NCBI GenBank assembly: GCA_963666425.2
Contig: OY762825.2
Location: 416,001 to 480,000 of the forward strand
Direction: 5' to 3'
DNA length: 64,000 nucleotides
From: Bacillota bacterium
GTDB taxonomy: Bacteria > Bacillota > JAAYKD01
Under the pieces are notes generated by a model. The model worked only from the letters and a program-made list of their open reading frames with translations. It made no database searches and was not told the origin of the DNA. Positions 1 to 64,000 of this stretch are shown here, one piece after another. Positions within the stretch are counted from its first letter, which is position 1; every line of letters begins with the position of its first letter. The position numbers were made by a program, and so were the translations under genes.

Positions 1-55
1 TACAATTCACTTTCTTTACCTCACAATCTTTCGTAAATAAAATTCTACACCTTTA

Positions 56-1213
56 TCAATCAATTTTTGCCTTTTCCAGACTGAATTGGCTTTTGTATTG
101 CTGCTTGTTTTCATACATCAATCGATCCAGCTTTTTTAAGAATTCTTCCGCATTCATGGCAGACTGCTCATCATAGATAGAAGACCCGATGCTCACACTC
201 AAAGCATAGGGCTGCATGCTGGTTTTGTTATATTGCGCAAAAGTCTGGTGGATTCTCTCTTCCATGCCTTGAAGTGCTGTCTGATCGGCGTGATCCAAGA
301 TAATGAAAAATTCATCACCACCGAAGCGGGCAACAAAATCCGATAATCGTAAAACACTGCTCAACAAACCGGCTGCTGTCTTCAGTGCATGGTCTCCTGC
401 TTCATGCCCAAATTGATCATTGATGATTTTAAAGTCATTCAAATCAAGCATCATCGCCGCAAAAAAATGATCGGTACCTCTGCCGCAAATTTTGTCTTTT
501 AAATAGAGGTCAAGCTTCTTACGATTGCTGATACCGGTTAAATAATCCGTATGAATGATTTGATTCTGGATATTTAAGTAAATAATCAGCAAAGAAACAG
601 CCAAGCTGTTTAAACTAAAGGCAACTCCATAAATGAGGATCTGTAAAACTACCGCGATACTGGGAGGGAAAGCAAAAAAAGCCAGCGCAAAAAATTGTCT
701 CTCTTCCATTTTGCTTTTGTTTTTCAAAATCAAAACATAAGCAGCCGTCATCATCACAAAAGTGCCGACAAAAATCAGCGGATGATAAATGGTTCTGTGA
801 TAAATATTAGCATCATCGATCGAATAAAACCAACCATATTTTAAGGAGAAGGTCACGATCAAACCATAAAATAGATTCGCAGCAACCAGCCACCGCGCCA
901 ACTTTTTTGTTTTGATCTCATCGCTGATGATTTGTTGATAAACGTACAAAAGCCATAAGGACGGTAAGCTCCAGTTGAAGAGAAAAACCAGATAATTTCC
1001 CAGATGATTCAAGATGGGATAAATGGTATCCGGTTTTCCGTCAAATCGCCCCATCAGATCCACCACCAGGAGTAATATCGCTGCTTTTACCATCAAGATA
1101 TAAATTCTATTCTGCAAAGATTCTTTTTCTGCATTCTTGATTGATAAAAGATAGATGATGAATAACAGTACTATAGAATAAGAGTTTAAAACAACATTTA
1201 CGATGAGATTCAT
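56..1213 (-). CDS. membrane-bound diguanylate cyclase (GGDEF)
   Basis: N-terminal multi-TM region; D-x-LTG-x-x-NR, DLNDFK-x-IND-x-FGH and an intact RFGGDEF motif. Confidence 0.93.
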   Translation of the reverse strand: MNLIVNVVLNSYSIVLLFIIYLLSIKNAEKESLQNRIYILMVKAAILLLVVDLMGRFDGKPDTIYPILNHLGNYLVFLFNWSLPSLWLLYVYQQIISDEIKTKKLARWLVAANLFYGLIVTFSLKYGWFYSIDDANIYHRTIYHPLIFVGTFVMMTAAYVLILKNKSKMEERQFFALAFFAFPPSIAVVLQILIYGVAFSLNSLAVSLLIIYLNIQNQIIHTDYLTGISNRKKLDLYLKDKICGRGTDHFFAAMMLDLNDFKIINDQFGHEAGDHALKTAAGLLSSVLRLSDFVARFGGDEFFIILDHADQTALQGMEERIHQTFAQYNKTSMQPYALSVSIGSSIYDEQSAMNAEEFLKKLDRLMYENKQQYKSQFSLEKAKID

Positions 1214-1320
1214 GGATCATTTCTCCTAATTTGTCTCGCTGCAATTTACTCTTCCCGGCCTGGAGCGTAATCGTCACGCCTCCTGAGTAGTTTCCTTTTT
1301 GACTTCTCTATCCAGATCCT

Positions 1321-1989
1321 TTATTGAGCGTAGTCTCCATTATAAGAAATCAGCGATACATTCAGCACATTCTCAATTTGGGCGAGTTTATCTGTTATCT
1401 GCAAATTCTGATCCTGCAAAAAGAGCTCAATCGTCATTTCGGTGGTATCTTTCTTGGACATTTTCGAACGAATCGTATAATTCATTTTAGCTAAAGCGGT
1501 ATTGACCTCCGCGGCAGCCTCGTTTTTATAGCTGATGACCAGCAAATAGACCATTTTGTTCGGTTTTAATTTGGTCATCAGCCAAAAAGTCAAACCGACA
1601 ATCAGATTGCCAAATAAAACAACCCAGTAAATTCTGGCGCCAACACCAATTCCGGCAGCTACAGCCCAAAAAAGAAAAATCAAATCGATTGGATCTTTGA
1701 TCGCCGTGCGGAAACGAACGATAGAGAGTGCGCCAACCATACCCAAAGATAAAACAACATTGGAGGAGATCGTGGCAACGATCATGGCTGTTATCACTGT
1801 CATCATCGCCACAGAAACATTAAAATTGTGGCTATACAAAACCCCGCGATAACATTTACGATAGATGGTATAAATAAAGGCTGAAACCGCCAACGACATC
1901 AGCATGACAACTAAAACGCCGATCAGCGAAAGCTCCGTTGCAGAGCCGGTAAGAAAAGCACTTTTGAAAATATCCTTAAATGTTGCCAT
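1321..1989 (-). CDS. DUF4956 family membrane protein
   Basis: LSLGMVGALSIVRFRTAIKDP signature; typical partner of VTC and CotH genes. Confidence 0.9.
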   Translation of the reverse strand: MATFKDIFKSAFLTGSATELSLIGVLVVMLMSLAVSAFIYTIYRKCYRGVLYSHNFNVSVAMMTVITAMIVATISSNVVLSLGMVGALSIVRFRTAIKDPIDLIFLFWAVAAGIGVGARIYWVVLFGNLIVGLTFWLMTKLKPNKMVYLLVISYKNEAAAEVNTALAKMNYTIRSKMSKKDTTEMTIELFLQDQNLQITDKLAQIENVLNVSLISYNGDYAQ

Positions 1990-2728
1990 AATTCAACTCT
2001 CCTAAACTCACATATTGGGAAGCGGGGTTCATTTTAAATTGGGCTTCGCGGCAATAAATAAACTTAGATACCGCTTCTCGCCGATGGACGGGAAGCTGCA
2101 GCGCATTTTGGATAAATTTGGGTAAATAATCGTCGTATTTTACTTCCAGAACCATCGTATCCGGTTCGAGCGTATTGATCAGAAAAATATTGGGGTCAAA
2201 GATATTGCAGGTATTGATACCTGCCTGCAGGTTTTGGTCAAAGGTAATGCGTACATTACCCTCATCCATCACAAAAACCTCTCGAACATAATCGACGATG
2301 ACAGCCGGAGCCAAAAGTTTCGTCCGCATACTCCAAAACATCTCTTCGGCCATTTCAGAATTCTTATGCAGAAGAAATTCCAAATGTTCTTTACGGATCA
2401 AGGCGAAATATTCTGCTTTACTGAGGTTGACTGTTTTCTTGGAGATGAAATCGCCATACTTCTCTTTGCGTTCCAGCTTGATGTTGCCGTCACTCTGATT
2501 ATAAATGCGGATTCGATACTTTTGTCTCATCTGAACTCCAGATAATTTCTCGTAATAAGCGGTATTGTAAATATCATCAAAGTAGAGACTTCTGATATGA
2601 TAACCATTTTCACCGCTGTTTTCATCCATCGGCATGATGGTTTTCAAACGGGCCTTCAACCCCTGATACTCTCTGGAATGAATGATGTATTTCAATTCGT
2701 GCCGCAGTAAATTGCTTCGATATTGCAT
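1976..2728 (-). CDS. VTC domain (polyphosphate polymerase-like, CYTH fold) protein
   Basis: RHELKY, IRSLYFD, KYRIRIY, RITFD, LEVKY and SKF motifs. Confidence 0.92.
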   Translation of the reverse strand: MQYRSNLLRHELKYIIHSREYQGLKARLKTIMPMDENSGENGYHIRSLYFDDIYNTAYYEKLSGVQMRQKYRIRIYNQSDGNIKLERKEKYGDFISKKTVNLSKAEYFALIRKEHLEFLLHKNSEMAEEMFWSMRTKLLAPAVIVDYVREVFVMDEGNVRITFDQNLQAGINTCNIFDPNIFLINTLEPDTMVLEVKYDDYLPKFIQNALQLPVHRREAVSKFIYCREAQFKMNPASQYVSLGELNYGNI

Positions 2729-4467
2729 TAATTCACCCTCCGTTCCACAAAAATACAGCCATAATAAGTATCGCCTTTGCGATCGGTGCTGATATTCGTA
2801 CTGAATTGTTGATTGCCATTTTCATCGTTTGCCACAATGCGGGCAAAACAACTGACTTCCGGTAACATTTCTACGGTGATTTGATTTTGGTTTGTCACGG
2901 CGGATGTTGCGATAATCACACTAAAATCGGCGGACGTAGAAAATTCTGCGAAATAGCTCACCCTCCGTTCGCTCAGCGGACTTTCCTTGACAAAGGTAAA
3001 TGTTCCACTTTGCCCTGTCTGCTCAAAGGAAATCAGATAAGGCGCAACAGGCTTCTCTAAATTCTGGATGAATTTCTCATAATTCGTTTGAAAGATCAAA
3101 GGCAGACTGGCGATATAAGGTTCGACATACTCGGCGGCCCGAGGCAGCAGCGTAATTTCCGGCATGCTATAGATATATTTCAAAATACTTTTTCTGTAGA
3201 TCAATGTTTGCTTTCCAATGAATTCGGCATTAATTTTTTCTCTGATGGCATCCATCTTCAGAATCAGTTTTTCTAAATTAGCCGGTTCGGAAAAATAGCG
3301 TCGGAACAGCACATTGTTATCCAGAAAACCGACACCAATCAAAGCGTCCGGTATTTTTTGCTCATCTTTACCGACCTGATACATAAAAGCTTCTTCGAAA
3401 GATCCCGGCAGCAGATACCAGGTTAAAGAATTCTGCGGAGAATACAACAGATAGTCTTTATTCACCGCCTCAAAATTGGAAAAGAGAATATTGACTGCGG
3501 CATAGGTTAAGAGATTCGCTTCGTTAAAATAAGCTGCAATCACATCGTTAATCGGAACACTGTAATCGTTGACTTGTGTCAGCATAGCAAGAAATTTCTC
3601 ATGCGAGGCTGCTTTGCGGATATTCAAAACACTTTCAAATTGCTCAGCATTATAATCCGCCGCATCTTTACTCAGCAACCTGCTTTCATTGCGCGAAAAA
3701 TCAAAATTTTCGGCCCGATAAAGCGTCCCGTTGGCATCGAGCTCATGTGCCTCCAAATAGCTCGTATTTGGCTGTTCGATATAGGTAAAGATGCCTAAAT
3801 CCTCATATGCAAGGGTTTGGTCACTCGTGGTATCCTGCACAAATAATCTGACAAAACCGGTGCGCAGAGAGCCAATATCCTGCAATTCTTCCAGCGCATC
3901 GAATCCTAATTTCTGCTTCATGCGGGATAAATCATCTCGGCTCTTCAGTAAATTAATCGTATTGAGATTATTCCAGCGGCCACCGCGATCATAAAGTTGA
4001 ATCTGATAAGAACGAACCTTGATTTTCTCTGTATTGCCTTTGATGGTAATCTTCGCGTTGGCATCCGTTTCACCAAAACCAAACAAAGATAAACCATAAG
4101 AAGAAGTATCCGTACCTTCTCTCAAAATCACATTGCAGAAAGGTTCTTCACCCGCTGCAAGCTCGCTGTCCGTGTAATTGTTCAGATCACTGAAACTGTA
4201 TTTCTTATCCAGATCTTTATCAATACCCTCCTGAATCGTGAGATAAAGATACCGGATGCTGCCGTCCTCATCATGCTGATAGATGCTTTTATCTTCCGAA
4301 AAAGGCAAACCATTCAGCACACTCTGATTTTCATCCCATTGATCCGAATCAGCATAGAGAGATGCATCATACAGATATCGTGTGTCGCAGCCCAAAAGTG
4401 ACAAAGCTAAGAAAGCAAGAATGAAAACGATCCCGCCCACTTTCAAACCGCAGCTGTTTTTTTTCAT
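2728..4467 (-). CDS. CotH kinase family lipoprotein (degenerate motifs)
   Basis: lipobox LLGC; paralogous to the adjacent CotH (IEQPN, GTLY, YLLYSP) but PWDYD is replaced by PGSFE. Confidence 0.8.
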   Translation of the reverse strand: MKKNSCGLKVGGIVFILAFLALSLLGCDTRYLYDASLYADSDQWDENQSVLNGLPFSEDKSIYQHDEDGSIRYLYLTIQEGIDKDLDKKYSFSDLNNYTDSELAAGEEPFCNVILREGTDTSSYGLSLFGFGETDANAKITIKGNTEKIKVRSYQIQLYDRGGRWNNLNTINLLKSRDDLSRMKQKLGFDALEELQDIGSLRTGFVRLFVQDTTSDQTLAYEDLGIFTYIEQPNTSYLEAHELDANGTLYRAENFDFSRNESRLLSKDAADYNAEQFESVLNIRKAASHEKFLAMLTQVNDYSVPINDVIAAYFNEANLLTYAAVNILFSNFEAVNKDYLLYSPQNSLTWYLLPGSFEEAFMYQVGKDEQKIPDALIGVGFLDNNVLFRRYFSEPANLEKLILKMDAIREKINAEFIGKQTLIYRKSILKYIYSMPEITLLPRAAEYVEPYIASLPLIFQTNYEKFIQNLEKPVAPYLISFEQTGQSGTFTFVKESPLSERRVSYFAEFSTSADFSVIIATSAVTNQNQITVEMLPEVSCFARIVANDENGNQQFSTNISTDRKGDTYYGCIFVERRVN

Positions 4468-4502
4468 GCGATCTCCTCTCCTTCATCCAATCTTTTGCTT
4501 TT

Positions 4503-6269
4503 CTAGTCACCGCTTTGCTGCAATAAACCGTTCTTCACTTCAAAGCGCTTGATACCGAATTCATAGTGCGACGCACCATTTTCGTCGGCGACCTTCAAGC
4601 GATCATAAGCAATTTGTTGATTGCCTTTACCGTCAACAATCACAACAGACCAATAATAGATGCCGTCCGGCAAAATAAAATCCAGTTTTTGTTGAGTCAG
4701 TGTCACTTCATTGCTGTAGAGTGTACTGCTGGCGGACTGTTGATAATCCGTAAAAATCGAGAAAATATAGTAAAGCCGATCCGCCTGCAGATCTTTGGAG
4801 GGGGACCAATTAAAAATGAACGTGCTGTTTTCTGCTTGTTTCTCACTGCCAAGGAAAATCGGCATTGGTTTTTCCAATGTGTTGTAATAAAGTTGATAAT
4901 ACTGACTGATCCGATCTTGGAACTGCTGAATGTTGCTGCTGATCTCACCGGCATCGGTATTAGCCTCTATTTCATCAACCGAACCAAGAAACCCTTTTAG
5001 TACGGCATTTGTATAATTTTCCTCCAAGCGATTCCAATCCAAACCCATCATTTGCTCGTAAAGCAGATCCATTTTTTCGCTGAGCAATTGAACATTATCC
5101 GGATCCTGAAAAAACTTGCGATGCAGAACGCTGCCCCAATAGCGTGATATACCAAAATAGTCCGTCAAACCTCTTTGTGCGAAGCGTTCCATGCTCATCA
5201 TACTGGCATCATAATCCCAAGGCAAAAAATACCATTTTTCGCTATAATTAGGAGAATAGAGTAAAAAATTTCTCGACATCGTATCATAGTTATTCAAAAG
5301 AAGATTCATAGCACACCAGGTAAGATAGTTATCCAAATCAAAATATTCCTGAAAGGTCAGGTTAAAATCCAGCGCATCATTATTGATTGCCGCCAGCATA
5401 CGCGCCAATTTCTCATTATCCGGATTCTCGCGGATTTTCAGCAACTGAGAAAACAAATCATAATTAAAAGCCGGGTCATCCACCGCGAGAATATCGTCTG
5501 ATTCACGGAATTCAAAATCGGTTGGCTTATAGAGCACTCCGTTCAGGTCAAGTCCATGCTGACTGAGAAACGTCTGATTGGGCTGTTCCACATGGGTAAA
5601 TAAGCCATAATTTTCGTATTCTGCGCCTGCTTTGCTGCCGTCTTTGAGGTAAAGCACAAAAAAAGTTGTGCGCAGAGAAACCATGTCCGAAAACTCCGCG
5701 ATGCGGTCAAAACAGAATTTCTGCGCGGCCCGGCTGGTATCTACTGTATGTTTGTTGAGATTTAGAACCTGTTGCCCTTCAAAAGTTCCCTGACCATCGA
5801 ATAGTTTAATTTTATAGGATTTCTGCTCGGCTTTGCGGGCGCTTTGTCCCCGCAAGGAAAGAATGGAATTCACCTGATCGGTATCATTTCCCAAAATGGT
5901 TTTCCCCGTGTCTGGGTCAACGACGCGCACAGAAGCATCCAATTGCGGATCCGGCGACAGCGTTGTAATGGCATTTAAATCATCCAGGTTAAAGACACCG
6001 CCGCTTTTCTCATCGGTTCCTTGATAGACAACAGCATAGACCGTCCATACTTTATAGGGATCCGTCTCACTGTAGAGAGAACGATTATCCTGCAAAGCCA
6101 GATCCTGCAAAATCGTCGGATCAATGACCGGAGGAATGAATTCTTCCTTTTGCCGCTGATAAAAAAAGGAAAAATAGACCGCGGCTGCGCCTGCCATGAT
6201 CGTCAAAAGAGCAATCGTATATTTAAATATTCTCTTTTTGGTTGACTGATTGATAATGATTCTCATCAT
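4503..6269 (-). CDS. CotH kinase family protein
   Basis: N-terminal TM anchor; LRGQS, KSYKIKL, LNLNK, NNYD and WYFLPWDYD motifs. Confidence 0.9.
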   Translation of the reverse strand: MMRIIINQSTKKRIFKYTIALLTIMAGAAAVYFSFFYQRQKEEFIPPVIDPTILQDLALQDNRSLYSETDPYKVWTVYAVVYQGTDEKSGGVFNLDDLNAITTLSPDPQLDASVRVVDPDTGKTILGNDTDQVNSILSLRGQSARKAEQKSYKIKLFDGQGTFEGQQVLNLNKHTVDTSRAAQKFCFDRIAEFSDMVSLRTTFFVLYLKDGSKAGAEYENYGLFTHVEQPNQTFLSQHGLDLNGVLYKPTDFEFRESDDILAVDDPAFNYDLFSQLLKIRENPDNEKLARMLAAINNDALDFNLTFQEYFDLDNYLTWCAMNLLLNNYDTMSRNFLLYSPNYSEKWYFLPWDYDASMMSMERFAQRGLTDYFGISRYWGSVLHRKFFQDPDNVQLLSEKMDLLYEQMMGLDWNRLEENYTNAVLKGFLGSVDEIEANTDAGEISSNIQQFQDRISQYYQLYYNTLEKPMPIFLGSEKQAENSTFIFNWSPSKDLQADRLYYIFSIFTDYQQSASSTLYSNEVTLTQQKLDFILPDGIYYWSVVIVDGKGNQQIAYDRLKVADENGASHYEFGIKRFEVKNGLLQQSGD

Positions 6270-7728
6270 TTTTTCCTGATCCCTCTTCCCATTTGCCGTT
6301 CATTCGGTCAATGATATTTTCGAAAAAATCATTTTTCTGATCATCTTCAGGATTCGCGGAGCAGAAAATAATGTAATCTACCGAATCCAGTGTTTTCTTC
6401 AGATATATCAAGGCTGCAATTAGGGAAGCAATAGAGGCGAAGAGAATACCGGTTCCGTAAAATACCGGTCCAAGCAAGACGGAAAGATTCGTAAAAATCG
6501 CGTTCATCACAAAGAACATGCTCATCACTTTCAGACAGTCGCTATAATTCTCAAAATATTGCATTAAAGTACAGGCTAAAAACATGAAGTAAGCAAAAAG
6601 AAATCCAGCTACCATATTCGGGAAAATCTCAATCACTTTTGTTGAAATACCCACTTTGGGCAGCAATACCATGCCCAAAACGACACTGACCAAAGAGACC
6701 AGAATTTGTATTTCGGCGACAAAGAGAAATTCCTGCCACATCAAACGCTGCATTAACTTTTTGGAGCGATTGATTTCTGCACCGGTTTTCGTGTTGACTG
6801 CCTGCAGATAGTCTCTGAAATAGTCATAAAAAGAAGTTTCCATGCGAACTACAAATAAAACAATAGCCGGTAAAATGCTCAGGACGCCCAATGCGGTCGC
6901 TAAATCAAAATCATCCGAAAAGATAAAAACGGAAACGGAATTCTGCGTTTGAGGATAAGCCCAAAAGATGAAATTTTGGCAGTAGATCCCCAACATATAA
7001 AACGTATTGAGAAGAAATAAGGAAGGGTATTTCTTCAGATAAAGTAGCCAATCAAAATAGCGGTTAGATGGTTTTCGGTAATATTTCTTGATGCCAAGAA
7101 ATATACCGGATGCGACGATGCTCATACCAATGGCAAAATAACCAACCAGCGTCGTCGCAATTCCAAACAGATTCTCTTGATACTTTACCGTAAAGTAAGA
7201 GGCAGCAAAGGTAAAAATCATACCTGTGATGAAGCTTTTGGAAATCTGCGCATAGTCTTTCAAAGCCGAGACATAGACCATCAGGATGTAAATAATCCCA
7301 ACTGACATGTATAAAAGGTAGGCAAAAAGGGAAAGCAGCCAATCCAGTTTCGCATAACTCAGCAAAAGGAGTGCCGGTAGGGAGGCAAACAGGCAATAGA
7401 TCGCGACTGCACCGTAGACCGAAGCCAGAATATCCTTGGCATTGTCCTGCCACAGCATATCGGCAAGATAACGTGATATGGTAATACAAAGACCGCTGGT
7501 AAAGATCAGTGGAAAAATAAAAGAATACAGAATAATCACGGAATACAGTTCCTGGTCTGCCAGCGGAACATCCGACTGCAGCAGGAATATCTTCACTGCC
7601 AACAGTGCCAGAATCACAATCAAGAGATGTCCGATGGTTGAGAAAACCGAATATAAAACCGCAGAGATCTTCGCTGTCAGCGATTCTTTTTTAAACAATC
7701 TCTTTAATTCAAAACCTATTCCTGCCAT
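6223..7728 (-). CDS. pelG: Pel exopolysaccharide transporter PelG
   Basis: MAGIGFELKRLF N-terminus, ISRYLAD, ETSFY; about 12 TM segments; follows pelF. Confidence 0.95.
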   Translation of the reverse strand: MAGIGFELKRLFKKESLTAKISAVLYSVFSTIGHLLIVILALLAVKIFLLQSDVPLADQELYSVIILYSFIFPLIFTSGLCITISRYLADMLWQDNAKDILASVYGAVAIYCLFASLPALLLLSYAKLDWLLSLFAYLLYMSVGIIYILMVYVSALKDYAQISKSFITGMIFTFAASYFTVKYQENLFGIATTLVGYFAIGMSIVASGIFLGIKKYYRKPSNRYFDWLLYLKKYPSLFLLNTFYMLGIYCQNFIFWAYPQTQNSVSVFIFSDDFDLATALGVLSILPAIVLFVVRMETSFYDYFRDYLQAVNTKTGAEINRSKKLMQRLMWQEFLFVAEIQILVSLVSVVLGMVLLPKVGISTKVIEIFPNMVAGFLFAYFMFLACTLMQYFENYSDCLKVMSMFFVMNAIFTNLSVLLGPVFYGTGILFASIASLIAALIYLKKTLDSVDYIIFCSANPEDDQKNDFFENIIDRMNGKWEEGSGKNDENHYQSVNQKENI

Positions 7729-9200
7729 AATTCATGTCCTATTCCCTGTTGATTCTCCGGGCTGACCGCCGCTGTCACTGGAGTGAATTCTTGGTATAAT
7801 TCGCGGTAGCCTTGAATAAAGCGTTGTTCCGAATAAAAGCGAATCATCCGTGTTCTCCCGATTTCTCCCATGCTTTTCTGTAGATTCGGATTTGTTACGA
7901 TTTTTACAATATGCGCCGCAATTTGCTCATAATCCATAATGGGAGCCAAGAAGCCTGCCATACCCAACCCATCACCTTGCTTACCGAGAAAAAGATCTTT
8001 ACAGCAGCCCACATTGGTAGAGACGCAGGCAATCCCGGCTGCCATTGCTTCCATCAAAGCCAGCGGCTGACCTTCACTGATCGAAGTCAAGACCATGACA
8101 TCCATTCTGCCGATATAATCTTTCACATTGACTCTGCCGGTAAACTGAAGGTCTTGAATGCCCAATTCCTTCTGCAAGGCCAGACATTCGTTATAATACT
8201 CCGGTGCTTCCTCCGTAGGGCCAATCAGATAAAAATAGGCGTTCGGAACTTTTTTCTTAACGATATCAAATGCGTAGAGCATCGTCTTAATATCCTTGAT
8301 GGGCGTGACGCGGATGACAGCGCCGATATTGAGACGGTCTTTTTCCTCTGCCGTCTTGCCTGCCAAAGCGCTGAAAGCCTGCACATTAACACCGTTCGCA
8401 ATCACTTCACATTTTTGAGCATCGGCTCCCAATTCGATCTGAATCCGCCGATTGGTTTCAAAAAGCGCAATCATCCGATCGGCAGCATAATAAGCTCCGA
8501 TCGATAAGCTTTTAAAATAATCGATCCACAAGCGTTTAAAATCCCGATTCACCCAAGTGGCAGTGATAATTTCTTCTTCCCGCTCTCTGGAATAGATACC
8601 ATGTTCGGTAACAATTGATTTACCGCCAAACAGATGCTTGCCTAAAGCACCCGCGATCCCGGCGTAGCCGGTGGATACGGCATGATAAACATCCGCTTTG
8701 GGAGGCGGATTGCTTAAGACATGAAAGAGCGCCATATACATCGAGCGCATCGTCCAAAGAAAATCAACGAATTTAGTTGTACTGTATTGTTTGAAATAGA
8801 CTTCAGAGACAATATCATAAAAATCGCTGCCAAGTAAAAAGTCGCGGATGACGCGATTGTCTCGTTGAAAGAAGTCAAAAATCATGTTCCATTTATCCAA
8901 ATTGGCTAGCATCAGCCTTCTGATTTCTTCGATTTCCCATTTAGAGGTCACTGCTTTTCTGGGGATTATTCCTGAATTTTTCTCGTTGCGCAGGTTGATA
9001 TCGTTGAGAAATACTTCTTTCACATCGATCACATTCTTGGGCAATGTATAAGCAAATTTACCTTTTTTGGAAGCATCCGGCATAATGGTATAGAGAATAA
9101 AATCATGTTCTGTGAAATTTTGAATCAGCTGCTGCACCCAGGAAGAGACACCTCCCACGATGTAAGGATAGCAGCCTTCACAAAGCAAACAAATTTTCAA
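7716..9200 (-). CDS. pelF: GT4 glycosyltransferase PelF
   Basis: EGCYPYIVGGVSSW, HAVSTGYAG, TEHGIYSRER and SISEGQPL motifs. Confidence 0.96.
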   Translation of the reverse strand: MKICLLCEGCYPYIVGGVSSWVQQLIQNFTEHDFILYTIMPDASKKGKFAYTLPKNVIDVKEVFLNDINLRNEKNSGIIPRKAVTSKWEIEEIRRLMLANLDKWNMIFDFFQRDNRVIRDFLLGSDFYDIVSEVYFKQYSTTKFVDFLWTMRSMYMALFHVLSNPPPKADVYHAVSTGYAGIAGALGKHLFGGKSIVTEHGIYSREREEEIITATWVNRDFKRLWIDYFKSLSIGAYYAADRMIALFETNRRIQIELGADAQKCEVIANGVNVQAFSALAGKTAEEKDRLNIGAVIRVTPIKDIKTMLYAFDIVKKKVPNAYFYLIGPTEEAPEYYNECLALQKELGIQDLQFTGRVNVKDYIGRMDVMVLTSISEGQPLALMEAMAAGIACVSTNVGCCKDLFLGKQGDGLGMAGFLAPIMDYEQIAAHIVKIVTNPNLQKSMGEIGRTRMIRFYSEQRFIQGYRELYQEFTPVTAAVSPENQQGIGHELWQE

Positions 9201-9218
9201 GCCGACAACCCCCTGCCT

Positions 9219-11042
9219 CTATTTTAGAATGATGATATCCGGTTTGTCCAGAACAAGAACATAAAAGTCATCGCCAAATGCTGCAGCAGTATACCCATCG
9301 CCGGAGGTAATCCGGCTCTTCGTCCGTAAAGCAAATGTCATTCCTTCAAAACCATGGGAAACATGCAAGGAGATGCTTTCCTCTGTTTCGCTATAAGAAA
9401 ACTGCATTGCCTGGACGGCTTGAATCTGCTGCGCAGCACTGCTGATCGTCGTTTGTCGGATGGCTGGAAAGGATGCAATCAAAGTATAGACATCCGTCAA
9501 TGCTTGACTCAATTCAGCAAAGGACAGATCGCTATCCTGCAGGATTTGATTGATATTGAGTGACAAAGAAGCGAAGCCGAGTGCTTTCAGTGAATTCAGC
9601 GTCTGCCAGGTCAAACCATTCAGACCGGAAAGCAGCATATAATGAAAATTCTGATTGCTGTCGGGTTGAAAATCGTAGACTGCTTGATCCTGCGTATTGC
9701 GGTCATAGGGAGCGGCAATCACCTTCAGATCCGGATCAATGCTGGGAAGCAAAGCTAAAACAGGATCTGAAATTCTCCCCTGCGGCGGCACATAGGTTGT
9801 GATCCGGTAATTGGGAAACAATGCTTTGGCCGGAGTAAGCGCCAGCTGAAAAGCGGTTTTTATGCTCTCGATGGACTGCCAGGGAATGAACCAACCGTTT
9901 TCAGTCAACTCACCGGGTAAGCCCAAAGGGCGCATATTGTAACCATGTAAGGCCAATTCGCCGCCCGACTGGAGAATTTCTGCAGCGTAAATTTTTAAAT
10001 CATTGCTGGAGAATGCGCTTATTTCAAAATTTTCCTCTGTATTGTCATCGTAGGAAATACAATAGGAAATTGTGGTTTTCAGATCAAAATTCCGCGTTAA
10101 TCTGGTTAGCATAGGCCAGAAGTGTGTTTCAATAAACTTATCATAGGTCATTTTTTCTTGATTTAAAATCTCGGAAGAGCTGATCGTAAAACCGGATGGA
10201 AATTCTTCCAGGAGTAGTGTGCCGGTGGCATAAAGCGGATAAAGCATAGAAAGATCAGCGCTTTGTTTGAGCGTCTCATAAAGAATTTCAGCAATGACAC
10301 CTCTGCTCGCATAAGAGCTGAGATAGTCGCAATTGCTGATATATAAGCTGCCGTTGCCCAACTTTCTTTTCCAGAGCAGAGGATTTTTGCTTTCATCGCA
10401 AAACAGAACTTCACAATCCTTTCTCAGGCGCAGGAAGTACTGCAAGGGAATCGGTTCCAGCAATTCATAGGTTGCGGCTGCGTCGCTGAGCATTGCGCCA
10501 AGATCGGTAATCGAACTGCACTCCAGTTTACTGGATTTTTCAATTACGCCTAGACTGCCGGAGACCGATAAAAAGGAATCGCTGTCTTGCGCTACGATGG
10601 GGAAATAGGCAGTTTTTCCCTGTTCCACGCTGTCAAAAACAGACTGCAAAATAGGCGCATTCTCATAATTTCCCACCAGGACAATCAGCATGGCATAATC
10701 GTCCAAAACGGCGCTCTGACTGGCAGAGATGCAGTCATAAGCCAGAGCGTATTTGTCCAGCAGATTTTTAAAATTAAGGTAAATATATTCCCGATCATCG
10801 GCAGATTGGTCAAAAATCAAGGCAATTTTACCAATTTGATGGCTATTACCGCCGACTGCCTGACTGGAAATTGCTTTTACCGCAGCTGCTTCCGGCTGCG
10901 TAAAGAGCGCATTATTCTGCAGAATACCCATTTTGGAAACCTGCAGAGCAACAATGACCAACAGGAAAAGGCAGAGCAACAGGATCGTTTTTTGAGCATT
11001 TATTGTGGTATCATTACCAGATTGGGCTTCAAATTTATCCAT
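9219..11042 (-). CDS. DUF2194 / PelA-like deacetylase-fold protein
   Basis: GELALHGYN and YVPP motifs; lies between pelE and pelF; start moved to MDKFEAQ (ATG 11042). Confidence 0.75.
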   Translation of the reverse strand: MDKFEAQSGNDTTINAQKTILLLCLFLLVIVALQVSKMGILQNNALFTQPEAAAVKAISSQAVGGNSHQIGKIALIFDQSADDREYIYLNFKNLLDKYALAYDCISASQSAVLDDYAMLIVLVGNYENAPILQSVFDSVEQGKTAYFPIVAQDSDSFLSVSGSLGVIEKSSKLECSSITDLGAMLSDAAATYELLEPIPLQYFLRLRKDCEVLFCDESKNPLLWKRKLGNGSLYISNCDYLSSYASRGVIAEILYETLKQSADLSMLYPLYATGTLLLEEFPSGFTISSSEILNQEKMTYDKFIETHFWPMLTRLTRNFDLKTTISYCISYDDNTEENFEISAFSSNDLKIYAAEILQSGGELALHGYNMRPLGLPGELTENGWFIPWQSIESIKTAFQLALTPAKALFPNYRITTYVPPQGRISDPVLALLPSIDPDLKVIAAPYDRNTQDQAVYDFQPDSNQNFHYMLLSGLNGLTWQTLNSLKALGFASLSLNINQILQDSDLSFAELSQALTDVYTLIASFPAIRQTTISSAAQQIQAVQAMQFSYSETEESISLHVSHGFEGMTFALRTKSRITSGDGYTAAAFGDDFYVLVLDKPDIIILK

Positions 11043-11961
11043 GAACAGCCTCCTTCCCCTTGTTTTGCGGCTCGATGAAATAACGGAAGGAAGCCAATTT
11101 TTCCGGTGATAATTGAATTCTGCTGATTTTGATCTTCTCAATGAGCGCCTGAAAATTCTCTTTTTCTCCCAACATATAGTAAAGCTGCAGCCCGGCAAAG
11201 TAGATAATTTCGTGGTCAAATTCCTGCAGCAATTGCTGAATAAAACGGCAGGCCTGAGCAGTTTCACCGAGTTCATTCAGATAGAGCACGCCGTCTTTAT
11301 AAACCGTCATATCAACGCCATCGGATTCTCCGAATTTGTTTTCGAACAATTCCATGCTCAGCCGACAAAACAAACGCTGATATTTTGCCTGATTGGCAGG
11401 GTCTAAAATACCGCTTTCAATATAAGAATGCAGCGCATTCACATAATCATTCTTTTTAGTCAGATCTTTTTCATTTTCCTGGGCTTGTTTACCTAATTCA
11501 ATTACTAAATTATCGAATTTTCGTTTGATATCAGTCAGAGCGGAGGAAGCATAATGAGATACTTCCGTATCCGCATCAGCCAACGCCAGTTTTAGTTCCT
11601 TGACATAATTCATGGAATCGCCGCTGAAAATCTGCATGATCGCGCCGCGTTTGGTAATCACATCTTCATAGAGCAGAACATCCGTCAGCGATACTGCATT
11701 GTAATCATTTTGTTGATTGCCAATATAGACCGGCTGCAGCGTATCGTCATTGAATTTTTTATAGAGCTCGACTTCTTTTTCCTGGTTCTGTACCTGTATT
11801 TGCAGGATACCCAGATAAATCCCCCCGAGAATGGGCAGAAAAAGGGCAATCAGGCAATTGATAAAATAGAAACGGCGTTTCTTTGTTGTCAGTGAGAAAA
11901 GGAAAGCCAGCAAAAGTAAAAAATAATAAGCGATGACACTGTACTGAATCACTGTTTTCAT
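11035..11961 (-). CDS. pelE: PelE-like membrane/TPR protein
   Basis: two N-terminal TMs, ALADADTEVSHYA motif, helical C-terminus; follows pelD. Confidence 0.7.
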   Translation of the reverse strand: MKTVIQYSVIAYYFLLLLAFLFSLTTKKRRFYFINCLIALFLPILGGIYLGILQIQVQNQEKEVELYKKFNDDTLQPVYIGNQQNDYNAVSLTDVLLYEDVITKRGAIMQIFSGDSMNYVKELKLALADADTEVSHYASSALTDIKRKFDNLVIELGKQAQENEKDLTKKNDYVNALHSYIESGILDPANQAKYQRLFCRLSMELFENKFGESDGVDMTVYKDGVLYLNELGETAQACRFIQQLLQEFDHEIIYFAGLQLYYMLGEKENFQALIEKIKISRIQLSPEKLASFRYFIEPQNKGKEAVHG

Positions 11962-11981
11962 GCTTGCTCTCCTCCTCTTGC

Positions 11982-14114
11982 TTAGACTTTGATGATTTTA
12001 GCTGTGATTTCATTCTTTTTTAGGCGTTCCAACACATTTTCAGCATCTTTACTGGAAGTATTCAACAAAAGCGCCCCTACTCCACCCGCTGGCAGTCTGC
12101 CAATCTCATCCGTATCGCGCAGAAAGCGACGCGCCTTTTTGGTCACTTCGCTCATTTCCTGCGTTTCGTCGGCTAAAAACTCAATCATCACAAATTCAAT
12201 TCCGCTATTCTCAAATCCTCGCTGCGCAAATTGAATCGCTTTTTGTAATTCTTTCGCCAGCATAATATTCGTCGAACCTTCAAATGCAAATTGTGAGACA
12301 AGATTTTCGTAGATATTGGCGTTGCGATAAACATCATTCAGCAAGTCTTTCACGATATGCAGAATATTCATTGAATACAAAGTAAGTTTTTCAAATTTCA
12401 TATCTTCGATCATCACCAACACAACCACACTCTGATTGATGGCAATCGGTAAAATCACAGAAGGCATATTCGGGTTTAGATAATTATTAGTATAAAACAG
12501 ATTATTCTGCACGATTTCAAATAATGCTTCATTGCTCAAAATATTGACTGACTTTGGGAATTTTTTTGGTGTCTGACCAGTGAAAAGAAATTGTCGCATA
12601 TAATTGCTGTCGGGCTGCCTCAGGTAAAGACTGATATTCTTCTCCCCGGTTATATCACGAATCATCGTTAAGGTACCCCAAAAAACATCCTGTTTGGATA
12701 ACGTATTCAACTCTTTAATGGAGGCGTAAAGTTTACCCAAACCAGACTCATATTTCAGAATCCGGGTTTCCTGTTCATTTTTGATCCGGCCTAAATCATT
12801 GTTGATCTGCCTTAAATCGCTGATTTGTCGATCTAGTAGTTCAATTCTTCGCTCTTTTTCCTCAATGGTATAGTTTTTTCTTTCAAACACATAACCAATG
12901 CACATGGCAATTACCAAGTTCTGCACCATCTGCAGCAGAACATTGAGATTGGAGAAAGTAGCGGTTAAACTGTAACCCGCTGAGACGGATTCGAAAACAT
13001 AGTACCCGCTGACCAATACGGCAGCAACAATTCCTTGTGAGATGCCGAATGAAACGGAGACGAGGATAATATAAATGGTTAAGTATTGAGTGGACAGCAT
13101 ATCGGTATAACCGGATTGGATATGTGTCAGAAAAGCCAGCAAAAGAAAGATGACCGTGTTTTCAATTGTCCTGAACAACGCGCCATTTTGCCGTTTTCGA
13201 CGCGGTTTTTCTGTTACAGCGGTTTGTGCAAAATCGCGATACCAAGCAAGGCATGCTTGGATCACTGCTGTGGTATCTCTTCTGATGATAAAACCCATTT
13301 CCAAATTTGCTTTTCTGCCTAAGATTTGGCGCTTATTTGTCGTCTCCAGACCAATTTCTACTGGCAGAGCTGACAACACCGCTTGTCCTTCCTGATCAGG
13401 CAGTTCCATTGCGATAGCTGCAGCCAATCCGATACCAGAAATCGGTATTTCAGTGGTAATGTTATAGATGCCATCCACACTGTCATTGACACTGCAAAGT
13501 ATGGCTTCCACTGCATCGCCGGCATCGAGCAGATAATAGCTTTCCTCTAGGCCGGTTGTGATCTTGCTATTCTGTTTGGCTTGATCAATCATCTGAAAAA
13601 CCACGGACAGATGATCCAGCGTATCGTAGAGTCCGCTCACTTCGGGAAGCCGTAAAAATACATTGAAAAGTTGGGCAGATGTCCGGAAACTGCGCACCGT
13701 ATTCTCACACAGCCAATGGGTCTTGCCATTGATGCTGATTGGTTCCGGCTGCGCGTCTTCTGTTTTGGCTTGCTCGCCATAGACATCCATACCTGATAAA
13801 TAAATAAACTTCCTTGTCTGAAATTGATTGGACAATTCTGCCAAAGTCGTCATCTCATTGACTTTCTCTTTGACATCCTCCAGATTATCGACTTTGTTGA
13901 TGCGGGTATAGACCAGGATATCCGGTTTCTCACTGATGAATAAATCATGGAAACTATTTGTATTATTACAAACATATTTTGAATGCGGGACACTGGAAAA
14001 ATATCTGGTTTCATTGCTTTGATAGACTCCAACCACCCGATAATGTTCCCTATAAAAGCGCGTAATCGCCTGAATGCCAAGAAAACTCTCCGCTCCGATT
14101 ATCATTACTTTCAT
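11982..14114 (-). CDS. pelD: PelD-like c-di-GMP receptor with N-terminal degenerate NAD-epimerase domain
   Basis: SDR-like N-terminus, 4-TM region, GAF-like region, C-terminal degenerate GGDEF with an RDTD (RxxD) I-site. Confidence 0.75.
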   Translation of the reverse strand: MKVMIIGAESFLGIQAITRFYREHYRVVGVYQSNETRYFSSVPHSKYVCNNTNSFHDLFISEKPDILVYTRINKVDNLEDVKEKVNEMTTLAELSNQFQTRKFIYLSGMDVYGEQAKTEDAQPEPISINGKTHWLCENTVRSFRTSAQLFNVFLRLPEVSGLYDTLDHLSVVFQMIDQAKQNSKITTGLEESYYLLDAGDAVEAILCSVNDSVDGIYNITTEIPISGIGLAAAIAMELPDQEGQAVLSALPVEIGLETTNKRQILGRKANLEMGFIIRRDTTAVIQACLAWYRDFAQTAVTEKPRRKRQNGALFRTIENTVIFLLLAFLTHIQSGYTDMLSTQYLTIYIILVSVSFGISQGIVAAVLVSGYYVFESVSAGYSLTATFSNLNVLLQMVQNLVIAMCIGYVFERKNYTIEEKERRIELLDRQISDLRQINNDLGRIKNEQETRILKYESGLGKLYASIKELNTLSKQDVFWGTLTMIRDITGEKNISLYLRQPDSNYMRQFLFTGQTPKKFPKSVNILSNEALFEIVQNNLFYTNNYLNPNMPSVILPIAINQSVVVLVMIEDMKFEKLTLYSMNILHIVKDLLNDVYRNANIYENLVSQFAFEGSTNIMLAKELQKAIQFAQRGFENSGIEFVMIEFLADETQEMSEVTKKARRFLRDTDEIGRLPAGGVGALLLNTSSKDAENVLERLKKNEITAKIIKV

Positions 14115-14968
14115 TGTGAATCACCCGCTGCAGGATCGGCCTGCTTTGCTTCAATTTTCTGAGGTGGGCTTAAATAATAACCCTGACCGTAAAAAACACC
14201 CAGATCTTTTAAAATATCAACTTGTTCTTTTACTTCGATACCATCGGCAATACAGAGAATAGCCAGAGAAGCACAATAATCAACGATACTTTTTATCATG
14301 CAGAGCGCTTTTCTATCAGTCTGGATTTTGTCGATCAAGGTGATGGGAATCTTCAGACCATCAAAATTGATTGACGACAACATCACACTATTGGAAAAAC
14401 CGCTGCCATAATTATCAGCCAAAATTTTCACACCATAATTACGCAGTTGTTCAGCCTTGAGCAGAGTTTCCGATGGGTTCTTGAAAATATACTCGGTGAA
14501 CTCGAGATAGAGCGTTTTTCCTTTGCTCCGCAATAAAGCTGCGATTTGCTGAATTTCATCTGAGATGGGTGTATTTGCCAAAAGATTGACGGAAAGATCA
14601 AAGTCAATCAAACCGCTTTTGACATCTACCAGGATTTTTTTGAGAATCATTTGATCCAGATTCACGTCGAGTCCGGCGCTGATACAATCACTGATAAATT
14701 GTCCTGTATTGGAGTAGATTTCGTTATTGATCCGCAGCAGCACTTCCATAAAAACCGACTGACCGCTGCGAATATCCATCACAGGCTGAAAAACCAGATT
14801 AAAATCTCCTTTGAGCAGAATATTCGGCAGGTAGCGGATCCGAATCATTTTTTCATTGTAACGGTCATACTGACTCTGAACGAAAAGATAGAGATTGTTT
14901 GTTTCTTTGTCTTCCAACATATAGGTGCAGAAGCGCAGTTTTCTTAAAACATCTTCCACTTCACTCAA
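14111..14968 (-). CDS. EAL domain protein (probably the 3' half of a frameshifted GGDEF-EAL gene)
   Basis: FQP, EVLLR, LEFTE, DNYGSGFS and QGYY motifs. Confidence 0.8.
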   Translation of the reverse strand: MSEVEDVLRKLRFCTYMLEDKETNNLYLFVQSQYDRYNEKMIRIRYLPNILLKGDFNLVFQPVMDIRSGQSVFMEVLLRINNEIYSNTGQFISDCISAGLDVNLDQMILKKILVDVKSGLIDFDLSVNLLANTPISDEIQQIAALLRSKGKTLYLEFTEYIFKNPSETLLKAEQLRNYGVKILADNYGSGFSNSVMLSSINFDGLKIPITLIDKIQTDRKALCMIKSIVDYCASLAILCIADGIEVKEQVDILKDLGVFYGQGYYLSPPQKIEAKQADPAAGDSQ

Positions 14969-16277
14969 AAGTCTGTACTCTTCTGCTCTCCGTATAGAGC
15001 AGACCGATTTTTGCTTTCAGCATCACTTGCTTACCGTCAATATCATATCCGGAAGAGAACAGGCTCTCCAATTTGGTGATCGGATTCTGATCTCTCATCA
15101 TCTGCGGATATTCCGCCAGGGCCAGCATAAACTCCCCGCTCTTAATTGAAAAAATCGCTGCGGAGGGGAATTCACTCTTCAGCAAATTGGCGATGAACTT
15201 ATAGCAAGCCAATTCATATTCAATTTCGTAAACTGTATTTTTCTGGATATCAAGATCCACTTTTATTGTAGCAAACAAAATCAAATCAAAAGAGTTCAGA
15301 CAAAGTTCGAGTACACTCTCTTTCATTACCGAAAACGTAGGCAAACCTGTGATACTGTCTTTTGTCTTGGCCCGGAATAAAACTTCGCTGCGCGTTGTTT
15401 CAACGGTAATATCACGAATCATTCCGCTGTAACCACCCAATAAGTGAGGGTAGCAAAAGTATTCCAGATAAATCTCTTTGCCGGTCAGCGGTGTTACAAA
15501 GAGGGTTCTTTCGACTTTTTGATTGATCACCTGAATCTTCCGATCAGCAGATGCCGACATGATTTGCTGAAATTCCTCCAGCGGCATCACTTCATATTTC
15601 AGTTCTAGGTCTTCACAACATTTTCTGGAAAAGGTAATCGTCTTCTCTTGTTGGTTGATGCGAAAGACAAAGACATGATTAAATTTAGAAAAAAGTTCCT
15701 CCAAGTAGCGTGTTAGAAAAACTGATTTCAGGAAATTGCGCTGATAAAAAGCCGCCGTCACTAACAGCAGCGTCAGTAAAAACACCCCACCGGCAACGGC
15801 CAGAGTAAGCAGAACTTCGGCGTTATATTGATCCAAATAAGAGTAGATATAAATTTCCGAAAAATTGACCGGGGTAATCGTAAAAAAAAGCAACCCGGCT
15901 CTATATTCTTTTTTCAGCTTGGAATATTGCAGTAAAAAAGCAATTGCCAACATGGATAGCGCAAACAAGGGTGAAAAAGAAGAAAAATATACGCTGAGCA
16001 GATAAAACGGTGTAAATGCCAGCAGCACTTTGACATTAAAACCAATCACCAGGAAAATCAGCAGCAGGAATTTTAAATTCAGTATAGGAATGTCTTGCAC
16101 GCTGAAATAGAAATAATTAAACAGAAAGCTGGCGCATCCCAAAAAACTACCGGTGATGAGATCCTGCCAATTTGGAGCATAAGCAAGATAATTATGCAGT
16201 ATCTGCGCTAGGATAAACAAGACGGTCAAAGCACCGAGGCCGCTGATGATGTAAAGTATAAAGTCAAATGTCTGCAT
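14961..16277 (-). CDS. membrane protein with degenerate GGDEF domain (5' half of the frameshifted gene)
   Basis: N-terminal TMs, DSITGLP and SGEF; ends within the domain at KAKIG... Confidence 0.65.
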   Translation of the reverse strand: MQTFDFILYIISGLGALTVLFILAQILHNYLAYAPNWQDLITGSFLGCASFLFNYFYFSVQDIPILNLKFLLLIFLVIGFNVKVLLAFTPFYLLSVYFSSFSPLFALSMLAIAFLLQYSKLKKEYRAGLLFFTITPVNFSEIYIYSYLDQYNAEVLLTLAVAGGVFLLTLLLVTAAFYQRNFLKSVFLTRYLEELFSKFNHVFVFRINQQEKTITFSRKCCEDLELKYEVMPLEEFQQIMSASADRKIQVINQKVERTLFVTPLTGKEIYLEYFCYPHLLGGYSGMIRDITVETTRSEVLFRAKTKDSITGLPTFSVMKESVLELCLNSFDLILFATIKVDLDIQKNTVYEIEYELACYKFIANLLKSEFPSAAIFSIKSGEFMLALAEYPQMMRDQNPITKLESLFSSGYDIDGKQVMLKAKIGLLYTESRRVQTFE

Positions 16278-16601
16278 GATTTACTCCTTCGCGTTGACAG
16301 ATATTCCAGTCATTTTGCGGTATCCAGTCAGCTTATCTTCCTTGCATCTGGCGAAACCAAATGCAGCTGATTTTTGATGGATTTTCATGAAAACCAGAAC
16401 TAAACTTACTCTTTATTTTACTATATATACTGCACAAATACAAGAAATATCGGGAAATATTCCTGCTCCCGCGTATTTGGACAGGTTCGTTCTCTTCTCA
16501 GCAATCGAAAAGCAACCAAAAAGGACATTGCTTTTCCAAAGCATATTTGGTATCATAGGTTTAAAGCATGAAGCAAAGCTAGCAGAGACGAGGGAAAAAA
16601 G

Positions 16602-17651
16602 ATGGAGAACCAGGAACAACCGCATCAACGCCGTGTTCGCTATACGGGTACACATCCAAAATCTTATCAGGAGAAATATAAAGAATTGCAGCCGGAACGC
16701 TATGTAGATACCATTGAAGAGTTGCTGCAAAAAGGTAAAACACCGGCTGGGATGCATCGTCCGATCTGCGTGCAAGAGATTTTACAATTCCTGCAGGTAA
16801 CTCCGGGACAAATCGGACTGGACGCTACCTTGGGTTACGGCGGTCATACCACAGAGATTTTAAAATGCCTGCAAGCAAAGGGACATTTATATGCTATTGA
16901 TGTGGATCCCATCGAACTGCCGCGCAGCCAGGCACGCCTGGAGAATTTAGGCTACGGTTCCGACCTTTTGACAACGAGACAAATGAATTTCTCCGACGTT
17001 GACCAAATTGCCGGAGAAGTGGGTCCCTTCCATTTTATCCTGGCGGATTTAGGCGTTTCATCCATGCAGATTGACAATCCGGCAAGAGGTTTCTCCTTTA
17101 AACGCGAAGGGCCTTTGGATTTGCGGCTCAATCCGCAAAAAGGAAAATCCGCCGCAGAACGCTTGCGAACCATCACACAAGACGAACTGCAGGGACTGCT
17201 GCTGGAAAATTCCGATGAACCGAACGCTGCCCTGATCGCCCGCGCAATCATTGCCACCAGAAAAAGCGGCAGCGCGATTGCCACTACCAGCCAATTGCAG
17301 CAGATCATCAGTGACGCTCTGAAATTCATCCCGGGAAAAAACAAGGAAGATGAAATCAAGAAAGCCTGTCAGCGCTGTTTTCAGGCCCTGCGCATCGATG
17401 TCAATCACGAATTGGAAGTGCTCTATCAATTCTTAGAAAAACTCCCCGCCGCTTTGGCACCGGGTGGCCGGGTGGCGATTCTATCCTTTCACTCGGGCGA
17501 AGACCGTCTCGTCAAGAAATCGTTTCAGCACTATTACCGGGAAGGGATCTATCGCGAAATCGCTCCGGACCCCATTCGGCCGTCAGCCGAGGAATGCAAT
17601 AGCAACAGCCGCGCCCGTTCCGCCAAATTGCGTTGGGCAATCAAAGCCTGA
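16602..17651 (+). CDS. rsmH: 16S rRNA m4C1402 methyltransferase RsmH family (orphan paralog)
   Basis: DATLGYGGH, DLGVSSMQID, RGFSF, FQALRIDVN, SFHSGEDRLVK and RSAKLR motifs. Confidence 0.9.
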   Translation: MENQEQPHQRRVRYTGTHPKSYQEKYKELQPERYVDTIEELLQKGKTPAGMHRPICVQEILQFLQVTPGQIGLDATLGYGGHTTEILKCLQAKGHLYAIDVDPIELPRSQARLENLGYGSDLLTTRQMNFSDVDQIAGEVGPFHFILADLGVSSMQIDNPARGFSFKREGPLDLRLNPQKGKSAAERLRTITQDELQGLLLENSDEPNAALIARAIIATRKSGSAIATTSQLQQIISDALKFIPGKNKEDEIKKACQRCFQALRIDVNHELEVLYQFLEKLPAALAPGGRVAILSFHSGEDRLVKKSFQHYYREGIYREIAPDPIRPSAEECNSNSRARSAKLRWAIKA

Positions 17652-17699
17652 TCCGCGCTCCCGGAGCCCTGCAGCGGTAAAAGCGTACCCTGCAGCTTG

Positions 17700-17819
17700 G
17701 TTTGAAGCTTCCTGCGGATCCCACGGTGCGATGGACCTTCTTGGTGCTCAACTAACCCCTTCCCGTTGCCGGTGAATTCGGAACTTTCTCGCTTTAGAAC
17801 CTGCGCTCATCGGGCGTAC
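17700..17819 (-). mobile_element. degenerate 5' fragment of a group IIC intron
   Basis: minus strand GTACGCCCG-ATGAGCGCAG..GAAAGTTCCGAA..GTCCATCGCACCGTGGGATCCGCAGGAAGC resembles IIC domain I as recalled; starts right after a terminator; no RT ORF. Confidence 0.65.
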
Positions 17820-17822
17820 ATT

Positions 17823-17862
17823 AAAAAAGTCCAGTGGAATTTTCGTTCCGCTGGACTTTTTC
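17823..17862. terminator. bidirectional intrinsic terminator
   Basis: AAAAAAGTCCAGTGGAA..TTCCGCTGGACTTTTT between convergent genes. Confidence 0.8.
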
Positions 17863-17928
17863 TTATGAAGTTAGACCTATTTTCTCTGTGCTTTTGTGAG
17901 CGCACAGTTCCGTCACTTGAAGCGATTT

Positions 17929-19287
17929 TTAGCGCCGCATCTCCATGGCATAAAAGCAGCCGAAACCGGGTTCGACCTTGATCTGTCGGCTTTGGCTGAT
18001 CAGCTGACCGCGCAGATAGGTAGCATCAATCCGACCGCGAAACTCTCTGCCATCAAAAGGAGTGTGTTTGTTGAGATAATGCATCCGCTCTGCCTGGCAG
18101 AGCCAATTTTGTCTTAAATCAATCAGATTGAAATCCGCGTCGAAACCGATTTCCAAAGCGCCTTTACGGCCATAAAGGCCAAAACGGCGAGCTGGATTTT
18201 CAGACATCATCCGCACGACTGCGGGAAGCGGCAAATGGCGCTGTATGACACCTTCATCCAAAATGACCGGCAACATCGTCTCCAGACCGGTAACCCCTTC
18301 CGCGGCAGATGTGAAACGTTCCATAGCAACTACTTTTTGCTCGAAGGGATGCGGTGAATGATCGGAGACAATCATATCCACCTGACCTTCCAGAACACAG
18401 CGCCAGAGTTCCTGCCGCATGGCATCGCTGCGCGGTGGCGGATCGCATTTGGCGACTCCGCCCAGCCGGAAAAAATCGTCCTCTGTCAAGCCCAAATACT
18501 GCGGGCAAGTTTCCACCGTGATATCTAAACCCGCAGTTTGAGCGGCATGCACGGCACGAACCCCTTCCGGTACACTGCAATGAGCAATGTGTCCCTTGGC
18601 TCCGGGAGCCTGGCGCAGCAGATAAATATAGCGCAGAACCGCCTCGGTCTCACTGTAGGGCGGATGACTATCGATAAACGCCTGCGCATCCCGTTGACCG
18701 CTGGCATTGAATTGGTCGACCAAAACCTGAATCAGCGTATCGTTTTCCGCATGAGCACAGCTTAAGCCACCAAACTCCGCCAGACGGCGCATGCCGGCTA
18801 AGAGAATGCCGTCGTTGGTGCTGGGATAATTCGAGCAACGGCACATAAAGCTCTTAAACGCGCCGCCGCCCAGTTGGGCAATTGCTGCCATCTCATCTAA
18901 AGCGCCGGGAACCAAACCTCCCCAAAGGCCAAAATCGACCAGAAAATCCGCCTCCGCTGCCGCTTTTTTGGCTAAAAAAGCCTGCGGTGTCACGGTAATC
19001 GGCACAGAGAGAGGCTGTTCCAGCACCGTCGTCACACCGCCGGCGGCCGCGGCAGCAGAAACGCAAGCGTATGTTTCCCGCTCCGGCGTGCCATAACCGC
19101 CATGCACATGCGGATCGATCACGCCGGGCATAACAAAGCGATTGGCTGCATCCAAAGTTTCTTTGGCAGGAAAATTGCTGCCGGGTGCCGTGACAGCGGC
19201 AATTTTACCATCCTGTACATAGAGTTCGCCACTAAAAACCCGCTGGCTATTGACAATTTGCGCATTCATCACCTTTAAATCAAACAT
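17929..19287 (-). CDS. allantoinase/dihydroorotase family amidohydrolase
   Basis: PGVIDPHVH, AAAGGVTT, HAEN, VETCPQYL and SDHSPH; start MFDLKV after a GGAGG RBS (the longer ORF is repeat-derived). Confidence 0.9.
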   Translation of the reverse strand: MFDLKVMNAQIVNSQRVFSGELYVQDGKIAAVTAPGSNFPAKETLDAANRFVMPGVIDPHVHGGYGTPERETYACVSAAAAAGGVTTVLEQPLSVPITVTPQAFLAKKAAAEADFLVDFGLWGGLVPGALDEMAAIAQLGGGAFKSFMCRCSNYPSTNDGILLAGMRRLAEFGGLSCAHAENDTLIQVLVDQFNASGQRDAQAFIDSHPPYSETEAVLRYIYLLRQAPGAKGHIAHCSVPEGVRAVHAAQTAGLDITVETCPQYLGLTEDDFFRLGGVAKCDPPPRSDAMRQELWRCVLEGQVDMIVSDHSPHPFEQKVVAMERFTSAAEGVTGLETMLPVILDEGVIQRHLPLPAVVRMMSENPARRFGLYGRKGALEIGFDADFNLIDLRQNWLCQAERMHYLNKHTPFDGREFRGRIDATYLRGQLISQSRQIKVEPGFGCFYAMEMRR

Positions 19288-19299
19288 ACTTCTCCTCCA

Positions 19300-19361
19300 T
19301 GTTCCAAGGGGACGGGGGTGTTGGCACAACTTTGTGCCAGGGGGACGGGGGTGTTGGCTCA
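19300..19361 (-). repeat. REP-1 tandem pair (19300-19328, 19333-19361)
   Basis: two G-strand copies with a 4-nt spacer; the last three bases are the RAYT stop codon. Confidence 0.95.
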
Positions 19362-20096
19362 CGACTCTTCGACTACTCTCCTCGATATCCCAGTAATTCT
19401 GGCTATTTGTCTGATAGAAAAATTACTTTTGGCTTTAATATTTCTAAGGATTCCGTCTCTGCTTGCTTTTGCAAAACCTTGAATTTCATCGATGTTATTC
19501 AAATGAGCAATTTTACACATTGCTTCTCTTGCTTCTAAATCGTTAAATTTGTTACTGGCAAGGTATTCTAAACAATTATCTTGATTGAGCTCATTATGAT
19601 AAGCAAGAAACTGATCTTTGGCCATCATACTGAACGCAAGGCTGACATCAACTATTTTTTGCTTCGAAAAATAGTCATTATAGCTGCTCCATTGATAATC
19701 GGAAACGTCTGCAACAATTCCCGCTTTCACCGGATTCTGATGAATGTAACGGATCACAGTCAATAAGTAGTGCATATTTTCAATGACCTCACTTTTAAAG
19801 CGATCCTGATACAAATGACCACATCTCTGATACTTTAAATTATACCAATGCACATAGCTTGCGCATATCTTGCGCATTGAGATGCCTAAATTATCATCCT
19901 TCATTAATAGATGAATATGGTTGCTCATTAAGCAATATCCAAGAAGTTCAAATTCGCGTTGCTCTTGATACAAAGCAAGTGTTTGCATAAACCTATCTTT
20001 GTCTTCGTCATCTTCAAAAATATCTTGATGATTAATACCACGAATCATAATATGATAGATCCCACTTTTACTTTTCTTTCTTGCTGTTCTTGGCAT
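19359..20096 (-). mobile_element. REP-associated tyrosine transposase (RAYT / Y1 HUH) with C-terminal HTH
   Basis: YHIMIRG, CLMSNHIHLL (HUH), GHLYQDRF, YIHQNPVKAG (catalytic Tyr), WSSY; flanked by inverted REP-1 copies; no tnpB. Confidence 0.93.
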
Positions 20097-20203
20097 TTTT
20101 ATTCACCTCAATTGCTGAGCCAGAAAAACGGGGATTAAAAACACACTCTGTTGATATACACATATTTTAACTGTTTTTATTATCTTTTACTCCGTTTAAA
20201 AAC

Positions 20204-20232
20204 AGTATACTCTATCATATTTCTTGTGTCAA
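20204..20232 (-). promoter_or_regulatory. sigma-A promoter of the RAYT gene
   Basis: TTGACA-17 nt-TATACT; the -10 overlaps one arm of a 10-bp inverted repeat. Confidence 0.75.
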
Positions 20233-20251
20233 TATCCTCGTTTCCTGATTC

Positions 20252-21118
20252 TTAAATCTTGTGCCAACACCCCCGTCCCCCTGGAACAATAGGAATCCAG
20301 AGTTCTATTTTGTTAGGTTGCAAACCATAAATTTCTATGGTATCCTGCGGTTCCAACTCATACCCTGAGCCCGGCAGCCACACGCCGTAAAACAGGCGAT
20401 ATGTTTCATTCAGTGGCCGCTTCTTTTCATCATGTACTATTTTAGCGTAGATAGCTGCTGGTATTTTTCTAATGACCAGATCTTCAGCATTCTGATTCCT
20501 ATCAATAATTTCCACAGCAAACAAATACTTAAAATCATCGTAATTGGTGATATTTGGAGCATATTCGCATATACCATACACAACATCAGTATTCGCAGCT
20601 GCTATATCTTTTTTTCGTTCTAGAAATTCAGCCCAATACTCCTCAATCGCAGATGAACCGGGTTTTACGATCCTTTCCAAACCCATCACCGAAAATTCAT
20701 TTCTCACAGCGATTTGCAGTTCAAAATCAAGTAAACGATCCGCTTTCTTTTGCCATTCTCTGATAAGATCGATCTTGTCAAACAAAACTGCATTCTTTCG
20801 TTGCTTTCTGAATCGACCTGGTGAAATTCCATATTCCCGGATAAATGCCCTGGTAAATACCTCCTGCGAATCAAAACCAAAATCACATCCGATGTCGATG
20901 ATCCTTTTTTCTGTCGTGCAAATTTCATATGCCGCATTGCTGATTCTTCTTTTTCGAATATATTCACCAATCGACATGCCAACCATGGCATCAAAAATTC
21001 TATAAAAATGCGTTTTTGAATAATAGGTCCGGCAGATTACTTCATCACAATCAATAACATCCTGTAAATGCTCTTCGATATAGTTGATAGAATCTTGCAT
21101 TCGCTCATAATAATTCAT
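20252..21118 (-). CDS. AraC family regulator with GyrI-like effector domain
   Basis: N-terminal double HTH (YIRKRR, FGFDSQEVFTRAF) and GyrI-like C-terminus; tail VPGGRGCWH is REP-encoded. Confidence 0.92.
   Translation of the reverse strand: MNYYERMQDSINYIEEHLQDVIDCDEVICRTYYSKTHFYRIFDAMVGMSIGEYIRKRRISNAAYEICTTEKRIIDIGCDFGFDSQEVFTRAFIREYGISPGRFRKQRKNAVLFDKIDLIREWQKKADRLLDFELQIAVRNEFSVMGLERIVKPGSSAIEEYWAEFLERKKDIAAANTDVVYGICEYAPNITNYDDFKYLFAVEIIDRNQNAEDLVIRKIPAAIYAKIVHDEKKRPLNETYRLFYGVWLPGSGYELEPQDTIEIYGLQPNKIELWIPIVPGGRGCWHKI
20260..20288 (+). repeat. REP-1 singlet inside the AraC gene 3' end
   Basis: TGTGCCAACACCCCCGTCCCCCTGGAACA. Confidence 0.95.
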
Positions 21119-21142
21119 ATCTGCCTCTTATAAACCTACTTT

Positions 21143-22261
21143 TTATGGACGACTTAGGTGATCCCAGAACCCATCGGGTGCTTCCTCGTCCAATAACTCA
21201 GCAGTAAATGTTTCTATCTGATTGGATGAAGCAAATTGGAACTTCCTCCATTGATTGATACTGGGAGTACCAAAACAAATATCTGCTTCTGCCTTGGTTG
21301 CATTGAAAATAATCGACCAAATTGTTCCCATTCCATTTCCATAGTAGTGACACCCGAGACCGTATGGCATAGGGTCAGAAAGGATTTTCTTAAGTTCGTT
21401 GAATCCGCGTTTACTCGCTGCATCCTGAAACCATTCTTTTAAAAATTCATAGCGAATCACGGAATGACGCGGTGTATATAATTTCATTTTGCTGATCGTT
21501 TCAGAGTTATAATGATTTGTCGCAAACAAATATTCTTCTTTGGCATCGCTTCCGGCCAGGATAATTTCATGAGTAGAAGCAGCGGCTTCAATTAAAGCCG
21601 CGTTTCCCTTTTTATCAATCACCATGATGTTCCTAAAGTCTGCAAACTTGATTTTCTGAAACAAGCTCACCGCTTCCTGAACCGTTTTACACTCATTCAG
21701 CAACGCTCTTACCACAACGGGAAACACAAATCCATCTTCAGAGTAATTTGGATGAATCGCGCCGGCGGAAGTGGTTACACATAATCCCTCCTCGTTCATC
21801 CCGTCAAAGCGGCCAAAAACCTGACAGCCAAACCCAATCTGTCGATATTGTCCCTGAATAGAAGATTCTATCAGAATCGGTTCCTCGCTTAAGCCGAAGT
21901 CGTAATTGCGCGCCAGATAGCAATTACCATCATCGCTCACAGAGGGTGTTAACGCTATTTGACTGCAATTACCCTGATTTAACTGTAGATACGCATAATA
22001 TAACGTCATATCCTCAGCCTTTGCACCAACAGCATCGGCAAATCCACAGATTTCCTCATTAATCCCCGGACAAAACCGATCATACAACTCTCTTGTTTTC
22101 TGAAATTGCCCATAGGTAAGCCGATTTCCTCCCATGAACGGCGTTGTCAGCTTTTTAATCAATGCTTGATCTCGTTTTAAAAATCTGCCGAGCTGTTGTC
22201 CTGCCTCATAAGGACTTCCTTCAATAACGCAGTGCCTAAATACCATTTTTCTGCTTTCCAT
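21143..22261 (-). CDS. C45 family peptidase / Ntn-hydrolase
   Basis: GNCSQ nucleophile site, ARNYD, DGMNEEGL and TNH motifs. Confidence 0.88.
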   Translation of the reverse strand: MESRKMVFRHCVIEGSPYEAGQQLGRFLKRDQALIKKLTTPFMGGNRLTYGQFQKTRELYDRFCPGINEEICGFADAVGAKAEDMTLYYAYLQLNQGNCSQIALTPSVSDDGNCYLARNYDFGLSEEPILIESSIQGQYRQIGFGCQVFGRFDGMNEEGLCVTTSAGAIHPNYSEDGFVFPVVVRALLNECKTVQEAVSLFQKIKFADFRNIMVIDKKGNAALIEAAASTHEIILAGSDAKEEYLFATNHYNSETISKMKLYTPRHSVIRYEFLKEWFQDAASKRGFNELKKILSDPMPYGLGCHYYGNGMGTIWSIIFNATKAEADICFGTPSINQWRKFQFASSNQIETFTAELLDEEAPDGFWDHLSRP

Positions 22262-22463
22262 TTATGAACCTCCCGTGCTATTTTCAGTGTATTTATCAAT
22301 AACTGACAGTATAGCAAATTGATAAATGGAAAGTTTGATGTTTTTTAACATGCGAGCTCAAAAAAGTTGGAGTAAATTTCTAGTTAAAGGGACGGAGGGT
22401 AGCAAGATCCTCTGATTAAACACATGTTTACTTTTAGTATACTGCTTTTCTCTATTGAAAAGC

Positions 22464-22492
22464 AGTATACTCTCTCCTATTTTCCATGTCAA
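22464..22492 (-). promoter_or_regulatory. sigma-A promoter, paralog of the RAYT promoter
   Basis: TTGACA-17 nt-TATACT; the -10 lies in a 15-bp perfect inverted repeat at 22436-22471. Confidence 0.7.
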
Positions 22493-22517
22493 TCTTCCAT
22501 TTTTTTGGATTTAATCT

Positions 22518-22559
22518 TGTGCCAACACCCCCGTCCCCCTGGCACGTCCCCCTGGCACA
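22518..22559 (+). repeat. REP-1 with internal 13-bp tandem duplication
   Basis: TGTGCCAACACCCC-(CGTCCCCCTGGCA)x2-CA; 1 nt from a stop codon. Confidence 0.95.
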
Positions 22560-22560
22560 T

Positions 22561-23172
22561 TTATTTTGTGAGCCTTCCAGTATAAGTGAAGCTGTCATCC
22601 GAGGTAATCTGAATTGAGTTGCTGGCAATTTCCGTTTCATCCTTATATGCTTTCAGCAATAGGGTGCATTTGCGAGCCATTGGTTCGTGATTTTCTGCCT
22701 GCATCGGCGTCCAATAAACCGTTTCGCCGGATTTTATTTCTAATTCCTTTCCTTGCGCCAGCACCCGCCCATCCGGTGACGTCCAGAGCAGCAGTTCTCC
22801 CTCACTCACTGTCAACAAAATGTAATCCGCTTGCGTGTATAATATTTTCAATGGGAAACCAGGCACACTGCTCATCGTCACTTGATATTTCCCGAGAGGA
22901 AACTCGACAGCGCGCTCGACAGAATAACTGCTGCCGTCGGCGGCATAGGCGGTAATCATGAATCCATTGGCTGTTCGATTTCCTAAATTTTGCAGCAATG
23001 GGATGCCGAAGATCATCACTGCTGCCAAGGCGCAGGTAACCGCAAGGGCAGATATTGCTTTCTTAAATGGGAAAAGCTGCTTTCGGCTGCTTTGTTTGGC
23101 ATGCCGGATGATTTCCTTTTTCTGTTCATCCCCCAGTTTTATTTCATTCATGCCGTTAATGTATTGATTCAT
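22561..23172 (-). CDS. putative anti-sigma factor (single TM)
   Basis: overlaps the ECF sigma gene; short N-terminus, one TM and an external domain. Confidence 0.6.
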   Translation of the reverse strand: MNQYINGMNEIKLGDEQKKEIIRHAKQSSRKQLFPFKKAISALAVTCALAAVMIFGIPLLQNLGNRTANGFMITAYAADGSSYSVERAVEFPLGKYQVTMSSVPGFPLKILYTQADYILLTVSEGELLLWTSPDGRVLAQGKELEIKSGETVYWTPMQAENHEPMARKCTLLLKAYKDETEIASNSIQITSDDSFTYTGRLTK

Positions 23173-23665
23173 TTGCTGCACCTCCGTTTATTTCCATTTT
23201 GAGCAATTCTCTTGCTCTTCTCAACTGAGTGCGAACCGTTGCCTCGTTCCTGTTTAATAATTGCGCTATTTCTGCAGTACTGTAGTTCTCAAAATAGTGT
23301 AAATAAATCACACTTCGATACTTGATGGGGAGAGCCAAAACCAGAGCGACTACTTCCCTGTTTTCTTTCTCTTGGATCGGTAAAACTGTTGTTTTCTCAT
23401 CCATTGGCAAGAAGAAATTCCTCCAACCACCCCTTAGGACATCTTTACAGGCGTTGATTGTCACCCGGATTATCCAAGCTTTTTCGTGTTCCAAATCTGT
23501 AAATACTCTGTTCTGTTCAAAAATCTTCATGAAGACATTTTGACAGACATCCTGTGCATCAGGCAGATTTCTCAGATAGGTTAAAGCAAGGCGCAATACC
23601 ATATCAGAATACCTTTGAACTAAATCCGAAATGTAATCGTCCGTACGCGACGATTCAATTTCCAT
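23156..23665 (-). CDS. ECF RNA polymerase sigma factor
   Basis: DAQDVCQNVF, KAWIIRVTIN and EIAQLL..TVRTQLRRAR. Confidence 0.92.
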   Translation of the reverse strand: MEIESSRTDDYISDLVQRYSDMVLRLALTYLRNLPDAQDVCQNVFMKIFEQNRVFTDLEHEKAWIIRVTINACKDVLRGGWRNFFLPMDEKTTVLPIQEKENREVVALVLALPIKYRSVIYLHYFENYSTAEIAQLLNRNEATVRTQLRRARELLKMEINGGAANESIH

Positions 23666-23811
23666 TCTGATCACGCTCCTCTCACCCATAACACGATTCA
23701 AAACAAGAAAATGTTTCACTCGGTAAATTTAATTTTTTATCTTTGTTACTTCAGCTTATCATCTATATTTTGCTTTTCAACCTGTTTTTTCCTGCAATCT
23801 GCACATTTTCT

Positions 23812-23840
23812 TGTGCCAAGGGGACGGGGGTGTTGGCACA
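23812..23840 (-). repeat. REP-1 singlet
   Basis: TGTGCCAAGGGGACGGGGGTGTTGGCACA, 3 nt upstream of a -35 box. Confidence 0.95.
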
Positions 23841-23843
23841 TGC

Positions 23844-23891
23844 TTGACAAACGAGCGGGCTGTCTTTATAATATGCCCCATAGGGGTATAT
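23844..23891 (+). promoter_or_regulatory. sigma-A promoter plus CsoR-type operator
   Basis: TTGACA-17 nt-TATAAT followed by ATATGCCCCATAGGGGTATAT (C-tract/G-tract palindrome typical of CsoR/RcnR sites). Confidence 0.85.
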
Positions 23892-23929
23892 GGCATCTTG
23901 TTCTATTTTTGGAAAGGCGGCGCTCTCTA

Positions 23930-25825
23930 ATGGGATTTATGAGAAAATTACGGGAAGAAGAATCGTTTCGCACGCTGTGTTTGACAATTTTGTCGGGAAT
24001 CTTTCTCTTGGCAAGCTTTTTTGGCTGGCTTTCGGATCTGCCTTTTGATCCGGCCTGGATCGCCATTCTGATCAGCGGAATTCCAATTGTATTTGGCGCT
24101 GTGCGGGGATTGGTCAAAGAATTTGATGTGACGGCCGATGTGCTGGTTGCAATTGCTCTGATTGCCGCTGTTTGGATTGGAGAATACTTTGCTGCCGGCG
24201 AAGTTGCTTTCATTATGCAATTAGGCAAGGTCCTTGAAGACGTCACTGCCGGAAAATCACATCAAAGCCTGCAGGCGCTGATCAATCTGACTCCGCAGAA
24301 AGCCTGTATCCGCACCGCAGAAGGTGAAAAAATCATTCTGGCCTCCGCAGTAAAAAGCGGCGACCTCATTTTAATCCGTCCCGGTGAATCCATCCCGGTG
24401 GACGGCAAGATTATTCACGGTAATACCGCCATCAATCAATCGGTGATGACCGGGGAATCCGTGCCGGTTGACCGCACAATCGGCGACGAAGTCTACCAAG
24501 GAACGATCAACCAGCAAGGTGCGATTGAAATTGAAGCCACTCAGGTTGGCGAGGATTCTTCACTGAAAAAGATGATTCATTTAGTAGAGGAAGCGGAAGA
24601 AAACAAAGCACCCATTGTGCGTATCGCGGATAAATGGGCACGCATTCTTGTCCCGGTTGCTCTGGGCTGCTCTCTGCTGATTTGGCTGCTCACCAAAGAT
24701 ATTTATCGCGCCGTGACGGCGCTCGTTGTCTTCTGTCCCTGTTCCCTGATCCTTGCCACTCCCACCGCGATGATGGCTGCCATCGGCAATGCAACCAAAA
24801 ATGGCATTCTAATCAAGTCCGGCGCAGCGGTGGAAGCCGTGGCAAAACTCGATACGCTGGTGATGGATAAAACCGGCACCTTAACCTACGGTAAACTGCA
24901 AGTGGAAGAGCTTCAGATTCTTGACTCGAAGCTGGAGCGCAATCGTTTTCTCGCTCTGATCGCCAGTGCAGAGAAATTCTCCGAGCATCCCTTGGCAAAA
25001 GCCATCCTAAACTATGCACAAAGTCAGGGTATCGTGGCAAAAGATCCCGGCAGTTTTGAAATGCAAGCAGGCAAAGGCGTTACCGCAATGGTAGATGGGC
25101 ACAGAATTTCACTTGGCGAAAAAATCATTGGCTCAGAACAGATCCAAAATCATCCTGTGGCAGCCCGGATGATTGAACAAATGCAAAAACAGGGTAAAAC
25201 TGTTTTACCCGTTCTCTGTGATGGAATAATCATCGGTATCATCTCCATCGCCGATACGCTCCGCAAAGAAGCGAAAAGCACCCTTGCCGAACTGAAACGC
25301 AGCGGCATTACGCGCATTGTTATGCTGACCGGCGATCATCAGGCTGTAGCCGACTTCATTGGAACTGCAGCTGGTGTCACCGATCTCTTTGCTTCCCAGT
25401 TACCGGAAGATAAAGTAAATTCCATTCGGCGCCTAACGCAGCAGGGGTATTCGGTCGGCATGGTCGGTGACGGCATTAATGATGCTCCTGCGCTTGCCAC
25501 CGCTTCTGTCGGCATTGTCATGGGAGCCATCGGTTCCGATGTAGCCTTGGAAGCCGCCGATATCGCTCTGATGGGCGACGACATCAGCAAACTGCCCTTT
25601 TTGATTCGGATCTGCCGCAAAACAAAAAGCCGGATCGTTTTCAACATCGTGATTTCCATGATTCTCAACTTTGGCGCCATCATTCTGGCAGGCTTTGGCT
25701 GGCTGACTCCTGTCACTGCGGCATTGGTTCATAATTTTGGCTCGGTCTTCGTCGTCATAAATTCCGCTTTACTGCTAACTTATCGGGAACCGGCTGCGCT
25801 CACTTCACCAATAACTACCGACTAA
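23930..25825 (+). CDS. heavy-metal P1B-type ATPase
   Basis: TGES, CPC, DKTGT, SEHP and GDGIND motifs; no N-terminal metal-binding domain; start moved to ATG 23930. Confidence 0.95.
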   Translation: MGFMRKLREEESFRTLCLTILSGIFLLASFFGWLSDLPFDPAWIAILISGIPIVFGAVRGLVKEFDVTADVLVAIALIAAVWIGEYFAAGEVAFIMQLGKVLEDVTAGKSHQSLQALINLTPQKACIRTAEGEKIILASAVKSGDLILIRPGESIPVDGKIIHGNTAINQSVMTGESVPVDRTIGDEVYQGTINQQGAIEIEATQVGEDSSLKKMIHLVEEAEENKAPIVRIADKWARILVPVALGCSLLIWLLTKDIYRAVTALVVFCPCSLILATPTAMMAAIGNATKNGILIKSGAAVEAVAKLDTLVMDKTGTLTYGKLQVEELQILDSKLERNRFLALIASAEKFSEHPLAKAILNYAQSQGIVAKDPGSFEMQAGKGVTAMVDGHRISLGEKIIGSEQIQNHPVAARMIEQMQKQGKTVLPVLCDGIIIGIISIADTLRKEAKSTLAELKRSGITRIVMLTGDHQAVADFIGTAAGVTDLFASQLPEDKVNSIRRLTQQGYSVGMVGDGINDAPALATASVGIVMGAIGSDVALEAADIALMGDDISKLPFLIRICRKTKSRIVFNIVISMILNFGAIILAGFGWLTPVTAALVHNFGSVFVVINSALLLTYREPAALTSPITTD

Positions 25826-25870
25826 ACACCGGTTCATCCCACAATCAGCGAAAAATGAGGAGGTCATATT

Positions 25871-26152
25871 ATGTCCGCACATCCCCATCACGATACCGAG
25901 AAACTCTGCCAACGGCTCAACCGAGTCGAAGGGCAGTTAGGCGGGATTCGCAAGATGCTTGAAAATGATAAACCCTGCGATGAAATTATCATCCAATTGA
26001 ATGCCGCTAAAGCAGCTTTACAGAAGGTCAGTCAGATTATTTTGGAAGATCATCTCGATCATTGTGTGATTGACGCGCTCCGCGATGGCAAAAGTGAAGT
26101 TCAGATTGATAGTTTAAAACGTGCGCTCAGCCAATATACCAAAATGGTCTAG
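25871..26152 (+). CDS. CsoR/RcnR family metal-sensing repressor
   Basis: RLNRVEGQ, C-DEIIIQ and HLDHC motifs. Confidence 0.93.
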   Translation: MSAHPHHDTEKLCQRLNRVEGQLGGIRKMLENDKPCDEIIIQLNAAKAALQKVSQIILEDHLDHCVIDALRDGKSEVQIDSLKRALSQYTKMV

Positions 26153-26160
26153 TAAAAGCT

Positions 26161-26189
26161 TGTGCCAACACCCCCGTCCCCTTGGCACA
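26161..26189 (+). repeat. REP-1 singlet
   Basis: exact consensus, 8 nt after the csoR stop. Confidence 0.95.
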
Positions 26190-26232
26190 CAAAAGCAGCA
26201 GGTCACATAAAAAAGTGACCTGCTGCCTTTTG
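26190..26232. terminator. bidirectional terminator
   Basis: GCAGCAGGTCAC-loop-GTGACCTGCTGC with A/T tails. Confidence 0.8.
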
Positions 26233-26242
26233 TTACTGCATT

Positions 26243-27058
26243 CTAGTGTTCCGACACGAGTTGCCTTAACGCGTCAACCAGTTGATTCCATTCTGCGTAG
26301 GAAGATACCACACCGTCGCTGATGGCACCGAGCCGAAGCACCGCAAGCAGCCTTTCGGCGCAATTTTCCGGTTTGAGCTGGAAACGGTCGATCCACTCCA
26401 TTGTCCTTTTGCGGCTGGGGAAATAGACTCTGTTGAGCGAAAACAGCACTTGTAAAAAATGGTCAAGCGCCAAGTCCAAGGCAAAATGGTAGAAAAGCAG
26501 GTCTTTTCTGCTGACTGCGCGCAGCAGATCCTCACGATCGGCGAGCTGCTCCAAATGGTACTCCATTAACTTTTGCGCCAATGAATCGGGATAGCACGAC
26601 AATCTGTCTTTGATGCTGCCGAAGAAACCAGTTTTATCATAGAACACCTGTATCTCTTGCAGCATCGCACAGCGTCCGGTCGGGTAGTAATAATTATCCA
26701 ATCTTTCCAGGTATTCTCCCTGGAGAATGGCAGCAACTTCCCGGGCCGTCTCTGCTGTCGTGAAGTACATCAGCCATGTTTCCACCCCGTTGAGCAGCAC
26801 AAGATCGCCAACACCCCAATGGCCACCCTGAAAAACATTGCTTTGGACTGCCGGCAGCAGGCCGTTCGAGTGGTTGAAAATCGCTTGTCTATTCACCAAA
26901 TCAGGGATTTCTCTGCAATAAATGAATAGATCGATATCTCCCTCCCCTGCTGCGGGGATTGCTTTTTCGCTCCCGCTTCTGCCAATCGCCTCAACTACCT
27001 CAAAAGCTGAAAGCTGCTTCACAATCTCCTGCAGGAGTTGCTCTGTTGCAGGTATCAT
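26243..27058 (-). CDS. nucleotidyltransferase-fold / DUF4037 protein
   Basis: GS..GDIDL motif; LFSLNRVYFPSRKR. Confidence 0.7.
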   Translation of the reverse strand: MIPATEQLLQEIVKQLSAFEVVEAIGRSGSEKAIPAAGEGDIDLFIYCREIPDLVNRQAIFNHSNGLLPAVQSNVFQGGHWGVGDLVLLNGVETWLMYFTTAETAREVAAILQGEYLERLDNYYYPTGRCAMLQEIQVFYDKTGFFGSIKDRLSCYPDSLAQKLMEYHLEQLADREDLLRAVSRKDLLFYHFALDLALDHFLQVLFSLNRVYFPSRKRTMEWIDRFQLKPENCAERLLAVLRLGAISDGVVSSYAEWNQLVDALRQLVSEH

Positions 27059-27288
27059 TTTATTAAATCTCCCCTCTCCCTAAATGCATTAAATGTGCTA
27101 AGAAGTCAACGCGTTATCCACCAAAGGATCTGACATGCCAATGATGAACGGAAAGCTAAGTTAACAGACAAAACAAAACAACCCATTACCGTTATCGGTG
27201 TGGTAGAATAAAAGCAGAATCGAAATTCGCAGCCAATAGTTGCCGGTTCAGGAAGCCCGCGTTTTGATAAATATGCAGGGAATTTGGA

Positions 27289-27972
27289 TTGAAGGTGATC
27301 CTATTGAAATCATTAATTCATGAATTTTCCGGCTTTTCACCGGAAATGCTTGATTTCCTTTTTGAACTTCGGTTTACCAACACAATTGAAAAACAAGCGG
27401 ACCATCTTGTTCGGTATAAAACACTGATTTCCGAACCGCTGGCTCTGCTTTATGGAGCCCTGCTTACTACGGTTTCTGAGTTGAATTTACCGGTTGAAAC
27501 AAAACCTGCCCGCTGTATCTCATCACCTTATACCGATCGGCGTTTTTCACCGAATGTACCGCTAAAAGAATATTTCTACATTCGTTTTAAGCAATACAGC
27601 AAAAGCACCGATATCCCCGGCCTTTATTTTGACCTGGGATTAGAACATTACGGTTATGGCATCCGTATTTATAAGCAAACAGCTTCTAATATGGCTCAGC
27701 TTCGGGAAAAAATACTCGAAGCAACTGACCAATACTCTGTAATTTTGGATGAAATCTACGCTGCCGGTTTTGTAGTAAGTGGTGAAAAATATAAAAAAGA
27801 TCACTATCCAAGCTTACACGACTGCACTGCAAAGGAAATTCTTAACCGCCGTGGTTTTTATATTGAAAAAGCTGTACCAGTGGGCGGAAATGTGTTTTCC
27901 CCTGCTCTTGCTGATGAATTGTCGGAAGCTTTTAGACTACTCAGGAAAATGTTTCTGCTATTGGGAGAATAG
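27289..27972 (+). CDS. DUF2461-like protein
   Basis: FSGFSPEMLDFLFEL and DRRFS..PLK. Confidence 0.6.
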   Translation: MKVILLKSLIHEFSGFSPEMLDFLFELRFTNTIEKQADHLVRYKTLISEPLALLYGALLTTVSELNLPVETKPARCISSPYTDRRFSPNVPLKEYFYIRFKQYSKSTDIPGLYFDLGLEHYGYGIRIYKQTASNMAQLREKILEATDQYSVILDEIYAAGFVVSGEKYKKDHYPSLHDCTAKEILNRRGFYIEKAVPVGGNVFSPALADELSEAFRLLRKMFLLLGE

Positions 27973-28094
27973 CCTTTTGCCAAAGCAATTTCGCTTGTGT
28001 TGGCAAAAGGGTAATAGAACAGGCTTGAAAAATAGATTTTCAACTTTTCAGGTTAATTATACCCTATTTTGAGCTGGTTTTAAAGATGATTTTA

Positions 28095-28156
28095 TGTACC
28101 AAGGGGACGGGGGTGTTGGCACAAGTTTGTGCCAACACCCCCGTCCCCTTGGTACA
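28095..28156. repeat. REPIN-like inverted REP-1 doublet
   Basis: perfect 29-bp arms, spacer AGTT; both outer ends carry the TGTACC variant. Confidence 0.95.
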
Positions 28157-28157
28157 G

Positions 28158-28823
28158 TTACTTAACTCCCCGAATCAAGAGCCAGAACATAAAGGGAAAC
28201 TCGGCCATCATAGCAGGCAGCAATAACGCCGTCTCCAGCGTACTGCTGGGAATGAGAAAATGGATGATCACAGCAAGCAGGCCGCAGACAGTCTCGATTG
28301 CAAACAAGATGCCGAATACTTTGGGCAGAAAACCAGACTGATAAATCAAAATACCCAGCGGCAGCACCCAGAGGGCAAAGAAAACCTGACCGATCATATA
28401 ACCGTGCTCATAAATCCGGAAAGACAAGATAGCCAGCGACTGCAGCTGATTGCCGGAAAAACCGCTCCAGGCACTGCCTCCGCTCAGAATCAGCAGCGGC
28501 GCATATTCATTAAGAAGATTGATCAGAAGCAGCGTGCTTCCCGCTGCAGCGAACAATACCATCACGGCAGCCAAATTCCGATTGACCGAAGCCAGCAGCT
28601 GATATAACGCGATTGCCGTGAACAAATAGCACACCGACATCAGAAGATCGCTGACAATCCCCGCCCGAAAGAGAAAGCTCTGCGATATAATTCTGGCTGC
28701 GGTCTCCGCCGCATTGGCGGGAACAAAAAGTTTTTGCCGGAAGAAAACCTCAGCAAAAAGGCCGAACACAACCATTAACAGAAAGAAGAATCCCGACAGC
28801 CGCGCTGTTTTATTCGCATTCAT
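28158..28823 (-). CDS. DUF4386 membrane protein
   Basis: ARLSG, FRAGI..DL, FFALW..PLG.LIYQSGFLPK and WLLIRG. Confidence 0.85.
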   Translation of the reverse strand: MNANKTARLSGFFFLLMVVFGLFAEVFFRQKLFVPANAAETAARIISQSFLFRAGIVSDLLMSVCYLFTAIALYQLLASVNRNLAAVMVLFAAAGSTLLLINLLNEYAPLLILSGGSAWSGFSGNQLQSLAILSFRIYEHGYMIGQVFFALWVLPLGILIYQSGFLPKVFGILFAIETVCGLLAVIIHFLIPSSTLETALLLPAMMAEFPFMFWLLIRGVK

Positions 28824-28838
28824 GAATTACAACCCTCT

Positions 28839-29624
28839 CTAATATTCTATTTTGTGATCCATCAGCCAGGCGGTTCCGCGTAAGCTCCCAAACAAAACCA
28901 GAACACTGACCAGGACAGAACTTAAGGAATCTTCACCCAGCAAGTTGAATCGGATAATGGGGAATTGCAGCATCAATTCATTCAAGAATCCCAGTATTGT
29001 GATCACCGTAACGAACATGAGCATTCCGATCAAAACAGCGGCTTTACTTTTATGAGAAAACATCTTAGAAAAGGCAATGCAGAAATAAACAATCATATAA
29101 AGCGAAGCAAAACAAAAAATGATGTAGAGAATATCCAACAAGAGCAAACCGGGAGAGGCAAAAGCTTTCTGCAAGGCGCTACGGAAAATATCGAGCACTT
29201 TTTTGTCAAACCGGCTGCTGATTAAAATAAAAGCGGTCACCGAGACTGCGCTGCAGCTTAAACCAACGATTGCGCTGGTCAAGACGGTTGCCAATTTTGC
29301 TGCAAGCTTTTTCCAGGAAGCAATCGGGGTCAGCAGTTCCAACACGGCTTGCTTGCCGGATAAATCCTCGTTGAAACGTGTAATCCCCTCAAAAAAAGGA
29401 AACAAACCAATCAAAATGGCTGCCAGGAAAAAAAGCAGCATGGCAATCACGGCAGGTGTTCCCATGTTTTCACATTCATAATTACTTTCCGTGAATACTC
29501 TCGTCATATTGACATTCCAGAAGAAGGTCCTCGCTACAAACAGCAATACAGTCTGGAGCAAAACATATCCCAGCAAAATGTTCCTGGAAGCTTTCCATCT
29601 TTTCACAAATTCAAATTTCAGCAA
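28839..29624 (-). CDS. ABC transporter permease
   Basis: 6 TM segments; in a GntR-ATPase-permease operon. Confidence 0.75.
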   Translation of the reverse strand: MLKFEFVKRWKASRNILLGYVLLQTVLLFVARTFFWNVNMTRVFTESNYECENMGTPAVIAMLLFFLAAILIGLFPFFEGITRFNEDLSGKQAVLELLTPIASWKKLAAKLATVLTSAIVGLSCSAVSVTAFILISSRFDKKVLDIFRSALQKAFASPGLLLLDILYIIFCFASLYMIVYFCIAFSKMFSHKSKAAVLIGMLMFVTVITILGFLNELMLQFPIIRFNLLGEDSLSSVLVSVLVLFGSLRGTAWLMDHKIEY

Positions 29625-30323
29625 TCAGTCAACGCAGTAAACCTCCCTGTAAACTTCATCTAGTGTCATTTTTTTCACATTGCGAATTTCTTCCGTATTG
29701 CCGGCCAGGATAATTTTCCCGTCCTGCTGGAAATATGCCTCATCCAGTATGGATTCAATCTCCTGAATATGATGACTGGTCAGCAGGATGGAGCTTTCAT
29801 AATTGAAACCTTTTAAGATCGCGCCGAGAATCTGTTCCCGGGCAATCGGATCTACCCCATTGAGCGGTTCGTCCAACACAATCAACTTGGCCTCTCTGGA
29901 AAGAGTCAGAGTTAAAGACAATTTCTCCAACATGCCTTTGGATAAATCTTTGACAACCATTTCATTCTTCAGCTTCATGAACTCGAGCAGAGTATCAAAC
30001 TTTTCCGCATTGAAATCCTTAAAAAAGTCAGTATAGAATTTTTTTGCCTCTGCGATCCTCATCCAGGGATAGAGAAAATCGGTATCCGGCAAATAAGCAA
30101 CCATTGCTTTTGTCTTTACCCCTACCGGTTCGCCGCAGATTTGCAGGCTGCCGGCGCTTGGTCTGCTGAGTCCTGCCAACAGTTTCAGAAAAGTTGTTTT
30201 ACCGCTGCCATTCGGCCCCAAAAGGCCAACTATTTTACCACTCTCAACGATCATATCCATGCCGTTCAGCACCTGTTTATGCAGGAATTTTTTATAAACT
30301 GCCTGCGCTTCCAGAATTCTCAT
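29625..30323 (-). CDS. ABC transporter ATP-binding protein
   Basis: GPNGSGKT, LSKGM and LDEP motifs. Confidence 0.95.
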   Translation of the reverse strand: MRILEAQAVYKKFLHKQVLNGMDMIVESGKIVGLLGPNGSGKTTFLKLLAGLSRPSAGSLQICGEPVGVKTKAMVAYLPDTDFLYPWMRIAEAKKFYTDFFKDFNAEKFDTLLEFMKLKNEMVVKDLSKGMLEKLSLTLTLSREAKLIVLDEPLNGVDPIAREQILGAILKGFNYESSILLTSHHIQEIESILDEAYFQQDGKIILAGNTEEIRNVKKMTLDEVYREVYCVD

Positions 30324-30324
30324 T

Positions 30325-30687
30325 TTATCGCTCCTCCAAAATCTTCTTGAGATAGCTTACAATTTCCTGATTGGATAAACCCAATTCCAGCATCTGATCG
30401 GCAAAGCGCTGTGCATAACCTTGCGCCTGCGTTGCCTTGAGCTGATTGACCAATTCAGCGCCCTCCGCCACAAAGGTACCAATCCCACGCTGAGAATAAG
30501 TGATACCCTCTCTTTCCAATTCCTGAAAGACACGCTGAACCGTATTGGGATTGACTTTGAATGTTTCCGAAAATTCTCTGACCGACGGCATTTTTTCTCC
30601 CCCTTTGAGTTTACCGGATATGATGTCAGCTTTTACTTTTTGAATGATTTGTAAATAAATCGGCATGTTCTCTTCATACTTGATCAT
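30325..30687 (-). CDS. GntR (YtrA subfamily) regulator
   Basis: PIYLQI, MPSVRE, VNPNTVQR and RGIGTFV; TAGTGT..ACACTA palindrome upstream. Confidence 0.93.
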   Translation of the reverse strand: MIKYEENMPIYLQIIQKVKADIISGKLKGGEKMPSVREFSETFKVNPNTVQRVFQELEREGITYSQRGIGTFVAEGAELVNQLKATQAQGYAQRFADQMLELGLSNQEIVSYLKKILEER

Positions 30688-30797
30688 AGATCCACCCCCC
30701 AAGCTATTTCACTAGTGTGCTATCATATTAATACACTAACGATGCTTTGTCAATACCCTTTTTTAAAAAAATTGAAATATTCTTAATTTCAGCACAG

Positions 30798-30859
30798 TGA
30801 GCCAAGGGGACGGGGGTGTTGGCACAAGTTTGTGCCAACACCCCCGTCCCCTTGGCTCA
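30798..30859. repeat. REPIN-like inverted REP-1 doublet
   Basis: perfect arms, spacer AGTT; both outer ends TGAGCC; the right end is a stop codon. Confidence 0.95.
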
Positions 30860-31333
30860 CTTCACGAGCTCAATTGCTTCTTTACCGGTAATCTGTTCAA
30901 TGTCAATGGCAATTAAGTACGATTGACTGCAGCCGTCCACTTCTTTTTGCTTGGCTGCCTCTGGTTGATCGCCTGCGTATTTTTCCACAAAGGCCCGGAA
31001 CGCCTGCCGCTGTTCGTCGCCTTCGGCAATTCTGGCGCGGCCAAAAGCAATCACGCTGCGGAAATAAGTTGTGTATTTTTCACTGACAATTTTGTCTTCA
31101 TCCGTCACCGCAAAAGACACCTTTGGATTTTTGAGGATGGCATCTATTTTATGGCCGGACTTGGCCGAGTGAAAATAGATTTTCTGATTATAATAAACAT
31201 AACTGAGCGGCACCGCATAGGGGTAATCATCATCCCCTAAACACGCCAGAACTCCACAGGTGCATCTGCTCATTACCGCTGCCGTATCCTGCGGTGATAA
31301 CAATTGTTTTACTCTGCGCATGGCTCGAAACAT
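30857..31333 (-). CDS. pyridoxamine 5'-phosphate oxidase family (Nim-like) protein
   Basis: MFRAMRR, YPYAVPLSY, IYFHSA..GHK and RSVIAFG. Confidence 0.88.
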   Translation of the reverse strand: MFRAMRRVKQLLSPQDTAAVMSRCTCGVLACLGDDDYPYAVPLSYVYYNQKIYFHSAKSGHKIDAILKNPKVSFAVTDEDKIVSEKYTTYFRSVIAFGRARIAEGDEQRQAFRAFVEKYAGDQPEAAKQKEVDGCSQSYLIAIDIEQITGKEAIELVK

Positions 31334-31355
31334 CTTATTTTTCTCCCTTTCATTT

Positions 31356-31883
31356 TCAGCATTTCCAATCGATTTTAGCAGGATGCGGCTCATCGGCGAC
31401 TGCTACCGCCTGCAATGCAGCCAACATACGCCCGCATTCTTCCGCTGCCGCAAGTTGCAGCTGTTCCCATTGCGCTTCGGTTCCCAGCTTATCATAGGCA
31501 ACCGCCAAGGCGCCGTAAAAAGCAAGCCCGATGCAATGTCTGGCGGAATGAATTGTTGAAGCGCATTGGCCGATCGCCCTGGCTGCAGCCTGCGCCACCG
31601 GATTAGTTTCGCTTTCCCGGGCAGCCGCGTGACAGGCGAGGATGGCGGCTTTGGCTGCCGGCAGTTTGATGGTTCCGGTTAACCAATTTCGCGCCGCCTG
31701 CAGAGCCTGCTGCGGCCGCAAATCGTCCGGATAAGTTTTCGTCCAGAGCGGCAAAATAAACTGTTCGGCATAATTAACCGCCCAATGCGCCAGCGTTGGT
31801 TTACTCTGCGTGCTGATCAATGCCATCAGCGCCTGAATAGACGGTGCCTGCCAGTCACTGAGCATTTTTCTTAACCTTTGCAT
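31356..31883 (-). CDS. Imm5-like putative immunity protein
   Basis: DLRP..AL.AARNW, CHAAAR and AARAIGQ. Confidence 0.7.
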   Translation of the reverse strand: MQRLRKMLSDWQAPSIQALMALISTQSKPTLAHWAVNYAEQFILPLWTKTYPDDLRPQQALQAARNWLTGTIKLPAAKAAILACHAAARESETNPVAQAAARAIGQCASTIHSARHCIGLAFYGALAVAYDKLGTEAQWEQLQLAAAEECGRMLAALQAVAVADEPHPAKIDWKC

Positions 31884-31884
31884 C

Positions 31885-33330
31885 TTAGTATTTACCAATC
31901 GGCGGCTGCACGGAATCGGGCAGCGGACACTGATAAGCACCGCCGTTTTGTTTTAAAACGAGATTTTTCGCTTTCTCTACCAGCTCGGGTCTGGCCATGG
32001 TTTTGAGTGCGGCCAGCGCCATCACCGCGGCGGCAGTCAATAAACCTTTTTGAGCAATTTGGCTGCCCGCTTGGGCGGTCATTTGCCAGGAATGCCCCAC
32101 ATTGCCGATACAGGCGGTGGCAAGATTAAAATTGATGGTCGGCACCGCATAGGTCACATCGCCTACGTCGGTCGAACCGGAGGCATATTTACTGTTTTTG
32201 CTGTCATAGGGATGGACGCTTGCGTCCAACGGTTTTGCCAGGATTTCCTCCAGATTTTCTTCGCCATATTCCTGGCTGATCGCTTCTTTAATCGAGTTTA
32301 GCGTCGTTATGTTATAGCTCTCTAAAAAGGCTTTGGCCAGCTGATAATCCGAGGCATCCCATTTTGGCGCTCCTACTTCCTGCAGCGCTTCGTCCGCAAC
32401 GGCAGCCAGAGCCGCATTGGGGATATAATCGGAAAATGCCATGGTAACTTCATATTCCATGCTGGTTTCCGTCATCAGGGCGGCTCCCTGCGCCACTTTC
32501 ACCACACGCTCGAATAATTCTTTGACTTGTTTGACCTTAGGCGAACGCACTTCGTACTTGATCAGGCTTCTGTCCTGCACCACATTGGGCGAAACGCCGC
32601 CTGCATCCACGTAGGCGTAATGAATCCTGGCCTGATCAATCATATGCTCGCGCAGATAGTTGACCCCCACGCTCATCAGTTCCGCGGCATCCAGCGCACT
32701 TCTGCCCAACTGAGGCGAACCGCCGGCGTGGGAAGTCACACCTTTAAATTTGAAGTTGGCTCCCATGATGGCGACAGAGCGTGTGGACTGCACCTCGTTC
32801 TTGCTGGCCGGGTGCCAGGTGTAGACAAAGTCAACCCCATCGAACACCCCTGCTCTGGCCATGAATTGCTTGGAACCGGCGCCCTCTTCGGCCGGACAGC
32901 CAAAGAAATAAACCGTGCCGCTCTGCGGATGCGCGCTCAGGTATTGCTTAACCGCAATGGCCGCGCCCATTGCCGCGGCTCCCAGCGCATTGTGACCGCA
33001 GCCGTGTCCCGGATTGCCGACCACCAGCGAGCTGCGCTGCGGCTTGCCTGCTGCCTGACTCAAACCATCCAGCGCATCGTATTCACCGAGAAAACCGAAA
33101 ACCGGTTTGCCGCTGCCGAATTTTGCCGTGAAGGCCGTCGGCATGGCAGCCACTCCCCGCTCGATGCTAAACCCTTCGCTTGCCAAGACGTCGCTCAACA
33201 ATTTTGCCGATTGAAATTCGGCATAGGGCAGCTCGGCATATTGCCAGATCCGGTCGCTGACTCCTAAAATGAGATCACGCTTTTCTGCTAAGACCCGATT
33301 GATGAAATCTAATTGCATTTTACCCGTCAC
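31885..33330 (-). CDS. M20 amidohydrolase (AbgB-like)
   Basis: GEYDAL, GHGCGHN, GCPAEE, WHP and GSTDVGDV motifs. Confidence 0.9.
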   Translation of the reverse strand: MTGKMQLDFINRVLAEKRDLILGVSDRIWQYAELPYAEFQSAKLLSDVLASEGFSIERGVAAMPTAFTAKFGSGKPVFGFLGEYDALDGLSQAAGKPQRSSLVVGNPGHGCGHNALGAAAMGAAIAVKQYLSAHPQSGTVYFFGCPAEEGAGSKQFMARAGVFDGVDFVYTWHPASKNEVQSTRSVAIMGANFKFKGVTSHAGGSPQLGRSALDAAELMSVGVNYLREHMIDQARIHYAYVDAGGVSPNVVQDRSLIKYEVRSPKVKQVKELFERVVKVAQGAALMTETSMEYEVTMAFSDYIPNAALAAVADEALQEVGAPKWDASDYQLAKAFLESYNITTLNSIKEAISQEYGEENLEEILAKPLDASVHPYDSKNSKYASGSTDVGDVTYAVPTINFNLATACIGNVGHSWQMTAQAGSQIAQKGLLTAAAVMALAALKTMARPELVEKAKNLVLKQNGGAYQCPLPDSVQPPIGKY

Positions 33331-33338
33331 CCCGCTTG

Positions 33339-34079
33339 TTATTGTAAGATTTTGTTGAGAAATTCAATGGTTCTGGCCTGCTGCGGATTGCCAAACAGCT
33401 GCGCAGGCGTGCCTTGTTCCTGAATGATCCCATCCGCCATAAAGAGGACTCGGTCGCTCACTTCCTTTGCAAATCTGATTTCATGCGTCACGATGACGAT
33501 TGTCATACCGGACAGCGCCAAATCCCTGATCACATCCAAAACTTCTTTCACCATTTCCGGATCGAGTGCACTGGTGGGCTCGTCAAACAACATCACTTTG
33601 GGTTCCATGGCCAAGGCTCTGACAATAGCCAGTCTTTGCTTCTGACCGCCGGAGAGTTTAGTAGGATATTCGTCTTTCTTCTCCAATAATCCTACCCGTT
33701 CTAAAAGTTCACAGGCTCGCTGCTCCGCCGCCTGTTTTGTCATCTTCTTTACCAGGATTGGCGCCAGGCTAATATTCTGTAAAACAGTCAAATGCGGAAA
33801 AACATGAAAGAGCTGAAAAACCATACCGATTTTCTGTCGATGCTGATCCAGATTGGTATTTTTCTGCGTCAGATCGAAACCCTCAAAATAGACTTTGCCG
33901 GCGCTGACGCTTTCCAATAAGTTCAGACAGCGCAAGAAGGTGCTTTTACCGCCACCGGAGGGCCCGATGATCGAAACGACTTCCCCTTCGTAAATTGTCT
34001 CTGAGATATTTTGCAGCACACGCAATTTGCCAAACGATTTCGACAGATTTTCCACACGAATCAATGCGTTATCCTTCAT
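33339..34079 (-). CDS. polar amino acid ABC transporter ATPase
   Basis: [16 protein letters not shown] and [11 protein letters not shown]. Confidence 0.95.
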
Positions 34080-34749
34080 CACAGCGCAAACTCCTTTCAT
34101 AGAACTGCAGCCCTCTGGCCAGAATGCTTGTCAGCAAAAAATAAATCACACCGGCAATCAGCAGGGAGGGAATCGCTAAAAAAGTCGCCGCCTGCACTGT
34201 TTTATAAGTGGTTGTCAGCTCCTGAATAAAAAACACCGAGGCCAGCGAGGTTTGTTTCACCATCGAGATATACTCATTGCCCAATGCCGGCAGAATGTTT
34301 TTAATCGCCTGCGGCAAGATGATCTGTTTCATCGTATGATAAGCCGAAAGTCCCAAACTTCTGGCGGCCTCAGCCTGACCCTGATCCACCGCCTGGATGC
34401 CGGCGCGGATCACCTCGGCGATATAAGCACTGGCGTTGACAATCAAGGCAATCACAATGCAGGCCGTATCACTGATCCGCACCGGCAGCAGCTTTGGCAG
34501 CACCAGCCAGAAAAAATAGAGCTGCAACAGAATGGGCGTGCCGCGGATCAGACTGATATAGACGGTTGTGAACGCATCCAGGACTTTTTGCTGTGATAAT
34601 TTCATCAGCGCAATCAAAGCACCCACGACGCTGGCCGCCGCTACGGTCACGGCAGCCAGCCAAATAGTACCCCATAACCCGTGGAGATAGACATAACCGT
34701 ATTTTTGCCAAAGCAGGATCACAGTTTGCAGCATGGTTCGCACCCGCAC
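34069..34749 (-). CDS. polar amino acid ABC transporter permease
   Basis: RGTPILLQ and [18 protein letters not shown]. Confidence 0.95.
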
Positions 34750-34762
34750 TTTCTTATTTGGA

Positions 34763-35626
34763 TTATAAGCCTAATTTTTTGGCATACTCCGTATACTGCC
34801 GATACCATTCGTCGTATTGACCGGAGCTGACTACTTGATCGATGATCTGATTGATGCGATCGGCCAATTCCGTTTCACCCAAAGGCATGCCGATTCTGCT
34901 GCCATCCAATTCCGGATCAACAACAAAAGTGAAATTTTCAACAATCGCTAAGCCGCTGTCCGGATTAGCATCAATATACAATTGCGCCATGGCTTTCGAG
35001 ACAACACAGACATCCGCTTTTTGCTCCTGCACCATTAAAATCCCATCCGTAGTGGCGGAAACCCGCTTCAATTCTTTCAGCTTCGGGATTTGTTCGTTGG
35101 CAAAGACTTCCTGCAGCGAACCGCTTTGCACAACCACGGTGGCATTGGCCAAATCTTCGGCTGATTGAATTTTGTCCTGAGCCTCTTGCCTGATCAATAA
35201 GCCGTTGCCCGGGGTGTCTTTGGCAAAATAATAACCCTTAGACAACAACATGGCCGACGACCTGGCCGGCGTATAAGCCAAAGCTGAGATCGCCAAATCA
35301 TACTTCCCTTCGGTGATGCTGCTTAGAACAGCCGAGAATTCCAAGGGGATAATTCTCAGCTCCACCCCCAATTGCGCGGCGATATATTTGGCTAATTCGA
35401 TATCGCTGCCCACATATTTGTCGTTACCGCTTTTGCTGGGGTCGATAAATTCATTCGGCGCAAAATAAGGTTCTGTCACCACCTCCAGGTAACCCCGATC
35501 CAAAATTGCCTGTAAGCGATTCTGCGCTTTGGCGGCATTCGCCGCTGGTTTGGCGTTGCAGCCACCAATCAAAACCAGAACAACAGAAAGTACGACCACG
35601 AAAACCAATTTGAAACTCTTTTTCAT
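34763..35626 (-). CDS. amino acid ABC transporter substrate-binding lipoprotein
   Basis: lipobox IGGC, family-3 SBP motifs; start MKKSFK after AGGAGG. Confidence 0.92.
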   Translation of the reverse strand: MKKSFKLVFVVVLSVVLVLIGGCNAKPAANAAKAQNRLQAILDRGYLEVVTEPYFAPNEFIDPSKSGNDKYVGSDIELAKYIAAQLGVELRIIPLEFSAVLSSITEGKYDLAISALAYTPARSSAMLLSKGYYFAKDTPGNGLLIRQEAQDKIQSAEDLANATVVVQSGSLQEVFANEQIPKLKELKRVSATTDGILMVQEQKADVCVVSKAMAQLYIDANPDSGLAIVENFTFVVDPELDGSRIGMPLGETELADRINQIIDQVVSSGQYDEWYRQYTEYAKKLGL

Positions 35627-35694
35627 TACAACTTCCTCCTTCATTTTTTGACAAAATCCAATTCTCGTAAAGCAGCATACTTTCTGTGGAGGAT

Positions 35695-35965
35695 AAAAAA
35701 AATCGCCCTCTAGCTTAACGCTAGAGGGCGAGAATATTTCATCACGTGGTTCCACCTCAATTTATTGATGCTTCGCAGCATCAACCTCAAAAAGTACTAA
35801 CATACTTCTGCACTATAACGGGTGCGAGTTCCCGGATCCAACTACTCCCAAAATGGTTTCATCGATCAGCTCAAAGACGTGTTCACAGCGGCTTATTTAT
35901 GTACTTTCACCAAACGTACACTCTCTGAAAAATAAAACCGCAGCTACTATTTCTTGTCACAGCTA
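35695..35965 (-). promoter_or_regulatory. T-box riboswitch, probable specifier CAC (His)
   Basis: AGTA, AGAGA and GGTGAAA in stem I; GAA-CAC-G specifier loop; T-box AATTGAGGTGGAACCACG; terminator TCGCCCTCTAGC..GCTAGAGGGCGA-T7. Confidence 0.88.
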
Positions 35966-36075
35966 TTCTCTGTTTATTAGTTGCAGATCATAGCACGATG
36001 TTTTCGCTTTGTAAATACGCGGAGCCATTATTTTTAAATCATTTGCAATACGACAGAAAATAAAGAGCTTTGCTG

Positions 36076-36468
36076 TTAGGCATGCAGCAGCTGCAGGATG
36101 CGATACAGCTCGACCATCACCGTCTTAAGCAGAATGACCGCAGAAAGCAGATAAAATTCAAACTGCCAGACATTTTGTTTGCGGAAGATCAGGGCAGCAA
36201 TTGCAATGACAAAGCCAAGTGCACCCAAAACAGAAAGCACCGTCATCAGCCAACTGCCGGCCGGGATCAGTGCGGTAGCCGTACTGATATTGTCTTTCAT
36301 TCCGCTCATGATCGACATCAGCAAGCCCAGAAAGAATAAGCAGGCGACCAAAAGGCCCCAATGGCTGATATTGCCTCTTTTGGCGTAAACAATACAGAAA
36401 AAAACACCAAAGCCCAGAATTAAAACCGTTGAGATGATATTCGATAAATTTGAGAAATATAACTTCAT
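36076..36468 (-). CDS. hypothetical 4-TM membrane protein
   Basis: hydrophobic ORF with an AGGAG RBS. Confidence 0.6.
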   Translation of the reverse strand: MKLYFSNLSNIISTVLILGFGVFFCIVYAKRGNISHWGLLVACLFFLGLLMSIMSGMKDNISTATALIPAGSWLMTVLSVLGALGFVIAIAALIFRKQNVWQFEFYLLSAVILLKTVMVELYRILQLLHA

Positions 36469-36548
36469 TTTTTCTTTCTCCTTCTCTTTTTTCGCTTTCG
36501 CTTTTCTCACAACTCTACTTTTTGCAGGGCTGAGCAAAGCTTGCTTGC

Positions 36549-36776
36549 TTACTGGATTCTCTTGAGAGAAACCAAAATCAGGTTCATGTCCCTAATTCGG
36601 TTTAGGAGGGAAAATAGCATCGCCTGATCCGCCAACACGCCCACCATCTGTGTCTCACCCTCCGGCAGATAATGAAATTCCATTTCGGCAAAGTCCCTTA
36701 ACCGTTTTTGATCAATCTGGCTCTCGACCACAATTTCGTAATAATCCATTTCTCTATGCCGGTCAGCACGTTTCAC
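36549..36776 (-). CDS. small hypothetical protein downstream of the MalT-like regulator
   Basis: YEIVV..G.LADQAML..LL.RIRD.NL.LVS pattern. Confidence 0.65.
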   Translation of the reverse strand: MKRADRHREMDYYEIVVESQIDQKRLRDFAEMEFHYLPEGETQMVGVLADQAMLFSLLNRIRDMNLILVSLKRIQ

Positions 36777-36898
36777 CTCCCTGATCTGTTTTTTCGAACA
36801 TGAATATTGACAACCTATTTATACCGCATTCGACGTTTCATTTCGCCATAGAAAATGACTGTTTTGACCAAAAAAGAAAACCCACAGAAATCTGTGGG

Positions 36899-39565
36899 TT
36901 AAAGCAGGCTGAGTTGGTTGGCTTTCAGAACCGCCTGTGTTCTGTTTTTTACGCCAAGTTTGGCATAAATATGAGAAATATGCCACTGGGTTGTATTTTC
37001 TGAAATGTAGAGAGTTTTTGCGATCGCGGAATTAGACAATCCGGCTGCAATCAGGCTCAATATTTCCAGTTCTCTTTTGCTTAATGGCTCCGTATCCGCC
37101 AGCATGGCCTGCTGCAAGGCAGAAACCGGCTGATTGATGCGCACCGGAGTCTTGGCGGTGAATTTCGAAATTCCCAGGAATTCCTGTAATCTTCGGCTTT
37201 GCGGCGCTCGTTCTTTCTGCAGAGAGCAAAGCAGTTGCTGCAGCAGCTCCTCATCCTCCAGAAACAGCCGCCGATACCCTTGCGGTTTTGCTAACTGCAG
37301 GGCTTTCTCCAGATATTCGCCGGCTTTTTTATCGTCCCGCACCAACCCATAGGCCTCAGCAGATAAAATCGCGGCCGCCAGCCTCACTTTAAATTTCTTG
37401 TTTTGCAGGGGGTCGTTTTCCAAACCGGCCAGCAATCTGCAGGCTTGCTCTGCCTCTTTTAGATAAAGCAGGAATCTGACATAAGCCAGGGAGACTTCTG
37501 CCACTGCCGGCTCCGCCGTGGATTCCGTTTGGATTTTCAATTTCAGTGCTAACGTCTGGGCTGCTTCCACCCTGCCGGCCTGCAGCAGCAGCTCGGTTAA
37601 CACCGCTCTGATTTGACCCTGCAGCAAAGTCCTGTTTTCCCGCTCGGCAGCCAACAAAGCGGCTTCCATCTGCTGTATTGCTGTTTCTCTTTCTCCGGTG
37701 GCAAAACGAATCCGGCTCAGTATGATTTCGGTCGAAGGTGTCCAGCCATAAGAGATACTGCGGCATAATTCCATCCCTCTTGTCATACAGTCTTTTGCCT
37801 GCTCCAGCTCATTGCGCTCATAGTACAACTCCGCTAAGCTGAGATCAATCACACCAATGTAGGGAAGCAATTTTCCGAATTGCTGCTGCATTTTTTCGAT
37901 GTAAGTTGCATACAATGCAATGGCATCGCTGCATCGGCCCAGATCATTCAGGCAGGCTCCCAGGTATTTTAAGGACAGCGTGGTGATGAAACTGCAGCCC
38001 AGCTGTAAAGCTTCCTGATAGGCCATTTGAAAGGTCTGGTAGGCTTCTTCGGCGCTGCCCCGCAGCTCCTGCGCCCAGCCAAGCGTGTTTAAAGTGGAAA
38101 TTCTAGCCATCGGATCCCATGGTTCCAGGAATTGCAGTGCTTGACCAGCCATCGCTTCCGGATCACCATAACCGCCTTGCTGCGCGATAATCGCCTTCAG
38201 GCTTAACAGCAACCCGATATTGTGCGGTGCTGCCGTTGGCATATAATCTTCTTCCAGGCTGTGCAAATAGGCAATCGTCTCGGCTTTCCTGCCAATTAAG
38301 TAGAGCGCCCAAGCTTTGCGCACAGCCAGAATTTCACTTGCCCGGATCCGGTTTTCCGGCAGGGCGCTGATCCAGCTGACAAGGGTTGTCAGCTGAGCAT
38401 TTTGAAAAGCTTCTTCGGTGCTGTCTTCAATCAAGCGGACAGTATAAGCAGGATCACCCGCTTTCAGGGCATGCTTCACTGCCTCCTGATGATAGCCGTG
38501 CGCCCAGAACCACTCTGCTGCCTTTTTCTGCAGCTCTTGTTCCTGCTTTTCGGTGAGCTCCGCTCGCAGAGAATCCGCAAACAGATGATGATAGCGATAC
38601 CACTCTTTGGCTGCATCCAGCGGAATCAGGAACAGGTTGGCCTTCTCCAGATCACGCAGCAGCTGTTTGCTGTTGTTGGTTCCCAGGATAAAATCGCATA
38701 AAGCACCGTTCATTCTGTCCAGAATTGCGGTTTTACATAAAAAATCTCTGATGGATGCCGTTTGACGATTGATGACTTCTTCCACCAAATAGTCGATGAT
38801 ATACCGATGCGTATGGGTGAGCAGATCGATAAATTCTTCTACATCCCACTCTGCCGCACCGGACAGCGACAAACCAACCAGCTGCAGACCGGCTGCCCAG
38901 CCTTCCGTCCGACTTGCCACTGCGCTGACTGCCGATTTGCTCAGCTGCAATCCCATGACGTCCTGGAGAAAGCGCTCCGACTCTTCGGCGGTAAAACACA
39001 AATCCTGCAGCCTAATCTCTGTAATTTCCTGCTGCACTCTTAAATTGGCGAGCGGTAGATGGGGATCTTCTCTGCTGATGATCACCAAATGAAAATTCGG
39101 CGGCTGATGCTCTAAAAGAAAGCGAACCGCAGCATGAACCGGTTCGGAATGAATCAAATGAAAATCATCCAGAACCAATATGATTTTCTCGGGTGAAACG
39201 GCAATCTCATTGATGAGCAGAGTCATGGCAGTTTGTACAGAAGCGAAGTTCGCATCAAAGAGCATTGCTTCCGTATCTGCGCCGATCGCCAAGCCGGCCT
39301 TTTTCAGAGCGGCAAGACAATAAGACAAAAACTGCGGAAAATCGTTATCGTTGGCATCGAGTGAAATCCAGGCGGATTTGCAGGGCAGTACTTTAAGCAG
39401 GCTAAGAACAAGGCTGGTCTTGCCATATCCGGCCGGTGCGGAAACCAAGGTCAGCTTCTGATTTCGTCTGACCCCGCCAGCCATCTTTTCAATCAGATTT
39501 GTTCGCTCGATGCGGCTTCCGCGCAGTTCCGGCATATATAACTTGGTTGACAGTATCGCTGCCAA
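36899..39565 (-). CDS. MalT-like LuxR family regulator (ATPase-TPR-HTH)
   Basis: APAGYGKT, LVLDDFH, TEGWAAGLQL, YRYHHLF and C-terminal LuxR HTH. Confidence 0.93.
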   Translation of the reverse strand: MAAILSTKLYMPELRGSRIERTNLIEKMAGGVRRNQKLTLVSAPAGYGKTSLVLSLLKVLPCKSAWISLDANDNDFPQFLSYCLAALKKAGLAIGADTEAMLFDANFASVQTAMTLLINEIAVSPEKIILVLDDFHLIHSEPVHAAVRFLLEHQPPNFHLVIISREDPHLPLANLRVQQEITEIRLQDLCFTAEESERFLQDVMGLQLSKSAVSAVASRTEGWAAGLQLVGLSLSGAAEWDVEEFIDLLTHTHRYIIDYLVEEVINRQTASIRDFLCKTAILDRMNGALCDFILGTNNSKQLLRDLEKANLFLIPLDAAKEWYRYHHLFADSLRAELTEKQEQELQKKAAEWFWAHGYHQEAVKHALKAGDPAYTVRLIEDSTEEAFQNAQLTTLVSWISALPENRIRASEILAVRKAWALYLIGRKAETIAYLHSLEEDYMPTAAPHNIGLLLSLKAIIAQQGGYGDPEAMAGQALQFLEPWDPMARISTLNTLGWAQELRGSAEEAYQTFQMAYQEALQLGCSFITTLSLKYLGACLNDLGRCSDAIALYATYIEKMQQQFGKLLPYIGVIDLSLAELYYERNELEQAKDCMTRGMELCRSISYGWTPSTEIILSRIRFATGERETAIQQMEAALLAAERENRTLLQGQIRAVLTELLLQAGRVEAAQTLALKLKIQTESTAEPAVAEVSLAYVRFLLYLKEAEQACRLLAGLENDPLQNKKFKVRLAAAILSAEAYGLVRDDKKAGEYLEKALQLAKPQGYRRLFLEDEELLQQLLCSLQKERAPQSRRLQEFLGISKFTAKTPVRINQPVSALQQAMLADTEPLSKRELEILSLIAAGLSNSAIAKTLYISENTTQWHISHIYAKLGVKNRTQAVLKANQLSLL

Positions 39566-39886
39566 AACAGTCCCACCTCCCGAAAAATCTTCCGGATTGA
39601 TTCTCTTCTATTTCTCATATATTTCGTATTAACCCCTGAAAATTCCTCTTGCTGTAACCTCAAAATCGCTGATGAAAAAAATAAAAGGAGCCACGAAGTT
39701 CAACCTCGTTGCTGTAGTAGTTGCAGTAAGCAAATACAGTCGTAAGAAGGAAGAACTACCTGGCTCCGGAACGATTTTGGTAGTATGCGGCTGAAATCAG
39801 CCTTTGTTTTAGCGAACGCAGCCCGCGGTCTCCCCTGCTGCTTCGTTAAGCATCTTGGGTTTGTTCCTGCGCATCTGGGTGAAAAA

Positions 39887-40515
39887 CTAGCTCTCTTTGA
39901 CGGGTTCCTTTCCGGCAGAAAGACCGGCCAGGTAGCCAAACGTCATCGCCGGACCGATGGTGCTGCCCGCTCCCCAATAGGCATTGGCAGTGGGAGAAGC
40001 GATACAGTTGCCGACGCCATAAAGGCCTGAAATTGGGTTGCTATGCACATCCAACACCTGGGCGTGATCATTGATGATGGGTCCGCCATTTGTATCCAGC
40101 GTTCCCGCTGCCAGAATGACCGCATAGTAGGGGCCTTCTGTACTCAGCGGATACATCGTATAGTTTTTACTGTCTTTGGGCGGCCACTCCGCACCGGGGC
40201 TGTGGGCGGAAAGGTTGTCCACTCCCGGTCATAATTGAACTCACCGCGGCTGAACTCTTCATCCTTACCCTTTTCAGCAAATTCATTGAAACTGACGATC
40301 GTCTTCTTCAAATCCGCCAAAAACTCCGACGCTATACTAAAACCGGCAATCTTTTCGGACAATTTGCCTAAGCGCTGCGATAAGGCTTGCGTCAGTTCAT
40401 CCAAGCTTTGCCCGCTGATGATGTAAGAGAGCAGCGTATCGCTTTGCGGTGGATAAGGTGGGAAACCCTGCCACAATTGCGCCGTTCTCCGATCGTAAAT
40501 CAGAAAAACAAGCAT
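39887..40515 (-). pseudogene. C-terminal remnant of a FAD-binding oxidoreductase (KstD/fumarate reductase-like), frameshifted
   Basis: two overlapping ORFs with GPYYA, TNGG, GLYGVGN and [15 protein letters not shown]; frameshift near 40195; N-terminus missing. Confidence 0.8.
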
Positions 40516-40533
40516 GTTTGTCCATTTTTCGCT

Positions 40534-41013
40534 TTATTCAGAAACTGATTTTTTCTGATAAACATACTTCAGTTCTTTCAGATTTTTCAGCTCGGACAGG
40601 ACTCTTTCTTCGCCGGTGGCAACGAAACCATATTTCTCATAGATTTCCTTTGCTCTCGTATTGAGATTGAGCACCGTCAGAAACGGTGTGGTGTGCTTTT
40701 GCATTTCGGGTACGGCAAAATCCAGCATTTGTCGCCCATAGCCTTTTCCCCAGTGACCGGGCTGCACATAAAGCAAGCCGATTTCACCGGTGGTGAAATT
40801 CAAGCCAACCATCCCGACTGCTGTCTGCTGATCAAAGCAAAGAAAAAGCTTCCAGCCATCCTTTTGCGCCTCCCTCAAAGCCTCGACCTGCCTTGCCGGT
40901 GTGTGCTTTTCTAAAGTGGCCTCCGAAACAAAACTTTGGTGCGAGGATTGCCATGACGCTGCATATATTTTCCCAGCTTCAGCAATGGTCTGTTCGTTCA
41001 TTTTTTGAATCAA
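40534..41013 (-). CDS. GNAT acetyltransferase
   Basis: LYVQPGHWGKGYG and N.RA..IYEKYGF. Confidence 0.9.
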   Translation of the reverse strand: MIQKMNEQTIAEAGKIYAASWQSSHQSFVSEATLEKHTPARQVEALREAQKDGWKLFLCFDQQTAVGMVGLNFTTGEIGLLYVQPGHWGKGYGRQMLDFAVPEMQKHTTPFLTVLNLNTRAKEIYEKYGFVATGEERVLSELKNLKELKYVYQKKSVSE

Positions 41014-41095
41014 ATCATCATAACCTTTCTTTGATGCTCTCTCAGCCTGAATTTTCGAATAGATAATTCATTCGCTTCCAAAGCACAAAAACCTT

Positions 41096-41157
41096 TGTGC
41101 CAGGGGGACGGGGGTGTTGGCACAGGCTTGTGCCAACACCCCCGTCCCCCTGGCACA
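41096..41157. repeat. REPIN-like inverted REP-1 doublet
   Basis: perfect arms, spacer GGCT. Confidence 0.95.
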
Positions 41158-41164
41158 TCGATCT

Positions 41165-42058
41165 TTAACTTCGCTGATTGTTTCCAGCTTTCTTGACCGG
41201 ATGCAATTCAATATAACCTCTGGTCCCAATTGGTTCCAACTGAATCCGCGGATTGCGCTCATCCCAAGCATAACCGATTATAGTTGGGTCGTATTTGCGA
41301 ATTGCCTGCCAAACCTCCTGGATTGCTTGTTCATATTCCTCTTCAGCAAACGGCTCACCCTGAAACATCAGATACTGCGCAGCCGGCAGTTCGATAACAT
41401 CAAACGTTTCGGGGATGACCCCGTCATAATCCAAAGCCACTTCCACTCCCTGCACGTATTCTGACGTATTCGGTTTGATATAAGCCGCTGGTAGCCACAG
41501 ACAAACCGGTTCACCGCTGATCGACTTGATACTGGTCAGCAATCCCCAAATATCACAGCCAACCTCCTCACAATAAGAGAAATATTCGCTCGCCTTGATC
41601 CCCCGTTTTAAAAGAACTTTCCTGGCCGGTTTCTCGATTAGTTGGACAAAGACTGTTTTTACGTGTTCCATCTGTTTCTCCTTCCGCGTATTTTTCGTAC
41701 GAATTCTGTAAGGGGTAAAAAGATAGAGGGGAAGCGGCGATTTAGCATACTCCTTGGGATTACAGCCAAATTCGCGCCAAAACGCACGCTGATAACCGTC
41801 AACACTGCCAAACCCGTTTTCTAAAGCCACATCAATCACTTTGCGCCGCTCATCCCGCAACTGAAGTGCCGATTTAGACAAACGCAGACGCCTGATGTAA
41901 TCGGCAGGCGTGCAGTTCAGCAATTGCGAAAACAATCGGTGCGCATGCCAGGGCGAGAAGTGAGACACCTTAGCCAAATCGGCCAGTGTAATGTTCTCCA
42001 ACAAGTGCTCATCAATATAATCCTGCATTTTTTGAACAGCGTTAATTTGTTCCTCCAT
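41165..42058 (-). CDS. AraC family regulator with effector-binding domain
   Basis: N-terminal AraC HTH (YIRRLRL, GFGSVDGYQRAF). Confidence 0.92.
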   Translation of the reverse strand: MEEQINAVQKMQDYIDEHLLENITLADLAKVSHFSPWHAHRLFSQLLNCTPADYIRRLRLSKSALQLRDERRKVIDVALENGFGSVDGYQRAFWREFGCNPKEYAKSPLPLYLFTPYRIRTKNTRKEKQMEHVKTVFVQLIEKPARKVLLKRGIKASEYFSYCEEVGCDIWGLLTSIKSISGEPVCLWLPAAYIKPNTSEYVQGVEVALDYDGVIPETFDVIELPAAQYLMFQGEPFAEEEYEQAIQEVWQAIRKYDPTIIGYAWDERNPRIQLEPIGTRGYIELHPVKKAGNNQRS

Positions 42059-42130
42059 TTTCCCACCTCCTTACATCCACGATTATAAAGCAGAAAAAAG
42101 AAATCTTCTCGACTATTCTTGCTCAATCCA

Positions 42131-42192
42131 TGTGCCAGGGGGACGGGGGTGTTGGCACACGCTTGTGCCAACACCCCCGTCCCCCTGGCACA
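42131..42192. repeat. REPIN-like inverted REP-1 doublet
   Basis: perfect arms, spacer CGCT. Confidence 0.95.
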
Positions 42193-42195
42193 AGT

Positions 42196-42852
42196 TCAGC
42201 GTTGATCGATTGTTGCCTGTAATTGCTCGTGCCAATTTACTGTATCGTAAATCTGCGGCTCGGTTGTTTCACCAAAAAGCAGGTCAACTAAGTAGCGCGG
42301 GGACTTGCCACCGATATAGATGGATTTGATACAGGAAACACAGTAGACGCAAACCTCGTCACAGGGCATAGAATCAGCCCGTTCCTTCATTTTTCTACCT
42401 ACCTGTTCCACCGACAATTGCGGAAAGAAGCTATCTCCGCAGCAAATAGAACGTGTGCCAGAAAATTCTGTTTCCACCACCTCAATCTTCATCTTTTTCA
42501 ATAAATTACGCACTGCCTGGTGGACTTGCGGCTTTTCGCGCACAGGGCAGGCATCATGGACAGATAATTTCAAGCCATGATAGTCGGGAAAAGAAAACGC
42601 AGGTGAATTGTCCAAGATTTTCCAAAGTGAAATCGTTGAGATTCCTGGATACAGATTGCTAAAACGCCGATCGCAACCGGCACATAGATTTATAATCAAG
42701 GAGCCTGCTTCCAATTGCGGATTATGGCGGCAGCATATCGCATGAAGTTGAACTTCAGCATAATTCTGATTGAGAAAATCAAGAATTTTCTTTTCCGCCT
42801 CCGGCTTATAGATATGTAAAGCACAACCAGCATTGAAATACTTCTTCGGCAT
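42196..42852 (-). CDS. Fe-S binding (CCG domain) protein
   Basis: HDACP, ICCG and YCVSC motifs. Confidence 0.8.
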   Translation of the reverse strand: MPKKYFNAGCALHIYKPEAEKKILDFLNQNYAEVQLHAICCRHNPQLEAGSLIINLCAGCDRRFSNLYPGISTISLWKILDNSPAFSFPDYHGLKLSVHDACPVREKPQVHQAVRNLLKKMKIEVVETEFSGTRSICCGDSFFPQLSVEQVGRKMKERADSMPCDEVCVYCVSCIKSIYIGGKSPRYLVDLLFGETTEPQIYDTVNWHEQLQATIDQR

Positions 42853-43080
42853 CGGACTTTTCCTCCATCTCATCGAATCGCTTGAACATGGATGACAAAC
42901 CAGAAAACACCAATGGTTTTTACTTCCTTGCTAGTGCGGCTCCCTGCTCCATTGCAAACCAGTTTCGGCGTAGTTCCGTTTTCGCCATTGTTTGTTTGAT
43001 TTTTCTGAAACTTGGCGTTGATTCGTTTGCATATTTAAAAACGCAGGTTGTTTTAGAAATGATTTGAAAACAAACTCTGC

Positions 43081-43884
43081 TTACTCCGAACCTTTTTTCT
43101 GCATTTCAGGAAAATCGACTTCCGCCACAACCCCAAAGTGGTCACTTGCCGCAAGCTGAGTTACCGGAGAAACTTCGGTACCAAAGATCTCGACAGACCT
43201 TAACATTTTTTCAGAAAAATCATTCAACAGATAAATCCTATCAGTCACGGTTGGAATTTCTATTGTATTTTTGCCAGCCCAGCGAGGATTGTTGACAAAA
43301 TCAAGCGTTGGCTTCAGCGGCAACCGATTCAATTCAGCGTAGGAACTGGAAAGTTCATGCCAATATGGTTTTGCTTCTTGGCCGCTGAGCGTCTGCTCTC
43401 CGAGTAAATAGCGATGGACACTGGAATTTAGGCTTCCGTTGAAATCGCCAAGCAGAATAAAGTAGTCAACTTCCTTTCTTTGCAGATGGAGGAAGCGATC
43501 AATGGCAACAATCTGTTCTTCTTTTGCTTTTACTGAATCCCAAGGCAAGTGCACATTGGTCAACGAAAAGCTTGAGCCGTCAACCTGAAAAAGCACATTG
43601 CAGGCAAAACTGCAAGCATATTCTGCCTGCTCGTTTAGAAAATAACAGCATTTCAGCGGATACTTACTTAAGGTCGCCAGACCCTCATCCTCATTCTGAT
43701 ACTTTCTGAACTCATGGTAGGGATACTCGGTTGCTTTCTTCGAGAGTTGATGGAAAAAATCTGAAGTTACTTCCTGTAAACCAATCACGTCGGCATTCAC
43801 AGCATTGATTACATCGATCAGCTGATGATCACGATGATGATTATCTTTGCTTTCATTCCACACATTGTACGTCGCAATTTTCAT
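43081..43884 (-). CDS. endonuclease/exonuclease/phosphatase family protein
   Basis: ATYNV, LQEV, GDFN, DRI and SDH motifs. Confidence 0.92.
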   Translation of the reverse strand: MKIATYNVWNESKDNHHRDHQLIDVINAVNADVIGLQEVTSDFFHQLSKKATEYPYHEFRKYQNEDEGLATLSKYPLKCCYFLNEQAEYACSFACNVLFQVDGSSFSLTNVHLPWDSVKAKEEQIVAIDRFLHLQRKEVDYFILLGDFNGSLNSSVHRYLLGEQTLSGQEAKPYWHELSSSYAELNRLPLKPTLDFVNNPRWAGKNTIEIPTVTDRIYLLNDFSEKMLRSVEIFGTEVSPVTQLAASDHFGVVAEVDFPEMQKKGSE

Positions 43885-43906
43885 AGATCAATAACCTCAC
43901 TTGCTT

Positions 43907-45031
43907 CTAAAACAACAGCTCTCCCGGTTTATAGCCTGCGGGTAATTCCTCTTCCACTAAGAATTTGAAATTTTCATCACGCAGGATTGGTAAAAACGCT
44001 TCGTAGGGTACTGCAGAAAATTCAAAGATATAATTGCTGGCACCAAACCACTTGCCATCTTTGCTGCTCAAATTTAAATCTCTGGCAAATTTCGTATAAT
44101 TCGAGCAATCATGCACCGCTACATCCCAGTTCTCTTGATCGGCTATTTTCATGAATTTCAACGTCAATTCCCGGCTCCAAATGGGCGAGAGGTAACCCTG
44201 CCGGGCGATATACATGTTTTCACCATAGAAATTATCGATGTTATTCTCATTGAGGTGTAATTCGGCACAATTGATGAAATCGAGTTTTGTCGCCAAAATT
44301 GCTTGCTTTTTCTGAAAAAACGTTTCGAAAAATTCCGGCGTCATCGGAGTTTCAATGCCCACATTCGGAATATATTGCTTTGCTATTCTGATATTTTCAA
44401 TGACTAAATCGGAACAGTTGGTAGCCCCCAGATTGAAACGCAGTTCGTCTAAACCGGCTTCCGCCAAGGCCTTTAGTGATTCTTCCGTCGCTAAAGTGCC
44501 ATTGGTATAGAGATGCTGATAAACGCCGGCAGCATGGAATTTTTTTATCATCGTGTAGTATTTTTCAATTTCCATAAACGGTTCTAAATAGACATAAGAA
44601 ACACCGGTTGGTTTCTGTTGGATAGCAAGCAATAAATCGATATCCTTTTCATAGAATTTTGTGCCGCCAATGTCCCACATGTCTTCGCCAATGGGCGGCT
44701 GATCGTCAATTTCTCCATAGTTATAACAGAATTTACACTCCAGATTGCAATGATTCGTTTTCCGGATTGCCCCTAAACCAGTACCCAGCAGACAGGAACG
44801 ACAGCCTTTGGGAAATTTACTTTCATTCCCCACAAAAAGCGTTCTCTTTTGCAGATTTTTTAAACCCTTGATCTCGGCCATCAACAGTTCATTTCTATGA
44901 TCAACTGCTGCCTCAATTTGGGCAAAAGTAGCAAAGATAATTTCCTGTTGCTTTGTCATAATATCCTCATCTTCCGGCAATTCCGAAAAAAACTCAAACC
45001 AACTCAAAGCGTCCTTTTTTGAAATTTTCAT
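43907..45031 (-). CDS. radical SAM protein
   Basis: CNLECKFC, YTNG and GLDELRFN. Confidence 0.9.
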   Translation of the reverse strand: MKISKKDALSWFEFFSELPEDEDIMTKQQEIIFATFAQIEAAVDHRNELLMAEIKGLKNLQKRTLFVGNESKFPKGCRSCLLGTGLGAIRKTNHCNLECKFCYNYGEIDDQPPIGEDMWDIGGTKFYEKDIDLLLAIQQKPTGVSYVYLEPFMEIEKYYTMIKKFHAAGVYQHLYTNGTLATEESLKALAEAGLDELRFNLGATNCSDLVIENIRIAKQYIPNVGIETPMTPEFFETFFQKKQAILATKLDFINCAELHLNENNIDNFYGENMYIARQGYLSPIWSRELTLKFMKIADQENWDVAVHDCSNYTKFARDLNLSSKDGKWFGASNYIFEFSAVPYEAFLPILRDENFKFLVEEELPAGYKPGELLF

Positions 45032-45063
45032 TTTAGATCCTCCGCTTATTTTTTATTCTCTGA

Positions 45064-46029
45064 TTATCGCTTCAGACAATCCTCGTTTTCCCGCAATACG
45101 CTCGTGGCAAACCTGGCCTGCCAGAGAAATTCTTTCTGGTCTGAGTCTCGCGCTGACAGCGCCTGGCAATAATAATCGCAGACAGCCAATTGATAATAGT
45201 AAAGCTTGAACAAATTCTCCCTGTCATAATCATTCAGCTCGATAATTTGTGAGTAGTTCAGAACATATTGATCGAATTTATCCCGATCAATTTTTCCGTA
45301 TCTGCTTTCTGGGCAGGCATACAGAAAGGATCTGCTAATTTCCCAAACGACCGGATGCACGCAGGCACAGGTCCAATCGACAATACCGTTAATTGTTTTT
45401 TCACCGCACAACAGTTGATTGATTGTAAAATCGCCGTGCGTGTTTTTACATGTTAAATCCTCAAGTTGAAAAGAAAGATCCGGAAAATGCTCCAATAACG
45501 CAATTCTGTATTGTAAATCATCAACAATCGTTGGCAAACCCTGTTCTTTTGCTTGATCAAGTGTATTTCGATAGGCTTTAATCGCCCTATTCACATTCAT
45601 ATACTGAAAAAATCCTTTTCCCATGCCTTCCGGCAAGGCCGGATATTCTTCAAGCGCCAAATGGATTTTCCCAAGAGCCTCCGCCGATGCTTTCAGCAGC
45701 CAATCCGGCGCCATATGTACTGGATAAGTCTTGCCTTCAAGAAACCTCTGTAGATGATATACTCTGCCGTCATCCAATGCGGTGGTATAACAACCATGCT
45801 TATTTCTTAAGTACTTTGGCACGGGAATCCCTTTCGCATGCAGAAATTCGCAAATCTTATGTTCATTCGCGGGATGATTGGTCGCGTCGGGTTTTACTAT
45901 TTTTAAAAAATACTTCTCGTTTTCATCCTCAACAAAATAGCTTTCTCCGCCTACTCCCAACGAGCATCTGTTGATTGCTTTTGAATTGATGCCATACTCG
46001 TCAAGCAATGCTGTCATTTTTTCTTTCAT
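45064..46029 (-). CDS. APH/homoserine kinase type II family phosphotransferase
   Basis: LGKIH, HGDFTINQ and IVDW. Confidence 0.85.
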   Translation of the reverse strand: MKEKMTALLDEYGINSKAINRCSLGVGGESYFVEDENEKYFLKIVKPDATNHPANEHKICEFLHAKGIPVPKYLRNKHGCYTTALDDGRVYHLQRFLEGKTYPVHMAPDWLLKASAEALGKIHLALEEYPALPEGMGKGFFQYMNVNRAIKAYRNTLDQAKEQGLPTIVDDLQYRIALLEHFPDLSFQLEDLTCKNTHGDFTINQLLCGEKTINGIVDWTCACVHPVVWEISRSFLYACPESRYGKIDRDKFDQYVLNYSQIIELNDYDRENLFKLYYYQLAVCDYYCQALSARDSDQKEFLWQARFATSVLRENEDCLKR

Positions 46030-46112
46030 GGTTTGCTTCTCTCCGCTCTCATTAAAAAATTCTACCGCTTCTCCAATCGGCTGCTGAGCCGTTGTCGATC
46101 GTCTTTTCTAAT

Positions 46113-46970
46113 TCATTCCGGCAAAGCAATGGTTCCTTGCAAAACAACAACCGACTCTCCAATCAGCTGCACTCTCCCCTGCTCTACCAGCCTTAAGACG
46201 ATTTCTCCGCCCCTTTGCGAGGCCTGATAGGCTCTTAACCGATCCTTCTTGAGTAAACCTGCCCAATAAGGCGCCAGCAAAGTGTGCACGGAACCCGTAA
46301 CCGAATCTTCATCGACGCCTGCCCATGGATTAAAGTAGCGAGAAGTGAAATCGTAAGGGTCCTTCCCAAGACAAGTAACGGCCACCCCTTTTATTTTGCT
46401 GCAGTTTCCTTCTTTCATTCTTAAAAAATTTGGATCCAACTGAAGAACATCAGCCAGTGTTTTCAGATGAATCACCAGTTTATTCGTATTTTTACCCCAA
46501 AAAATCGTTTCATAGTGGGATATTCCCATTGCCTTCAATACTTCGAAGGGCGGATTCAGCCCGATTGGTTCATCACTTGGAAAATCAAGCAGAATACCCT
46601 CGCTGGATTTTTGGGCAGTAAGTTTGCCGCTTTTAGTTTCATAGAAAATTGTATCCCATTCAGCACCCAAATGATCAAACAAGACCTTAGAAACAGCAAG
46701 CGTGGCATGCCCGCATAATGCCACTTCTGTTTTTGGAGTAAACCATCTCAATTTGAATCGGTTAGAAGATAACCTTGCTGCGCCTTCGAACGGAAAAACA
46801 AAAGCTGTTTCAGCCAGATTCATCTCAGCGGCAATCAACTGCATGTTCCTTTCACTTATTTCTTTTTCCAAAACACAAACACCTGCAGGATTACCCCGAA
46901 ATGCTTCCTTTGTAAATGCATCAACCTGATAAAACGCTATCTGCATTTTAATCTTCTCCTCATTCGCCAT
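46113..46970 (-). CDS. PhzF family epimerase/isomerase
   Basis: VDAFT, GNPA, ETAF, LCGHAT and EDSVTGS. Confidence 0.93.
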   Translation of the reverse strand: MANEEKIKMQIAFYQVDAFTKEAFRGNPAGVCVLEKEISERNMQLIAAEMNLAETAFVFPFEGAARLSSNRFKLRWFTPKTEVALCGHATLAVSKVLFDHLGAEWDTIFYETKSGKLTAQKSSEGILLDFPSDEPIGLNPPFEVLKAMGISHYETIFWGKNTNKLVIHLKTLADVLQLDPNFLRMKEGNCSKIKGVAVTCLGKDPYDFTSRYFNPWAGVDEDSVTGSVHTLLAPYWAGLLKKDRLRAYQASQRGGEIVLRLVEQGRVQLIGESVVVLQGTIALPE

Positions 46971-46991
46971 ATCATGCACCGGAGCGACAAG

Positions 46992-47570
46992 TCAAATAAA
47001 AAATTGACGATCAGGATGTGCCAACACCCCCGTCCCCTTGGCACAAAAGAGGCTTTTACAATCCCGATTCAGTTTTTTAGCTTTTATTGTAATCAGCAGT
47101 TCTTCTGCGGCGGAAAGAAAGGCAATGCTGCCAAGGATGAGCAACGCAATCCGGCTGCCAAACACTACAATTAAAACCGGTATGGCGAAGAGCAACAACC
47201 CGGTTATTTTATTTAAGTAGGTATGCAAAGCAGAAAAGGTGTGATATTTGAAATAGCCGATGGCATACGCGGTCAGTCTTACGATCGCAATACTTCCTAC
47301 CCAGAACCAGATCCAACTCAGCAGTATTCTCTGCGAAACAATCACTATCGCAATCGCCGCCATAAACACAACATCCGCAATGCTGTCCAGTTTCGCTCCC
47401 AACTCACTCTCCTGCTTCAGGCTTCTTGCCGCAATGCCATCCAGTAAATCGCTGGCACCGGCTAAAGCATAAAAAATCCAAAAGCCTGTGGAAAACGGAT
47501 TGGCGTAAAGCAAGAGCAAAGCAAAAATCATGCGCGACACCGTAATTAAATTTGCCATGTTTCTCATCAT
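46992..47570 (-). CDS. CDP-alcohol phosphatidyltransferase family protein
   Basis: NLIT.SR and SDLLDGIAAR..GAKLDSIAD; tail from CAKGTG onward is REP read-through. Confidence 0.9.
   Translation of the reverse strand: MMRNMANLITVSRMIFALLLLYANPFSTGFWIFYALAGASDLLDGIAARSLKQESELGAKLDSIADVVFMAAIAIVIVSQRILLSWIWFWVGSIAIVRLTAYAIGYFKYHTFSALHTYLNKITGLLLFAIPVLIVVFGSRIALLILGSIAFLSAAEELLITIKAKKLNRDCKSLFCAKGTGVLAHPDRQFFI
47017..47045 (+). repeat. REP-1 singlet inside a gene 3' end
   Basis: exact consensus. Confidence 0.95.
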
Positions 47571-47627
47571 ACCACATCCTTAAAAAATATAACAGTTGCT
47601 TTTGCGCAATTAAATTCACCTTCGGGC

Positions 47628-47656
47628 TGTGCCAACACCCCCGTCCCCCTGGCACA
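47628..47656 (+). repeat. REP-1 singlet
   Basis: exact consensus, next to a terminator-like hairpin (47656-47701). Confidence 0.95.
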
Positions 47657-47736
47657 AAAAAACAGAGGCAGTAAGATTTTCATCTCATTACCTCTGTTAT
47701 TGTAGCACAATATGCTAATGCATGGAGCAGCGCAGT

Positions 47737-48600
47737 TTATTTTTTCTTTACCGGAATCCAAATTTCACTGTAATAATTTTCATCCTGATTTCCTTTTGGA
47801 TATTCTTCTGGGTTATCGTACATTTCAATATTATAACCTGCGGCAATTTCATACTCCTTGCAGTTGGGCAGCCATTCCGAGAAGATTTTTCCGTTTACCT
47901 CCTGCAGCGCTTTGGGCATGGCCCCCTTACAGGCAAAAACTACCCAAGTGTGCTTCGGGATGATTTTGGTGACAAAACCCGGCGGCACTTCGACGGATGG
48001 ATTGTAATTGTCCGCAATCAAATACTCAAATTGATCGGGACCCATGTTCTCATCTATGCACACACCATACATACCACAAACAATTTCGTTCTTTCCTGTT
48101 TGATAATGCTCTGTCCAAAACGCCGGAATCTCTGCTTTTGCAGCATCATAGGAAAACACCTTCGCTGCACCGATGACCGTAAAGGAATCCTTTTCTACAA
48201 TTTTGTAGTCCATGAGATAACCACCTTCCAATGTAAATTTGATTTTGAGAGGCGCAAAGGATTTTATCATGGCGCCCTCTTTCCTAACAGCCGTGGGGGT
48301 GACACTGTGAAAACGAGTGAACGCTTTGGTAAAGCTATCGGGTGAATCATAACCATATTTCAGAGCAATATCAATGATTTTTGCATCCGTAGCAACCAGC
48401 TCGCTGCCGGCAAGCGTGAGTCTGCGTTGTCTGATGTATTCACCAACCGTAAAACCGCAGAGCATGGCAAACCCTTTTTGAAAATAAAACGCCGAAACAA
48501 ATGCCCGTTTGGCAATGCTTTCTATGCTGAGTTCTTCGGTGATATTTTCTTCAATATAGTCGATCGCCTCGCCAATTCCTTCAATCCATCCCACCTTCAT
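47737..48600 (-). CDS. AraC family regulator with GyrI-like domain
   Basis: EYIRQRRLTLA, YGYDSPDSFTKAF and SEIWIPV. Confidence 0.93.
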   Translation of the reverse strand: MKVGWIEGIGEAIDYIEENITEELSIESIAKRAFVSAFYFQKGFAMLCGFTVGEYIRQRRLTLAGSELVATDAKIIDIALKYGYDSPDSFTKAFTRFHSVTPTAVRKEGAMIKSFAPLKIKFTLEGGYLMDYKIVEKDSFTVIGAAKVFSYDAAKAEIPAFWTEHYQTGKNEIVCGMYGVCIDENMGPDQFEYLIADNYNPSVEVPPGFVTKIIPKHTWVVFACKGAMPKALQEVNGKIFSEWLPNCKEYEIAAGYNIEMYDNPEEYPKGNQDENYYSEIWIPVKKK

Positions 48601-48673
48601 TACCTCCTCGCTGTGTTTTCATCTTATCAATTATTCTTCGCTCCTGCCCGACTTTTCCTGCTTTGTTTTGTCT

Positions 48674-48702
48674 TGTGCCAGGGGGACGGGGGTGTTGGCT
48701 CA
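48674..48702 (-). repeat. REP-1 singlet supplying the dinB stop codon
   Basis: identical to 19333-19361. Confidence 0.95.
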
Positions 48703-49944
48703 GTTGGGCTGCATACCGGGCATCAGCAGAATACTGCTGCTGTGCAGCGGCATTTTCAAATTACCCATTAAGGAAGCAGAGATCACCGAACGTTTGCCGT
48801 AGCGTTGACGCAGGATATCGATTGTTTCTTCCAATTTCATCTGACGGTCGTGTTTTTGGTAGTTGTTCAGCAGATCCAGCTGCAAAGGTTCTTCCTGAGG
48901 AATCAGGTTGATGACTCTGACCGTGACCGAGCGGATCGGCAACTGCCACTGATAATTCTCCTGAAAGAGGCTGCGGGCTTTGCAAGCGATTTCCATAATA
49001 CTCTGGCTGGGCATGGCCAGCGGCGCCTGATACTGTTTGACGGTCAGATCATTGCTGCGGGTGGTAATCTGCACGCCACAGGCCATCAGGGCATGCGTGC
49101 GCAGCTTATAGCCGATATCCTGCGACAATTCCAACATCACGTGCCAGACTTCCAGGCTGTTCTGCAAGTCTTCCACACAGGTAATGCCGTGCCCGATGGA
49201 TTTGATTTCCCTTCTGAAATCGCTTGGCTGTACCGAAGCATGATCGTCGCCGTTGGCAAAGCTCCAAATCTGGATGCCGTTGATGCCAAGCAGCTTGCGC
49301 AGCTTTTGCGGATCGGCCCTGGCCAGATCGCCAATGCTGCGAATCCCGATGGCAGCCAGTTTTACGGTGGTGGAACGGCCCACATAGAGCAAATCGCTGA
49401 CCGGCAGCGGCCACAGCTTTTCCCGAAAGTTTTCGATATCGACTACCGTGACGGCATCCGGCTTTTTCAAATCGCTGCCCAGTTTGGCAAAGACTTTATT
49501 AAACGAAACGCCAATGCTGACGGTCAAACCCAACTCATCTTTGACCAAATTGCGGATCCTCTCGGCAATTTCATAGCCTTCTGCAAAATCGGCACAAATC
49601 TTGCTGACATCCAGCCAGCATTCATCCATGCCATAGGGTTCCACCCGTTCGGTAAAGCGGCCGTAAATTTCCCGCACCGCTTTGGATGCTTTGACAAATT
49701 CATTGTAATTGGGCGGCAGCAGAATCACTTCCGGGCAGAGGCGTTTGGCCTGCCAGTTGGCCATGCCGGTTTTAATACCGGCTTCCTTGGCCAATTGGGA
49801 TTTGGCCAGCACAATGCCATGGCGATCGTCGGCACAGCCGCAGACTGCCACTGCTTTGCCCCTGAGAGAGGGGTCGAGCATGCAGGCAACCGAAGCGTAA
49901 AAGGCGTTCAGATCGCTGTGTAAAATGATGCGGTCGCTCTTCAT
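48700..49944 (-). CDS. dinB: Y-family DNA polymerase IV
   Basis: HSDLNAFYASV, YGMDECWLD and AKLGSDLKKPD. Confidence 0.93.
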   Translation of the reverse strand: MKSDRIILHSDLNAFYASVACMLDPSLRGKAVAVCGCADDRHGIVLAKSQLAKEAGIKTGMANWQAKRLCPEVILLPPNYNEFVKASKAVREIYGRFTERVEPYGMDECWLDVSKICADFAEGYEIAERIRNLVKDELGLTVSIGVSFNKVFAKLGSDLKKPDAVTVVDIENFREKLWPLPVSDLLYVGRSTTVKLAAIGIRSIGDLARADPQKLRKLLGINGIQIWSFANGDDHASVQPSDFRREIKSIGHGITCVEDLQNSLEVWHVMLELSQDIGYKLRTHALMACGVQITTRSNDLTVKQYQAPLAMPSQSIMEIACKARSLFQENYQWQLPIRSVTVRVINLIPQEEPLQLDLLNNYQKHDRQMKLEETIDILRQRYGKRSVISASLMGNLKMPLHSSSILLMPGMQPN

Positions 49945-49959
49945 GCAAAAGACCTCCTT

Positions 49960-50170
49960 TCCAGGAAGTAGGCGTGTGACGGAAGTTTATAGAAGTTATC
50001 CCTTCTTCATCTTAGCAATAGAAAGAAATTTTGTCAAGGAAGTTCAGTAATAAATTGCGCAGTTTTCTTCTCTTTTTTCACTTGACAAGCCGTATTTCAT
50101 GAAGTATAATGAAATTAACTTCTATATACTTCATTTTATATTTGCAGTTACACGAAGTCGAAAACTTCTA
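49960..50170. promoter_or_regulatory. divergent sigma-A promoters with repeated GAAGT/ACTTC sites
   Basis: + strand TTGACA(50082)-17-TATAAT(50105); - strand TTGACA(50037)-17-TAAGAT(50014); about 9 GAAGT/ACTTC pentamers. Confidence 0.7.
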
Positions 50171-50192
50171 TATGCCATAAGGAGGATGAATC

Positions 50193-50630
50193 ATGCAACG
50201 CTTTGCAGAGAAACTCAAAGCCGCCCGCGCCGAAGCCGATCTTAGCCAAGCCGCCCTGGCCGAACAGGTAGATGTCTCCATTCGCTCCATTTCCGCCTAT
50301 GAAACGGGTATGGCCATTCCGCGCGGCTCCACCATGCGCAAGCTGGCCCACGCCCTGGCTGTTTCCCTGGAATACCTGACCAACGACGAAGTGACCGACC
50401 CCAAAGCCGGCATGGCGAAAGAAATTGTGCTGGAAGATATTCGCGGCCGCTACGGCAGCAAAGGCGTCGCCGAAGCAGACATGCTGCTGCAGCGCAATCG
50501 GGCTCTCTTCGCCGGCGGTGTGCTGACCCAGGACGCCAAAGACGCTTTCTTCCAGGCCGTGATGACGGCCTATGTCACCTGTAAAGAAGAAGCCAAAGAA
50601 ACCTTCGGACACAAGAAAGATGAGGAATAG
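50193..50630 (+). CDS. XRE family HTH repressor
   Basis: LSQAALAEQVDVS.RSISAYETG. Confidence 0.92.
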   Translation: MQRFAEKLKAARAEADLSQAALAEQVDVSIRSISAYETGMAIPRGSTMRKLAHALAVSLEYLTNDEVTDPKAGMAKEIVLEDIRGRYGSKGVAEADMLLQRNRALFAGGVLTQDAKDAFFQAVMTAYVTCKEEAKETFGHKKDEE

Positions 50631-50635
50631 ATACC

Positions 50636-51166
50636 ATGTCTATCTCCACAATCAGCCAGGAAGTTCGTAAGATTCTCAGCAAATACGATGAAAGCAATAT
50701 CTATCGCCTCTGCCGCGCCATGAAAATTACCGTGCTGCTCTCCCCCATGGGCGAATTTACCGGTGCCTGCAAGGGATTCTATCTCAGCCAATCGCGCAGG
50801 CAGGTGATTATGGTCAACAGCAATTTGCCGGAAGATCTGCAGAGAATCATTGTCGCGCACGAATTGGGCCATGCCGTGCTGCATCGACGCTTAACCGGCA
50901 TTAAAGCCTTCCACGATTTTGAAATGTTTGATGAAACATCGCAGTTTGAATTTGAAGCCAATATTTTTGCCGCCGATCTGTTGATGCCGGACGAAGACGT
51001 TTTGGCCCTGCTGAACGACGATATCTCTTTCTTCACTGCCGCCAATCAGCTGCAAGTCCCGGCGGAATTGTTGGATTTTAAATTCCGCGTTTTAAAACGC
51101 AAAGGATTTCAGGTCATCGATCCGCCCATGACAGCCAATTCCGATTTTTTAAAGAGGGTGAGGTGA
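50636..51166 (+). CDS. ImmA/IrrE family metallopeptidase
   Basis: AHELGHA and E.EAN.FAA.LLMP. Confidence 0.92.
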   Translation: MSISTISQEVRKILSKYDESNIYRLCRAMKITVLLSPMGEFTGACKGFYLSQSRRQVIMVNSNLPEDLQRIIVAHELGHAVLHRRLTGIKAFHDFEMFDETSQFEFEANIFAADLLMPDEDVLALLNDDISFFTAANQLQVPAELLDFKFRVLKRKGFQVIDPPMTANSDFLKRVR

Positions 51167-51447
51167 ATAGAATGGAAAATCCAGCCAAAGTCTATGTCAG
51201 CGTGACCGCTTCCTTTGATCCGGAAGGCATGCTGCTGCCGCAGGTCATCACCTGGGAAGACGGCACGCAGTATCTAATCGACCGGATTCTCGATATCCGC
51301 CCCTCGTATGCCGCCAAAGCCGGCGGCCAGGGGGATCGTTATATGGTGCGTTTGGGCGATCATTACAGCTATCTTTTCTTTGAACGCAGCGCCGCCCTCC
51401 AGGGCAACCAGCTTGGCCGTTGGTTTGTTGAACGCAAACAAGCATAA
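51163..51447 (+). CDS. conserved hypothetical protein of the dinB module
   Basis: KVYV.V.A.F, P..ITWEDG, KAGGQGDRY and WFVE; overlaps the immA stop. Confidence 0.7.
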   Translation: MNRMENPAKVYVSVTASFDPEGMLLPQVITWEDGTQYLIDRILDIRPSYAAKAGGQGDRYMVRLGDHYSYLFFERSAALQGNQLGRWFVERKQA

Positions 51448-51501
51448 AAAAGGCAAAAACGGCGAGCCCCAGCCTCGCCCGCCTGAAAGGAGTGCTTCCC
51501 C

Positions 51502-52101
51502 TTGTGCGGTAGATATTATGTGGAACCAGAAGAAAATGAAGCCGAAATGCAGCGGATCCTGGCAGACCTGAACCGCCGTTATCCCGATTCCAAACTGCTG
51601 CCGCTGATGCGCTTGGGTGATATTTTACCCTCTCAAATTGCCCCGGTCATGGCCAACAGTAAAAGCCTGACGGCGCGGCCTTTCCTGATGAAGTGGGGTT
51701 ATGCCGAAGGCGAGCGCCCCCTGATCATCAACGCCCGCAGCGAGAGCGCTTTGGAAAAGCCAATGTTTCGCGAGAGTATGCAGACGCGGCGCTGCCTGAT
51801 TCCGGCGAATCGCTACTTTGAATGGCAGAAAACGCCCGAAGCCAAACTAAAATACTGCATCGCCCCGGACGAACAGCCCGTATTTTATATGGCAGGAATT
51901 TATCGTCTGGAGCCCAATCGGGAACTACCGGCTTTTGTTATTCTCACCTGTGATGCAGCGGAAGAAATTAAATTCATCCATCCCCGCATGCCGGTCATTT
52001 TACCCAGAGAGCAGCTGGTTGCCTGGCTGAATCCTGCTGCCGATGTGCAAAGTATCCTGGCGGCCGCGCGCAGCAAAATGATCTATCAAAAGAGTTCGTA
52101 A
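51502..52101 (+). CDS. SOS response-associated peptidase (SRAP/HMCES family)
   Basis: MCGRY N-terminus, INARSE, RRCLIPA..YFEW and IHPRMPVIL. Confidence 0.95.
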   Translation: MCGRYYVEPEENEAEMQRILADLNRRYPDSKLLPLMRLGDILPSQIAPVMANSKSLTARPFLMKWGYAEGERPLIINARSESALEKPMFRESMQTRRCLIPANRYFEWQKTPEAKLKYCIAPDEQPVFYMAGIYRLEPNRELPAFVILTCDAAEEIKFIHPRMPVILPREQLVAWLNPAADVQSILAAARSKMIYQKSS

Positions 52102-52370
52102 AATAAAAGCAACGAAACGGTTGCTGCAAAATGTTTCTGGTGCACTGCTTCGTCGCCTTCTACCCATCAATTACGTCAACATCTTATTATCACATTTTAC
52201 CTTCGTTGCTTCGTCGTCTCTCAACTCAACAATTACGTTAACATCTTATCTTCACATTTTACCAAATGTAGGGAACGGTCTTGACCGTTCCGCCGTCCTT
52301 CGTCACCTCCGTCTTCCGCCGTTCCCTCGCCTCTTCGCTTCCTCCGTCTCTTAACACAATATGCAATAAT

Positions 52371-52420
52371 AAAGCACTATATCCTCGCCGGAATCGTCTT
52401 CCCGCAGAATATAGTGCTTT
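52371..52420. repeat. 50-nt hairpin repeat (also at 52975-53024 and 63731-63779)
   Basis: AAAGCACTATAT..ATATAGTGCTTT with a conserved interior. Confidence 0.85.
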
Positions 52421-52458
52421 TGTTCTACTCGCTATAGTGTTTCCCACTCAAATCAATC

Positions 52459-52487
52459 TGTGCCAACACCCCCGTCCCCTTGGCACA
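52459..52487 (+). repeat. REP-1 singlet
   Basis: exact consensus. Confidence 0.95.
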
Positions 52488-53063
52488 ACGATTACGTCAA
52501 CATCCTATCATCACATTTTCTCTTCGTTGCTTCGTCGTCTCTCAACTCAACAATTACGTTAACATCTTATCTTCACATTTTACCAAATGTAGGGAACGGT
52601 CTTGACCGTTCCGCCGTCCCTTCGTTCCTCGTTTCTTTCGTCCTATCGTCTTTCATCGTCCCCTCCCGCCATGCCCCATCGTCTCTCAACCCATCAATTA
52701 CGTCAACATCTTATCTTCACATTTTCCCTTCGTTGCCCCATCGTCTCTCAACCCATCAATTACGCCAACATCTTATCTTCACATTTTACCAAATGTAGGG
52801 AACGGTCTTGACCGTTCCGCCGTCCCCCGTCACCTCCGTCTTCCCCCGTTCCTTATCCGTTCTCCATCTCCCGCCGTCCTTCGTCACCTCCATCTCCCGC
52901 CGTCCCCCGTCACTGCCGTCACCTCCTCCATCCCATTGTTTTTCCTCACCTCTTAACACAATATGCCAACAAAAAAAGCACTATATCCTCGCCGGAATCG
53001 TCTTCCCGCAGAATATAGTGCTTTTCTTATGCCACTTGACAATGCTTTAAATTCACATCAAGC

Positions 53064-53191
53064 TGTGCCAACACCCCCGTCCCTCTGGAACAAAGCTGTG
53101 CCAACACCCCCGTCCCTCTGGAACAAAACTGTGCCAACACCCCCGTCCCCCTGGAACGTAGTTGTGCCAACACCCCCGTCCCCTTGGCACA
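53064..53191 (+). repeat. REP-1 tandem tetramer, 33-bp period
   Basis: copies at 53064, 53097, 53130 and 53163; spacers AAGC, AAAC and TAGT; ends 1 nt from a stop codon. Confidence 0.95.
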
Positions 53192-53192
53192 A

Positions 53193-56100
53193 CTACCAGA
53201 GGGGTTCGGCGATAAAGTCAGTCATCGATTCGCTGCCATCGGAATTGGTCAAATAGCGATGGGTCCGAATTGCTTCCTCGGCATGACCGGAGGCCCAATG
53301 CGTTGTGGGCATATCCGGGAATGTGGCTTCAGTACCCAGCAGCGGTCCTCTGAACAACATATTGTTGATGATGACAACCGCTTCGCTTCGTTTGGTAAAT
53401 GCATTTGGCTGGAAGGTGCCATCTTCATAACCTTGAATCAACCCGATTCGTTTGATTTCTTCGATGGTATTTGCCGCCCAATGACCTTGGATATCGCTGA
53501 AATCGTTGCTCAGCGGCGTTAATTGATTGGAACGCTCGATTTCAAAATAGCGCGCAATCACGGAAACCAATTCGGCACGTGTAATTCCCTGATCCGGATT
53601 GAACAGCCCATCTGTATATCCTTCGAACAGTCCCAATTTGGATACTGCTTCAATATACTCGGCGGCCCAATGGGTCGTGCTGACATCCGGATAGAGCTGA
53701 ACTCCTGTCACCGTGCTGCGCAAATCCAGAATTCTGGCAAAGATTGCCGCAATTTCTGCACGTGTAATGTAGCGATCCGGTTTAAAGGTATAATCCGGAT
53801 AGCCAACGATGTAACGCTGATGAATTTGTTCATACCGATTGGAATACAAAGAAACGATCATCGTAGACAGATCATCTTCTAAATTCACCAGAGAATCCGT
53901 TGCGGTAATGGTCGCTGTCAAGCGCACAATCACCTGATTCTGGGTTAAAGGCTTAACCCGCGCCGTAACCGTCAGCTTACCGGTCTGATTTGCGGCCAAA
54001 CTACCCAAGTCCCAGACCAGCGTCGAGCCAAAAACTTGCCCGCCGTCACTGTCGATGATCTCCAATTCGTCCGGAATGCTCAAGGTGAGATTGGCCTGAT
54101 CAATTTTCAGCTGGTTTTTGTTGATATAGGTGATTTCAAAAGTAACCGTCTTGTTTTCTTCAACGCTCCGCTGCGAAGCGCTCAGCTGCACTCCCACATC
54201 TTTCTGAGGAACCACTACGCCCACATCGGATGCTTTGAGGATAATGCTGCCCACACAGAATTGCCCATCCGCTAAAACCCGGAAACTCTCCTGCCCAATT
54301 TCTTTTCCGGCCAAATCGTAAACAACAATCTTAAAGTCTTTGCCTTCAGCGCTTGCCGGTAATTCAATGAAGAAAAGACCGGAAGCTTCCTGAAGTTGAA
54401 TGGCATAGTTGACCGGAAGTAAAACTTCGGAACCTAATTGCTGCAGAGAAACTTGCTGCGCTGTTAAACCCAGCAATTTCACACGCGCGGAATCCTGGTT
54501 TGCTGTTAAGGTGTATTGAATGGGACTGCCGCTGACATATTGGAACAAAGCAAAATTCAGCTTGCTGAAATCGTGAATCGTATAGATTTGTCCCGCTTCA
54601 TTTTCAGCAGCCAAAACAGTGTAATGGATTCTCTCGGAATAGAACGCTTGGCCTACACCGGTGATGCTGCCGTTAACCGTTCCCTTTTGATAGAAGGTAA
54701 TTGGATATTGCAGACCCGGTGCCACTTCGAAATCAAACGTAATATAGACATCATAGGTTTCGTTGCCGTATGGAACCGCAACGCTGTAACTGCCGTTCTC
54801 AGCGGTGAGAGTAGTGGCGCTAAAATCGATGATCCCGTCCTGATCGAAATCTTTGCTCACCAAAACAGAGGCATTTTGAACAATCGTACAGCGATTGGAA
54901 TCAATGACGATCCCATTTAAGGTAGCCGGCATAAAATAGACGCTGATGGTATCGGTTGCATACAGATTCTTGATGATATCTTCTACCTTGCCAACAACCT
55001 GAATTTCTTTCGGCACAATGGTTCCGCTGAGGTCGACTTTACCATACTTTACAGTCGCAATCCCCAGGGCATTCGTCACAGATTGCGTGCCGTTCGGGAA
55101 CTCCCCTAGCGGTGCTGAGAAAACGACCGCAATATTCGGCACCGGATTCCCGTTCTGATCGTGAACCTGCGCAAACAGAGTGGTTGTGGTTGTACCATCT
55201 CCTAATAAGCTGGAGGGAATTGCCCGCATATCAATGGTATAGGCAATGTCTAAAACCTGTACGGTAATGGTGATCTCCATGGAGCCGGACAACCCGTCGC
55301 TGACTCTGATCTTGAAATGATCCTCACCAACAAAATCATGATTTGGCGTATAGATCCAGGAACCATTCTCCGCTAGAACCAGCTGACCGGAAGTGGGCTG
55401 CAGGATAACGGCGTAGGAAAGACGATCGCCATCTCCATCCGTGGCAGCAGCACTGCCGTGCAGTGCAACATTTTTTGGTGTCTGCAGAGTCTGATTTTTC
55501 GCAATCGGCGGCGCATTGTTTAAAGAAATGTTCAAGGTTACGGTAGAAATAGCAAAAGCTCCGGCTTGGTCGGTCACACGAACCTGAAATACTTCCGTAC
55601 CTTCATAATCCGTCAGGGGAACATAGATATAAGAGCCATTGGCGTTCAAGACGAGTTGCCCGTGAGTTGGCAATGTTTCTACGGCATAAACCAAATCAAC
55701 TGCCGGCGTTTCAATATCGCTGGCCACAATCTTTTGCTTAAAGGAACCATTCTCTATACCGTAGAGATAATCCGGCACGACCGGTGGGTCATTGACTGGG
55801 GTAATGCTGATATGAACAATGGAAATGCTAAAGCCGCCTACGCCATCACTCACTCTGACGGCAAAGCTGTCACTGCTGCAGTAATTCAGGTTTGGTGTAT
55901 AGGTCCAACTGCCATTGGGCTGCAGGACAACCGTGCCGTTACTGGGCTGTGTTTCCATCCCATAGCTCAACGCATCCCCATCCGCATCCGTCGCCACGAT
56001 GACATCACTGATGGCAGTGTCTTCCGCAGTTGTCAGATGATAGTCCGGCACTACCGGCGCATCGTTCACAGAGGTAATGGTAATCTCTACTTTGGCTAAA

Positions 56101-59100
56101 TTGGAAGCTGCAGTACCATCGCTGCCTGTCCAGTTGAAAAGGTCGCCGCCATGATAATTGAGGTTGGGCGTATAAACCAAATGATCCAACTGCGCGGCAG
56201 GAATGACCTGATTCAACATCACGGCTGAACCGTTCAGACTCAAACTGCCATGGGTTGGCAAACTCTTGAGGCAGACAGAAACCAAATTGGAGGTTTCTAT
56301 ATCGCTGTAGAGGTTATCAAAGCCAATCAAAGTGAAGCTGAGTGCGGTATCTTCCTGGGTTGTACGCTGAGAATCAAGAATAATTGGTGGATCGTTGACC
56401 GGTTGCACGGTTAGGTTGACTGTAGAAAGAGCAGTTCCTCCGTTTCCGTCACGAACCAAGACAGTAAACTGATCAGGACCGTAATAATTGGCTGCCGGTG
56501 TATAGGACCAATTTCCGTTGCCATCAACCGTAACCGTGCCATGGCTGGGCGCTGTATCCAACAGATAGTTTGGTGTATCACCATCTACATCGGTAGCAAC
56601 CACCACACCATTGACCGAAATATCTTCGTCTGTCGTGACATTATAATTCGGCACCACAGGATTATCATTGACCGGTGTAATACTAATCTCTGCCTTGGCT
56701 AAATTGGAGTAAGCGGTACCGTCAAATCCCTTCCAGTTGAAGAGATCGTCGCCGTGATAATTGAGGCTCGGTGTATATTTCAGACCGTTTAACTGTGCTG
56801 CTGGAATCACCTGATTCAAACCCACCGCTAATCCAGCCAGAGTCAAGCTACCATGTGCAGGCAGGCTCTCGATCCGGATGGAGACCAAATTGGGATCTTC
56901 AATATCGGTATAAAGGTTCTCAAACCAAGCTAAGCTAAAATCGATGGCGGTATCTTCCAAAGTCACACGCAACCCATCGTCTGCTGTCGGCAGATCATTG
57001 ACCGGAAGCACTGTCAGATCGATGGTGGATGTCGCAAACCCTAAATTGCCATCGGAAACAATCACAGTAAACTGATCCGGACCATGATAATTTGCGGCGG
57101 GTGTGTAGCTCCAATTGCCATTCGCCACCAGTGTCAGCGTTCCGTGGGTCGGAGCCGTTCCCAAAGCATAACTTAACGGATCTCCCTCCACATCAGAACC
57201 AACTACAATGCCGGCAACCGTCGTGTCTTCATTTGTTATTTTCGTATAATCCGGCACGATGGGGGCATCATTGATATTGCTGATATGAATGGTCACCTTA
57301 GAGAAAGCGGTGCCTCCGTTGCCATCATCCACCCAAACGGTAAATTCATCGTCCCCAAAGTAATCGTGATTTGGCGTGTAGGTATAGCTGCCATCCAAAT
57401 TGACAAGAACTTGACCATGACTGGGGTCGGAGCGTTTAGAATAGCTCAGAGAATCCCCGTCGATATCTTGTCCCAGCACCGCTGCATGCAGGACAGCATC
57501 CTCATCCATGGTCTTGACATAATTGGGAATGGTTGGGGGATCGTTGATTGGATTCACGGTCAGGTTGACGGTAGACAGAGCGGAGCCCCCATTTCCGTCG
57601 TGGACCAAAACAGTAAACAGATCGGGACCATGATAATTGGCTGCCGGCGTATAAGACCAGCTTCCATTCGCATTCAGCGAGAGGGTGCCGTGGCTGGGCG
57701 CTGTATCCAATGCATAACTAAGCAGATCGCCGTCCACATCCGTGGCCACAATCGTGCCAATCACCGCGGTGTCTTCATTCGTGCTCACATTATAATTTGG
57801 CACCACCGGGTTATCATTGACCGCCGTAATGCTGATATCTACCTTGGCAAGATTAGAATACGCAGCGCCGTCGAACCCCTTCCAGGTAAAGAGATCATCG
57901 CCATGATAATTGAGGCTCGGTGTGTATTTTAGACCATTCAATTGCGCCGCGGGGATCACCTGGTTTAAGCCCACCGCCATACCAGACAACGTCAGGCTGC
58001 CGTGCGCCGGCAAGCTCTCAATCCGAACGGAGACTAAATTGGCATCCTCAATATCGGTATAGAGGTTGTCAAACCAAACCAAACTAAAATCAAGCGCCGT
58101 GTCTTCTTGGGTCACACGGTTTGCATCAATTACTGTCGGTGCATCATTGACCGGCGTAATGGTAATGGAAATCGTGGATACCGCCATGCCGCCATGACCA
58201 TCGGAGACATTGACTTTGATCGTAACCGGTCCGTTATAATTTGCGGTTGGAGTAAAAGTCCAGTCGCCTGTAACGGGATTCAAGACAAAGCTGCCCTGAC
58301 TGGGGTCGGGAGCCGTATTGACGGAATAAGCGAGCGTATCAAGATCCACATCGGCAGCCACCACTTTATTGGCCACAGAATTATCTTCCGCTATTGTGAA
58401 AGTATAATCGCCTACCGTTGGCGGATCATTGACCGGGATAACGACAATCGTAACGGTGGATTCCGCAAAGCCTGTGCCATCACTGACCTGCACCTTGAAA
58501 CTGTCCATCCCATTGTAATTGAGATTCGGGGTGTATAACCAATTTCCAGCCGCATCGACTGTGACTGTGCCATGGCTGGGATTTGTGCTTTTAAGATAAC
58601 TTAAAAGAGCAGAGTCCACATCACTGCCTACGACTTTGCCGCCTACTGCGGTTTCTTCTAAAGTTTGCACAACATAGGAAGGCACTGTCGGCGGATTATT
58701 CACCGAGCTGATAGAAATATTGACGGTTGAGTAAGCAATACCGCCATGACCGTCCTCGACTTTGACTTGGAAAGAATCGGGGCCGTTGTAGTACGCCACA
58801 GGGATATAAAGGTAATTCCCATCTGCCTGCAGGGTCACAGAGCCATGGCTGGGATTACTATATTGCGAATAGGTTAAAGAATCTCCATCCACATCCGTTG
58901 CCACAACGGCGCTGGATAAGGTGGTATCTTCCGGAATCACTTTGGCATAATTAGGGACAACCGGAGGATCGTTGACCGGGGTCACCGTAATTTGAACAGT
59001 GGCAACTGCGGTACCTCCCTGGTTATCGTTGACCAATACGGTTACAGTGATAGGTCCACCGTTAAAATCGTGTGCCGGTACAAAACGCCAGGCACCGCTG

Positions 59101-62100
59101 TTGCTGTCCACTGTGAAAGAACCTTGCGCAGCGGATGCACCTGTCTGCACCGAATAGGTCATGGTATTGGCCGGAAGATCAATATCTGCAACGGTAATCA
59201 GACCAAGAATCGTGGTATCTTCCGGTGTGCTAACCACCGACCCGGTTGCCACAGGCGGTTGATTCAAAGTCATATTGGCAGTGACCGGTGAGTACTTCTT
59301 GGAAGTGATGTTCTCTGTGGAATAATATTCCTCAATACTCAGGGTCACCACACCATTAGAAGGGGTACTGAGATCGCCGTCTTCCTTTAAGGAGAAGCTG
59401 AGATACTGACTGGTATTGTATTCAATGGCGGAAAAAATCCACTCGATGGTTTTACTGGTGTTTGTTGTCCCTGTAACAACCGCACCTGGAGCATAAAGCT
59501 CTACCGACATACCACTGGGAATCGTTGCCTTCACCTTAACCATGTTTGCTTCGCTCGCACCTGTGTTTTTCAGTTCGGCTTGGAAATTTAAGACTTCTGA
59601 TACCGAATTGAATGTCTTCTTGACAGCGGTGAAGCTCTGAATTGTCATCTGGGGTTGCTTAACTGAAATATCGCGGTTTACCGACTTCACAATATTCTCA
59701 TCGCTGCCGGCCGAGTAATCCCAGCGAATTCCGGCTGTATTTCTGGCACTGAATGTAGTTCCAGCGCCATAGGCTCCGTCTGTTTTGGCTTGCGCAACTA
59801 CGGTGTATTCATAAACAACGTCGCTGCCAATCGCGCTGACATCGCCGATGAGGTTATAGACACCACCCGCAACAAAACCCCCGCTGAAGGAATTCAGACT
59901 GAACTGGGCCGGTAAGGTATCTTTCAATTCCAAATCGTAAGCATTCGTACCTTGCTTGACCGTAACCCGAATGGTATAAGTAACCGTATCACCGGGTCTG
60001 ATTTCGGTCAAAGAACTGCCATTGCTGGTAGAAACAACGGTTTTGCTCACGACAACATCTGGTATTTTTAAGGTAGTATTCGTTGACACCGATGTCTCAA
60101 AGCTGACTTTGGCGGGTGTGGTATAGTAATTGCCGGTTTTACCGGTCAGCACAATCGATTGACCAGCAGGCCGGTTTGCATCCACCGCCAAAGTAAAACT
60201 GATGGCGCTGGTGGCATTCACGGCTAAACTCGCCACTTCAGGAAAACTATAAACTACATCCGTACCAACCACAACACTTCCGGTAGGTGCTACGCTCCAA
60301 TTGCTGGGCGTCAAGCCTGCCGGAATGGTGATGCTGGGAACAAAACCATAAGCGGTATTTGCACCGCTGTTGCGTATGGTATAGACCAGATTTTGCGTTT
60401 GCCCCTGCACAATACTAAAATTGGTTGTATTCCAGGTACCGGCTAATTGAGGTTTGCTGACATTCAAAGCACTGGTGACCGTCAATTGATGGCTGCTGCC
60501 GCCCGCGCTTTTATCATTCCAATGCAGCTCAGCCTGGTTGCTCTGAGAAGAACTGACACCCACTGCAGTATCTACATGGGTTTTAACATAGACCGTATAA
60601 CTGGCTGCAGAATAATCTCCAACCGCTATCGTCACTTTGCTTCCGCTGCTGCCAAAAGCCACCGGGAAACTGGCAGTATGGCTGGCAAGATCATAATTCG
60701 CGTAAACCCCCAGCAGACTTTGTCCTGCCGGCAGTACTTCAATTAACTCTGTAGCATACAGATTGGTTCCCGCCGGCAAGCTGAACTGAATCTGATACAC
60801 GACCCAATCGTTGACCCGAACCGGATTTGCTTCCGTATCGGTTACACTCTTCGTCAAAGTAGGACTCTTTGCCAGCAAGCTCGTCTCTTTGTTGACGGTT
60901 TGATCCAGATAATCGGGTCCCCCATTGGTTTTCTGATAGCTGACTAAATCAGCCGAATTGTTGAAAGTACGGGTGGCTCCCACCGCCGCGCTGACCTGAG
61001 CCGTATAAATAATGGTTGCAGAGGAATGTGCGGTAATTTCAGGAATCGTGAAATTCAGTACATTGCCTGCCTGAGTAGCAACAGCACCGGCGGGACCGAT
61101 CAGATAGGTAAGATTGGTCAATTCCGAATCAAAGGTATCGGCCAATTTCACATTATAAGCAGAGGCATCCCCATCATTGGTAACCTCAATGGCAAAAGTC
61201 AACGTGTCTCCGGCTGCCAGATCCGACGCGCTCTGTACCGTAGTATAGGGGGGGATCATGCTGGTAAGAATACTCTTTGTCATACTCAAAACCGGTGCCT
61301 GATAAATGAAAGGCAATTGACCGCGCTGACTGTCTATGGCATTTGAAGTATTCAAAAAGGAAGCTTTGGCCATGCTGTAATTTTCTTTGCCATTGATCAC
61401 CTTCAGTGAATCATTGACCCGTAAAACATATTCTACCGATAAAACAGTATTTCTCTCGACTTCAGGAAATTCCACGCTGAAAAGCTTATCGGTATTGCCA
61501 TTGCCAAAATAAGCTTGATTTCCTGAAGCGCCAAACCAAACACTGCCGGCAGCAAACTGATAATTCGTCCCATTGACAACTGCGGTTTCCGAAACGGGAG
61601 TCACAATGGTGCCGCCATCTTTAAATACTACATTTTCCAGATAATACAAGGGAACCCCGGTGGCATAACCGGTTTCGAAAGGATAAAAATCGTAAAGCTT
61701 AACTTCTTTTTGCTTGGTATTCACCTGAGACGCATCATAAGTTAAGCGCAGCCGGATCTCATCCCCTACTTTTAAGGGATAAAAACCCCTGGCATCAGCT
61801 GCAATGCCGGCGCCGTTGACACTGATGATTTCCTTGGTGATCAGCGGTTTATTGATCACTGCGGAAGCCGTGGCATTAGTCTCCTGCGCCGGATAACTTC
61901 CCACTAACGTCACCGTGTCGGAGGAAGACGTATTAATCAGCTTATCATTGGCATAAATCGGTACTCCGGCCAACGCACCCCGCGTCCATTGAGTCATCAC
62001 CTCGGCGCGGAATTGAAGCACTGCGGAAGCTTCTTTTAATAAGCTATCCAACGTCCAGTTCAGGACTTCACTGCCGGGGCTGCCGGTATGAGAATAAGCG

Positions 62101-63344
62101 GTAACATTCGATGCCGCAGCGGTGATGGCGTAATCGGCACCGCCATAAACAGCCTGCGCTTCCAAAAAGTCCAGACCGTCTCCCATTTCATCCAGAATAT
62201 TGAGATCAATTAAATCATGGTACTGGGCGGCTCGAACCTGCAAGCTATATTCCAGAACACTGCCGTAACCAAGTGGGCTGCCGGAGATCAAGCTTTTTGT
62301 CTTGGTCAGAATATAATCTTTTGCTACCGCATTGCGGTCCAAATTAACAAGGTTAATTGGAATGGCTATACCGTTTTTATCGGTTGAGCCTTGATAGGAT
62401 GTGCGGTAAGTTAAGTTGGTACCATCAGAAATTCTTACACCGGTATTTACAACACTATTATCGGTCAGATTTTCGAAAATCGCCGAATCGTAACTGATTT
62501 GAAACTCGGCGTCCGGATCCAGCTGTAAACTCCAACTCAACGCACTATCACCACTGGCTGCTCGATAATAATCTTCGGTTTGCGCAAGAATTGTTCCCGA
62601 ACCGGAATTGAATCCTGACGTTAAGTTGGTTATTTCCGCACCGTTCGGAACCAAATGGCTCAAGTCAATTACGGTACTGAACTGCTGATTATTTTTTATT
62701 GTGATTACATAAGGAAAGGTATTAAAGTTATCTGCTGCTGTTGCGTCTTCTCCCGCGCCTTTTAACTGTTTCCCAGGAGACGTAGCAGTGACAGAAACGG
62801 GCAGGACAGAAATTGAAAACGTATCCTGATTATAAATTTCATCAAAATAATATGGGCTGCGGCTTGCCGAACTGGCAACTGTTGCCCCTATCTGGTAAAA
62901 ACCGGTCGATTCAAGCGCAACTGGATGATCGATATCCACCTGATAATAATCGAGCACTTTCAGAGGAATTGCAAATACAAAGCTCTGGCCCGGAGCTAAA
63001 TCGGTGATATCATTCCAGACGATTTTCTGCTTGACTGCTCCCGCTACGGTTAATGATTCTTGAGAGATCGGGGAGGGATCGACAGGCAACTGCAGCTGCA
63101 AACCATTATCCAACCAGAGTTCAAGATTAACATTGTATAACCAGTTAGTGGGATCGTTATTCTGAATTGTAACATTCATAGAGCTGGAACTGCCTAACAA
63201 AATCGATTGGTTCCCTACTGCGACGGTAATGTCCGCATCGACAACCCCATCGGTGACATTTGCTAAAACCTGATAGTTACAAAAGCAGAGTGTAATAATT
63301 AAAATCAAAGAGATAATTTTTCTGCTAATTTTAGAAATGATCAA
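53193..63344 (-). CDS. giant SLH-anchored adhesin (DUF11-like domains, about 14 cadherin-like Ig repeats, C-terminal SLH domains)
   Basis: signal peptide; K...GD.V.Y.I repeats; repeated VND(A/P)P..ED..D.DGD units; GYPD.TFKPD..ITRAE SLH motifs. Confidence 0.9.
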   Translation of the reverse strand: MIISKISRKIISLILIITLCFCNYQVLANVTDGVVDADITVAVGNQSILLGSSSSMNVTIQNNDPTNWLYNVNLELWLDNGLQLQLPVDPSPISQESLTVAGAVKQKIVWNDITDLAPGQSFVFAIPLKVLDYYQVDIDHPVALESTGFYQIGATVASSASRSPYYFDEIYNQDTFSISVLPVSVTATSPGKQLKGAGEDATAADNFNTFPYVITIKNNQQFSTVIDLSHLVPNGAEITNLTSGFNSGSGTILAQTEDYYRAASGDSALSWSLQLDPDAEFQISYDSAIFENLTDNSVVNTGVRISDGTNLTYRTSYQGSTDKNGIAIPINLVNLDRNAVAKDYILTKTKSLISGSPLGYGSVLEYSLQVRAAQYHDLIDLNILDEMGDGLDFLEAQAVYGGADYAITAAASNVTAYSHTGSPGSEVLNWTLDSLLKEASAVLQFRAEVMTQWTRGALAGVPIYANDKLINTSSSDTVTLVGSYPAQETNATASAVINKPLITKEIISVNGAGIAADARGFYPLKVGDEIRLRLTYDASQVNTKQKEVKLYDFYPFETGYATGVPLYYLENVVFKDGGTIVTPVSETAVVNGTNYQFAAGSVWFGASGNQAYFGNGNTDKLFSVEFPEVERNTVLSVEYVLRVNDSLKVINGKENYSMAKASFLNTSNAIDSQRGQLPFIYQAPVLSMTKSILTSMIPPYTTVQSASDLAAGDTLTFAIEVTNDGDASAYNVKLADTFDSELTNLTYLIGPAGAVATQAGNVLNFTIPEITAHSSATIIYTAQVSAAVGATRTFNNSADLVSYQKTNGGPDYLDQTVNKETSLLAKSPTLTKSVTDTEANPVRVNDWVVYQIQFSLPAGTNLYATELIEVLPAGQSLLGVYANYDLASHTASFPVAFGSSGSKVTIAVGDYSAASYTVYVKTHVDTAVGVSSSQSNQAELHWNDKSAGGSSHQLTVTSALNVSKPQLAGTWNTTNFSIVQGQTQNLVYTIRNSGANTAYGFVPSITIPAGLTPSNWSVAPTGSVVVGTDVVYSFPEVASLAVNATSAISFTLAVDANRPAGQSIVLTGKTGNYYTTPAKVSFETSVSTNTTLKIPDVVVSKTVVSTSNGSSLTEIRPGDTVTYTIRVTVKQGTNAYDLELKDTLPAQFSLNSFSGGFVAGGVYNLIGDVSAIGSDVVYEYTVVAQAKTDGAYGAGTTFSARNTAGIRWDYSAGSDENIVKSVNRDISVKQPQMTIQSFTAVKKTFNSVSEVLNFQAELKNTGASEANMVKVKATIPSGMSVELYAPGAVVTGTTNTSKTIEWIFSAIEYNTSQYLSFSLKEDGDLSTPSNGVVTLSIEEYYSTENITSKKYSPVTANMTLNQPPVATGSVVSTPEDTTILGLITVADIDLPANTMTYSVQTGASAAQGSFTVDSNSGAWRFVPAHDFNGGPITVTVLVNDNQGGTAVATVQITVTPVNDPPVVPNYAKVIPEDTTLSSAVVATDVDGDSLTYSQYSNPSHGSVTLQADGNYLYIPVAYYNGPDSFQVKVEDGHGGIAYSTVNISISSVNNPPTVPSYVVQTLEETAVGGKVVGSDVDSALLSYLKSTNPSHGTVTVDAAGNWLYTPNLNYNGMDSFKVQVSDGTGFAESTVTIVVIPVNDPPTVGDYTFTIAEDNSVANKVVAADVDLDTLAYSVNTAPDPSQGSFVLNPVTGDWTFTPTANYNGPVTIKVNVSDGHGGMAVSTISITITPVNDAPTVIDANRVTQEDTALDFSLVWFDNLYTDIEDANLVSVRIESLPAHGSLTLSGMAVGLNQVIPAAQLNGLKYTPSLNYHGDDLFTWKGFDGAAYSNLAKVDISITAVNDNPVVPNYNVSTNEDTAVIGTIVATDVDGDLLSYALDTAPSHGTLSLNANGSWSYTPAANYHGPDLFTVLVHDGNGGSALSTVNLTVNPINDPPTIPNYVKTMDEDAVLHAAVLGQDIDGDSLSYSKRSDPSHGQVLVNLDGSYTYTPNHDYFGDDEFTVWVDDGNGGTAFSKVTIHISNINDAPIVPDYTKITNEDTTVAGIVVGSDVEGDPLSYALGTAPTHGTLTLVANGNWSYTPAANYHGPDQFTVIVSDGNLGFATSTIDLTVLPVNDLPTADDGLRVTLEDTAIDFSLAWFENLYTDIEDPNLVSIRIESLPAHGSLTLAGLAVGLNQVIPAAQLNGLKYTPSLNYHGDDLFNWKGFDGTAYSNLAKAEISITPVNDNPVVPNYNVTTDEDISVNGVVVATDVDGDTPNYLLDTAPSHGTVTVDGNGNWSYTPAANYYGPDQFTVLVRDGNGGTALSTVNLTVQPVNDPPIILDSQRTTQEDTALSFTLIGFDNLYSDIETSNLVSVCLKSLPTHGSLSLNGSAVMLNQVIPAAQLDHLVYTPNLNYHGGDLFNWTGSDGTAASNLAKVEITITSVNDAPVVPDYHLTTAEDTAISDVIVATDADGDALSYGMETQPSNGTVVLQPNGSWTYTPNLNYCSSDSFAVRVSDGVGGFSISIVHISITPVNDPPVVPDYLYGIENGSFKQKIVASDIETPAVDLVYAVETLPTHGQLVLNANGSYIYVPLTDYEGTEVFQVRVTDQAGAFAISTVTLNISLNNAPPIAKNQTLQTPKNVALHGSAAATDGDGDRLSYAVILQPTSGQLVLAENGSWIYTPNHDFVGEDHFKIRVSDGLSGSMEITITVQVLDIAYTIDMRAIPSSLLGDGTTTTTLFAQVHDQNGNPVPNIAVVFSAPLGEFPNGTQSVTNALGIATVKYGKVDLSGTIVPKEIQVVGKVEDIIKNLYATDTISVYFMPATLNGIVIDSNRCTIVQNASVLVSKDFDQDGIIDFSATTLTAENGSYSVAVPYGNETYDVYITFDFEVAPGLQYPITFYQKGTVNGSITGVGQAFYSERIHYTVLAAENEAGQIYTIHDFSKLNFALFQYVSGSPIQYTLTANQDSARVKLLGLTAQQVSLQQLGSEVLLPVNYAIQLQEASGLFFIELPASAEGKDFKIVVYDLAGKEIGQESFRVLADGQFCVGSIILKASDVGVVVPQKDVGVQLSASQRSVEENKTVTFEITYINKNQLKIDQANLTLSIPDELEIIDSDGGQVFGSTLVWDLGSLAANQTGKLTVTARVKPLTQNQVIVRLTATITATDSLVNLEDDLSTMIVSLYSNRYEQIHQRYIVGYPDYTFKPDRYITRAEIAAIFARILDLRSTVTGVQLYPDVSTTHWAAEYIEAVSKLGLFEGYTDGLFNPDQGITRAELVSVIARYFEIERSNQLTPLSNDFSDIQGHWAANTIEEIKRIGLIQGYEDGTFQPNAFTKRSEAVVIINNMLFRGPLLGTEATFPDMPTTHWASGHAEEAIRTHRYLTNSDGSESMTDFIAEPLW

Positions 63345-63730
63345 ATTGTAAACTCCTTCGCTAAGTTAATTTTTTCGATTAAAAACCGTGTTAAAGCAAG
63401 TACTCCTTTCTTTTTTTGTGCATAGTTTTTGCTTTTTTTGACTGTTTGCATACTTTAACTGACTGCTTGCATACTTATTCCGACTTCTTTAGATATTATT
63501 ATATATATTTATACATGTGAATCGTTTGTTTTTTAGCTATGGTGTTTCAAAAAAGCAGTCAGCCAAAGAGGGGATTCTAGTTTATATTCAAGATGACTGT
63601 CCTGTTTCCCTCCCTAAATTAGGATACATTTTCACGCCTTTTTTCATATATTTCTATTTTTACTTTTTATAAACGCGTGTCACTTCCATACGATATAATT
63701 ATCAATAAATTACTCTGTTTTGAACATTAT

Positions 63731-64000
63731 AAAGCACTGCATTTCGCCGGAATCATCTTCCCGCTGAATGCAGTGCTTTTCACATGCCACTTGACAATAT
63801 ATAAATGTCCTAATCAATCTGTGCCAACACCCCCGTCCCCTTGGAACATCATCACATTTCCCCCTTCGTCGCCCTCTACTCATAAATTGCATTGGCGTAT
63901 TAGCAACACATTGTCCAAATGTAGGGAACGGTCTTGACCGTTCCGCCGTTCTCCGTCCCTTCGTCCCTTCGTCCCTTCGTCCTTTCGTCTCCTCTCGTTC
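63731..64000 (+). repeat. mosaic repeat: 50-nt hairpin, REP-1 (63820-63848), REP-2 (63921-63944) and (CGTCCCTT)n
   Basis: same order of elements as 52371-52620; runs off the window end. Confidence 0.9.

Follow-up and report, generated by a model that had tools for sequence, protein, structure and literature searches.

How unrelated accessory genes come to lie between copies of one short repeat, close to a putative single-strand DNA transposase, is the question raised by the window studied here, a stretch of 64,000 nucleotides from the genome of a Bacillota bacterium (G000). An earlier note on this DNA had proposed that a 29-bp hairpin repeat, R, and a RAYT transposase constitute an integron analogue without a tyrosine integrase. 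Of that proposal, the RAYT, the clustering, the repeat at module edges and the all-or-none behavior of the segments were upheld, while attC-like folding and the gene-plus-repeat cassette were not. The reading favored here, to which we give about an even chance, is that the outer end of R is a transposase-type junction for the turnover of neighboring modules, the whole being a TIRYT whose terminal inverted repeat (TIR) has multiplied. The repeat-bordered variable blocks hint at a new mode of accessory-gene shuffling.

The transposase and its repeat

The transposase gene (19359-20096, minus strand) is an intact open reading frame for a Y1 HUH protein of 245 aa (Pfam Y1_Tnp, E 1e-11), with the motifs H-I-H and Y-I-H-Q-N-P and a weak HTH signal at its C-terminus; its single sequence relative in the PDB is the E. 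coli TnpA_REP 4ER8 (E 3e-5). As previously stated, it is flanked by inverted R copies, two on the minus strand (19300-19361) and one on the plus strand (20260-20288). The former, in tandem, are the 3′ TIR of the RAYT unit, and the inner one, a TGAGCC variant, provides the RAYT stop codon with its TGA; the latter is the 5′ TIR, located inside the 3′ end of an AraC/GyrI-like ORF. A promoter-like site for the RAYT, TTGACA-17-TATACT (20204-20232, minus), is found 28 nt inside R. G000 has one RAYT gene on its 2.9-Mb contig C1 and a 99% allelic copy on contig C8. The gene is under purifying selection, with a dN/dS of 0.10 against the ortholog in G001, a genome of the same genus.

By sequence, the protein can be described as a domesticated single-strand DNA transposase of putative activity, belonging to the group-1/subclass-2.1 RAYTs ("TIRYT"), with R as its predicted cognate TIR; the pairing of RAYT and repeat is supported. 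The TIRYT or 'TIRtron' (Di Nocera et al., 2013, PMC3733652) corresponds to subclass 2.1 TnpA_REP (Quentin et al., 2018, PMC6006769) and to RAYT group 1 (Bertels et al., 2017, PMC5581495); group 1 has been reported in Clostridia. The features in common are a long RAYT-like Y1 protein with a C-terminal extension, a gene placed between inverted repeats with a GGGGWSAS-like motif (GGGGACGG here, differing at one of the eight positions, and GGGGACAG in relatives), and TIR copies found elsewhere as singles, dimers, and clusters. In other Bacillota, relatives lie between comparable hairpins whose loops read GGGGAC(A/G)G, and since these match the published GGGGWSAS motif, they argue for the TIRYT identity. 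The R motif is of the GGGGAC type, a kind of TIR already described in the literature. What appears to be new is its context, that is, edges, polarity, anchors, and all-or-none segments: the available parts of the TIRYT reports do not link the repeats to presence/absence modules, polarity or cross-species anchors. Quentin et al. (PMC6006769) state that they found no REP-like sequences near subclass 2.1 genes, whereas here the TIR itself forms a family of about 100 copies, in part hairpin-forming.

A search of the window with the query TGTGCCAACACCCCCGTCCCCYTGGCACA, allowing up to 3 mismatches, returned the 23 copies at 15 loci claimed before, with none in the first 19.3 kb; no match was obtained in any of 100 shuffles. 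The first copy is at 19300, and the range 19300-53191, given earlier for the array, does hold an array but only 22 copies at 14 loci, the 23rd being at 63820-63848. An exact match to the palindromic consensus is found in 10 of the 23. This consensus folds into an 8-bp stem (-6.4 kcal/mol, z -3.4) and inverted doublets into 29-bp stems (-42.8 kcal/mol), but the commonest single-copy variant (...CTGGAACA, e.g., at 20260) has no fold (z -0.5). As most single copies are poor hairpins, an attC-like folded site does not fit them. R occurs as solo copies, tandems, and REPIN-like inverted doublets, of which 11 of 14 have the same variant in both arms.

The whole genome contains 103 copies at 81 loci, and a search of 41 related genomes found R in G000 and G001 only. 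Genome-wide mapping agreed with the clustering that had been suspected: 47 of the 65 C1 loci fall within 6.8% of the contig (variance/mean of 10 per 100-kb bin). R is restricted to a small number of variable regions, and the three largest of these are towards the terminus-proximal part of the chromosome. The G-rich strand is on the lagging-strand template in 39 of 51 same-orientation loci, a replichore bias expected for lagging-strand ssDNA transposases. According to gene calls from a crude ORF caller, 25 of the 65 C1 loci are adjacent to a stop codon (7.0 +/- 2.6 under random intergenic placement), and stop-adjacent loci have the same polarity in 22 of 26 cases.

Organization of the repeat-bordered modules

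Within the window, 10 of the 15 loci overlap, lie inside or come within 8 nt of a gene 3′ end. The earlier count of 11 is reached by including the copy at 22518, which lies 14 nt from its ORF end because a 13-nt duplication intervenes. All the accessory genes listed at that time were recovered (C45/AAT plus AraC-GyrI, ECF sigma, P-type ATPase plus CsoR, GntR-ABC-DUF4386, PNPOx/Nim-like, GNAT, two further AraC, CDP-alcohol transferase, and DinB plus XRE, IrrE-like, and SRAP), as were the candidate promoters just inside the repeats: the best four promoter-like sites in 19000-32000, consensus matches only, are 4-45 nt from an R copy.

A 3.5-kb segment missing in G001 has its left break at the 3′ end of the R copy at 20260-20288. 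The modules that G001 lacks here are an AraC-GyrI-like regulator with a C45/AAT-family hydrolase (20252-22261, minus; GC 0.40), and a putative anti-sigma (no Pfam match) with an ECF sigma factor (22561-23719, minus). Between them are the C45 operon leader (22262-22517, minus; promoter-like site 22464-22492), homologous by alignment to the TIR-proximal promoter and 5′ UTR of the RAYT, and a plus-strand R copy with a partial duplication of 13 nt (CGTCCCCCTGGCA), which varies between strains (22518-22558). The right break is the R copy at 23812-23840 (minus), whose 5′ side faces the promoter of a P-type metal ATPase and CsoR-type repressor module (23844-26152, plus; promoter-like site 23844-23872, 12/12 match) present in G001 at 88% identity. 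Eight nt past the CsoR stop, R at 26161-26189 (plus) bounds on the left a 4.6-kb segment, instead of which G001 has 762 bp of other DNA; DUF4037 (minus) and DUF2461 (plus) genes (26243-27972) and a GntR, ABC ATPase, 261-aa ORF, and DUF4386 module (28158-30702, minus; promoter-like site 30725-30753) are missing there. An inverted, REPIN-like doublet (-+, 28095-28156) ends 1 nt from the DUF4386 stop. The next doublet (-+, 30798-30859) is a conserved anchor in G001, and its CTCA variant is the source of the stop codon of a PNPOx-like gene.

A 10-kb block without R follows (30857-41013, minus), mostly common to G001 and comprising PNPOx-like, Imm5-like, M20 peptidase, amino-acid ABC transporter (with a T-box leader ahead), 888-aa regulator, and GNAT genes. 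The region of the 888-aa gene, of MalT/LuxR type (36020-39886), is absent from G001 with edges free of R. A single AraC-family gene (41165-42058, minus) has an inverted doublet (-+) on either side, at 41096-41157, 7 nt from the AraC stop, and at 42131-42192, 3 nt from the stop of the next ORF. Five genes (Fe-S dicluster-like, EEP nuclease-like, radical-SAM-like, kinase-like, and PhzF; 42196-46979, minus) are in parts 96-97% identical to G001, which lacks the kinase-like gene (45131-46078), again with edges free of R. A CDP-alcohol phosphatidyltransferase-like ORF (46992-47570, minus) has an R copy inside its 3′ end (47017-47045, plus); the G001 copy has the same borders and an inverted center, and the part past R (47046-47570) is missing in that genome. 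After another R copy (47628-47656, plus) comes an AraC/Rob-like gene (47737-48600, minus), also absent from G001. The TGAGCC-variant copy at 48674-48702 (minus), the right break of a 1.6-kb G000-only segment, gives the DinB-like gene its stop codon. This Y-family polymerase (minus) and XRE HTH, IrrE-like M78 peptidase, 94-aa ORF, and SRAP genes (plus) make up a module (48700-52101) with 93% identity to G001. The copy at 52459-52487 (plus) is in a non-coding, repeat-rich stretch, and four tandem copies of period 33 (53064-53191, plus) end 1 nt from the stop of a giant gene (53193-63344, minus) for a 3383-aa adhesin-like surface protein, in whose place G001 has about 8.6 kb of other DNA. The conserved flank ahead of this array (median about 311 nt) is common to 11 R copies. 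The last copy (63820-63848, plus) is 475 nt upstream of the giant gene.

Junctions, polarity and shared anchors

The comparison with G001 is based on 366 one-to-one HSPs covering 1.92 Mb at 88% identity. At 45 of the 65 C1 loci both flanks are G000-specific, a class that may partly be unassembled DNA since the 74 contigs of G001 often end at R; 17 loci are on a conserved/variable edge and 3 are shared inside alignments. Plain insertion of R into DNA conserved with G001 was found at none of the 65, while both flanks of random intergenic positions align in 46%. This result and the clustering reject the alternative, set out in the earlier note, of repeats spread evenly over core intergenic DNA with no breakpoints.

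Given the fragmented G001 assembly, only events inside its contigs are safe. Nine window indels were resolved, of which three break at R on both sides, two on one side, and four without R. The claim that content changes break at repeats thus holds for five of nine window indels, but not for the other four, nor for the 309 of 322 genome-wide junctions without R within 30 nt (13 touch it). Inter-repeat segments are mostly all-or-none between the two genomes. In events A-E and in strain contig C4 the junction is the very nucleotide adjoining R; no target-site consensus was found at the R outer end. When C4 is compared with C1, R is at the junction in one strain but not in the other, and strain contigs C16 and C17 have many breakpoints away from R.

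It is important to note that the two sides of R are not equivalent. At the loci with clean 1.0/0.0 edges, the 5′ side is kept and the 3′ side is variable in 10 of 10; in the three loci of opposite polarity the 5′ flank is paralogous and aligns in part, and one lies where a G001 contig ends. The 5′ flank is marked by a weak consensus and by families of conserved flanks, neither of which was found in the 3′ flank. On the C45 operon there is a homolog of the RAYT's TIR together with its promoter and 5′ UTR. R and its inner 5′ DNA, in many cases a promoter, a leader and then genes, stay together beside unrelated genes, while the 3′ outer end recurs as the junction at which the adjoining block is gained, lost or replaced. 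Usually this end adjoins the variable block just past its stop codon. Since R moves with the 5′ DNA and not with the stop-abutting gene, the unit, if any, would be repeat plus promoter plus genes, contrary to the gene-plus-repeat cassette first envisaged. Selection keeping R near promoters could be a partial cause of the polarity.

The R copies are old. A flank whose best G000 match adjoins a G000 copy is found at 16 of 20 G001 loci, and many copies are anchors common to two species of about 88% nucleotide identity. HSPs of at least 94% identity lie within 2.5 kb of R in 5 of 11 cases, and a single flank in G001 matches the minor-strain contig C17 at 98% identity.

A proposed mechanism and its alternatives

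In the proposed mechanism, the RAYT would treat R as a transposon end, nicking the single-stranded lagging-strand template at its outer end and rejoining it. R ends would thereby become hot spots for the joining of foreign DNA, for adjacent deletions running outward from R, and for exchange between two R ends, and the array-like layout would have built up from such events. What the analysis shows directly is the anatomy, the clustering, the polarity, the anchors common to both species, and purifying selection on the RAYT; RAYT cleavage, the position of the cut, and gain or loss in each event are what we infer. The 'peel and paste' IS200/IS605 elements (PMC6006769) likewise have a Y1 HUH enzyme, ends recognized by sequence or structure, cleavage at the outer border (proposed here for R), and a lagging-strand template bias; unlike them, the R system has no multicopy identical element, both its ends are the same repeat inverted, its protein is longer, and the cargo differs with each copy. 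REPIN-RAYT systems of Pseudomonas and Enterobacteria (Bertels and Rainey) resemble it in the single-copy, vertically kept RAYT under purifying selection, the same-variant doublets, and the long persistence at orthologous sites, but R has no GTAG tag, numbers about 100 copies and not hundreds, is strongly clustered instead of spread over extragenic space, and has many solo copies tied to longer conserved flanks. In picocyanobacterial prochlorosin (procA) clusters, group-1/subclass-2.1 TnpA_REP was also proposed, from genome layout alone, to diversify neighboring genes, for which the authors later saw no strong evidence for or against causality (bioRxiv 10.1101/2020.03.09.984088); that case involves one gene family and many transposase copies, this one a single RAYT, about 100 R copies, and unrelated genes.

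It is unlikely that the RAYT merely spread R, which survived in dispensable DNA, and had no role in turnover, indels ending at R through slippage, hairpin cleavage or homology-facilitated illegitimate recombination. Repeats are tolerated in accessory regions, the doublets are perfect 29-bp palindromes, and long palindromic structures are known as unstable (PMC3733652). The 13-nt slippage-like duplications at R are polymorphic, and an IS1182-like element has twice inserted into R, which marks it as a target or fragile spot for other machinery. These processes, however, are symmetric and do not predict the 10/10 polarity, the replichore bias or junctions at the outer nucleotide instead of inside R; slippage cannot delete the variable segments that often lie between inverted copies, and 16 of 20 anchors are kept across species.

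An integron analogue is unlikely. Here, R plus leader/promoter and genes would be excised as ssDNA circles and reinserted at another R's outer end, RAYT-mediated R x R strand transfer growing and shuffling arrays without a tyrosine integrase. Integron sites are of about 55-140 bp, have an R''/L''-L'/R' layout, and belong with an IntI-type tyrosine recombinase; R, of 29 bp, lacks that layout, and no such recombinase lies near its arrays, as an integrase-free analogue would have it. The likeness to integrons and CALINs is that small accessory genes, unrelated to each other and all pointing the same way, are arrayed with a short repeat after each stop, and that content differs between the same sites in relatives. 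It is seen in a second region (C1 2,853-2,899 kb), where 18 consecutive single R copies, all minus (21 from 2,817,941), each abut the stop of a small plus-strand gene (CMD, APH-like, two HAD, NUDIX, GNAT, P-loop kinases, PNPOx). R with conserved leaders beside unrelated genes, different content at the same anchors in C1, a minor strain and G001, the lower GC of G000-only segments (0.40-0.445 vs 0.49-0.51 in shared ones), and replacement event B, which needs at least one gain, point the same way. Nevertheless, no circle or empty site was seen in the contigs of the public runs, and no relocated module, nor any duplicated together with its repeats, was found in the G000 genome; events such as D and E are one-sided, the other edge lacking R, for which adjacent deletion is simpler; bracketing copies are often inverted (+ ... 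-), which places the two sites on different strands; R touches only 13 of 322 junctions; and most solo copies do not fold. Moreover, R stays with the downstream promoter side and not with the upstream ORF, and many modules, in contrast to the usual integron cassettes, are equipped with promoters and regulators of their own.

A further parallel is offered by IS91/ISCR and Helitron elements. These have Y2 rolling-circle transposases and distinct ori and ter ends. They share with R an HUH enzyme and a single end able to mobilize neighboring DNA, and one-ended HUH capture would explain both the solo R, leader and cargo units and the one-sided events, although the R system bears no sign of rolling-circle replication.

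Finally, it is very improbable that assemblers breaking or mis-joining at R created the module differences: R is a frequent terminus of G001 contigs, each R copy interrupts the Logan contigs of other runs, and G000 has 6.85% contamination with extra strain-variant contigs, but events A-E are embedded, with unique sequence to the left and right, in long G001 contigs of 158 kb and 19.7 kb, final k-mers usually exceed the length of R (29-62 bp), C1 is itself a 2.9-Mb contig, and among the public read runs, present as contigs only with all joints of at most 33 letters on the shorter side, the independent run X10 reproduces the C1 modules, one contig spanning the R copy at 23812.

The transposase gene and its terminal repeat

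The RAYT (window 19359-20096, minus strand) is an intact Y1 HUH transposase gene, as the earlier note had read it, and encodes 245 aa, of which residues 12-121 match Pfam Y1_Tnp (PF01797, E 1e-11). Its HUH motif is H-I-H within ...SNHIHLL..., and its catalytic-tyrosine signature, YIHQNP, is conserved in the same-genus genome G001 and aligns with YIYINP of 4ER8, the structure of E. coli TnpA_REP, which is the sole sequence relative of the protein in the PDB. The class-2 Y1 signature carrying the catalytic tyrosine is given as Y---NP in the available part of Quentin et al. (2018; PMC6006769). Against the NCBIfam model NF047646, 'REP-associated tyrosine transposase', the protein scores 78.1 bits, below the cut-off of 80, which is a near miss because the model spans a 146-aa core only. 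The 124 residues past the core contain only weak HTH matches, at 216-242 (HTH_11, E 0.029; HTH_23, E 0.1). Contig C1, which holds the window at 416001-480000, has one copy of the gene, a 99% identical allele is found on the strain-variant contig C8, and there are no identical duplicates. With a dN/dS of 0.10 against the G001 ortholog (dS 0.83, 85% amino-acid identity), the gene is under purifying selection. The GC content of the gene (window 19362-20259) is 0.344, against 0.457 for the window.

Inverted copies of the 29-bp repeat R (consensus TGTGCCAACACCCCCGTCCCCYTGGCACA) flank the RAYT: two at 19300-19361 (-,-), over the stop codon, and one at 20260-20288 (+), 164 nt upstream of the start. 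The same layout is present in G001. The repeat had been described as a hairpin, and the consensus does fold (8-bp stem and 13-nt loop, -6.4 kcal/mol, z -3.4), but just 10 of the 23 window copies are the exact palindromic consensus, and the most frequent solo variant fails to fold (z -0.5). The variants include one ending ...CTGGAACA, beside the consensus copy and the doublet forms. The doublets, inverted pairs of R (-+) of which C1 has 14, are each one long hairpin with a perfect 29-bp stem (-42.8 kcal/mol, z -11.9), and in 11 of the 14 both arms carry the same 3' variant, as expected if doublets spread as units. A long hairpin made of two inverted repeats is shared with REPINs, whereas the GTAG guide tetranucleotide that tags REPINs is absent from R and from its flank consensus.

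The motif GGGGACGG of R agrees at 7 of 8 positions with GGGGWSAS, and the repeats of relatives carrying GGGGACAG agree fully. GGGGWSAS is the motif shared by the inverted repeats that flank RAYT-like 'TIRYT' genes according to the available part of Di Nocera et al. (2013; PMC3733652), where some of these repeats form families, in dimers or clusters. Of 401 genomes of the phylum, 118 encode homologs of the RAYT, often more than one. Relatives of the gene are flanked by hairpins that share this design and have the loop sequence GGGGAC(A/G)G; the genome G345 has 33 analogous repeats, over 16 contigs, and G205 has four, all beside its RAYT. TIRYTs have been equated with subclass 2.1, whose long proteins have a C-terminal HTH-like domain and near whose genes REP-like sequences were not found, as far as the accessible text goes (Quentin et al., 2018), and subclass 2.1 with RAYT group 1, also present in Clostridia and associated with low-abundance 16-mers only, in what is available of Bertels et al. 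(2017; PMC5581495). These descriptions, as far as the three sources are available, fit the element, which is probably a TIRYT or group-1 RAYT with its family of terminal inverted repeats, a known kind. It differs from IS200/IS605 elements, which are multicopy and near-identical, have distinct LE and RE hairpins and use a fixed target, whereas the RAYT gene is single-copy, both of its ends are the same repeat and no target-site consensus was found at the outer end of R. The CGTC-tagged REP families were considered for the central CGTC of R; their layout, with an 8-9-bp stem after the tag and a CCA tail, does not fit, as described in the accessible part of PMC3733652.

Distribution of the repeat and its genetic surroundings

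The window contains 23 copies of R at 15 loci, the number reported in the earlier note, with none in the first 19.3 kb and the first copy at 19300. Within the range given in the earlier note, 19300-53191, there are 22 copies at 14 loci, and the last copy is at 63820. With the limit used for this count (up to 3 mismatches), none of 100 shuffled sequences gave a match. The source assembly G000 (3.21 Mb, 18 contigs, completeness 98.5%, contamination 6.85%) has 103 copies at 81 loci, of which 84 copies at 65 loci are on C1 and the remainder on C4, C8, C16 and C17. Genome-wide mapping, proposed as a check of clustering, places 47 of the 65 C1 loci in three regions (0-62 kb, 435-485 kb and 2,817-2,903 kb) that make up 6.8% of the contig; 18 of 30 bins of 100 kb are empty, and the variance-to-mean ratio is 10. 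Based on GC skew and DnaA boxes, the origin is near 1.66 Mb of C1 and the terminus near 0.2 Mb, so the three big clusters are found toward the terminus. Contigs C2, C4, C8, C16 and C17 are 95-99% variants of C1 regions, which indicates a second strain in the assembly, and four of these five overlap R clusters. Other small contigs have a very different GC content (0.22-0.63) and may be contamination. The flanks of one G001 locus (G001 C2:1908-1987) map to C1:2902252 and C1:4104, near both ends of C1, which is therefore probably circular; at this locus G000 has about 4.4 kb extra, beginning at R.

The gene families named for the modules between repeats were all recovered. The proposed position of 11 of the 15 window loci at gene 3' ends is matched by 10 within 8 nt, or 11 with the inclusion of a locus that a 13-nt duplication has shifted. 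According to a crude in-house ORF caller, the source of all gene and stop-codon counts, 25 of the 65 C1 loci have a stop codon between -8 and +10 nt of an edge, compared with 7.0 +/- 2.6 for random intergenic positions (at most 15 in 300 trials). The polarity is alike in 22 of 26 stop-adjacent cases, the stop being followed by the G-rich strand of R. Complements of stop codons directly follow R in 10 of 79 cases, against a background of about 5%, which is too weak to account for the stop adjacency. At 39 of 51 same-orientation loci the G-rich strand is on the lagging-strand template; this strand bias and the stop polarity are inseparable because gene direction follows replication here. Promoters just inside the repeats had also been suggested, and the best promoter-like matches in 19-32 kb are indeed 4-45 nt from R. 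The sole Rfam match in the window is a T-box leader (RF00230, 122 bits) at 35721-35969 on the minus strand, upstream of an amino-acid ABC transporter operon, and C1 2,852-2,872 kb has none at E <=0.1; the conserved leaders beside R are thus not known RNA families.

Some copies of R carry partial duplications of 13-15 nt from its CGTC (window 22532-22558, C1:1287, C1:798188, C8:8572 and C17:13911). They are polymorphic: C1 has the one at 22532, while C8 and the independent sequencing run X10 lack it, and another is present in C8 and absent from C1.

A second array, in the third R-rich region, consists of 18 consecutive single copies, all on the minus strand, at C1 2,853,835-2,899,078, or of 21 when counted from 2,817,941. 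Its genes, on the plus strand, are small and unrelated (CMD, APH-like, two HAD, NUDIX, GNAT, P-loop kinases and PNPOx), and many of their stop codons adjoin the next copy of R. The 2,850-2,900 kb bin, where most of this array lies, is covered by G001 to 5%. No other part of the genome is as integron-like as this array, seen here in G000 alone.

To our knowledge, classical integrons are rare or absent in the host phylum. Integron cassettes are mostly promoterless, lie in one orientation and are read from a common promoter, whereas the window modules hold strong promoter-like sites and regulators, and a one-orientation layout is met in the second array only. An attC site spans about 55-140 bp as an imperfect palindrome that contains paired core sites, in contrast to the 29 bp of R and its unfolded commonest solo variant. 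Integrons also have an IntI-type tyrosine recombinase beside the array; no tyrosine recombinase was found near the R clusters, PF00589 matches on C1 being at 2.137 Mb and 1.501 Mb only. A true integron is ruled out by the lack of a nearby tyrosine recombinase and of an attC-like size or fold. Nothing pointed to a known plasmid or phage as the nature of the region: no viral contig matched R, the phage records gave one protein match at 23.5% identity, and the plasmid records gave conserved ATPase-domain matches only.

Breakpoints at the repeat in a related genome

Among 41 genomes (own genus, family, order and a sample of the phylum), R is carried by G000 and G001 only; the other relatives searched have neither R nor alignable DNA. 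Nearly all of G001 was retrieved, rebuilt as 74 contigs and aligned to C1, giving 366 one-to-one HSPs with an identity of 88%, which together cover 1.92 Mb (66% of C1). It has 27 copies of R, 16 of them within the stretch syntenic with the window. Three window segments with both breaks at R are missing in G001: 20289-23832 (AraC and C45, anti-sigma and ECF), 26190-30829 (DUF4037, DUF2461 and DUF4386-ABC-GntR), in place of which G001 has 762 bp of other DNA, and 47046-48673 (CDP-alcohol transferase and AraC). Two indels have one break at R, namely 17963-19296 (amidohydrolase) and 53192-63730 (giant adhesin-like gene), and four have R at neither edge (1257-16412; 31872, a 363-bp G001 insert; 36020-39886; 45131-46078). 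The segments between window repeats are mostly shared all-or-none (aligned fractions 1.0, 0, 0, 1.0, 0, 0, 0.57, 0, 0.45, 0, 0, 0.95, 0.93, 0.01 and 1.0), with a GC content of 0.40-0.445 in G000-only segments against 0.49-0.51 in shared ones. Each of these differences may be a gain or a loss. An 11.7-kb stretch at C1:337764-349492 holds a 3634-aa gene flanked by R, like the 3383-aa adhesin-like gene of the window, and its counterpart in G001 is one R plus a 4-bp gap.

The earlier note had asked whether gene content changes exactly at repeats in relatives. Of the 65 C1 loci, 17 mark a boundary where conserved DNA meets specific DNA, none interrupts conserved DNA as a plain insertion, three are inside alignments with R also in G001, and 45 have both flanks specific to G000, part of which may be unassembled in G001, as its contigs often end in R. 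Random intergenic positions on C1 have both flanks aligned to G001 in 46% of cases. R nonetheless marks a minority of all gene-content changes, since it lies within 30 nt of 13 of the 322 junctions of at least 200 bp genome-wide, five of them with R at both edges.

Four of 12 matching runs were compared with window 17001-37000 as Logan contigs, which are broken at every R; the joints in these contigs have a shorter side of at most 33 letters (59 and 113 for two strand-switch joints) in or beside R, so they are uninformative on excision. A metagenome scan for R yielded 11 contigs of only 1.1-2.5 kb, the majority of them collinear with C1 (97-99.7%), and the sole extra event was an IS inserted into R, on contig L148. 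This IS1182-like element (L148:122-1805, with a 520-aa transposase identified by eye) is inside R at the central CGTC, with CGTC on both sides. The same end adjoins a partial R at C1:599770 of G000, and the element seems to target R.

Polarity of the junctions and possible mechanisms

In the window indels resolved to the nucleotide level (events A-E), the junction is the outer (3') nucleotide of R. All 10 one-orientation edge loci with clean flanks (1.0 versus 0.0) retain the 5' side of R and vary on the 3' side; three cases of opposite polarity have 5' flanks that are partly aligned and repeated, and one is at a contig end. The 5' flank has a weak consensus (..A.TC) and several conserved families, among them an 11-copy family whose median length is 311 nt and, in the second array, a family of about 80-170 nt, with at least seven copies at C1:2852001-2872000 located downstream of the reverse complement of R and ahead of unrelated genes; the 3' flank has neither. 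The 190 nt upstream of the C45 operon are a homolog of the RAYT's own terminal repeat, promoter and 5' UTR. Apart from allelic strain contigs, G000 gave no second copy of any 3'-flank module. At 16 of 20 G001 loci the best G000 match of a flank is within 25 nt of a G000 copy of R, although a few of these flanks are in a paralogous family and their orthology is uncertain. Such shared anchors indicate that R sites predate the split of the two species, which differ by about 12% in their DNA, while the adjoining DNA differs. Two observations point to recent exchange around anchors: five of the 11 HSPs of at least 94% identity are within 2.5 kb of R, and DNA beside one G001 anchor matches the minor-strain contig C17 at 98% identity. 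Between strains, two junctions of C4 with C1 adjoin R; an AbiEi/AbiEii-like pair (identified by eye) is whole in C4 (C1:2845937-2846588 versus C4:1136-2972), while in C1 the second AbiE-like gene is ended after about 13 codons by a segment terminating in R. Other strain breakpoints lie far from R. What appears to be new is that R and its inner flank form a stable unit whose outer end is the junction for variable DNA.

We see roughly an even chance that most of these observations are explained by the transposase treating R as an end. The RAYT would nick and join at the outer border of R, one-sided events would be adjacent deletions or one-ended joins, and exchanges would take place between two R ends. 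Such a mechanism would account for the polarity, the exact junctions, the one-sided events, the two-end exchanges and the strand bias. Judged from sequence comparison, the polarity, the cross-species anchors, the co-copied promoter-leader and the strand bias that follows the replichores are hard to get by chance.

A bolder reading, which we regard as unlikely, is that the RAYT and R constitute a chromosomal gene-cassette platform, integron-like and without a tyrosine integrase, in a Firmicute. Excised units, each made of repeat, leader or promoter, and genes, would be attached to the outer end of another R copy, so that one-orientation arrays of unrelated accessory genes would be built and exchanged between species. 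A serious rival, and one of similarly low probability, is passive instability of repeats and palindromes together with selection excluding repeats from core DNA; the polarity is not among its predictions. Assembly error behind the key events is highly improbable, those relied on being inside G001 contigs.

What role RAYTs play in their hosts has not been settled; the group-1 or subclass-2.1 enzymes are the least understood. The locus gives a testable idea, namely that the outer end of R is a junction of accessory-gene turnover. If the transposase makes the joints, a new enzyme class would join the few systems that assemble gene arrays, and this would partly explain why the genomes of Gram-positive anaerobes are plastic; otherwise, R is still a repeat family confined to variable DNA, which bears on models of REPINs as evenly spread, neutral or beneficial residents. 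In the literature available to us, no report was found tying group-1 RAYT or TIRYT repeats to presence/absence modules, and supplementary lists may hold Firmicute examples. A TnpA_REP of this type has been proposed to diversify neighbouring prochlorosin genes, for which the authors later saw strong evidence neither way, according to the accessible part of the preprint (bioRxiv 10.1101/2020.03.09.984088).

Three further details concern DNA close to R. The copy at 47017 has identical borders in G000 and G001 and an inverted centre. Two AAA-ATPase genes of about 407 aa, each preceded by R and roughly 311 nt of conserved flank, are in opposite order in C1:480206-484095 and C17:13699-16991, and in G001 one of them is missing between the two R copies, with flanks 97.5-98.4% identical to G000. 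Finally, a second short hairpin repeat (GGAACGGTC..GACCGTTCC) is found at window 52264-52299, 52586-52620 and 52795-52825, in non-coding DNA upstream of tandem R copies. It has many matches in G001 at 88-100% identity, some at a regular 72-nt spacing (G001 contig C5), and may belong to the second, distant Y1_Tnp match of G000, at C1:533030-533401.
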